From NCBI GenBank assembly GCA_964414685.1, contig CAYPXQ010000030.1:1-28227 (forward strand): DNA of 28,227 nucleotides, read 5' to 3'. Of the stretch, positions 1 through 28,227 are shown one piece after another. This DNA comes from an uncultured Actinomycetota bacterium. Its GTDB lineage: Bacteria; Actinomycetota; Humimicrobiia; Humimicrobiales; Humimicrobiaceae. Below the pieces are notes generated by a model. That model was not told the origin of the DNA and made no database searches. It saw only the letters and a program-made list of their open reading frames with translations. Numbering within the stretch: the first letter of the stretch is position 1; every line of letters starts with the position of its first letter. A program made the translations under genes and the position numbers.

Positions 1-1
1 A

Positions 2-109
2 GCTTTTCATACTGGCTGCCAATTATTTATTACTAATGATATTGCTTTAAAGAAGATCAAAACTGACCTGCTCCAGATAATCATACTGGATGATTATCTC
101 GTATCTTAA
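2..109 (+). CDS. C-terminal fragment of a PIN-domain (VapC-like) protein, truncated by the window edge
   Basis: Not in the ORF track. Manual translation gives AFHTGCQLFITNDIALKKIKTDLLQIIILDDYLVS*. The 'GC..FITND..L' and 'I.ILDD' tail resembles PIN-domain C-termini. Confidence 0.6.
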   Translation, partial: AFHTGCQLFITNDIALKKIKTDLLQIIILDDYLVS

Positions 110-211
110 TTGTGGATCTACATGACTAGCGGCAAATAATCTAGTTCAGGTTAAGGCCAGCATTCATAAAATAAGTGACCAGAATATCCAAGAATTTAAC
201 AGTAAATAACC

Positions 212-1291
212 TTATCTCTTAACCCTGGCATTACCCTCCCAGATGCTCCAGATCTGCTCTTCGGCTACAGGATTTGAATAGTCGGTAAGAAGGGTAGCTA
301 CAAAAGCACCATTGGCCCAGCCGAACTTTATCCATTTTTCCGGCTCCCAGCCCTTAAGTATCCCATAGAGCATGCCGCCCACAAAACCATCGCCTCCACC
401 TATGCGGTCCAGTACTTCTATTGGTCTTGGCTCTATTACATGCCAGTTTTTTCCTTCTGCCATAATGGCTCCCCAGAGATGGCTGTTGGCACTTATTACC
501 TGTCTTAGCGTGGTCGCAAAGACTGAAGTGTCGGGATATTCCTTCTTTGTCCTTTCTATCATCTCCTTAAAACAGTCTATCTTGGCAGCAATTTTTTTCC
601 CTCCGGCTTCGGGACCTTCTATACACAGACAAAGCTGGCAGTCTTCTTCATTTCCCACCAGGATATCTGATAGTGATGCTATCTCAGAAAACTTATCATT
701 CAGCTCTTCTTCCCGGCCTTTCCAGAAGCTGGACCGGTAGTTAAGATCAAAGGATACTACGGTAGCGTATTTTTTGGCAGTTCTGGCAAGCTCGAGACAG
801 AAGTCAGTGGTCTCTTTGGATATTGCAGCTATAAGACCTGAAAGGTGTATTATGCTAACTCCTTCCTGGCCAAATATCCTGTCCAGGTCGAAGTCATCTG
901 TACTCAATGTTCTTCCCACTTCACCTGCCCTGTCATTTGCTACCCTGGGTCCGCGGACTCCATAGCCGGAATCGGCAATATTTATCTGGTGGCGATACCC
1001 CCAGGGTCCTCCCTTATCTATATCTTTTCCTTCATAATCCATATGACGGGACCTTAGGTCTGACTTGATCTTAGCTGATATAGGACTGTCCTTTACAAAA
1101 GCGGTAAGCACTTTTACCGGAAGTCCGAGACATGAGGAGACACTGGCTACATTGGTCTCGGCACTGGTGACCTGCATATTGAATATCGAGCTAGAGTGTA
1201 CCGCCTGTCTGTCTGCAGGCGTTATCCTGAGCCCCATACTGGTGGGTACAATTAGAGAATATTTACAGTCTTTTTTTATGTTTATTGTCAT
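212..1291 (-). CDS. PfkB/ribokinase-family sugar-acid kinase (KdgK-like; possibly gluconate kinase in this context)
   Basis: SAETNVA N-terminal motif, SFDLNYR, GNEED and anion hole DRIGGGDGFVGG. SD GGAGGAGG upstream of the ATG. Confidence 0.85.
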   Translation of the reverse strand: MTINIKKDCKYSLIVPTSMGLRITPADRQAVHSSSIFNMQVTSAETNVASVSSCLGLPVKVLTAFVKDSPISAKIKSDLRSRHMDYEGKDIDKGGPWGYRHQINIADSGYGVRGPRVANDRAGEVGRTLSTDDFDLDRIFGQEGVSIIHLSGLIAAISKETTDFCLELARTAKKYATVVSFDLNYRSSFWKGREEELNDKFSEIASLSDILVGNEEDCQLCLCIEGPEAGGKKIAAKIDCFKEMIERTKKEYPDTSVFATTLRQVISANSHLWGAIMAEGKNWHVIEPRPIEVLDRIGGGDGFVGGMLYGILKGWEPEKWIKFGWANGAFVATLLTDYSNPVAEEQIWSIWEGNARVKR

Positions 1292-1318
1292 AAAACCTCC
1301 TCCATTAGAAACTGGTTA

Positions 1319-2584
1319 TCATTTTTTTAATTCATAAAGATATTTTCCGCCCTCTTCTATCCAGAGCTTTCCCGGACTATTAAAGTCATTTTTTATAATA
1401 GTGGAAGGATTCCTGTAACCCAGACCAACTTTTTTACATTTATCCTCAGGTATTGAAGTAGCCAGAGTGACCTTAAAAGCCAGGTCTTCCTTTCTGGTCT
1501 CAGGGTCAAATATACCCGGACCGCATACATTGATAAGGTGAGAAGCAGCATTTCTTGAAATATTAGCAGCATTTTTCATAAGACTGCATATATGATCCCG
1601 GCAATGATACCCTAAAGAAAAGAGGTCTTCTTCTATATCAGGGTTGGTATGGAAACACTTTATATGGGGGGCATATATTATTACTTCAGCGCCTTTTTTT
1701 AATACTCCCGGCTTCTGAAGCTTGTATGAACCTTTGCCAGCAAGCCATATTTCATCATAGTTGGAAGGGATTTCCTGAACTACCTGGGAGAGAGGGCTTT
1801 CCAGATATTTTATATGGACCTTTGACGAAGCCCCTGCTGCCTTTCTATAGGCACTTATAAATCCATCATAATCTTTATCTATATAAAGGCCCGTAGGTAC
1901 CGCTCCTGATCTTGATTCTATATTTACCATATTATATGAATATATGGGGCATTTAATATTAGAAAAAATAGCCCTTGCTCCAGCATTTATAATATCCCTT
2001 CCATTATTATCCACAGTCCCCAATATCTTTGGTATTCCTACAAGCACCGCCGCCCAGTGGAAAGCATCTATGACTTCGGGTCCCGATATCCCGGGAAAGA
2101 ATATCTTCAACCCCCCTGAATATCCTGCTGCCTCATGAGGAACAGTTCCTGAAAGGGCAATAATCAAATCATAATCAGAAAAAATAAGCTTATTAACAGT
2201 TATTTTTATTTCTGAGGCAAGCATTCCTTCGGTTTTTTCTTTTACCAGACAGCTATCTATCTTACCTGTGGTTGCAAGGCAGGAGGGGTCTGAGAATGAG
2301 TGATTTAAAAATTTTATATTCCTGAAAGGGACAAGATCCAGCTTTTTTACAAACTCTTCTTGCATCATAGGTCTGTGAGTGCCGCCGGCATTTAGAAAAT
2401 CTATTCTGGAATCCTGATATCTTTCTGCTATAGAAGGAGCTATCATATGGGAAAAGTCAATCCTGGTATAGTCGGGAAATAGCACCAAGATCTTTTTTGC
2501 AGGGGGCAGGTCTTTGAGGCTTTCCCTTATAAACCGGGAAAGCCTTTGATCCTCTATAATCGCCTTACCGTCTAAATATTTCAT
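1319..2584 (-). CDS. LarA-family (lactate racemase domain, DUF2088) nickel-pincer hydroxy-acid racemase/epimerase; putative mannonate/gluconate 2-epimerase
   Basis: Motifs PDYTR, GGTHRPM, NH, VPHEAAGYSGGLKIFFPG, FHW and WLAGK match LarA active-site and NPN-anchoring positions. ATG directly abuts the gnd stop (TAGATG). Confidence 0.85.
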   Translation of the reverse strand: MKYLDGKAIIEDQRLSRFIRESLKDLPPAKKILVLFPDYTRIDFSHMIAPSIAERYQDSRIDFLNAGGTHRPMMQEEFVKKLDLVPFRNIKFLNHSFSDPSCLATTGKIDSCLVKEKTEGMLASEIKITVNKLIFSDYDLIIALSGTVPHEAAGYSGGLKIFFPGISGPEVIDAFHWAAVLVGIPKILGTVDNNGRDIINAGARAIFSNIKCPIYSYNMVNIESRSGAVPTGLYIDKDYDGFISAYRKAAGASSKVHIKYLESPLSQVVQEIPSNYDEIWLAGKGSYKLQKPGVLKKGAEVIIYAPHIKCFHTNPDIEEDLFSLGYHCRDHICSLMKNAANISRNAASHLINVCGPGIFDPETRKEDLAFKVTLATSIPEDKCKKVGLGYRNPSTIIKNDFNSPGKLWIEEGGKYLYELKK

Positions 2585-4066
2585 CTATAGCTTTTTTTCC
2601 GGTCTATTATCTTCCATCCATTCGGTATGATATTCCTGATAGGAACCATCTTCCTTTAGTCCTATTTTTAGACTGCCCTCTTCAAGCTTGAAATAACCAT
2701 GAGCTCCAAAAAAGTCTCTTTGCTGTGCTGCTACCTGTGCTGATACCATAACTGATGAAGCTAGCTGAAGTATATAATCATAAGAACAGCTCATAGCCAG
2801 TGTCGGTACCCCCACATTATGTGCTACTTCTATGAAAACCTTCAGGCTGGAAAGATTCTTATTTATAAACTCTCTAAATGAGGGAGCCGCAATAAGATTA
2901 GATAGATCCTTGTTTCTGGCATATTCTTCTGTTATCCGTGATAGGAATCCTGCCCGTATTATGCATCCTCCCCTCCAGCCAGCAGAAATGGTGCCCATGT
3001 CTAATTCCCAGCCGTATTTTCTTGATGCTGCTCCCATCAAGGCAAAACCCTGGGCATATGATGATATTTTGGCAATATACAATGCGTCATGAGCTACTTT
3101 TATAAATTTATCAGGGTTCTCACTGAAGCTTTCCTGAATTACTTTTAGCTTTTCCGATACCGATAATCTTATATTCTTGTCCTGGCTCATCTCCCTTGAG
3201 AAAACCGCCGAGGCTATAGTGGGTATGGGGACCAGAAGTTCAAGGGCTGATGCTACTGTCCAGGTGCCTGTCCCTTTCATGCGGGTGATATCTGCTGTGA
3301 CATCTACCAGATATCTATCTGAGGATTTTTCTTTTTCCTTCATACCCTGACCGGTTATCTCTATAAGGTAGGAGGACAGGATACCTGAAGGATCGTTCCA
3401 TTGTGTCATTATTTCTGAGATCTTTGCTGCATCATATCCCAGAGCCGATTTTAAAGCCCATGCGGTCTCTCCTATTAGCTGCATATCACCATATTCTATG
3501 CCATTGTGCACCATCTTTACGAAATGGCCGGCTCCATCTTCACCAATATGGCATACACATGGTTGGCCGTCTTGGGCTTTGGCTGATATTCTCTCAAATA
3601 TGTCTTTTACCATGGCGTATGCTGCCTTTGTGCCTCCCGGCATAATAGCAGGGCCCAAAAGCGCTCCTTCTTCTCCTCCGGATATCCCTGTACCTATATA
3701 AAGTATGCCCTTTTCTTTAAGGTATTTTTCCCTTCTTATAGTATCCGTATAAAGTGAATTGCCTCCGTCTATTATGAGGTCTCCAGATGAGAGTAAAGGT
3801 ATTAGTTCTTTTATATTGTCATCTACTGGTTTTCCTGCCTTTACCATAAGCATTATCTTGCGAGGTCTTTTAAGAGAATCTACGAGTTCTTTAAAGGTGT
3901 AGGCAGCTTTTATATTTTTGCCTTTTGCTTTGCCGCTGATGAACTCTTTGGTACGCTCGCCTGTCCTGTTATATACTGCTGCTGAATATCCTTTGGACTC
4001 TATATTCAGGACTAGATTCTGCCCCATTACTGCAAGACCGATAAGTCCTATGTCATACTGCTGCAT
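2585..4066 (-). CDS. gnd: 6-phosphogluconate dehydrogenase, decarboxylating (NADP-type)
   Basis: IGLIGLAVMGQNL, YNRT, KMVHNGIEYGDMQL, KGTG, WRGGCIIRA, QRDFFGAH. Confidence 0.97.
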   Translation of the reverse strand: MQQYDIGLIGLAVMGQNLVLNIESKGYSAAVYNRTGERTKEFISGKAKGKNIKAAYTFKELVDSLKRPRKIMLMVKAGKPVDDNIKELIPLLSSGDLIIDGGNSLYTDTIRREKYLKEKGILYIGTGISGGEEGALLGPAIMPGGTKAAYAMVKDIFERISAKAQDGQPCVCHIGEDGAGHFVKMVHNGIEYGDMQLIGETAWALKSALGYDAAKISEIMTQWNDPSGILSSYLIEITGQGMKEKEKSSDRYLVDVTADITRMKGTGTWTVASALELLVPIPTIASAVFSREMSQDKNIRLSVSEKLKVIQESFSENPDKFIKVAHDALYIAKISSYAQGFALMGAASRKYGWELDMGTISAGWRGGCIIRAGFLSRITEEYARNKDLSNLIAAPSFREFINKNLSSLKVFIEVAHNVGVPTLAMSCSYDYILQLASSVMVSAQVAAQQRDFFGAHGYFKLEEGSLKIGLKEDGSYQEYHTEWMEDNRPEKKL

Positions 4067-4087
4067 ATGTATCTCCTTAAACTAGAT

Positions 4088-4912
4088 TTATATTCCCGAA
4101 AATGCTGAAAATCCCCCGTCTATGGGGATTATTGTGCCGGATACAAAGGCTGAAGCATCGGATGCCAGCCAGATCACTGCTCCTGCCAGGTCCTCCGCTT
4201 TCCCAAAACGGGCCATTGGGGTATGGGATATTATAGCCTTACCCCTTTCGGTAAACTTCTCGTCTTTATCAAAAAGAAGGAAGTGGTTCTGCCGAGTTAA
4301 AAAAAATCCCGGAGCTATGGCATTTACCCTCAAGTTCCTGTTATACTCCTGGGCAAAATGTACCGCCAGCCACTGCGTAAAGTTGGATACAGCAGCCTTG
4401 GCCGCTGAATAGCCTGGTATCCTGGTAAGGGGGCGGAAAGCATTCATGGAAGATATGTTTATTATGGATCCCCCTTCTTTGTTACCTGCCATAGTCTTAC
4501 CGAATACCTGGGCTGGAAGAATGGCTCCCCCGAATAGATTTAGGGAAATAACCTTTTCTAAGGCACTGAGGGGAAGGTCAAAAAATGAGAGCTCTTCTGA
4601 TGTGGTAGCAGCTTTTTGGTTTCCTCCGGCAGCACTTACCAGTATATCTATTTTGCCCATATCAGAAAGTACAGCGTCATGGCACTTTTCTATCTCTTCC
4701 TTTTTGAGGACATTTATATAGTAGCCTGCTGCATCTATTCCGCTACCTTTAAGACCCGCTATCAACTCTTCGCTGTCAACGATATCGCATATAGCCACTC
4801 TGGCACCAGCTTTGCCCAGGATAAGCGATATTTCCCGGCCCAGGACACCGGCTCCGCCAGTTACAATAGCTGTTTTTCCAGTTAGGTCAAATATCTCCAG
4901 ATAATCATTCAT
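4088..4912 (-). CDS. uxuB: SDR-family D-mannonate oxidoreductase / fructuronate reductase
   Basis: TGGAGVLG, NISSMNAFRPLTRIPGYSAAK, RVNAIAPGFFL, HTPMARFG; directly downstream of uxaE. Start moved from 4927 to the ATG at 4912, which has AAGGA 6 nt upstream. Confidence 0.85.
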   Translation of the reverse strand: MNDYLEIFDLTGKTAIVTGGAGVLGREISLILGKAGARVAICDIVDSEELIAGLKGSGIDAAGYYINVLKKEEIEKCHDAVLSDMGKIDILVSAAGGNQKAATTSEELSFFDLPLSALEKVISLNLFGGAILPAQVFGKTMAGNKEGGSIINISSMNAFRPLTRIPGYSAAKAAVSNFTQWLAVHFAQEYNRNLRVNAIAPGFFLTRQNHFLLFDKDEKFTERGKAIISHTPMARFGKAEDLAGAVIWLASDASAFVSGTIIPIDGGFSAFSGI

Positions 4913-4923
4913 AATTTGTCCTT

Positions 4924-6408
4924 TCATGCAAGCAGTTCCAGATGTTTTTTGATATTATCTTCTACATACTTGTAGTGCAGTTCTTCATTTTTAAACAATA
5001 CATCCAGAAGCCTCTTTTTAAGCTCTGTATAGGTCAGAATAGTTCCAAATGTCACATGGAGCATCTGCCTTGATTCATGTATATCGAGATAATTTTTAAG
5101 TTTTTTGTCATCAGTCTTTCCAATATCTGATAGTTTCGATGTATCTGTAGTAAGGTGATACGAATCCCTGTCTTTTTCAAAGCTTTCAAGACTTATTGTG
5201 TAGATCTTCCGGAATAGATCAGGGTCAAGCTCTGAAATAACTCTTATGGCTTCAAGGTAACTGGTTCCGGCCGTCTTTATATGAAATTTTCCCTCACAGA
5301 TTCTGGCAAACACAGGGTAAGTCGATAGCTTCTCACTGCCGGAATGAAGTGAAAGTTTATAGCCACCAAATATTTCTAATATTTTTGCATGTTCGCTTAA
5401 TTGGTTTTCTAAATCATTTAAATCACCTTTAAAATCTATAGCTTTTTCCCATTTTCCAGGAAAACGCAGAGCAAGATTATTGAATCTAACTCCAAGTCTC
5501 ATAAGCTCGCTACTGATAAAATAATGTTCCAGTGGTGTTACTTCCGTTTCTGTTTCATCCATAGATACTTCGAAATCAAAAGGCCTATTTGTATAGCTAT
5601 TAAGAAAACTATGAAGTTCCGCTACATTATTTATAGATCTTTCATATTTCACAGCCATGACGGCAAGAATATCCTTATCAATTAGATACTTCTTTTTCCC
5701 CAGATTAATTATTTTACCAAGATATGTTTTTTCAATTAGAGTCCTGTCATCAATATGGTTGTATAGACTTTTTATCTTCTCATTTGATAAATTTTGTATA
5801 CACATAACATTATCCGAAGGATCCACTGTAAACATATTAAACCCTGCATCTACAGCATCTTTTAGATCTTCTTTATTCTTTACATGATCAGCATCAGCTC
5901 CAAATCCCTGATCTGAGCCAGATTCAAAATAGCCCCATAAGCCAGTGGCCATAACATCACACCAATTTTTCCCAGTTCTATTAAGCTCCCTTGCAGATTG
6001 CTGGATAAGTACAGGAAAAATGTCTACATCGCTGAATGCTTTTATATGGGCAGCCGTGACCATACCAAGCCTGTCTCCGGTTCCGAAAGATGCTCTTTTA
6101 TTACAGACCACAGGCCCAGCATCCGTAAAAAAATCTCTGAGAATTTTTAAATTCATATATGTTAATGGACATATTTTAATAATATTTCTTTTTTTCCCTA
6201 TTTGAACATTGTCTATAACTTTACCCTCAAATTGTTCTAAATCCTTGAAATCTTCTATAACAAAAAGAAGTTTTTCATAAGAACTTTTACCGATTAAAAA
6301 AGCTTTATTTTTTTTTACCCTCAAAGAATTTAAATAAAATGAGTATTTAAGACCATTGATCTTTTGAATTATTCCTAAAATGCTGTTTTTATCCAATTTA
6401 ATATCCAA
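4924..6408 (-). CDS. uxaE: Tagaturonate/fructuronate epimerase
   Basis: SFGTGDRLG, QQSAREL.RTG, GADADH, FEVSMDET, LSLHSGS, HIKTAGTSYLEA, RQMLHVTFG. TTG start. Confidence 0.92.
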   Translation of the reverse strand: MDIKLDKNSILGIIQKINGLKYSFYLNSLRVKKNKAFLIGKSSYEKLLFVIEDFKDLEQFEGKVIDNVQIGKKRNIIKICPLTYMNLKILRDFFTDAGPVVCNKRASFGTGDRLGMVTAAHIKAFSDVDIFPVLIQQSARELNRTGKNWCDVMATGLWGYFESGSDQGFGADADHVKNKEDLKDAVDAGFNMFTVDPSDNVMCIQNLSNEKIKSLYNHIDDRTLIEKTYLGKIINLGKKKYLIDKDILAVMAVKYERSINNVAELHSFLNSYTNRPFDFEVSMDETETEVTPLEHYFISSELMRLGVRFNNLALRFPGKWEKAIDFKGDLNDLENQLSEHAKILEIFGGYKLSLHSGSEKLSTYPVFARICEGKFHIKTAGTSYLEAIRVISELDPDLFRKIYTISLESFEKDRDSYHLTTDTSKLSDIGKTDDKKLKNYLDIHESRQMLHVTFGTILTYTELKKRLLDVLFKNEELHYKYVEDNIKKHLELLA

Positions 6409-6469
6409 CCAGTTTATATTTTAATTTGAAGCTTATTGAATTCTGCTGCAGATAAAATTAATTATTGTT

Positions 6470-7495
6470 TTAGCCCCTTATATCTGCCACCGATTCTCTA
6501 ATAATCATCCTGGACTTTAGCCTTATTTTTTTATAATTCCTCTCAGAGGGGTTATCGATTCTTTTGAGGATCAGGTCGCAGGCATTCTTTGCAGCTTTAT
6601 ATAATGGTAACTTAGCAGTTGTCAGTCTAGGCACGCAAACGTTTGTAATGGGCATTCCGTCAAAACCGATAATTGATATATCGCCCGGGATCTTTAATCC
6701 TTCATCAAGAGCTCCCCTGATTGCGCCAATAGCAATTATGTCATTAAGGGCAACTATCGCTGTAAGGTCTCTTTTTCTTTTGATCAATTCTTTAGCTGCG
6801 TATGCTCCCGCCCTATAATCAAAATTACCTGCCCTTATTATTAATTCTTCATTATAAATCTTGTATTTTTTTAGTGCATCTATGTATCCATTTCTTTGAT
6901 CAACGCTATGGGAATGATCCAGCGGCCTATCGATATAGCCGATATTTTTATGGCCCCTATTAATCAGATAATTTGTAATCTCATTTGATCCAGAATAATA
7001 ATCAAATAATACCGAATCTACTTCAAAACCAGCTATTTCCCTATCCAGGAACAACAAGGGCACATTCAAGCTTTTTATTTCAGAAAAAGGCTCCGGTTCT
7101 CTTTCTATGGGTATGATAATGATCCCATCTACTTTTTTGGTTAATAATGTTTTTATAGCATCTAATTCTACCTGTAAAATATTAGAAGTATTAACAATTA
7201 TTAAATTATATTTTTTCAGGAACAATATTCTTTGAATATTTTCGGTCAGTTTTCCAAAGGTTTCATTTGATATGCTAGGGATTACCAAACCAATAGAATA
7301 TGTCCTATGACCTTTTAAACTCCTAAGCAATAAATTTGGATAGTATTTTAATTCTTTTATTGCCTGATTTACCCTATCGGTAACCTCTTCGCTAACATAC
7401 CGGGTTTTATTGATCACGTGAGAAACAGTAGCTACTGAAACTCCAGCTCTTTCTGCAACATCTTTAATTGACGTTCTTTTTTTATTCAGAATCAT
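6470..7495 (-). CDS. LacI-family transcriptional regulator (PurR/RbsR-like HTH)
   Basis: SIKDVAERAGVSVATVSHVINKTRYVS HTH, then a periplasmic-binding-type domain with IPGDISIIGFD and LTT. Confidence 0.95.
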   Translation of the reverse strand: MILNKKRTSIKDVAERAGVSVATVSHVINKTRYVSEEVTDRVNQAIKELKYYPNLLLRSLKGHRTYSIGLVIPSISNETFGKLTENIQRILFLKKYNLIIVNTSNILQVELDAIKTLLTKKVDGIIIIPIEREPEPFSEIKSLNVPLLFLDREIAGFEVDSVLFDYYSGSNEITNYLINRGHKNIGYIDRPLDHSHSVDQRNGYIDALKKYKIYNEELIIRAGNFDYRAGAYAAKELIKRKRDLTAIVALNDIIAIGAIRGALDEGLKIPGDISIIGFDGMPITNVCVPRLTTAKLPLYKAAKNACDLILKRIDNPSERNYKKIRLKSRMIIRESVADIRG

Positions 7496-7573
7496 AGTAT
7501 ATTCAGAATTATAAATTAAAAACTTAATATTTATATTTAAATATAAATTCTAATAAAAATCTTGATTTTATTT

Positions 7574-9052
7574 TTAATATTTATCATTTTGTAAAAAAGT
7601 GGATACAATTTTATTTATCTCTTTTATTTTATCTTCGGATAAACAATACTGATCTTTCTTTTTTCTATTCTTTTTGATTTCTTCATATGCTTTTTCCTCT
7701 ATTGTTTTTAACTTTTTAGTATTCCATGTATTCCAAGAAATACGATCCGGGAGATCAGAAAGATAGAACTCTTTTCTAAAATTTTCTATTGTATGCGGAC
7801 TTGACATATAGTTTCCTCCTGGGCTAATTTCATTTATCAGATCGAGAGCTAATGTGTCTTCATTAACTTCAAAACCTTTGATTATTCTTCTTATATATCC
7901 AATTATTTCATTATCAATTACTAACTGGACTGGAGAAAAAGTTATTCCGCCTGGTTCCAGGTTACCTAAGGTTCCGATACCTTCTGCCCCAAACATTATA
8001 GGAGTTATAGATGACAGCGCTTTCTCGAAACCAGCCTGTATATTAGGAATGCATGAGTCAGTTTTACCAGCATGCACACCAGTTGGGCATCCATAGAATC
8101 CATGGAGCATCTGGGTCATTCCTGCAACCAGGGTCATCTTGTCTGGAGAGGCGTAGGGAAAAGCAAATGTTTTCATATCAATAGCACTGGGGTTTAAGAT
8201 TATTCCCATCCTTACGTCAGGGTTTACAGCAAATCCCAGCACAACGCTGGCTATGCTTTCAGCTAAACCCAAGGCTATTGTGGAGGCCAATGTTGCTGGC
8301 GCAGTAGTGCCTGAGCAAGGCATGGTGTCATTTGCCTGTGGAAATCCTAATTTTGCATATTCAATAAAAATATCTGACATATTTTTATCAAAACAAAGTG
8401 GAGACCTTGTTTCAGCATAACCAATTAATAAGGGGGTTTTTATGCTGTTTTCTCTTGAACCAGATATCAGGTCACACATCTCTGCTATCGCATGCACATC
8501 ACGTTTATTCCAGGTTTCTATTCCTCCCAGTTTTTTAGTTCTTTTTAAAAGCTCTGCTGTCATTTTTATTGGTCTTTCACTAAAAGGTATCTCCTGGGCA
8601 GAGCAGGGCAAACCAACCATATCTATATTTTCAAGCGAATCAGCAAGTTCTATTCCGTCTATTACATCTTCCATTGTGGCTTTTCTTCTTGTATTATCCT
8701 TATCTAAAACAAACATACTGAAGCCCCCTGCATTGGCAGTAAAATCAGTATGCACTTGATAATTTCTCTTGGTGAAAAAAGTCCTGGAATACCTATTATT
8801 TGAGAAGGCCTCCTCACTATCATCAGAATATTTTTGTTTCATCAAATCTATATAATTCTGAGAAATTTTTTTAGGGAAACGCACAATTTTTGTTCCGTTA
8901 TTAACCCTGCAGCCTGCTTGCTTATAATAATCCCGCGCTTCTTGTGCTTCTATCCACATTCCGGTATTCTGCAATATATCCAAAGCTGCACTATGAAGCT
9001 TTTCCATCTCAATATCTGAAAATAATTTTAATATTCCTTTTACTGATCCCAT
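7574..9052 (-). CDS. Trimethylamine methyltransferase (MttB) superfamily protein, non-pyrrolysine
   Basis: H..AL.IL...G N-terminus, SPLCFD, PCSGTTAPATLA, QAGFEK, TFSPVQLVIDNEI, GGNYMS.PHT. SD AGGAG. Confidence 0.9.
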   Translation of the reverse strand: MGSVKGILKLFSDIEMEKLHSAALDILQNTGMWIEAQEARDYYKQAGCRVNNGTKIVRFPKKISQNYIDLMKQKYSDDSEEAFSNNRYSRTFFTKRNYQVHTDFTANAGGFSMFVLDKDNTRRKATMEDVIDGIELADSLENIDMVGLPCSAQEIPFSERPIKMTAELLKRTKKLGGIETWNKRDVHAIAEMCDLISGSRENSIKTPLLIGYAETRSPLCFDKNMSDIFIEYAKLGFPQANDTMPCSGTTAPATLASTIALGLAESIASVVLGFAVNPDVRMGIILNPSAIDMKTFAFPYASPDKMTLVAGMTQMLHGFYGCPTGVHAGKTDSCIPNIQAGFEKALSSITPIMFGAEGIGTLGNLEPGGITFSPVQLVIDNEIIGYIRRIIKGFEVNEDTLALDLINEISPGGNYMSSPHTIENFRKEFYLSDLPDRISWNTWNTKKLKTIEEKAYEEIKKNRKKKDQYCLSEDKIKEINKIVSTFLQNDKY

Positions 9053-9092
9053 TTTGCTCCTAAAATCCTTAAAAAGTTAGATGATTCTCGGT

Positions 9093-9863
9093 TTAATATT
9101 TTAATAATGACGCTGATTCTTTATCTAAAAAGAGTTCTGCACATTTATGGGTTCTCATAATGGTGGCAGGTACTTTTTCGCTGATATCTTCGGAAAAAAC
9201 TTTCTTGATTATGTTTGCCTTATAATCTCCCGGCACAATAATTAAAGCAAATCTAGAATTAAAAAGTGTCGGAATAGTCACTGTTATAGCTTCATCTGCA
9301 ACCAGATTAACAGAATCAAAGAATCCGTCCCGTACTTGCTGCTGTCTGCAGGTCTGGTCCATTTGGACGACTTTGATCATCTCGTGGTCATTAAATTTAG
9401 CCACATGAGGATCATTAAAAGCTATATGCCCATTTTCTCCAATACCAATAAATGCAATATCAAGAGGATATTTTTTTAGAAGATCTGAATATCTTTTCAT
9501 TTCAGCATGAACATCAGCATTTCCGTCAATATAAAATATATTTTTAAAATCCCATTTGCTGAATATTCTTTCATTTAAATATTTCCCAAATTTTTGCGGA
9601 TACTCATTGCCGACCCCAATATATTCATCCATATGAAAAGCATTTACTTTTTTCCAGTCTATACCATCCATTTTACTTAATGCATCCAGGAAATCATCTT
9701 GCGAATGCCCGGCAGCGAACATTATGTTCGCTTCATCTTTCTCGGATAATATTTTACCTATTAGTTCTTTTGCTTTGGCTGATGCTGCTTCGCCCATAGC
9801 TTTGCTTGTTTTAAAAACTTTCACCTGTAAATCATCCTTTTTGAACTCTGCCAACATATCCAT
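9093..9863 (-). CDS. Glucosamine-6-phosphate deaminase/isomerase (NagB) family protein, atypical subtype
   Basis: FHMDEY, GIGENGHIAFND, Q..DG.F, AITVTIPTL, PATI.RTH. AAGHSQ replaces the PTGGTP loop of E. coli NagB. Confidence 0.85.
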   Translation of the reverse strand: MDMLAEFKKDDLQVKVFKTSKAMGEAASAKAKELIGKILSEKDEANIMFAAGHSQDDFLDALSKMDGIDWKKVNAFHMDEYIGVGNEYPQKFGKYLNERIFSKWDFKNIFYIDGNADVHAEMKRYSDLLKKYPLDIAFIGIGENGHIAFNDPHVAKFNDHEMIKVVQMDQTCRQQQVRDGFFDSVNLVADEAITVTIPTLFNSRFALIIVPGDYKANIIKKVFSEDISEKVPATIMRTHKCAELFLDKESASLLKY

Positions 9864-9914
9864 ATTTCCAATCCCTTCTAAATTAATCTATGTTTATAAT
9901 AATGGTTTTTTAAA

Positions 9915-11765
9915 TTAATTGACCCAGATCGGACTTGACCAGGCCAGGCTATCGTCCTCTTGTTCGGCCCTAATATAATAATATGCTTCCTTTTCTTCTG
10001 GATCTTCAAGAAAACTGCAAGTAAAACTTTGGTCTTCCGCTTTAAAATTTTTATGGATTTCTCCATTTTTTATTAAATAAATATTGTTTAATTTTTTTGT
10101 TCCAATGACACTTATAAAGAACTCTAAACATTCTTCATCTTTTATAGTGATCTCACTACCCATAAGATTCCCATTAATTTGAAAATCCAAGATTATTCTT
10201 TCGCCCATAGTCCCGTAAACTCTTCTCTGGTAAATAGCATCCCATATATCTTCCCGTGTAAGATTTTCGGCAAATACTGCTATTAATCCTCCTTTATATC
10301 CTTTATAACCTCTCATCCACCAATTATTGCCAGGATGCCCCTCATGAGAATCGCTAGATGCAATTATTCCCAGTCTATAGCCTCTATTTAGAGCATCTAT
10401 TATTGTCTTTCCATTTTCATATTCAGAAGCAGCCTTTAATTTATGTTTGCAATGGGGAGACTCTGAATTTCCCCAGGTTGAATAAATCTCTGCAATTCTT
10501 ATAAGATCCTGATCAAAATAATCCCAATTAGTCCCAAATAATTTGCTGGTAGTATGGTGAGGTATCACTAATACATCCTTATCTTTTAATAATCTGAATA
10601 ATTTTTCGGGAGTATTACTTTCTTTATCTTTGCACCTGTAAAGCGGCCCGTCATCTTCACGATAATATATATTCTTGTCTCCTCCAAGTATCTCTTCGTT
10701 ATATTCATAGGCAAGCAATGTTACGAACCTGCCAGGTTCATAGTATCTTTTAACACATTCTTTTGTGTGGACCCATTCATCATCGGATAGCAAAGTTTCA
10801 GTAGCATCATGAGGCGTTGCCGCACAAAAATCTAAATTAGACATATTTCTGCCGTATTCCAGATATTCTTCTAAAGTGCCAAGTCCATCATCTAATAAAC
10901 AGTGCCCGTGTATATCACCCCAATATATATTGTATTTATTATTGATTTTTGTTTTCAATATTGGGTTGCTGGCTCCAATATTGTTAGTTGATCTGTCTAT
11001 TATTTCTATTACGGAATAATTTTCCTTTGAAAGAATATTTATATTGTAGTCTGGTTTCTTTTCTACACATAGATTTCCATCTCTATTTTTAATGCTTATT
11101 TCAAATTTTGTTTCTTTTATATAATTATTATAAAAATCTTTTGAAATTATATTCGCTCTCCCGGGATCATTATTAGATATAACCGAATTTGAACTAATTT
11201 CTATTTTATGAACTTTATCGGGTAAAATTTTTAATTTGGGAGGGTCATCCACCAAAAAAAACCCGCTATAGGGTGCCTCTGACCTTCCATTAGAATCCAC
11301 AGAAACAGCAAATTCAACTTGTTGCGTAAATTCTTGTGTCCTCGCTCCTGGCGAGCCAAATCCCCTTTCTCCATATATAAATGTTATAATATCATTTTTT
11401 ATTAATTCACCCTTATCTATATATACAAAAAAACTTAAACCCCATGTCTCTACATAAGCTTCTTCATAGTCGTTATCCGCAACTATGCTAGTCATATCAG
11501 ATTTATCTATTTTATTGTAGTCGGTATGAAAACAGACATCTTTGTTTGAACATCTAACGGTCATAAAACCTTCATCTTTTGGGTTTTGAGTTTGGGGCAT
11601 AGAAAAACGTAAAGGAATATTTATCCTAATGATCCCTCCGGGTTTTATTGTTATATCTCCAATACGATAAATTATTTTCCATGTACCATAAGTAGCCGCG
11701 ATTGCAGGCTCGCATGGGACTATTTCTGCTGTCCCCAATCCTTTTTTAAACTGTTCCCTTCTCAT
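9915..11765 (-). CDS. PHP-fold metallohydrolase (DUF3604 / CehA-McbA-like) with a large N-terminal domain
   Basis: WGDIHGH, PHD, LAYEY, IPHH, EIYSTWG, IASSDSHEGHPG, GGLIAVFAENLTREDIWDAIYQRRVYGT, YYYIR.EQ.D...AWSSPIW. No signal peptide seen. Confidence 0.8.
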   Translation of the reverse strand: MRREQFKKGLGTAEIVPCEPAIAATYGTWKIIYRIGDITIKPGGIIRINIPLRFSMPQTQNPKDEGFMTVRCSNKDVCFHTDYNKIDKSDMTSIVADNDYEEAYVETWGLSFFVYIDKGELIKNDIITFIYGERGFGSPGARTQEFTQQVEFAVSVDSNGRSEAPYSGFFLVDDPPKLKILPDKVHKIEISSNSVISNNDPGRANIISKDFYNNYIKETKFEISIKNRDGNLCVEKKPDYNINILSKENYSVIEIIDRSTNNIGASNPILKTKINNKYNIYWGDIHGHCLLDDGLGTLEEYLEYGRNMSNLDFCAATPHDATETLLSDDEWVHTKECVKRYYEPGRFVTLLAYEYNEEILGGDKNIYYREDDGPLYRCKDKESNTPEKLFRLLKDKDVLVIPHHTTSKLFGTNWDYFDQDLIRIAEIYSTWGNSESPHCKHKLKAASEYENGKTIIDALNRGYRLGIIASSDSHEGHPGNNWWMRGYKGYKGGLIAVFAENLTREDIWDAIYQRRVYGTMGERIILDFQINGNLMGSEITIKDEECLEFFISVIGTKKLNNIYLIKNGEIHKNFKAEDQSFTCSFLEDPEEKEAYYYIRAEQEDDSLAWSSPIWVN

Positions 11766-11784
11766 AATATAACCCTTAAATTAA

Positions 11785-12606
11785 TTATTTTATTGCTCCG
11801 CTGGTCAAGCCTTTTACAAAATACTTTTGTCCAAATAGATACAGGATTATCATTGGTAAACCCACAAAAAATGCTCCAGTCATTATAAAGGTGGGATAAA
11901 TTGAATATTTTCCTATAAACATTGCCAGTTCAACTACTATTGTCCTCTTGGCATTATCCTGCAATAATAATAGCGCAATTAAAAGTTCGTTCCATACCCA
12001 TAAGCCATTCACTATAAATAAAGAAATTATTGAGGGTCTGGACAGGGGGACAATTATTTTTAACAGAATCATAAAACTGCTGCAGCCATCGATTCTCGCT
12101 GCTTCTAATATTTCATTTTCTATAGTAATGAAAAAGCTGGTCAAAATAAAAATTGAAATAGGAAGCATGAAGCCGGCGTAAACCAGGCTTGCTCCTAAAT
12201 AACTATTTATCAGACCTATTTTTGACAATAAAGAGTATAAGGGTATTATGACAACTATTGCTGGCATGGCAGTAAAAGCAATAGTTATATTAAATAAAGC
12301 ATCTCTTCCCCTGAATTTCATTTTAGCATATGCATAAGATGCAAATATTGAAATAAGTATGGCTATAATCGTTGATGAAAAAGTTAAAATCAATGTATTG
12401 ATCATAGGGCGGTAGATCTCCCTATCGATGATCAAAATTTTAAAATTTTCCAAAGTTGGTTCTATAGGTATGCCATAATTGTTATCATAATACTCTGTTT
12501 CGCTTTTAAAAGCCGATACTCCCATAAAATAGATCGGAACAAGCGCGCTTAATGAGAATAATATTAAAACTATGTGTAGTGGAACTTTTCTTAAAAATTT
12601 TAACAT
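11785..12606 (-). CDS. Carbohydrate ABC transporter permease (MalG/UgpE-like)
   Basis: About six hydrophobic segments; EAA loop EILEAARIDGCS; AYAYAKMKFRGR. Confidence 0.93.
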   Translation of the reverse strand: MLKFLRKVPLHIVLILFSLSALVPIYFMGVSAFKSETEYYDNNYGIPIEPTLENFKILIIDREIYRPMINTLILTFSSTIIAILISIFASYAYAKMKFRGRDALFNITIAFTAMPAIVVIIPLYSLLSKIGLINSYLGASLVYAGFMLPISIFILTSFFITIENEILEAARIDGCSSFMILLKIIVPLSRPSIISLFIVNGLWVWNELLIALLLLQDNAKRTIVVELAMFIGKYSIYPTFIMTGAFFVGLPMIILYLFGQKYFVKGLTSGAIK

Positions 12607-13478
12607 TATTCTTCCATTTCTTTTCTTAAATAATGCTGAAGAAAGATAAAGATCATTATTCCGAATAGCAGCAGCACTGATAACGCTGAAGCAATCCCCC
12701 GTAGATTTTTCAGGAATGCAAAACTATAGATCTCGAGTTCAATCACTGTAGTTTTATTTGCCGGCCCTCCGCCCGTAAGAACATAAACATAGGCAAAGAT
12801 CCATGCAAAATTTATCATTATTTTATATACAACAAAAAAACTGATTAAGCCTTTTAGTTGAGGGGTAGTTATATAGATCAACCTTTGAAGCCAATTAGCC
12901 CCATCAACCTTAGAGGCATCAATAATTGATTCGTCCAGGGATGCCAGCCTGGCTGAAAACAATAAAATCCCGAACCCTAATTCTTTCCATACAATTATTA
13001 AAATTATTGTATAAATGGCAATATTTGCATCTCCAAGCCAATCCAAGGCTAAAAAATCAAGGTTTAATGTCTTAAATATGTTGTTAACAAGGCCATTGGT
13101 CCTTAATAAATAGCTAAATATTAATCCTACAACAACAATAGATAACACTTTTGGAATAAAAATTATTGTTTGGTATATTTTGCCTCCACGAACACCTTCA
13201 TAGAAGATAACAGCAAAAAATATAGATAAAACTAATAATACCGGTATAGATAATAATAGTTTTAGATTATTGAATAATGCAGTTCTTGCCCCGATGTCTC
13301 TGGTCAATAAGTATAAATAATTCTCAAATTTTACAAAAATAACTTCTCCGCCAGAAAACCTGTAAAAACTATCCCTGATCATTCTAATGATCGGATAGAA
13401 ATACACTAATCCCAATAGTGCAACTGAAGCTGATATAAATAAATAAGGTTGTAAGATTCTAGTTTTTCTCATATACAA
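12606..13478 (-). CDS. Carbohydrate ABC transporter permease (MalF/UgpA-like)
   Basis: Hydrophobic segments; EAA-like loop SIIDASKVDGANWLQR; VYVLTGGGP. TAATG overlap with the next permease. Confidence 0.93.
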   Translation of the reverse strand: MYMRKTRILQPYLFISASVALLGLVYFYPIIRMIRDSFYRFSGGEVIFVKFENYLYLLTRDIGARTALFNNLKLLLSIPVLLVLSIFFAVIFYEGVRGGKIYQTIIFIPKVLSIVVVGLIFSYLLRTNGLVNNIFKTLNLDFLALDWLGDANIAIYTIILIIVWKELGFGILLFSARLASLDESIIDASKVDGANWLQRLIYITTPQLKGLISFFVVYKIMINFAWIFAYVYVLTGGGPANKTTVIELEIYSFAFLKNLRGIASALSVLLLFGIMIFIFLQHYLRKEMEE

Positions 13479-13500
13479 GTTTAAAATATAACAAATTTTG

Positions 13501-13530
13501 CCGGGGCTCTTTTTTCATAAAGAGCCCCGG
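13501..13530 (-). terminator. Perfect 12-bp stem-loop between the SBP and first permease (mRNA-stabilising hairpin or partial terminator)
   Basis: CCGGGGCTCTTT-tttcat-AAAGAGCCCCGG. No immediate U-run on the minus strand (followed by CAAAAUUUG). Confidence 0.7.
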
Positions 13531-13549
13531 GTTAATGAAAACAATTATA

Positions 13550-14995
13550 TTATTCAGAAGCCCATATATCATATTTTTCAAAGGCTTCCGGATTCAGCTC
13601 TTGCCAATTTGCGGCAGCATCGTCAACCATTTGTACTGCTTCTGCTGGTTCAATATCGCCAGAAATGACTGATTGTCCGGCTGGCAATATTCCATCACCA
13701 AGTATTGCATATGGCAGTACAGCATCTGCATACCAAATACCGTTTTGAAATCCACCGATTATTTTTTCGAATACTTCTTTTCTTTGCGGATTATCAATAA
13801 TATCAATATCAAACCTGTCATCAGCAGGTATAGTGACCCCATTTAATACTTCAACCATTGCATTCATCCTTTCCTGGCTATGCAGGAACATCAGGAAGTC
13901 TGCAGCTAGCTCTTTATTAGGAGACCACTCTGTTATAAATAATGACATTGGCACACACGGTATCCAATCAACAGCGTTTCCAGTTTCTTCAATGGTGGGA
14001 ATAGGCATTATGCCCATCTTCTCCGAGCCCAGTTCTTCCAGCCAGCCAAATGCTTTCATGCTGGGTGTGAAACCGAAAGTTGCATTTCCGCTCCTCCATT
14101 CATTCAAAGCTTCTGGAGGCACAATTGACGTGGCATTCTCAATCAAATAGTCATTACTATTAAACTGATCTATAATGGTGAATAATTCATCGAAGCCTAC
14201 ATCTCCAAAACTTTTGTTGCCGGCAGCAGCAACTATTGTTTCCTTTGAATTACCTATTTGATTGACGATATGTCCAGAAAATATGGATGTCATCCAGCCT
14301 GGAGATTTAAATCCCATTGCAAAAGGAGAAATTCCAACGCTTTTTAGTGCTTCGCATACTTCAATCAATTCAGTCCAATTCCCAGGAGGGTCTTCAGGGT
14401 CTAGTCCAGCTTCTACAAAATGTTCTTTATTGTAAACCCATACACTTCCATAACCATATAGATCTGAAGCCCAGACTTTACCATCATAGGTTGATAAGCT
14501 TTTACCTGTCCAATGCTCCATCTCTTCTTCAGGAATATAATCATTTAATGGTACTACATTGCCAGCCCAAACTTCCTCTAATTGATAAACGCCATACCAG
14601 ATTGTGGCAATATCTGGACCTTCTTGCGCTTCGGCCGCGGCCTTAAATGCTGGAATCGTGTTTGATGTATCCTGCAAGACTTGTTCTATTTCTACATTTG
14701 GATATAACTCTTCATAAGCTTCTATAGAATCTATTATATAATTCTCTAATCCAGGGACATCAGTTTCTCCCCACCACCATAGAGTCAATTTTACAGGTTC
14801 TTCTGTAACAGTTTCTTCGACTTCTTCTGAAACTTCTGCTTCTTCTTCCATATTTTCCTCATCTTCCGATACATCTGTAGAGGATTCTTCCACTGTGGCA
14901 TTTTCTTCAGCGCATCCTGCTCCTATGAGCGAGAAACTAATAACAAATATCAGACACATTATTAGTATAATAGCTCTTTTCATGTTTATAACCAT
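13550..14995 (-). CDS. CUT1 ABC transporter substrate-binding lipoprotein
   Basis: Hydrophobic signal with lipobox-like GAGC, acidic Glu-rich linker, LTLWWWGE, GPDI, YNKEHFVEAGLDPEDPPGNWTEL. Start could be the ATG at 14983. Confidence 0.93.
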   Translation of the reverse strand: MVINMKRAIILIMCLIFVISFSLIGAGCAEENATVEESSTDVSEDEENMEEEAEVSEEVEETVTEEPVKLTLWWWGETDVPGLENYIIDSIEAYEELYPNVEIEQVLQDTSNTIPAFKAAAEAQEGPDIATIWYGVYQLEEVWAGNVVPLNDYIPEEEMEHWTGKSLSTYDGKVWASDLYGYGSVWVYNKEHFVEAGLDPEDPPGNWTELIEVCEALKSVGISPFAMGFKSPGWMTSIFSGHIVNQIGNSKETIVAAAGNKSFGDVGFDELFTIIDQFNSNDYLIENATSIVPPEALNEWRSGNATFGFTPSMKAFGWLEELGSEKMGIMPIPTIEETGNAVDWIPCVPMSLFITEWSPNKELAADFLMFLHSQERMNAMVEVLNGVTIPADDRFDIDIIDNPQRKEVFEKIIGGFQNGIWYADAVLPYAILGDGILPAGQSVISGDIEPAEAVQMVDDAAANWQELNPEAFEKYDIWASE

Positions 14996-15105
14996 TCCTT
15001 TCGCTTTGCTTAAGGTATAAATGGATTAAAACCTTTTTCCTTAAGACTTTTTTATGACTATATGCATCTACTGCAGCAAGGCGGATGTGATGCTGCTTAC
15101 CTTTT

Positions 15106-15164
15106 AGCATTATATGTGCCGATTATGTGCCAGAAAAACACATACTGGATAAACCGCTTATCCA
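15106..15164 (-). promoter_or_regulatory. Candidate promoter/operator region of the ABC operon
   Basis: Minus strand: TATAAT at 15114-15109; direct repeats GGCACATA with 11-bp period; inverted repeat TGGATAA-gcggt-TTATCCA (15146-15164) containing a LacI-type AANCGNTT core. Confidence 0.45.
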
Positions 15165-15326
15165 CCTTTAACATCGATCTTTTAAAACTATACAACTGGC
15201 TTTTATCAAACCCTTACTTTGCAAATTTATAATAAGCCATTGAGTAAACATTTAGTTTTTAGAGATCTTCGTCAGCATGGTTTTCTTTACCATACCCAAT
15301 TCTGGAATTTTCTAGTTTTCTAAATT

Positions 15327-15455
15327 TTATTTTTTTCCAGGCTTTCCTCCTTTTTTTAAGGATTGGTATGCATTAAAATAATCTTGAGATTTGTTTAAAT
15401 TAATTGCTTCTAGGCACATCAATGGCAATAGTTTAACAAATCTCTTTTTTACCAT
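15327..15455 (-). CDS. Unannotated 42-aa small ORF or gene remnant
   Basis: AGGGAGGT SD 3 nt before ATG; MVKKRFVKLLPLMCLEAINLNKSQDYFNAYQSLKKGGKPGKK*. Below the ORF-track cutoff. Confidence 0.35.
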   Translation of the reverse strand: MVKKRFVKLLPLMCLEAINLNKSQDYFNAYQSLKKGGKPGKK

Positions 15456-15531
15456 ATTACCTCCCTTCAAATATCAATTATTTTATTAATTAATAATATC
15501 TTCAATATGTCCAGTACGATTCAACAATTAG

Positions 15532-16995
15532 TTACCCTGAATTCCATTTATTTTTTAGCTCAATAAATTTTTTATCATATTCGTCCATTATGCCATCCAG
15601 CGCTTCTTGGGTATCGTCAGCAAGCGGAACTGCAAAGTGGTTTTTTATTATATTGATAATATCTTCTTTTGCCCGCTTTTTTATAGATTGAAAAATTTGC
15701 TTTCCACTAACTAATCCCTGTCTGGAAGAAAGGTACGGCTTCCAAACCTCGCTGTTTCTCATATATTTTATGGTATGGTCGTGCATAATTATGTTTGCCC
15801 CATTGACCATATCTTTAATAGAATTAAAAGCTAGGTGATCTTCATCCATATCTATCCCATTTAATATTCTCCTTATTGCACCAAAGCGTTCATTATCCAA
15901 TGCCATTGTTTCGAATGAGGTTAAAGTTACATTAGCTAAGCCGCCCAGACCTCCCAGAAGACTAGGATTTGCGCTTCCAATCAGTAATGAATTAATAGAT
16001 TTTTCATCTGAAGCCTGTTCATCTAATATTGCAGAGCTTGTGTGTCCATGTCCCCAGGAAGGCATTCCAAGGTAATTCGCCAGCTTTACAGCAAGACTCC
16101 GCATCAATCCTGTTTCAGGTCCCCCTGTGGTTGAGGTAAGTGTTTGCAGATCAGCCACAGAAGGTGTATTCAGACTAATGATTGGCAATTGTTTATTGAT
16201 AGTATGGGCCATAACTGCAATTGCTAGCTCCTCTGCATGGCCTAAAGAAACAGCCCCAGCAATTGTATAGGGAGCTGTTGAGCCCATTATGGGGTTAGTA
16301 AGGGCTATTATGGGCAACCCCGACCGAGCAATTGTTATTAATGCATCAACCAGGTCGAATGGAAAATATAAAGGAGAAATAGCGGCTATAAATGGAGCAC
16401 AGGTAGGATTCTGTGACAGGTCATTTTTAGCGTTATTCCCCAATAATGAAGCAATTTTTACAACAGCTTCTGCTTCCCGCTTATTACATACTCCAGGTCC
16501 CAATAAAGGTTTTGTGGTATTCTTTACAGTATAGATGAAATCTGTCAATGTATTCATATGAGGTTCTACATCTGTGGCATCAAGTAAAGAAACATATACT
16601 ATATCAATCTCATTTAATGCATCCAGTATTCTTGTAGATACTTCAATATCGCTTCTCAGTGTCCTTCTGACCAATCCAGTTTCAAAGTCAACAATATTGG
16701 GTAAAATACCGGTATTGGTAAACAATGTAGATCCATTTGATTCAATATCTGCCATTTTTCCGTTACGGCCATGTAATGTGACTGAGTTGGGAATATCTCT
16801 AATTGTATTAGCCACCAGATCTGGCTGAATATAAACTCTATTATCCTTGATCTTGCATCCATTTTCTGAAAGCTTTCCCCTTATTTGAGGATGTTCGATC
16901 CGCACACCAAGCTCGGATAAAATGGATAGGGAATTCTCATGTATTTTTTTTAGCTGTTTTTCTTCTATCTTGTTTAATCCTATTGAATTAATCAT
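15532..16995 (-). CDS. Trimethylamine methyltransferase (MttB) superfamily protein, non-pyrrolysine
   Basis: IHENSLSILSELG, ISPLYF, GSTAPYTIAG, TTGGPETGL, QASDEK, SFETMALDNE, HDHT.KYMR. Confidence 0.9.
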   Translation of the reverse strand: MINSIGLNKIEEKQLKKIHENSLSILSELGVRIEHPQIRGKLSENGCKIKDNRVYIQPDLVANTIRDIPNSVTLHGRNGKMADIESNGSTLFTNTGILPNIVDFETGLVRRTLRSDIEVSTRILDALNEIDIVYVSLLDATDVEPHMNTLTDFIYTVKNTTKPLLGPGVCNKREAEAVVKIASLLGNNAKNDLSQNPTCAPFIAAISPLYFPFDLVDALITIARSGLPIIALTNPIMGSTAPYTIAGAVSLGHAEELAIAVMAHTINKQLPIISLNTPSVADLQTLTSTTGGPETGLMRSLAVKLANYLGMPSWGHGHTSSAILDEQASDEKSINSLLIGSANPSLLGGLGGLANVTLTSFETMALDNERFGAIRRILNGIDMDEDHLAFNSIKDMVNGANIIMHDHTIKYMRNSEVWKPYLSSRQGLVSGKQIFQSIKKRAKEDIINIIKNHFAVPLADDTQEALDGIMDEYDKKFIELKNKWNSG

Positions 16996-17040
16996 AATTT
17001 TTAGCTCTTTATGGCATCGGTAGTTTATATATAGTCTATA

Positions 17041-17097
17041 GTTAATTAATTACGTAAATATTTAACTAATAATATAGAATTTATTCTTCATTGTCAA
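17041..17097 (-). promoter_or_regulatory. Sigma70-type promoter with a palindrome over the start site, driving the mttB-like gene
   Basis: TTGACA (17097-17092), 17 nt, TATTAT (17074-17069), then a 26-bp imperfect palindrome GTTAATTAATTACGTAAATATTTAAC (17041-17066; 11 of 13 pairs symmetric). Confidence 0.7.
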
Positions 17098-17195
17098 ATA
17101 TTAAATTAACAATTTGTCGTTATTCAGTGAAAGTTAATAATATCCCTTGTCGACATGACTCGATCTCTAGAAAGTAAAGATTGGTGTAGCCTAAT

Positions 17196-17253
17196 GACTA
17201 AAATGTAATGTAATCCATTTTGGTCTTTACTATTCGGGAATTCTGTATATAAT
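17196..17253 (+). promoter_or_regulatory. Promoter of the AAA+ ATPase gene (probably leaderless) with an upstream inverted repeat
   Basis: TTTACT (17226-17231), 16 nt, TATAAT (17248-17253), 6 nt, ATG; no SD. Inverted repeat GACTAAAATG-N10-CATTTTGGTC at 17196-17225. Confidence 0.55.
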
Positions 17254-17259
17254 AGTAGC

Positions 17260-18405
17260 ATGAAAAGATATCTGGAAAATAGAATAAAAAAAGACCTGGG
17301 CAAAAAGATAATCCTTTTAAGCGGCCCCAGGCAATGCGGAAAGACTACTCTGTCAAAGATGCTTGATCCTGATTTTTATTATCTCGATTATGATTATGCA
17401 GAACACAGGCTTATTATAGATGAAAAAAGCTGGGATAGGAAAAGATCCTTGCTGATCCTTGACGAGATCCATAAAAAAAATAACTGGAAAAGCTTTCTTA
17501 AGGGTATCTATGACGTTGAAGGACTAAAACCGCCGATCATAGTTACCGGAAGTGCGCGGCTTGATACAATAAGGAAAACCGGTGATTCTCTGGCCGGAAG
17601 ATACTTCCACTTCAGGCTGCATCCTTTTGACATAAAAGAATTAAGGGCCCTGGATTTTGAAGAACCTGAAAAGATACTTGATAAGCTGAAGAAATTCGGC
17701 AGTTTCCCCGAACCCTTCCTTGAGGGCAGCGAGTCTTTCTACAGACGATGGCAGAAGACACATATTGATATTATCTTGAGGCAGGACCTTATAGACATGG
17801 AACCGGTAAGAAGCATAAAGCAGATAGAGACCTTGATAGAGCTATTGAAAGAGAGAGTAGGTTCACCAGTGTCATATTCCAGCCTTGCCGAAGATATAGA
17901 ATGCAGTCCAAAAAGTATAAAAAACTGGCTGCAGATACTGGAAAATCTCTATATGGTTTTCCCGGTCCGCCCCTACCACAAAAACATTGGAAGGGCAATA
18001 CTGAAAGAACCGAAATATTATTTTTATGACCCCGGGCTCATAAAAAGGAGTATTGGCGCCCAGATAGAAAACATCGCCGCATGTGCCCTGTTAAAGGAAC
18101 TTCATTTTGTGGAGGATGTCTATGGACTGGAAACTTCTATAAATTATATAAAAAATAAACAGGGCAAGGAGATAGATTTTTATATCCGGGTAGAAGATAA
18201 GCAGTTTCTTATAGAAGTAAAATCTAATGATGATTCATTGAGTTCCAATTTCAAGATATTTGACAGGTACCTCCCGAAAGCAAAAAAGATACAGCTGGTC
18301 GATGAGATAAAGAAAGAAAAGACTTATCCTGATAAAACGGAAATAAGAAAACTCTCTTCATGGCTGGCTGACCTTGATCTCAGCCCTTCAGATGTAAAGA
18401 TATAA
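17260..18405 (+). CDS. AAA+ ATPase (AAA_14 + DUF4143) with C-terminal PD-(D/E)xK-like motif
   Basis: Walker A GPRQCGKT, Walker B LILDEIH, TGSA, DSLAGR, KYYFYDPGL, EIDF...LIEVK. Confidence 0.88.
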   Translation: MKRYLENRIKKDLGKKIILLSGPRQCGKTTLSKMLDPDFYYLDYDYAEHRLIIDEKSWDRKRSLLILDEIHKKNNWKSFLKGIYDVEGLKPPIIVTGSARLDTIRKTGDSLAGRYFHFRLHPFDIKELRALDFEEPEKILDKLKKFGSFPEPFLEGSESFYRRWQKTHIDIILRQDLIDMEPVRSIKQIETLIELLKERVGSPVSYSSLAEDIECSPKSIKNWLQILENLYMVFPVRPYHKNIGRAILKEPKYYFYDPGLIKRSIGAQIENIAACALLKELHFVEDVYGLETSINYIKNKQGKEIDFYIRVEDKQFLIEVKSNDDSLSSNFKIFDRYLPKAKKIQLVDEIKKEKTYPDKTEIRKLSSWLADLDLSPSDVKI

Positions 18406-18411
18406 TAAGAT

Positions 18412-19272
18412 CTAAACCTTCTTTACACTGTCCGTAAAATTCTTCTTATCCAGGTATGACTTTATATCCATGCCCTCGATCTCTATATCAGGCGCGATCT
18501 CGCCCAGGGGCATAAGGACAAACTTCCTCTCCTTTATAAGAGGGTGGGGTATCTCCAGTATATCAGACTTTATGGTCCTGTCACCATAATAAAGGATATC
18601 TATATCAATGGGACGGGGTCCGTATCTCTTCTGTCCGGCTTTCCTTCCCATATCATGCTCTATGCCCTTTATGAGCCCCAGGAGGCTGAAAGGGTCAAGG
18701 CCTGTCTTCAGCATAACGGCAGCATTATAGAAATCAGGCTGGTCCTCTACATACATGGGGGATGTCTCATAATAGGAAGAGGTCTTTACCGCCTGGATGC
18801 GGGGGTCTCTCTTCAGGCTTTCCAGCGCCTTTTCGATATTGGCTTTCCTGTCTCCCATATTGGATCCCAGTGACAGAAATACTGTCTCGCCGTTCTTTAT
18901 TCCGGCATATCCGCCCATCCTGGAACTGCTGTACTCCACACCTACAGAACCCAGTTTTTCATCTATGGGTGGGTCGGGTTTCTCTATCCTTACATCCACC
19001 TTTTCTGCCAGACCGGACATATCCATTATAGCTCCTGCTATGACCCGGCACAGGGTCTCCAGCAGATCGCATCTTCTGGTCTCATTTATTTCCCTGACCT
19101 TGCTTATCACATCAGAATAACTAATGGTGTCCTCAATATCGTCGCTTTCCTGAAGTCCTGTGTCGCCAATATATACACAGATATTGAATATAAAGTACTG
19201 CCCCTCTTTCTTTTCCTGGTCCCTGACCCCGTGATAGCCATAAAGCACCAGGTCTTTTATAAATATCTTCAA
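18412..19272 (-). CDS. folB-folK: Bifunctional dihydroneopterin aldolase / HPPK (FolB-FolK fusion)
   Basis: N-half YGYHGV..EK..GQ.F, LLETL, VRIEKP; C-half FLSLGSNMGDR, SSYYETSP, FYNAA, YGPRPIDIDIL, IPHP...ERKFVL.P. Confidence 0.93.
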   Translation of the reverse strand: MKIFIKDLVLYGYHGVRDQEKKEGQYFIFNICVYIGDTGLQESDDIEDTISYSDVISKVREINETRRCDLLETLCRVIAGAIMDMSGLAEKVDVRIEKPDPPIDEKLGSVGVEYSSSRMGGYAGIKNGETVFLSLGSNMGDRKANIEKALESLKRDPRIQAVKTSSYYETSPMYVEDQPDFYNAAVMLKTGLDPFSLLGLIKGIEHDMGRKAGQKRYGPRPIDIDILYYGDRTIKSDILEIPHPLIKERKFVLMPLGEIAPDIEIEGMDIKSYLDKKNFTDSVKKV

Positions 19273-19288
19273 AATATTATCCTTTAGA

Positions 19289-20503
19289 TCATTTGTATCC
19301 TGACATTATACCGACTGCTGTCTTCACTGCCCTTACGGTTTCCTTTACATCATGCACCCTCAGTATGCTGGCCCCGTTTATGGCTGACCATACAGCGGCA
19401 GCCAGGCTACCCTCCAGTCTTTCTTCTGCTTCCAGGCCAAGGATCCTGCCTATAAATGATTTGCGCGAAGCACCCACAAGTACCGGATAACCCATAAAGG
19501 AAAACTCTCTTATGCTGTTCAGTATGGCCAGGTTATGCTCAAGGGTCTTGCCAAAACCAATGCCGGGGTCGATAATTATATTGTTTTCCGGTATCCCCGC
19601 CTTCAGGGCTTCGCCGGCCTTTTCCTCCAGGTATGCATATATCTCATCTACCGCATCTTCATACATGGGATCGTCCTGCATGTTCTCCGGAGTACCCTTC
19701 ATATGCATAAGCACCACTGATACGCCGCTATCGGCTGCCAGCCCTGCCATATCCTTATCCATGGTAAAAGCGCTTATATCATTGATGATATGGGCTCCGG
19801 CTGCTATTGCCTTTTCGGCCACCTTGGACCAGAAGGTATCTATTGATACCAGTACATCATGATTCTCTCTTATATATTCAATAGCCGGGACTGTCCTTTT
19901 TATCTCTTCTTCCGCACTTACAGGTTTTGAGCCGGGCCTGGAAGACATACCCCCCACATCGATAATATCGGCTCCGCCCTCTATCATGGCGTCTATTCTC
20001 TTTTCGGCCCTTTCCCTGTCATCATATCTTCCGCCATCATAGAAAGAGTCTGGAGTAGTATTGAGTATTCCCATTACCAGCGGCAGCCCGGAAGTATTAA
20101 ACTCTCTGCCGGAAATAGTGTATTTTATCCCATTTTGTCTTTTTCTGTGAGCTTCAAGAAAATCACCAAGTTCCCGGGAAAGGTCTTTTAGCCCGAAAGG
20201 CTGCATATGGATCTTTTCTACCAGGCCTTCAAAGCTTTTCCATGTACCTTCTATTATTACTTCTGATATGCCCTGCGTATTCACAAGCGCATCCCTGGAA
20301 GTAACAACATCGCCCCCCCTGGCAAGCATCTCCTGCTTCAGGATATTGACTGCAGCTGCCTTCAGGCCTTTTACCCTGATAGCCAGAGGGAATAGCTTTT
20401 GGACCATTATCCTGCTGCCGGGATCAGTGGCGCCGATGCCGGCAAACCGGGAAAGGCCTTCCTGCCTGTTCTTGATATCAAGGGCTCTGATAATGTATCC
20501 CAT
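19289..20503 (-). CDS. folP: Dihydropteroate synthase with an N-terminal extension of about 135 aa
   Basis: VMGILNTTPDSFYDGG, IDVGGMSSRPG, SIDT, INDIS, IDPGIGFGK, GASRKSFIG, LRVHDV. Confidence 0.96.
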   Translation of the reverse strand: MGYIIRALDIKNRQEGLSRFAGIGATDPGSRIMVQKLFPLAIRVKGLKAAAVNILKQEMLARGGDVVTSRDALVNTQGISEVIIEGTWKSFEGLVEKIHMQPFGLKDLSRELGDFLEAHRKRQNGIKYTISGREFNTSGLPLVMGILNTTPDSFYDGGRYDDRERAEKRIDAMIEGGADIIDVGGMSSRPGSKPVSAEEEIKRTVPAIEYIRENHDVLVSIDTFWSKVAEKAIAAGAHIINDISAFTMDKDMAGLAADSGVSVVLMHMKGTPENMQDDPMYEDAVDEIYAYLEEKAGEALKAGIPENNIIIDPGIGFGKTLEHNLAILNSIREFSFMGYPVLVGASRKSFIGRILGLEAEERLEGSLAAAVWSAINGASILRVHDVKETVRAVKTAVGIMSGYK

Positions 20504-20517
20504 GGAAAGAAAATTCC

Positions 20518-21084
20518 TTATTTTCCATTATAGATAAGGGAAAGGACTTCCGATCTGGAGGCCGGGTTTTCCTTGAACAGGCCCCTTATGGCAGAAGTCA
20601 CAGTAATGGTGTTAGGTTTCTTGACCCCCCGTATACTCATACACAGATGTTCTGCTTCTACGATCACTATGACTCCCCTGGGTTCCAGCTTTTCCATTAT
20701 TGAATCTGCTACAATGGTAGTAAGCCGTTCCTGGACCTGGGGGCGCCGGGCTACTATTTCCAAAACCCTGGTAAGTTTGGAAAGACCTATTATCTTCCCT
20801 GTTTTATTGGGGGCATAGGCTATATGGGCTTTTCCTACAAAAGGGACCAGGTGATGTTCGCAGGTCGAGTAGAATGGGATGTCTTTTACCAGGATTATCT
20901 CATCATGGTTCTCATCAAACATGGGGCCAAGGACTTCCGAGGGATTCTTGCCAATACCGGAAAAGATCTCTTCGTACATATCTGCCACCCTTTTGGGAGT
21001 TCCGATAAGGCCTTCTCTTTCCACGTCTTCACCGATACCCTCCAGAATAAGCTTTACACCTTCCTCTATCTTGTTCTTATCCAC
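20518..21084 (-). CDS. folE: GTP cyclohydrolase I
   Basis: [53 protein letters not shown] at 21084 follows GGAGG; the ORF track starts at 21105. Confidence 0.97.
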
Positions 21085-21174
21085 TGAAGCCTCCAATATC
21101 AACAATTAAAAGATCTTCCGGCACAGATCCCGGTTTGAAGTATAAAAATGCCATACCCGCATGATAAAAGACTG

Positions 21175-23145
21175 CTATTTCTTATTTTCACTGTTATCAG
21201 TTTTTTTTGGCTTTGAACTGGAAGGATTTTTTTTGGCTCCGCTTGCTGACCTGGCTTTTCTTCCGGCCGGTGTGTTTCTTACCTTCTTTACCTTCTTTGT
21301 CTCTACTTTTGCCAGTATCTTAAGTATCTCTTCCCGGGAAAGAGTCTCTTTTTCTATAAGTCTTTTAGCCAGCATTGCAAGAGTAGCCTTATTTTCATCC
21401 AGTATCTTGCGGGCTTTCTCATAGCTGTCAGTGATTATATTATATGTCTCCTCGTCAATAGCGGAAGCTATCTTATCGCTGTAATGCGGCCTGGATGCTA
21501 TTTCCTTGCCCAGGAATACTTCATCTTCCTCTCCCTTGAAAGTTACGGGACCCAGTTTTTTACTCATGCCGAACTCTGTTATCATCTTCCTGGCGATCCT
21601 GGTGGCCCTGTCCAGATCGTTCTGGGCACCTGAAGTGATGTCGTCAAAGTTCATCTCCTCTGACACCCTGCCACCCAGAAGCTGGGTGATATTATCCAGA
21701 AGCTCATTCTTTGATTTTAAGAACCTGTCTTCTTCGGGAAGAGTTATGACATAACCCAGAGCCCTTCCCCTGGATATTATGGATATCTTATGTATGGGGT
21801 CAGTATAAGGGAGCACATATGAAAGCAGAGCGTGCCCCGATTCATGATATGCTATTATCCTTTTCTCTTCTTCCGATATAACCCTGGTCTTTTTCTCCGG
21901 CCCCGCAATCACTCTTTCCACGGCCTCCTCTATCTCGAACATGGATATCTTTTTCTTATTATGCCTGGCCGCCAGGAGGGATGCTTCGTTGAACAGGTTG
22001 GCAAGGTCTGCTCCCGTGAAACCGGGTGTCTGCTTGGCAATAGTCTTTAAGTTTATTGATTTGTCCAGCGGTTTTCCCCTGGCATGGATCTTGAGTATCT
22101 CTTCTCTTCCCAGAAGATCCGGTCTGTCCACTACTATCTGTCTGTCAAACCTTCCCGGCCTCAACAGTGCCGGGTCCAGTATATCCGGCCTGTTGGTGGC
22201 AGCAATAAGGATAACAGTTGAATCCTGGTTAAAACCGTCCATCTCTACCAGTATCTGGTTGAGGGTCTGTTCCCTTTCGTCGTGGCCTCCGCCCAGGCCT
22301 GCTCCCCTGTGCCTTCCTACGGCATCTATCTCATCCATAAATACAATAGAGGGCTGGCTTGCTTTTGCCTGGTTAAACAGGTCTCTGACCCTGGAGGCGC
22401 CTACGCCCACAAACATCTCCACGAATTCGGAACCGCTTATGGAGAAAAATGGTACTCCTGCCTCACCGGCAACAGCCCGTGCCAGAAGTGTCTTGCCAGT
22501 TCCGGGAGGACCGTATAAAAGCACGCCCTTGGGGATCTTCGCTCCCATAGCCTGGAATTTCTTGGGATTCTCCAGGAATTCCTCTATTTCCCTCAATTCT
22601 TCCACTGCTTCGTCTGCTCCGGCTACATCTTTAAAGGTAACCCTTTGCTTACCCCTGTTTGCCAGCCTGGCCTTGCTCTTACCGAACTGCATCACCTTGG
22701 AGCCTCCGCCCTGGAGCTGGTTCATCATAAAGAATATAAGACCAAACAATATTATAAAGGGTATGGCGCTTACAAGGATCTGTACCCACATGGACTGTCT
22801 CTGGTTGTCCACCCTAAACGGTATGTCATTGTCCAGCAGGTACTGGGTTATATTGTATTCAGACAGGAATGCCACCTCAAAAAAGGAGCCGTCCACCAGC
22901 TGGCCTTCTATGGTTCCGTCCTCTGCCATTATGATGAGGGGCTCTGATGTGCTGACCCGGCCGTTTTCTACCGCAGCCGTAAACTCGTCCATGGAATACT
23001 CTTCCACATCCGGTGACAGGAAAAGAGGATTCCTGAATATCAAAAACATTATGACTATCAGGAGTATGAGCAAGGCTATATTCCTGAATCCCCTGTTTTT
23101 GAAAGGACTTTTATTATTATTATTATTATTTCCAGGATCTTTCAA
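21175..23145 (-). CDS. ftsH: ATP-dependent zinc metalloprotease FtsH
   Basis: Two TM segments, TFKDVAG, GPPGTGKT, MDEIDAVGR, ATNRPDILDPALLRPGRFDRQI, HESGH. Confidence 0.99.
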   Translation of the reverse strand: MKDPGNNNNNNKSPFKNRGFRNIALLILLIVIMFLIFRNPLFLSPDVEEYSMDEFTAAVENGRVSTSEPLIIMAEDGTIEGQLVDGSFFEVAFLSEYNITQYLLDNDIPFRVDNQRQSMWVQILVSAIPFIILFGLIFFMMNQLQGGGSKVMQFGKSKARLANRGKQRVTFKDVAGADEAVEELREIEEFLENPKKFQAMGAKIPKGVLLYGPPGTGKTLLARAVAGEAGVPFFSISGSEFVEMFVGVGASRVRDLFNQAKASQPSIVFMDEIDAVGRHRGAGLGGGHDEREQTLNQILVEMDGFNQDSTVILIAATNRPDILDPALLRPGRFDRQIVVDRPDLLGREEILKIHARGKPLDKSINLKTIAKQTPGFTGADLANLFNEASLLAARHNKKKISMFEIEEAVERVIAGPEKKTRVISEEEKRIIAYHESGHALLSYVLPYTDPIHKISIISRGRALGYVITLPEEDRFLKSKNELLDNITQLLGGRVSEEMNFDDITSGAQNDLDRATRIARKMITEFGMSKKLGPVTFKGEEDEVFLGKEIASRPHYSDKIASAIDEETYNIITDSYEKARKILDENKATLAMLAKRLIEKETLSREEILKILAKVETKKVKKVRNTPAGRKARSASGAKKNPSSSKPKKTDNSENKK

Positions 23146-23201
23146 TTATTTATAACTTCCTTTTCTATAATCTATATCAAACTTAGATAATATTACAAAT
23201 A

Positions 23202-23792
23202 CTACTCATTTTCAATATAACCTATAAAGGGTATGTTCCTGAATTTCTCGGCAAAATCCAGGCCGTAACCCACTACAAATTTATTGGGGATATCGAACCC
23301 CTTGTACTTGACCTTGTTCTCTATCTTACGGGGGACATCCTTGTCCAGCAGGGCGCATATCTCTATACTGCCGGGATTCCTGGCATTAAGGTTTTTTATC
23401 AGGTAATTCAGTGTCCTTCCGGAATCTACTATATCTTCTATTATAAGGACTTCACTGCCCTCTATGCTGAATTCCAGGTCCTTGGTTATCCTTACTACAC
23501 CGGAACTTACCCTGGAGTCCCCGTAGCTGGAGACAGCCATAAAATCAAATATAACAGGCATCTTTATCTCCCGGCATATATCAGCCAGGAATATGAACGA
23601 ACCTCTTAACACTGATATTATGACGAGATCCCTTCCACTGTAATCCCGTGTTATCCTGGCACCGAGTTCCTTTATCTTTTCTTCCAGTTCGGATTCGGGA
23701 ATAAGTATTTTTATCCTTTCCCCGCCGTATAATAGGATTTTTTCTCCGCCCTCGGATATTATCTCATACTGGCTCATATTTTCCCCTGTCAT
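23202..23792 (-). CDS. hpt: Hypoxanthine phosphoribosyltransferase
   Basis: VLRGSFIFLAD, SSYG, VLIIEDIVDSGRTL, FVVGYGLDFAEKFRN. Start may be the Met at 23777. Confidence 0.97.
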   Translation of the reverse strand: MTGENMSQYEIISEGGEKILLYGGERIKILIPESELEEKIKELGARITRDYSGRDLVIISVLRGSFIFLADICREIKMPVIFDFMAVSSYGDSRVSSGVVRITKDLEFSIEGSEVLIIEDIVDSGRTLNYLIKNLNARNPGSIEICALLDKDVPRKIENKVKYKGFDIPNKFVVGYGLDFAEKFRNIPFIGYIENE

Positions 23793-23820
23793 TACCTGTT
23801 TTTATTAAAGCATATAACCA

Positions 23821-25311
23821 TTATTTTTCAAATAGCTCCAGCAACAGGACTTCCCTGGTAGAGGGAGTTATACTGACCCTGTGGTCCAACCTCATATTAC
23901 CCACCCAGATTATCTTTTCACTGTCACAGAAGACGGGTATTTCTTTCCTGAGGTTTACGGGCACCCTGCAGTCCATAAAGAGATCCTGGAGTTTCTTTTC
24001 CCCCTGCATCCCCAGGGGCTGGAATCTGTCGCCCTCTGACCATCTTCTCACCCTGATGGGGCCCCTGACCTTATTATAGTCTATTACTGCTTTGGAATCG
24101 TCAAGCTTGCGGTAATCACCGGGATCATCTATGATCCTGGCGCTTATGGAAAGACCAAAGCCTTCAAGACCGGTCCTGCCTCCTATCTTTATTACCTGTC
24201 CGGCTGAAGCCTGTCCTGCCTGTCCTATTCCCTGTATCCGCCTTATATGCTGCTTTATGCCGGGATCCAGGTCCTGGACGAAGTCCGTATGGACCATATG
24301 CAGATCATCGGCTATCCGTAATACTATTATGGGTCCGGGAAGGTCCAGCCGTCTGTTCTCGCCGCGGCCTGGCCCCATAAGCCCCAGGATATCCACGATA
24401 TTGCTATAACTTATATCCTCCAGGTTTCCATATAAAAGCTCCAGGGCAGTCAGGGCCACCCTCCTCTTTAATGCCCGGTGATATTTCCAGGCAGCTGTCA
24501 AAGGCAGCCTTATATATATTACCTTTTCCCGGTCCGGGCTTTTTTGGATAAAAGCATCTTTTTTTATGGCTCCGGATGCTGTTTCGCTTAGATAATCGTC
24601 CTCCTGTCCCAGTATATCTATGGCCCGCTTAATGCTGGTGCCTGCATCCCCCTGGAAATTTTCCTCTATAAAAGGTATGAGCTTGTTCCTTATCCTGTTC
24701 CTGGTGTATTTATCCTCCAGATTGGAGCTGTCGATGCAATAACCGATATCATTTGCCTTAAGGTAATCCTCTATATCCTGCCTGGACGTATTTATAAGAG
24801 GCCTTATTATGTTTCCGCTTACCGGCCTGATGCCGGCGAGTCCCCGGGCTCCGGACCCCCTTATTATCCTCATCAGGAAAGTCTCGATATTATCATCCAG
24901 GTTGTGTCCCAGGGCTATCCGGTCTATATCTTTTTCCCGGGCCAGCCCCCTGAGCAGCCCGGCCCTTAGCTTCCTGGCGCCTTCCTGGAATGACATCTTC
25001 TGTTCCCGGCACCATCTGACCGCATCTACCTTCCTGGTAATAAGCTCGATGCCCAGGTCCCCATACATCCGTTTCACGAATTCAGCATCCTTTCCTGACT
25101 GGCCGCCCCTGGTGCAGTGGTCCAGGCTGAATCCATACAGACTCAGCCGGAACTGGCGCTTAAGCATCAATAATAAATGGGTCAAAAATACAGAGTCGGG
25201 ACCTCCGGAAACCGATATCAGAATACTGTCGCCCCCGGCAACCATATCCAACTTTTTTACAGTCTCCAGGGCAGTGGCCACTGCCCTGTGTATTTTCTTC
25301 TCAGCTGCCAT
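23821..25311 (-). CDS. tilS: tRNA(Ile)-lysidine synthetase
   Basis: SVSGGPDS PP-loop, ALGHNLDD.IET, IRPL, DSSN....YTRNRIR, GDRF.PLGM.G.KKL. Confidence 0.96.
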   Translation of the reverse strand: MAAEKKIHRAVATALETVKKLDMVAGGDSILISVSGGPDSVFLTHLLLMLKRQFRLSLYGFSLDHCTRGGQSGKDAEFVKRMYGDLGIELITRKVDAVRWCREQKMSFQEGARKLRAGLLRGLAREKDIDRIALGHNLDDNIETFLMRIIRGSGARGLAGIRPVSGNIIRPLINTSRQDIEDYLKANDIGYCIDSSNLEDKYTRNRIRNKLIPFIEENFQGDAGTSIKRAIDILGQEDDYLSETASGAIKKDAFIQKSPDREKVIYIRLPLTAAWKYHRALKRRVALTALELLYGNLEDISYSNIVDILGLMGPGRGENRRLDLPGPIIVLRIADDLHMVHTDFVQDLDPGIKQHIRRIQGIGQAGQASAGQVIKIGGRTGLEGFGLSISARIIDDPGDYRKLDDSKAVIDYNKVRGPIRVRRWSEGDRFQPLGMQGEKKLQDLFMDCRVPVNLRKEIPVFCDSEKIIWVGNMRLDHRVSITPSTREVLLLELFEK

Positions 25312-26098
25312 CTGCTTTAAGGTTGATCCTTTCTATGCTTTCAGACTTTCCGCTTTTTTCATCTATATCTATCAAAACCCCGTTGATCCATACGTCATCC
25401 CTGGCTACAGTGAATTTCTGGGGCATGCCGGTTAAAAACCTGGCTATGATGTTTTCCTTCTTTACTCCTATTACGGAGTCCCTGGGGCCTACCATACCGG
25501 CATCGGTTATATAAGCGGTGCTGTCTCCAGGAAGTATCCTCTCATCTGCAGTCTGGATATGAGTATGGGTTCCCAATACGGCACTTACCCTGCCGTTAAG
25601 GTGCCAGCCCATCGCCACTTTCTCCGAAGTCACTTCTGCATGCATATCCACTATTATGACCGGAGTCTCTTCCCTCATATATTCCAGTATCCTGTTAACA
25701 GTCCTGAATGGGCAATCCAGGTTCTCCACAAATACCCTGCCGCAGAGATTTATTACTCCCACCTTAAGGCCTCCCAGCCCCCGAAGCTCATATATATTAT
25801 ATCCTCTCCCCGGTGTGTCGGGAGGATAATTGGCCGGTTTGAGCAGCCTGTATTCCCTGTCCAGAAGATCATATATCTCCCTTTTCTTAAACACATGGTT
25901 TCCGGTCGTTATCACGTCAATACCCATATCCAGCAGACTGTTGCATGTCTTAACTGATATTCCTATCCCCCCGGCAGAATTCTCTCCATTGGCTATTACC
26001 ATGTCAACTTCGTGTTTAAGCCTAAGCTGGTCCAGGTTTCTCTCAATGGCCTTTCTCCCCGGTTTGCCTATGATATCTCCTAAAAATAATACTTTCAA
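25301..26098 (-). CDS. ymdB: YmdB-like (TIGR00282) metallophosphoesterase
   Basis: LFLGDIIGKPGR, NGENSAGG, TTGNH, DMHAEVTSEK, GTHTHIQTAD, TDAGMVG. Confidence 0.93.
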   Translation of the reverse strand: MKVLFLGDIIGKPGRKAIERNLDQLRLKHEVDMVIANGENSAGGIGISVKTCNSLLDMGIDVITTGNHVFKKREIYDLLDREYRLLKPANYPPDTPGRGYNIYELRGLGGLKVGVINLCGRVFVENLDCPFRTVNRILEYMREETPVIIVDMHAEVTSEKVAMGWHLNGRVSAVLGTHTHIQTADERILPGDSTAYITDAGMVGPRDSVIGVKKENIIARFLTGMPQKFTVARDDVWINGVLIDIDEKSGKSESIERINLKADGS

Positions 26099-26119
26099 AA
26101 CAAGCCTTTCTTTGTCTGT

Positions 26120-26926
26120 TTATTTTATCCTTTCAGGATAACTGTATATATTGAATCTGTTTCCCCGGGCATAGCCTATGATAATAAGGCCCAGATCCCG
26201 GGCAAGGGCAGCTGCACTGTGAGTAACTGAAGAATTGGTGACCAGGGCAGGTATCTTCACCCTCGCCACCTTAAGCACCAGATCCACTGATATCCTCCCC
26301 GAGGTAAATATTATCTTCCGGGTAAGCTCCATTCCGTTTATTAGCATATTTCCAATTATCTTATCCAGGCAGTTGTGCCTGCCTATGTCTTCCCTTACCA
26401 GCAAGAGCTCTCCCTGAAGATCAAACAGGGCGGCAGAATGCAGCCCGCCCAGGGCTTTTTTATGCTCCTGGACAGCCAGGTTTTGACGGTTAAGCCCCAG
26501 GATGACTTCCGGCCTTATATTTATATCCGGTATTATAGGGGCCGGCAATATAGACGCTGCCCCTTCATCGATGCTGCCGCATCCCGGCGGTATATACCCG
26601 GCTGCCTGCCTCCTGGCAGGCTCGGTGCCTGTCCGTATTTTTACCGGGATAATATCAATAGATGCTTCTTTCTCATTTTTTCCCTCCTGGACGTCATCAC
26701 AGATCTCAATAATATCTATAATGTCATAATCATCCAAATAACCCTGGGATACGATATATCCGGCTGCCAGTTCGGCAGGGTGCTGGGGCGAGCAGGAAAG
26801 GACTGATATCTTTTCCCGGTTAAGGTAAAGGCTGACAAAAGATTCCCGGGGTATGGTGTCATCCTTTGCCTGTCTTTTGCCCCCGGAACTCACTCTTTCT
26901 ATTTTTACGGTTTTGCCTAATCCCAA
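26120..26926 (-). CDS. fdhD: Formate dehydrogenase accessory sulfurtransferase FdhD
   Basis: GCG, GGLHSAAL, REDIGRHNCLDK.IG, SGRIS, IIGYARG.RFNIYS.PERI. Confidence 0.9.
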   Translation of the reverse strand: MGLGKTVKIERVSSGGKRQAKDDTIPRESFVSLYLNREKISVLSCSPQHPAELAAGYIVSQGYLDDYDIIDIIEICDDVQEGKNEKEASIDIIPVKIRTGTEPARRQAAGYIPPGCGSIDEGAASILPAPIIPDINIRPEVILGLNRQNLAVQEHKKALGGLHSAALFDLQGELLLVREDIGRHNCLDKIIGNMLINGMELTRKIIFTSGRISVDLVLKVARVKIPALVTNSSVTHSAAALARDLGLIIIGYARGNRFNIYSYPERIK

Positions 26927-27369
26927 AATACTATCTTCCAGCTTCCGTCTTCTTCTTTTATAAGCGATACTTCTATATCCTTATACATCTTTTCTTCACC
27001 GTCATAGGTGTCAATAAGGTCTATGCCCACTGTGGCTATATTATTGTTTACTTCCACCCAGTTTATCTCCACCTTGACTATTTCGGTGGCGTCATCGAAC
27101 TCATCTATAAAATCCTGTTCATCTCTGCCATTCCTGTCACTCTCGCTGATAAGTTTATATGCCTGTCTATGATCATTTTCCATGATGAGGGTAAAGAACC
27201 GGTCCACCACCTCTACAGCAGCATCCATTTCGTCCCGGCTGGAAAGTCTTTCCGAGATAAATACCTTTGCTTCTTCTGCGGTACTGCAGCCGGAAAAGGC
27301 CGGCAATACTGCAGCCAGTACAACTATTGCAGCCAGAACAAGCTTTAACCTGGGGAGCACACGGGGCAT
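26917..27369 (-). CDS. Hypothetical lipoprotein (possibly NTF2-like/DUF4878)
   Basis: Hydrophobic N-terminus ending FSGC; 'V.L.KEEDGSWKI' C-terminus. Overlaps both neighbours. Confidence 0.7.
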   Translation of the reverse strand: MPRVLPRLKLVLAAIVVLAAVLPAFSGCSTAEEAKVFISERLSSRDEMDAAVEVVDRFFTLIMENDHRQAYKLISESDRNGRDEQDFIDEFDDATEIVKVEINWVEVNNNIATVGIDLIDTYDGEEKMYKDIEVSLIKEEDGSWKIVFWD

Positions 27370-28112
27370 ATATTATCCTTATCTATCTCTATCTTTACAA
27401 TATCAACTGACAGGTCCCAGATATCTATATTTATTAGTCCTCTTATCATATCCTTTTTATTTCCGGTAAGGAATTTGAAGGCCTCCGTTGCCTGTATGGA
27501 AGCTATTATATATACTGCTGTGTTTAATATGCCCACATTATTGCAGTTAAGCACATCATCACCTCCGGGTTCCTCCGGAAACAGGCACTGAAAACATCTT
27601 CCCTCTCCGGGAAGGACATTGAACACCATGCCATAGCTGGCAGCTACGGCGCCGGATATAAAGGGGACGGATAACTCGATGCAGGCCCGGTTGATCATAT
27701 ACCTGGCGGGGAAATTATCTGTGCCGTCAAGCACCAGGTCGAAACCCTGGATGAGCCGGTTTATATTGCTCCTGTCTATTTCTTCATAGACCGGCTCTAT
27801 ATCCATGCCTGAATTTATCTGTTTCAGTCTTCTGGCCGCGGCCATGGATTTGGGTGACCTGCTTTTTACATCATCTTCCGAAAACAGCAGCTGCCTCTGC
27901 AGGTTGCTTTCCTCCACTATGTCTTTATCGATGATGCGGAGTCTTCCTATCCCTGCCCTGGCAAGGTTATTGGCAAGCGCCGATCCCAGACCTCCGCAGC
28001 CGGCGATGACAGCGCTGGATCCCATGAGCATCCTCTGTCCCCTGCTGCCTATAGGGGGGAAAAGTACCTGTCTGGAATAGCGGTTATCTTTATCTCTGAA
28101 GTCTGTGTCCAA
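27345..28112 (-). CDS. ThiF/MoeB-family adenylyltransferase
   Basis: RYSRQVLF, GCGGLG, DKDIVEESNLQRQ, DGTDNF, CFQC...CPVC zinc motifs. Confidence 0.92.
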   Translation of the reverse strand: MDTDFRDKDNRYSRQVLFPPIGSRGQRMLMGSSAVIAGCGGLGSALANNLARAGIGRLRIIDKDIVEESNLQRQLLFSEDDVKSRSPKSMAAARRLKQINSGMDIEPVYEEIDRSNINRLIQGFDLVLDGTDNFPARYMINRACIELSVPFISGAVAASYGMVFNVLPGEGRCFQCLFPEEPGGDDVLNCNNVGILNTAVYIIASIQATEAFKFLTGNKKDMIRGLINIDIWDLSVDIVKIEIDKDNICPVCSPG

Positions 28113-28191
28113 AAAATCTTTCTAGATCAAAATAAAAAAGATCCATTAATATGATTATAATTCAAAACCGGATTTAAATGAATTTAAGATT

Positions 28192-28227
28192 TGGTAGCGG
28201 GGATAGGATTTGAACCTATGACCTTCG
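28192..28227 (-). tRNA. 3' half of a tRNA, probably initiator tRNA-fMet; anticodon lies outside the window
   Basis: Reverse complement CGAAGGTC-ATAGG-TTCAAAT-CCTAT-CCCCGCT-A-CCA: perfect T-arm, discriminator A, encoded CCA; matches the initiator-tRNA pattern. Confidence 0.85.

Follow-up and report, generated by a model that had tools for sequence, protein, structure and literature searches.

A strain-variable genomic island couples paired MttB-superfamily genes to sugar-type genes in an uncultured actinomycetotal bacterium

Introduction

The closest described relatives of the MttB genes studied here are non-pyrrolysine (non-Pyl) systems: MtgB/MtgC/MtgA of Desulfitobacterium hafniense (PDB 2QNE, 9YCE), and MtpB, MtcB, MtyB and the choline enzymes of Eubacterium limosum. 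In MtgB, glycine betaine is contacted by Y97, F356, R312 and H348 (PMC13080624). Throughout the literature searched, characterised MttB-superfamily substrates are quaternary or tertiary amines or similar small methyl donors and never a sugar, which counts against the sugar-linked reading developed below; no paper in that literature describes a sugar-linked MttB cluster. For hexuronates, a gnd-uxaE-uxaD-gntE-gntK set has been published from Thermotoga maritima (Rodionova et al. 2012; PMC3750489), and GntE activity has been reported (PMC7583248).

Here we analysed a 28,227-nucleotide stretch of DNA (the window) from an uncultured Actinomycetota bacterium, in which a sequence-only reading had joined MttB-type demethylation to amino-sugar and hexuronate catabolism. 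Taken as a whole, that interpretation is partly supported. We put at about one half the probability that the island described below was acquired horizontally and serves the catabolism of a methylated sugar or sugar acid, probably one that bears an amine.

Results

Checking of the ORF list showed 13 ORFs at window positions 212–16995, all co-directional on the minus strand. Their proposed identities were confirmed by Pfam and NCBIfam profile searches, with bit scores judged against family cut-offs (Table 1). Intergenic gaps are short (overlap to 78 bp), except for 536 bp between mttB-1 and the gene for the substrate-binding protein (SBP). In a relative lacking the island (G002:C52), window positions 12–99 are joined to 17192 onward via 42 bp, with 93–96% identity. 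The island-less joint 99|17192 had a depth of 18–24 in three sediment metagenomes (X1–X3), where the island form coexisted with it at a depth of about 6–8. The 13 genes thus form a single, sharply bounded unit of gain or loss, with both alleles occurring in the same samples. Because an indel that separates the window from a close relative contains exactly these genes, and because both forms coexist in three metagenomes, their arrangement is beyond chance. No integrase or tRNA was seen at the island.

Table 1 Features of the island, in window coordinates.
Feature	Position	Strand	Basis or remark
Strain-variable genomic island	100..17191	.	17,092 bp; contents exactly the 13 genes
PfkB sugar-acid kinase, putative gluconate kinase	212..1291	-	PfkB profile; role from position only
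LarA-family, GntE-like putative mannonate/gluconate 2-epimerase	1319..2584	-	Lar_N; PMC7583248
6-phosphogluconate dehydrogenase (gnd)	2585..4066	-	593 bits, over cut-off; second copy in genome
SDR D-mannonate/fructuronate oxidoreductase	4088..4927	-	D-mannonate oxidoreductase subfamily, 346 bits (cut-off 281)
UxaE tagaturonate/fructuronate epimerase	4924..6408	-	520 bits; low GC3, matching MttB part
LacI-family regulator	6470..7495	-	Profile match; member of conserved core
MttB-2, non-Pyl MttB-superfamily protein	7574..9052	-	MTTB, 239 bits
NagB-like deaminase/isomerase	9093..9863	-	Glucosamine_iso; nagB 127 bits (cut-off 237)
Cytoplasmic DUF3604 protein	9915..11765	-	N-terminal beta-sandwich domains and PHP-type metallohydrolase
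ABC permease 2	11785..12606	-	BPD_transp_1; 42% to L129
ABC permease 1	12606..13478	-	BPD_transp_1; 39% to L129, 41% to L065
Strong GC-rich stem-loop	13479..13549	-	Between SBP and permease genes; typical intra-operon hairpin
CUT1-type substrate-binding lipoprotein (SBP)	13550..14995	-	SBP_bac_1; lipoprotein signal
Genus-typical hairpin leader and RBS cassette	14993..15070	-	Directly upstream of SBP start
Perfect 6+5+6 palindrome GGATAAGCGGTTTATCC	15147..15163	.	Candidate LacI-type operator upstream of SBP gene
42-codon small ORF	15327..15455	-	Strong ribosome-binding site; inside 536-bp spacer
MttB-1, non-Pyl MttB-superfamily protein	15532..16995	-	MTTB, 214 bits; closest solved relative MtgB
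Best sigma-70-like promoter match, TTGACA-17-TATTAT	17069..17097	-	About 75 bp upstream of mttB-1; consensus match only

The operator search returned the palindrome as the sole such site in the island. Sigma-70-like sites were in total no more numerous than in shuffles. One RNA-library contig (15080–15404) overlaps the 3′ part of the small ORF; the RNA evidence comprises four tiny contigs from one library and could be DNA carry-over.

The conserved core comprises MttB-1, MttB-2, the NagB-like protein (usually encoded directly upstream of MttB-2), the LacI regulator and an importer. It was found on four other independent metagenome contigs (L129, L133, L163 and L164) at 43–65% identity. Orthologues of MttB-1 are 53–64% identical (64, 62, 54 and 53%, respectively) and those of LacI 52–57% (57, 53, 52 and 52%). 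MttB-2 orthologues show 63–65% identity in L129 (63%) and L133 (65%) and 43–46% in L163, where the gene is split, and L164 (46%). The NagB-like protein is 43–48% identical in L129 (48%), L133 (43%) and L164 (47%), and 35–41% in five Chloroflexota loci. Additionally, L129 (GC 35%, at least four samples) carries permeases (39–42%), L133 carries UxaE (37%), and the SBPs of L163 and L164 are PotD-like (polyamine-type). Recurrence on four independent contigs supports a functional link between the MttBs and sugar-type genes, as opposed to chance proximity.

Wider relatives of both MttBs also lie in carbohydrate loci of many phyla (URO-D, GH4, CUT1 ABC, UxaE, LarA). Among 69 anchored MttB-2-clade loci from many phyla, we counted URO-D (23), CUT1 permease (15), GFO/IDH/MocA (11), GH4 (10, all within three genes), esterase (six), NagB-like (five) and UxaE-like (three) genes; MttB-1-clade contigs carry LarA-like, UxaE-like, GH4 and LacI genes. 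The expected linkage of both MttBs to NagB-like, CUT1 ABC and UxaE genes was seen again, but that to DUF3604 was not. The alternative that the ligand is a choline-phosphate conjugate and the uxa genes mere neighbours found no support.

Coupling to the uxa/gnd module is supported in part. UxaE-like genes accompany the core or its MttB relatives in L133, L057/58, L079, L151 and L158, a LarA-like gene does so in L140, and GC3 places uxaE with the MttBs; three of the other four core clusters (L129, L163 and L164), however, lack the full module. These carry AFOR, transaldolase-like, AKR, Fe-ADH or MMSDH genes instead, and the downstream fate therefore differs. GC3 is 0.26–0.31 from mttB-1 through uxaE, 0.34–0.46 from the SDR gene through pfkB, and 0.50–0.58 in the backbone. 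The composition break thus separates uxaE from the SDR gene and not mttB-2 from lacI, indicating that uxaE arrived with the MttB part. UxaE is 56% identical to the genus copy in G006, and its four downstream neighbours are 74–82% identical.

A mosaic of independent modules would account for the differing composition and genus-level ancestry of the distal four genes, for the 536-bp spacer after mttB-1, and for a uxa module that occurs alone in G006 and G010 and is missing from three core clusters. In such a mosaic, the MttBs would demethylate ordinary small quaternary amines with partners in trans, betaines being the family precedent; the ABC, DUF3604 and NagB-like proteins would serve an unrelated amino sugar, and lacI-uxaE...pfkB would be a separate neighbouring hexuronate operon. 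We consider this distinctly unlikely: in five clusters of differing gene order, orthologous LacI and NagB-like proteins are encoded together with both MttBs, the coupling of NagB-like to MttB-2 has been conserved, UxaE-like and LarA-like genes are repeatedly found with these MttB clades, the composition break groups uxaE with the MttB part, and the MtgB betaine-binding residues are absent from the island MttBs. These residues (Y97/F356/R312/H348), transferred by hand from alignments, correspond to G/V/W/G in MttB-1 and A/G/G/G in MttB-2, so that neither pocket is a betaine pocket.

In alignments, the Pyl of MttB (PDB 7xcl) falls on K330 in MttB-2 (motif HAGKTD) and on T319 in MttB-1. K344, the Lys of QAGFEK/QASDEK, was rejected as the Pyl position on this alignment. 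Lys330 of MttB-2 is invariant across 26 sequences.

No corrinoid protein, MT2 or activase is encoded within the island, nor did any of 80 genome loci of the MttB-2 clade have one at a distance of up to 10 kb. The model that found no corrinoid protein near these loci is the same one that detected, in L163 and L164, a cognate-type, MtgC/MtbC-like corrinoid protein (207 bits) directly 3′ of the MttB-1/MttB-2 pair; this position argues for real corrinoid chemistry. Outside the island, the host genome encodes five stand-alone corrinoid proteins, six URO-D/MtaA-type genes and two RACo/RamA activases, and host contig C197 bears a canonical corrinoid-MttB-URO-D-corrinoid cluster. Corrinoid proteins of 210–240 aa were likewise present in trans in 5/5 large genomes examined that have MttB-2-clade genes.

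It is very unlikely that the MttB-fold proteins are not methyltransferases, with, for example, Lys330 of MttB-2 forming a Schiff base with a keto sugar acid made by the NagB-like enzyme, for elimination or aldol-type chemistry. Such chemistry would explain the AFOR, ALDH, ADH and AKR genes that follow (aldehyde-handling enzymes occur in L129, L133 and L163), and it fits the invariant Lys330, the NagB-like gene upstream of MttB-2 and the 0/80 loci with a nearby corrinoid protein. Against it stand the corrinoid protein behind the pair in L163 and L164, URO-D/MtaA-type genes beside 23/69 loci and stand-alone corrinoid proteins in trans in all genomes checked. We know of no precedent for such chemistry in the MttB fold.

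In the window, L133, L059 and L129, the NagB-like gene is the immediate 5′ neighbour of MttB-2, with stop and start overlapping in L129; in L057/58 it directly precedes a UxaE-like gene. Its clade keeps DE[YF] and GIGENGHxAFNDP; the TGGTP phosphate loop is replaced, the R172 equivalent is mostly absent, and Arg237 is new and invariant. This remodelled anionic-group site would also suit a UxaC-like aldose-ketose isomerase, not a deaminase, acting on free uronate. The cassette would then serve O-methylated uronic acids (e.g. xylan 4-O-methyl-glucuronate or methylated galacturonate), O-demethylated by the MttB pair with URO-D-type partners. The genes found most often close to MttB-2-clade members are in line with this: CUT1 importers, CE15/AXE-like esterases and GH4, which counts alpha-glucuronidases and alpha-galacturonidases among its members. 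So are the glucuronyl-esterase-like gene flanking the genus copy of the uxa module and the failure to find UxaC in the genome, an 83% complete MAG in which it may simply be unassembled. We nevertheless hold O-methyl uronates to be an unlikely substrate, as the NagB-like clade retains the full deaminase-type catalytic motif and the PotD-like SBPs of L163 and L164 suggest a cationic amine ligand. Furthermore, Co(I) does not readily take a methyl group from an alkyl methyl ether, and we know of no MttB-family O-demethylase.

The island SBP is 28% identical to that of L129 and 35% to that of L065, the latter beside an MttB-2 relative. The DUF3604 protein scored 79.6 bits against the CehA/McbA cut-off of 80, and its AF2 model (pLDDT 88) gave PHP phosphoesterases 3e38 and 2anu as best Foldseek matches. 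DUF3604 homologues were found at 0/80 MttB-2 loci; elsewhere AFOR, AKR or transaldolase-like genes take their place. DUF3604 is thus accessory to this version and outside the conserved core. To our knowledge, no member of the family has been characterised.

The last five genes (uxaE, mannonate oxidoreductase, gnd, LarA/GntE-like and PfkB) are the known Thermotoga-type hexuronate-to-ribulose-5-P route. A same-genus genome has the order uxaE-SDR-gnd-larA-pfkB-uxaC. The LarA/GntE-like protein scored 177 bits with NPN_18 hexonate epimerase (cut-off 500), and LarC is present in the genome.

Discussion

The gene identities, the island, the recurring core and the partners in trans are observed; from these we infer methyl transfer, a sugar-like substrate, an order of steps and their coupling to the uxa genes. 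The lipoprotein SBP and two permeases would import the methylated compound, from which the cytoplasmic PHP-type hydrolase, in this island version only, may strip an ester-type decoration. The two divergent non-Pyl MttB paralogues, which may work paired, would act as substrate:corrinoid methyltransferases and load methyl groups onto corrinoid proteins encoded elsewhere in the host. The NagB-like enzyme, genetically coupled to MttB-2, could then convert the demethylated 2-amino (or 2-hydroxy) aldose-acid into a 2-keto sugar acid, standing in for UxaC. UxaE, fructuronate reductase, the GntE-like epimerase, the PfkB kinase and Gnd would channel the product via mannonate, gluconate and 6-phosphogluconate into ribulose-5-P, with the LacI regulator acting as part of the MttB/NagB core. 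We infer only tentatively that the substrate is an N-methyl aminosugar or aminouronate, and N- rather than O-methylated. Several points count against this pathway: removing methyl groups until a primary amine is left would be a reaction new to chemistry, the SBPs of different clusters share only 28% identity, the operator search gave a single site, the island encodes no corrinoid protein, MT2 or activase of its own, and we know of no abundant natural N-methyl aminouronate. The island and the recurring core in uncultured bacteria nevertheless point to an undescribed methyl-stripping route for a sugar-like nutrient.

Compared with known systems, the DUF3604 protein shares, by profile and predicted fold, the PHP-type catalytic domain of PHP phosphoesterases (TM0559, PDB 2ANU; BVU_3505, PDB 3E38) and CehA/McbA. 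Unlike them, it has an extra N-terminal beta-sandwich region of ~280 aa; DUF3604 has no link to MttB genes elsewhere.

The NagB-like protein has the fold of NagB glucosamine-6-phosphate deaminase (B. subtilis 2BKV/2BKX, E. coli 1CD5), as well as its catalytic DEY and GxGxNGHxAFN[ED]P motifs and K208 equivalent. It differs in that the TGGTP phosphate loop has become A-[AST]-x-x-[SY]-Q, R172 has no conserved equivalent and Gln55, Gln175/176 and Arg237 are new and invariant in its clade. It scores under every NCBIfam cut-off, and the genetic partners of its gene are MttB-2 or UxaE-like genes in place of nagA or a PTS.

As in the UxaR-regulated galacturonate route of T. maritima, UxaE, fructuronate/mannonate oxidoreductase, a LarA-family epimerase, a kinase and Gnd are encoded in one run, which implies a path from hexuronate via mannonate, gluconate and 6-P-gluconate to ribulose-5-P. 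In contrast to that route, the island regulator is LacI-type, not GntR-type, the kinase is PfkB-family, whereas T. maritima GntK belongs to the FGGY family, the LarA homologue falls far under the curated hexonate-epimerase cut-off, and UxaC was not found in the genome.

The island MttBs have in common with the non-Pyl MttB systems the full-length MTTB fold and the absence of a Pyl codon; corrinoid proteins, MT2-type genes and activases are present in the host, and a cognate corrinoid protein follows the MttB genes in two orthologous clusters. Unlike those systems, the island lacks the partner proteins, and its MttBs are ~25–30% identical to any solved member, without the glycine-betaine contact residues. 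The Pyl position is Lys in MttB-2 and Thr in MttB-1, and the two paralogues travel paired. Whereas the known systems sit in betaine-transporter/MtgC/MtgA operons, this pair sits in putatively LacI-controlled sugar-type operons with NagB-like, UxaE, LarA, GH4 and CUT1 ABC genes.

Gene content and island status of the cluster

ORF calling yielded 13 ORFs arranged head to tail on the minus strand, and Pfam and NCBIfam profile searches bore out all 13 gene identities proposed in the sequence-only reading. Intergenic distances range from overlaps up to 78 bp, the only exception being 536 bp following mttB-1. The remainder of the window encodes housekeeping functions, including AAA14/DUF4143, folate genes, FtsH, Hpt, TilS, YmdB, FdhD and ThiF.

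Features of the cluster and related elements. Positions refer to the window unless a genome (G000, host; G002, same genus) or another contig (L numbers) is named.
Feature	Position	Strand	Basis or remark
13-gene cluster	212-16995	minus	ORF calling
MTTB-family MttB-1	15532-16995	minus	Pfam/NCBIfam
CUT1-type lipoprotein SBP and two permeases		minus	Pfam/NCBIfam
DUF3604/PHP-type hydrolase	9915-11765	minus	Pfam/NCBIfam
NagB-like protein	9093-9863	minus	Pfam/NCBIfam
MTTB-family MttB-2	7574-9052	minus	Pfam/NCBIfam
LacI regulator	6470-7495	minus	Pfam/NCBIfam
UxaE	4924-6408	minus	Pfam/NCBIfam
SDR, D-mannonate oxidoreductase subfamily		minus	above family cut-off
True Gnd	2585-4066	minus	above family cut-off
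LarA homologue, closest to 'hexonate epimerase' group		minus	Pfam/NCBIfam
PfkB kinase		minus	Pfam/NCBIfam
42-codon ORF	15327-15455	minus	in the 536-bp mttB-1/SBP spacer
Perfect palindrome	15147-15163		candidate LacI operator
Leader element, ~75 nt	14993-15070	minus	directly before SBP start
Leader-element copies	L165:1566-1648; L166:1573-1655; L167:541-618; L168:892-972; L169:1116-1193; L170:1544-1620		
Housekeeping genes	17260-28112		
Segment differing in G002	18826-19757		932 bp, against 101 bp in G002:C52 (L039 2048-2147)
Second gnd of host	G000:C163:1617-3107		
Methylamine-type cluster of host	G000:C197:376-3942		
RepA_N replication-initiator gene	L129:201-1085		

In G002, window positions 12-99 are joined via 42 bp to 17192 onward (93-96% identity), and the 17,092 bp missing between the joint ends correspond exactly to the 13-gene cluster. 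Three aquatic or freshwater-sediment metagenomes contain the island-less joint 99/17192 at a depth of 18-24 alongside island contigs at a depth of ~6-8. This coexistence rules out an assembly chimera as the source of the cluster, which is therefore a real polymorphic accessory element. Its presence/absence polymorphism, sharp ends and deviant composition are those of a genomic island, although it showed no sign of an integrase, tRNA or flanking repeat. Elsewhere in the window, a segment that takes in the FolB portion of folBK together with the 3' end of folP is much shorter in G002, owing to a second indel or to faulty assembly of the G002 MAG.

The backbone has a GC3 of 0.50-0.58, against 0.26-0.31 across mttB-1 to uxaE and 0.34-0.46 across the SDR gene, gnd, larA and pfkB. 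The products of the latter four genes are 74-82% identical to those of a module in another same-genus genome, G006, while uxaE reaches just 56%. The island is thus composite, with a break at the uxaE/SDR border, and lacI and uxaE arrived with the MttB genes on a foreign segment. Neither 40 relatives nor 400 genomes sampled from the same phylum yielded a close MttB-2 orthologue. The host also carries a second gnd, with 75% DNA identity to the island copy.

A constant gene set accompanies the MttB pair

The closest homologues of MttB-1 and MttB-2 occur on common contigs, and four independent metagenome contigs carry the core of the cluster.

Gene content of metagenome contigs carrying the core. 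Percentages are identities to the window protein.
Contig	GC	Genes
L129 (22,965 bp; at least 4 samples)	35%	RepA_N, MttB-1 64%, MFS, NagB-like 48%, MttB-2 63%, SBP 28%, permeases 39%/42%, AFOR, MoaD-like, LacI 57%
L133	34%	UxaE 37%, MFS, NagB-like 43%, MttB-2 65%, AKR, AFOR, unknown, MttB-1 62%, unknown, Fe-ADH, LacI 53%
L164	52%	ABC system, NagB-like 47%, LacI 52%, transaldolase-like, MttB-1 53%, MttB-2 46%, corrinoid protein, PotD-like ABC system
L163	54%	ABC system, LacI 52%, transaldolase-like, AFOR, MttB-1 54%, split MttB-2, corrinoid protein, MMSDH-type aldehyde dehydrogenase

All five clusters share MttB-1, MttB-2, LacI and an importer, and four of the five also encode the NagB-like protein, whose stop codon in L129 overlaps the MttB-2 start. 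Such a constant gene set, with shuffled order and varied base composition, bears the signature of a functional module. The low-GC contig L129, which holds the closest core copy, has a RepA_N replication-initiator gene at its start, suggesting that this copy may belong to a plasmid or integrative element.

Scanning the MttB-2-clade alignment against species genomes gave 80 loci, 69 of them with a confident anchor, in Planctomycetota, Acidobacteriota, Chloroflexota, Spirochaetota, Verrucomicrobiota, Armatimonadota and Bacillota. Most frequent among the neighbours are URO-D/MtaA-type genes (23 of the 69 anchored loci), followed by CUT1 permeases (15/69), GFO/IDH/MocA (11/69) and GH4, always within three genes (10/69). 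AXE/glucuronyl-esterase-like and 2-hydroxyacid dehydrogenase genes each occur at six of these loci, NagB-like and sulfatase genes each at five, and UxaE-like genes at three. Loci L057/58, from Anaerolineae, run URO-D, MttB-2, SBP, two permeases, URO-D, NagB-like and UxaE-like, the last gene beginning at the NagB-like stop. The NagB-linked MttB-2 sequences form two adjacent subclades in the tree, one of which contains the window, L129 and L133. Contigs of the MttB-1 clade also have MttB-2 adjoining (L146, L152, L141 and L068), as well as GH4 pairs, LarA-like (L140), UxaE-like (L151, L158) and LacI genes. MttB-2 relatives with 52-62% identity are encoded on L018 (P0028 contig), L015 and L016; among these, the neighbours are either GH95 fucosidase-type genes accompanied by URO-D genes and AraC regulators or, in Brocadiia, a pair of Amidohydro_2 genes plus one for a DegT-type sugar aminotransferase.

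Recurrence in independent contigs and phyla supports an undescribed pathway joining MttB-type proteins to amino-sugar/hexuronate-type catabolism, and to this extent upholds the sequence-only reading. The DUF3604 hydrolase, which that reading had made part of the pathway, is absent from the conserved system. In the literature library searched, no paper connects MttB proteins with sugars and none relevant on DUF3604 was found. Matches to GFO/IDH/MocA, AP_endonuc_2, MMSDH and IolC-like proteins would suit inositol or methyl-inositol substrates, on evidence too thin for this reading to be ranked.

MttB-1 and MttB-2 and their possible corrinoid partners

Both proteins are full-length members of the MttB superfamily (PF06253; 214 bits for MttB-1 and 239 for MttB-2, against a cut-off of 25), and they match MttB and MtgB in the PDB (E about 1e-45). 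Neither belongs to the pyrrolysine-dependent MttB family (TIGR02369): there is no internal stop, and the scores, 271 and 306 bits, fall short of the cut-off of 525. The residue aligned with Pyl334 of MttB is an invariant lysine in MttB-2 (Lys330, in HAGKTD) and Thr319 in MttB-1. The lysine of QAGFEK, previously taken for the pyrrolysine position, is an ordinary lysine that MttB itself also has (QAGHEK).

When a profile of the five host corrinoid proteins was used, neither the window nor the sequence within 10 kb of any of the 80 MttB-2-clade loci yielded a corrinoid protein. The same profile detects the corrinoid proteins of L163 and L164, so the absence is real. On these two contigs the corrinoid gene directly follows the orthologous MttB pair. 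Stand-alone corrinoid proteins of 210-240 aa are encoded elsewhere in all five large genomes checked, and the host could supply partners in trans from its five corrinoid proteins, six URO-D-type genes and two RACo/RamA activases. Weighing the L163 and L164 arrangement, the URO-D neighbours and the trans corrinoid genes against the absence at 80 loci, we rate corrinoid-dependent methyl transfer by the MttB pair with trans partners as reasonably likely, at about two in three. The host also has a canonical methylamine-type cluster comprising a corrinoid protein, a URO-D/MtaA-type gene, MttB and a second corrinoid protein. Together with these corrinoid, URO-D and RACo genes in a genome of only 1.6 Mb, it marks the host, as judged from gene content, as a committed corrinoid methylotroph.

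The NagB-like protein and the DUF3604 hydrolase

The NagB-like protein retains the deaminase motifs HMDEY and GIGENGHIAFNDP and the K208 equivalent. In the eight clade members compared, other residues stand in place of the TGGTP phosphate loop, R172 corresponds to R, N, K, T or G, and Gln55, Gln175/176 and Arg237 are new invariants. These changes are compatible with a substrate that lacks a 6-phosphate at the customary position and carries a different anionic group, which could be a carboxylate. That the protein is instead a 6-phosphogluconolactonase partner of Gnd was rejected, as nagB models score 127 bits against 63 for pgl and the motif is of the NagB type. Because the gene is coupled to MttB-2 and, in Anaerolineae, to a UxaE-like gene, and because UxaC (PF02614) was not found in the host MAG, which is 83% complete, the most economical role for the NagB-like protein is to make the keto sugar-acid taken by UxaE. 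It would then be a candidate non-orthologous replacement for UxaC.

An AlphaFold model of the DUF3604 protein (42 homologues; pLDDT 88) has N-terminal beta-sandwich domains and a PHP-type domain, with the uncharacterised PHP phosphoesterases 3E38 and 2ANU as closest structural matches. No signal peptide was detected in the protein. A PDB sequence search gave nothing useful, and ESM Atlas matches were DUF3604 clusters only. The gene is absent from the MttB-2-clade and MttB-1-clade loci examined; homologues, at most 38% identical, lie in varied glycan-type contexts without MttB, and a contig scan with the DUF3604 protein alone returned no relative. The modelled hydrolase is probably an accessory de-esterifying step particular to the window version.

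Expression and regulatory elements

In one metatranscriptome, four small 100%-identical contigs cover the 5' end of the DUF3604 gene, the SBP gene and the spacer at 15080-15404. They are weak evidence of expression and may reflect DNA carry-over. The spacer contig, the only sizeable one on the island, overlaps the 3' end of a 42-codon ORF whose ribosome-binding site, GAAGGGAGG, is strong. Promoter and terminator scans stayed at background level, the top promoter-like match being upstream of mttB-1. The palindrome in the spacer is a candidate LacI operator of which no second copy was found; looking for an operator shared by the window, L129 and L133 turned up a single good palindrome. Rfam searches of the window and of its 536-bp spacer returned neither a riboswitch nor any other RNA family.

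Directly before the SBP start lies a leader element consisting of a conserved hairpin followed by GCGAAAGGAATGGTTATAAA-ATG. Copies immediately precede the start codons of unrelated genes, namely those for small membrane proteins, an SDR and an antitoxin-like gene, in at least six same-genus genomes. They share 76-82% identity, with compensatory changes at 3 of 15 predicted pairs. A host-typical leader is thus present on a foreign low-GC island.

A proposed function and its implications

In our tentative model, MttB-1 and MttB-2 would form a two-subunit corrinoid-dependent demethylase of a methylated amino sugar or amino-uronic acid, working with a NagB-derived deaminase; we give this a probability of roughly 0.3. 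Methyl removal might occur, for example, at an N-methyl-iminium stage, the sugar carbonyl serving as activator much as pyrrolysine does for methylamines.

If true, this would be the first carbohydrate substrate of the MttB superfamily. A large clade whose members, in Chloroflexota, Planctomycetota, Acidobacteriota, Spirochaetota and further phyla, are labelled 'trimethylamine methyltransferase' would then also gain a function. The same label is carried by thousands of MttB homologues without pyrrolysine; to our knowledge substrates have been assigned to just a handful, in every case betaine-type amines. Should the clade act on sugar-derived methyl donors, many metagenome-based inferences of methylamine and betaine cycling would be over-counts, and a new entry of glycan methyl groups into anaerobic one-carbon metabolism would be defined. 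As a compact, transferable and naturally polymorphic cassette that combines an SBP and a regulator with just two or three unknown enzymes, the island makes the question directly testable.

Comparison with known systems

The distal genes, with a candidate GntE among them, are the same set as in the Thermotoga-type hexuronate route, which is already known. UxaE (520 bits), fructuronate reductase and Gnd are all recognised in the window, with 346 bits against a cut-off of 281 for NF006132 and 593 against 413 for gnd. In that route D-mannonate is converted to D-gluconate by the epimerase GntE, which is homologous to LarA (PMC7583248). GntE enzymes make up LarA groups 18-20; the window's LarA homologue scores best with the model NPN_18_hexonate, reaching 177 bits where the cut-off is 500, and LarC, for the nickel-pincer cofactor (NPN), is encoded in the host genome. 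The G006 module has UxaC at its end and a glucuronyl-esterase-like gene at its start.

The NagB-like protein differs from NagB glucosamine-6-phosphate deaminase in its score (127 bits against a cut-off of 237) and its replaced phosphate loop. MtgB contacts glycine betaine through aromatic and basic pairs, Y97, F356, R312 and H348 (PMC13080624). When these positions were transferred manually from HMMER alignments with a +2 numbering offset, they corresponded to G/V/W/G in MttB-1 and A/G/G/G in MttB-2. All four contacts are thus small or different residues in both proteins, in contrast to MtgB-type quaternary-amine methyltransferases, and by these residues neither MttB-1 nor MttB-2 looks like a betaine enzyme.

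Follow-up and report, generated by a model that had tools for sequence, protein, structure and literature searches.

Genome comparisons suggest, tentatively, that a NagB-like gene may encode an amino-uronate deaminase in bacteria without the usual uronate isomerase. The gene occupies positions 9093–9863 on the reverse strand of the window (the whole analyzed stretch of 28,227 nucleotides). It forms an intact open reading frame of 256 amino acids with an ATG start and a Shine-Dalgarno-like AGAAGGGA approximately 10 nt upstream. Its product matches the Pfam family Glucosamine_iso (PF01182; 71 bits vs. GA 27, E = 1.7e-19), and the AF2 model (pLDDT 95.7) adopts the NagB fold, with TM scores of 0.85–0.87 to the solved NagBs 2bkv, 1dea, and 3hn6. 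Given more than 7,800 homologues and this confident model, the reading frame is a genuine gene rather than a random open frame. Based on PF01182, TIGR00502, the fold, and the tree, the protein is a NagB-like deaminase/isomerase of a divergent "AAAPSQ-type" subfamily, with an AAGHSQ loop.

The motifs FAAGHSQ (residues 49–55), FHMDEY (76–81), and GIGENGHIAFNDP (140–152) are present, as are GENGH and NDP. The original prediction had listed retention of MDEY and GH, replacement of NEP by NDP, and the AAGHSQ loop, all of which are seen in the translated frame. As special features, NDP and GENGH did not hold up, being subfamily-wide, whereas the AAGH loop, QDDF, and VRDGFF are clade-specific: 74 of 80 relatives have AAAP instead of AAGH, and the three-motif variant is confined to a small clade of the window protein and its closest relatives, P0002 and P0003 (57–59% identity, on 2-kb contigs). 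When this clade was used to scan metagenomes, the matches were all ordinary subfamily members with no more than 52% identity.

Gene cluster and genome content

The NagB-like gene is flanked by a DUF3604/PHP hydrolase and an MttB paralogue, and lies upstream of a LacI-UxaE-UxuB-Gnd-LarA-PfkB series; all of these genes are on the reverse strand. MttB paralogue 1 (7574–9052, 492 aa; PF06253, 239 bits) follows 40 nt downstream. On the other side are the DUF3604/CehA-McbA-like PHP metallohydrolase with N-terminal Ig-like domains (9915–11765; PF12228; NF038032 79.6 bits vs. a cut-off of 80), a CUT1-type sugar ABC importer (11785–14995; SBP_bac_1 at 13550–14995 and BPD_transp_1 permeases at 12606–13478 and 11785–12606), and MttB paralogue 2 (15532–16995, 487 aa; PF06253, 214 bits). 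The AF2 model of the DUF3604 protein matches the PHP phosphoesterase folds 3e38 and 2anu; a PDB sequence search found no homologue, and all fold matches were PHP phosphoesterases that are themselves uncharacterised. Homologues of this protein are located in glycan and sugar-acid loci.

The downstream block starts with the LacI-family regulator (6470–7495), followed by the tagaturonate/fructuronate epimerase UxaE (4924–6408; PF16257, 519.5 bits) and a UxuB-type SDR of the D-mannonate oxidoreductase subfamily (4088–4927; NF006132, 345.9 bits, cut-off 281). Next are the 6-phosphogluconate dehydrogenase Gnd (2585–4066; NF006765, 593 bits), a LarA homologue that is likely a GntE-type hexonate 2-epimerase (1319–2584; NF052594, 177 bits, under the cut-off of 500), and a PfkB-family sugar-acid kinase, similar to gluconate, mannonate, or KDG kinases (212–1291; PF00294). 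GntE activity has been shown for the homologues from T. maritima and from C. glutamicum (PMC7583248). The kinase has 72–82% orthologues within the same module in G006, G034, and G303.

As originally predicted, uxaE and uxuB are present while uxaC, nagA, and an amino-sugar kinase or PTS are missing: neither the window nor the whole metagenome-assembled genome yielded uxaC, nagA, uxuA, a ROK kinase over the cut-off, or PTS EIIC, although the 83% completeness of this genome limits what such absences say about pathway partners and counts against the amino-uronate reading. A near-identical metagenome contig extends further than PfkB and encodes a PIN/MazE pair there; a uxaC gene immediately outside the contig is thereby ruled out. 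Furthermore, since LarC is present and UxuA absent, a GntE/Gnd route is coherent in this genome.

Association with hexuronate genes in the absence of UxaC

The original prediction proposed checking whether the subfamily accompanies hexuronate genes where uxaC is absent, and at the subfamily level it does. Ten UxaC-less carrier genomes have UxuA, and in seven of them the sole UxuA is encoded within 10 kb of the NagB-like gene; the same proximity is found in 1 of 28 UxaC-positive carriers (Fisher p = 7e-5, uncorrected for kinship). These seven genomes represent at least four to five unrelated lineages.

Three cassettes (L007, L139, and L163) combine LacI, NagB-like, NagA-like, TRAP DctPQM, cupin, and SIS_2 genes with UxuA or UxuB. 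The DctP is nearest to the TRAP binding proteins 4pc9 and 4pcd, putative sugar-acid binders, and next to SiaP, which hints at a carboxylate substrate. A sialic-acid cluster was considered for these cassettes and rejected, as they contain no NanA/DHDPS gene. The SIS_2 neighbour was likewise rejected as a MurNAc etherase, because NCBIfam gave only NF002805 (UPF0309-type) and no etherase model.

A comparable pattern is observed in the window's own family. In the sister species G006, a UxaE-UxuB-Gnd-LarA-PfkB module (80% identical) is followed directly by UxaC, and G000 is without UxaC and carries the NagB-like cassette. In G033 and G303 (97% complete, no UxaC), the module abuts SIS_2, an FmdA/AmdA amidase, NagA-like, and a NagB-like gene of another clade. 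Against the amino-uronate reading, four further genomes (G034, G366, G265, and G030) carry UxaE-type modules but lack both UxaC and a NagB-like gene next to the module, which means that other feeders exist. Many Uxu-linked loci also carry another candidate isomerase (AGE, SIS_2, cupin, or xylose-isomerase-like TIM) as a possible alternative substitute for UxaC, and GH20, MFS, and GFO neighbours of the NagB-like gene are commoner than Uxu genes.

Partnership with MttB

The conserved partner of the window's NagB-like gene is MttB1. In locus L208, a 63% MttB1 orthologue starts on the stop codon of the NagB-like gene. This locus is headed by a 64% orthologue of MttB2 and keeps MttB2, NagB-like, MttB1, ABC, and LacI, the MttBs and LacI being 57–64% identical to those of the window; it has an AFOR gene and no uronate gene. 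From its 57% identity to the L208 regulator, the window's LacI appears to belong with the MttB/NagB-like cassette. Because L208 keeps the cassette without uronate genes, the link to the UxaE module may be mere juxtaposition, which weighs against the amino-uronate reading.

These observations raise a rather unlikely alternative, namely that the enzyme deaminates and isomerizes a neutral, non-phosphorylated amino sugar, such as an N-methylhexosamine, released by MttB-dependent N-demethylation to give a ketose, with the UxaE-Gnd module being an unrelated neighbour. Such a substrate would suit the conserved core in L208, as well as the importer, whose SBP is nearest among solved SBPs to binders of neutral oligosaccharides, and the replaced phosphate ligands described below. 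Moreover, other MttB1 orthologues adjoin DegT aminotransferases and Amidohydro_2 genes, which indicates that this MttB clade goes with amine-removing enzymes. A sample of 400 genomes from the phylum yielded neither MttB1 orthologues nor the cassette, which was therefore probably acquired as a unit. However, lacI and uxaE are separated by only 61 nt, with no terminator detected by a scan whose promoter and terminator counts equal those of shuffled sequence, and the two blocks may be co-transcribed. A neutral sugar would also leave the cassette without a dedicated ketose kinase, and fits poorly with the same UxaE module abutting another NagB-like clade in G033 and G303 and with the subfamily-wide Uxu and TRAP association.

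Separation from canonical NagB

Although NCBI names the subfamily proteins GlcN-6-P deaminase, the window protein scores 126.7 bits against TIGR00502 (nagB), under the cut-off of 236.9, and falls below the equivalog cut-off of every other nagB model; the subfamily member L101, a main-type protein from the UxaC-less isolate Cytobacillus sp. Hz8, gives 131.5 bits. In the tree, the subfamily is monophyletic apart from canonical NagB, on a branch of approximately 5 substitutions per site (SH-aLRT 99). It shares the motif set AAAPSQ...GENGH...NDP...CRQQQVNDGCF and has no curated model. Sequence comparison thus separates the protein from the GlcN-6-P deaminase orthologues and places it in a large, uncharacterised sister subfamily that appears deep and uniform. 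Additionally, of 50 carrier genomes, 44 encode a NagB scoring above the cut-off as well, so the gene is a paralogue that presumably performs another job than the true NagB.

Relative to the NagBs of E. coli (1dea), B. subtilis (2bkv), and S. mutans (2ri1), the protein shares the fold, the Asp of MDEY, and the His of G-H-I-A-F-N, and isomerizing deamination would be expected of it too, whereas overall identity is only 27–30%. The equivalents of E. coli Asp72 and His143 are D79 and H146, which are invariant in the subfamily. In contrast, E148 becomes D151 (Asp in 77 of 80), N140-D141 becomes E143-N144, and an insertion follows NDP. The phosphate loop G42-G43-T44 of the GGT(P) type is replaced by A-A-A(P), or A-A-G-H in the window protein, so that T44 becomes Ala, or Gly here. 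The lid motif ANSR172FF becomes VNDGCF in the subfamily and VRDGFF in the window protein by profile-profile alignment, where hhalign aligns Arg172 to Gly180, preceded by the acidic Asp179. The placement of Arg172 differs by method (Q176 in MAFFT, R178 in phmmer, Gly180 in the profile-profile alignment), and the last was relied on. Of the canonical 6-phosphate site, both the loop and the lid arginine are therefore replaced, and Lys208 is kept as Lys215. In the window protein, the region corresponding to this pocket comprises A50–H53, S54, Q55, R178, G180, and K215. In S. mutans NagB, Lys194, Thr38, and Ser37 hold the phosphate, and the lid Arg159 contacts the substrate (PMC8369159).

The protein could nevertheless be an ordinary, sequence-divergent GlcN-6-P or GalN-6-P deaminase isozyme, with amino-sugar and uronate genes occurring together since the substrate glycans contain both; we regard this as unlikely. 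The NagB fold and the catalytic Asp and His agree with such a role, and Lys208, with an extra Arg178 near the lid, would suit phosphate as well as carboxylate. A NagA-like partner is present at 55 of 80 genome loci, and three tested examples, typical or Uxu-linked, exceed the nagA equivalog cut-off (235–287 bits vs. 225.65), while that of G033, at 198 bits, does not. Among these partners, 55 of 57 conserve Arg227, presumably the residue that binds the anion in E. coli NagA, and they consequently do not discriminate phosphate from carboxylate. The GH20 and MFS neighbours, heparinase II/III-like lyase genes in L089 and L090, and a 319-aa NagK-like BcrAD_BadFG protein on contig C230, a weak match at 96 bits vs. 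370, likewise agree with an ordinary deaminase. However, GlcN-6-P-making partners (NagA, HexNAc kinase, PTS) were not found in the protein's own 83%-complete genome, nor was a ROK kinase over the cut-off. The shortfall against the nagB models extends to agaI (NF007291, 74.4 bits vs. 271), a true NagB is already present in most carriers, and neither T44 nor R172 is retained, the position of the latter being flanked by an acidic residue. An ordinary deaminase would also leave unexplained the TRAP importers and why UxuA/UxuB occur without UxaC exactly at the NagB-like gene. AgaI, AgaS, and the SIS-type NagB-II are alternative amino-aldose to ketose deaminases; all act on 6-phosphates, and the SIS-type enzymes have a fold other than that of NagB.

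A non-deaminating aldose-ketose isomerase acting on plain glucuronate or galacturonate, in effect a non-orthologous UxaC, would produce the same pattern of UxaC absence, and the NagB/RpiA superfamily includes plain isomerases. We consider it very improbable, given that N-deacylases, MttB, or DegT accompany the gene in nearly all cases, which implies a nitrogen-bearing substrate, and that the full NagB catalytic set is kept. Finally, a 6-phosphogluconolactonase serving the neighbouring Gnd shares the Pfam family but is scarcely credible and was rejected, since TIGR01198 gives 63.3 bits vs. a cut-off of 124.45, the AF2 model is closer to NagB than to Pgl (TM 0.78), NagB motifs are present, no G6PD lies in the cluster, and a separate proper Pgl lies next to transaldolase on contig C109.

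Proposed pathway and comparison with known systems

The amino-uronate deaminase of the original prediction gains partial, indirect support from the UxuA adjacency, the TRAP cassettes, the pattern in G006, G033, and G303, and the replaced phosphate ligands, and is weakened by MttB1 being the conserved partner and by L208 having no uronate gene. It ranks first among the readings compared, though it is somewhat less likely than not. On this reading, the protein would be a NagB-fold aldose-ketose deaminase distinct from the organism's GlcN-6-P deaminase, and its substrate would most likely be a non-phosphorylated 2-amino-2-deoxy-hexuronate imported by the adjacent ABC importer. The substrate might be prepared by the MttB paralogues, which would transfer its N-methyl groups to corrinoid proteins from other loci, and/or by the DUF3604 hydrolase, taking off an acyl or ester group. 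Five small corrinoid proteins are encoded in the genome, on contigs C181, C197, C172, and C20. By NagB chemistry, the conserved His would open the ring, the Asp of MDEY would abstract the C2 proton, and an enamine/imine intermediate would be hydrolyzed to ammonia and a 2-keto-uronate. A galacto-configured substrate would yield tagaturonate, and a gluco- or manno-configured one fructuronate; since the UxaE module travels as a block, it fits either product. The downstream block could then convert tagaturonate to fructuronate (UxaE), mannonate (UxuB), gluconate (LarA/GntE), 6-phosphogluconate (PfkB kinase), and ribulose-5-P (Gnd), without UxaC or UxuA.

Bacterial capsules, O-antigens, teichuronic acids, and archaeal glycans commonly contain amino-uronic acids (GalNAcA, ManNAcA, GlcNAcA, and their amide and diamino derivatives), for which the literature searched gave no catabolic route. 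It is conceivable, albeit doubtful, that hexosaminuronate deaminase/isomerases make up the entire subfamily, whose genes number in the thousands and currently carry the GlcN-6-P deaminase label in Bacteroidota, Bacillota, Spirochaetota, and other groups. The subfamily would then provide a previously undescribed, UxaC-independent entry into hexuronate catabolism, from N-acyl-aminouronate through aminouronate to fructuronate or tagaturonate, coupled in the window to corrinoid-dependent N-demethylation by the two MttB paralogues. If the subfamily were this missing deaminase, a widespread annotation would be wrong, and genomes with UxuA/UxuB or UxaE and no UxaC would be explained. The MttB link would also widen the range of corrinoid methyltransferases beyond betaines to include amino sugars, as the first sugar-type MttB substrate.

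UxaC would be a functional analogue of such an enzyme, both delivering tagaturonate or fructuronate to UxaE/UxuB; in contrast, UxaC is an unrelated amidohydrolase-type TIM barrel that releases no ammonia, and the NagB-like route needs an amino-uronate substrate. The downstream block resembles the route of T. maritima and Lactobacillus suebicus, in which UxaE, UxuB, a LarA-type GntE, a kinase, and Gnd lead from hexuronate to ribulose-5-P (Rodionova 2012; PMC7583248; PMC6978723) with no need of UxuA, KdgK, or Eda (PMC7583248; PMC6978723). Those routes start with UxaC, whereas no UxaC was detected here and the kinase belongs to the PfkB type; it may act before or after the epimerase. A precedent for dedicated breakdown of an acidic, non-phosphorylated amino sugar is the OngB/OngC pathway for GlcNAc1A from oxidised chitin, which deacetylates and then deaminates its substrate to a KDG-type intermediate; however, this pathway acts on an aldonic (C1) acid, and the deaminase involved differs in fold and chemistry (PMC12017989). 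NagB chemistry fits uronic (C6) acids because it needs a free C1 carbonyl.

The NagB-like protein and its active site

The NagB-like ORF (window 9093–9863, minus strand) is intact, encoding 256 residues from an ATG start downstream of a Shine-Dalgarno-like AGAAGGGA. Both the ORF and the motifs quoted in the original prediction were confirmed, with FAAGHSQ at residues 49–55, FHMDEY at 76–81, and GIGENGHIAFNDP at 140–152. The protein's Pfam match is Glucosamine_iso (71 bits), and over 7,800 homologues are found in databases. Its alignment-based predicted structure (pLDDT 95.7) shows the NagB fold, with TM scores of 0.85–0.87 to the NagBs of B. subtilis, E. coli, and Borrelia versus 0.78 to 6-phosphogluconolactonases. 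The protein reaches none of the curated cut-offs for NagB, AgaI, or Pgl; on the nagB model it scores 126.7 bits, where 236.9 are required. In a tree of 84 sequences, the subfamily groups as one clade, and the branch between it and canonical NagB measures about 5 substitutions per site (SH-aLRT 99). Within the clade, the window protein forms a trio with its closest relatives, P0002 and P0003. Relatives are about 50% identical to it, save two metagenomic proteins at 57–59%. The subfamily is very large, spanning Bacteroidota, Bacillota, and other phyla under the source name 'glucosamine-6-phosphate deaminase'; no characterized member was found in the literature searched.

The active-site segments of the subfamily are uniform across gene contexts (FAAAPSQNEF, FHMDEY, GIGENGHIAFNDP, CRQQQVNDGCF, and VPxxxKAxA). 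Residue mapping shows that Asp72, His143, and Lys208 of E. coli NagB are retained, while E148 is replaced by Asp and N140-D141 by Glu-Asn. The phosphate loop T41-G-G-T44-P becomes F-A-A-A-P in the subfamily and F-A-A-G-H in the window protein. In a profile-profile alignment of the subfamily with 17 canonical NagBs, the lid motif A-N-S-R172-F-F aligns with V-N-D-G-C-F (V-R-D-G-F-F in the window protein), placing an acidic residue beside the former lid Arg position. In S. mutans NagB, Lys194, Thr38, and Ser37 are reported to hold the phosphate, and the lid Arg159 contacts the substrate (PMC8369159); by our alignment, these correspond to E. coli K208, T44, G43, and R172. Based on this mapping and these ligand roles, the subfamily keeps the NagB-type catalytic machinery but has lost two of the canonical phosphate ligands. 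The further departures of the window clade (AAGH/ATGR, QDDF, and VRDGFF) fall exactly in these segments.

The NagB-like protein is thus predicted to work like NagB, as an isomerizing deaminase. Based entirely on comparative genomics, our preferred but tentative reading is that its substrate is an amino-uronate without a phosphate group, deaminated to tagaturonate or fructuronate that would enter the neighboring module. GalNA would yield tagaturonate, and GlcNA or ManNA would yield fructuronate. No description of amino-uronate catabolism was found in the literature searched.

Gene neighborhoods in carrier genomes

An above-cut-off NagB, stand-alone or as a fusion of about 650 aa, is also present in 44 of 50 carrier genomes, so the NagB-like gene is normally a paralogue. 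Its commonest neighbor is a NagA-like amidohydrolase (adjacent in 55/80 genome loci and 33/46 metagenome loci; typical ones reach 235–287 bits, above the 225.65 cut-off for nagA), followed by GFO/IDH/MocA oxidoreductases, GH20, and MFS genes. These neighbors indicate an amino-sugar role without distinguishing the phosphorylation state. Across the 80 genome and 46 metagenome loci, no kinase is a regular neighbor. In Firmicutes-type cassettes (L007, L139, L163, L101, L109, and L034), a 250-aa SIS_2 protein of the NF002805/UPF0309 type, for which no MurQ model match was reported, is a core partner of the NagB-like and NagA-like genes, often with a 110-aa cupin.

Of the 80 genome loci, 9 have UxuA, 11 have UxuB, and only one (L114) has UxaC less than 10 kb from the NagB-like gene. 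UxaC is absent from 13 of the 50 carrier genomes, ten of which have UxuA. In seven of these ten, the genome's single UxuA lies 1–8 kb from the NagB-like gene: in Clostridia (L063, L087, and L109), Treponemataceae (L070), Bacteroidales/Rikenellaceae (L089 and L090), and a Cytobacillus isolate (L101). In contrast, UxuA is close to the NagB-like gene in 1 of 28 UxaC-positive genomes with full-length UxuA, typically lying beside UxaC instead (Fisher p=7e-5, with relatedness of the genomes ignored). At the level of the subfamily, this pattern agrees with the co-occurrence with hexuronate genes expected from the original prediction, in which the enzyme would stand in for a missing UxaC.

The gene content of these loci is recurrent. 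L007, L139, and L163 combine LacI, NagB-like, NagA-like, TRAP DctPQM, cupin, and SIS_2 genes with UxuA or UxuB. TRAP systems import carboxylates; the nearest matches of the TRAP binding protein are 4pc9/4pcd, which we take to be sugar-acid binders, with SiaP next, and NanA is absent from these TRAP cassettes. L101, L109, and L107 carry ROK/LacI, an SSF/ABC importer, AGE epimerase, and ceramidase-like, NagB-like, NagA-like, SIS_2, UxuA, and UxuB genes. In L168 (6877–17541, Bacteroidota/Spirochaete-type), GH20, MFS, NagA, NagB-like, four GFO/IDH/MocA genes, and an ApbE flavin transferase run straight into KdgK-Eda-UxuA-UxuB, suggesting that HexNAc is converted to fructuronate oxidatively, without phosphorylation. 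L070 resembles L168, with only the upstream half and a UxuA about 8 kb downstream annotated.

These UxaC-less organisms must obtain fructuronate somehow, and the NagB reaction would provide it from glucosaminuronate or mannosaminuronate. The rival candidate for that role is a different isomerase encoded nearby, namely AGE, SIS_2, cupin, or a xylose-isomerase-like TIM barrel. None of these is among the BLAST-labelled genes of L087, where four upstream ORFs lie outside that annotation.

The UxaE module and its feeders

The window cluster lies entirely on the minus strand, in the order MttB2, SBP, two permeases, DUF3604/PHP hydrolase, NagB-like, MttB1, LacI, UxaE, UxuB-type SDR, Gnd, LarA homologue, and PfkB kinase. 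The UxaE-UxuB-Gnd-LarA-PfkB block forms a mobile module whose feeders differ between genomes. In G006, a genome of the same genus, the module is 80% identical and follows the canonical-feeder arrangement (L040, C36: 71–8809), with a CE15/glucuronyl-esterase-like hydrolase before it and UxaC directly after. In G033 and G303, the module abuts SIS_2, FmdA/AmdA amidase, NagA-like, and NagB-like genes, the last belonging to a different clade and sharing 40% identity with the window protein; G303 (97% complete) has no UxaC. A NagB-like gene therefore adjoins the module in two independent arrangements, both in UxaC-less genomes. Dehydrogenases precede the module in G366, G265, and probably G027. In the first two (L227, G366:C6; L229, G265:C9), both without UxaC, two Zn-ADH-like genes and a GFO oxidoreductase stand before UxaE-UxuB-Gnd-LarA, with a PFK-family kinase in place of PfkB; these dehydrogenases may be an oxidative feeder to tagaturonate. 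In G034, a transposase cuts the upstream side. Among six genomes of another family in the phylum, five have UxaC, beside UxaE in three. Because UxaE accompanies the module whatever the feeder, its presence does not discriminate between tagaturonate and fructuronate as the product.

The module itself is well precedented: the LarA homologues of T. maritima and C. glutamicum are D-gluconate 2-epimerases (PMC7583248), and L. suebicus converts galacturonate via UxaE and UxuB to 6-phosphogluconate (PMC6978723). The window's own genome has LarC. A second Gnd copy (C163: 1632–3107) is 76% identical to that of the cluster.

The MttB cassette and competing readings

A somewhat unlikely alternative is that the NagB-like protein deaminates a neutral, N-demethylated amino sugar. 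The conserved partner of the window gene is MttB1. In a second organism with the core cassette (metagenome locus L208, JGI Ga0111034_1209548, 1385–13369), the MttB1 orthologue (63%) starts on the stop codon of the NagB-like gene, and the order is MttB2 orthologue (64%), MFS, NagB-like, MttB1 orthologue, SBP, two permeases, aldehyde:ferredoxin oxidoreductase where the window has DUF3604, Ub-Mut7C, and LacI orthologue (57%), with no uronate gene. The window LacI can thus be assigned to the MttB/NagB-like cassette. That cassette may be a unit separate from the adjoining UxaE module, which weakens the amino-uronate reading; only 61 nt lie between them, in which no terminator was detected. Other MttB1 orthologues (60–62%) accompany DegT aminotransferases, two Amidohydro_2 genes, and URO-D-like genes, so this MttB clade goes with enzymes that take amino groups off sugars; the substrate of the cassette may therefore be an N-methylated amino sugar. 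At least five small corrinoid proteins, along with two further MttB genes, are encoded elsewhere in the genome, so MttB partners are available in trans. This cassette is rare, as a sample of 400 genomes from the phylum yielded no MttB1 orthologue.

In metagenome loci L206, L207, and L209, which carry the 60–62% MttB1 orthologues, one or two DegT aminotransferases, a URO-D-like gene, two Amidohydro_2 genes, a protein of about 195 aa with no Pfam hit, and MttB form a block, near a sigma-54 regulator and a second URO-D gene; this appears to be an uncharacterized amine-processing locus. In relatives, URO-D/MtaA-like TIM-barrel genes lie directly beside UxaE-type modules and sugar ABC importers (L037, G034:C48, 386–2543; L038, G030:C4), hinting at corrinoid-dependent demethylation of methylated sugars in the window lineage. 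The DUF3604 protein is a PHP-fold metallohydrolase with homologues in glycan and sugar-acid loci.

An ordinary isozyme acting on hexosamine-6-P is unlikely. The NagB-like protein's score, phosphate ligands, and pathway partners did not match those of a GlcN-6-P enzyme. The 1.6-Mb MAG that includes the window, as contig C30, is 83% complete; no UxaC, nagA, UxuA, ROK over cut-off, or PTS EIIC was found in it, and apart from the NagB-like gene its Glucosamine_iso complement is one normal Pgl, adjacent to transaldolase. At 99.94% identity to the window, a JGI contig extends beyond PfkB into a PIN/MazE pair; uxaC is therefore not concealed past the contig end. A classical pathway may nonetheless operate, given the missing 17% of the genome and a weak NagK-like kinase, the sole amino-sugar-kinase-like candidate found there (L226, C230: 4006–4965), a 319-aa BcrAD_BadFG protein adjoining a trehalose-phosphatase (NagK_SO3507, 96 bits against a cut-off of 370). 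A role as a plain uronate isomerase is improbable, and one as a lactonase more improbable still.

Other features of the window

A 536-nt gap between the MttB2 and SBP genes (14996–15531), in which JGI calls a 42-aa ORF on the identical contig, is probably a promoter or regulatory region of the importer operon. A 404-aa ORF of odd composition (21941–23155, plus strand), antisense within ftsH (21175–23145, minus strand), is most likely a shadow ORF and not a gene. Named from reading translations only, the genes at 17260–28112 comprise an AAA_14/DUF4143 ATPase, a folB-folK fusion, folP, folE, ftsH, hpt, tilS, and YmdB-like metallophosphoesterase, fdhD-like, and ThiF/MoeB-like genes; these housekeeping genes are unrelated to the cluster.
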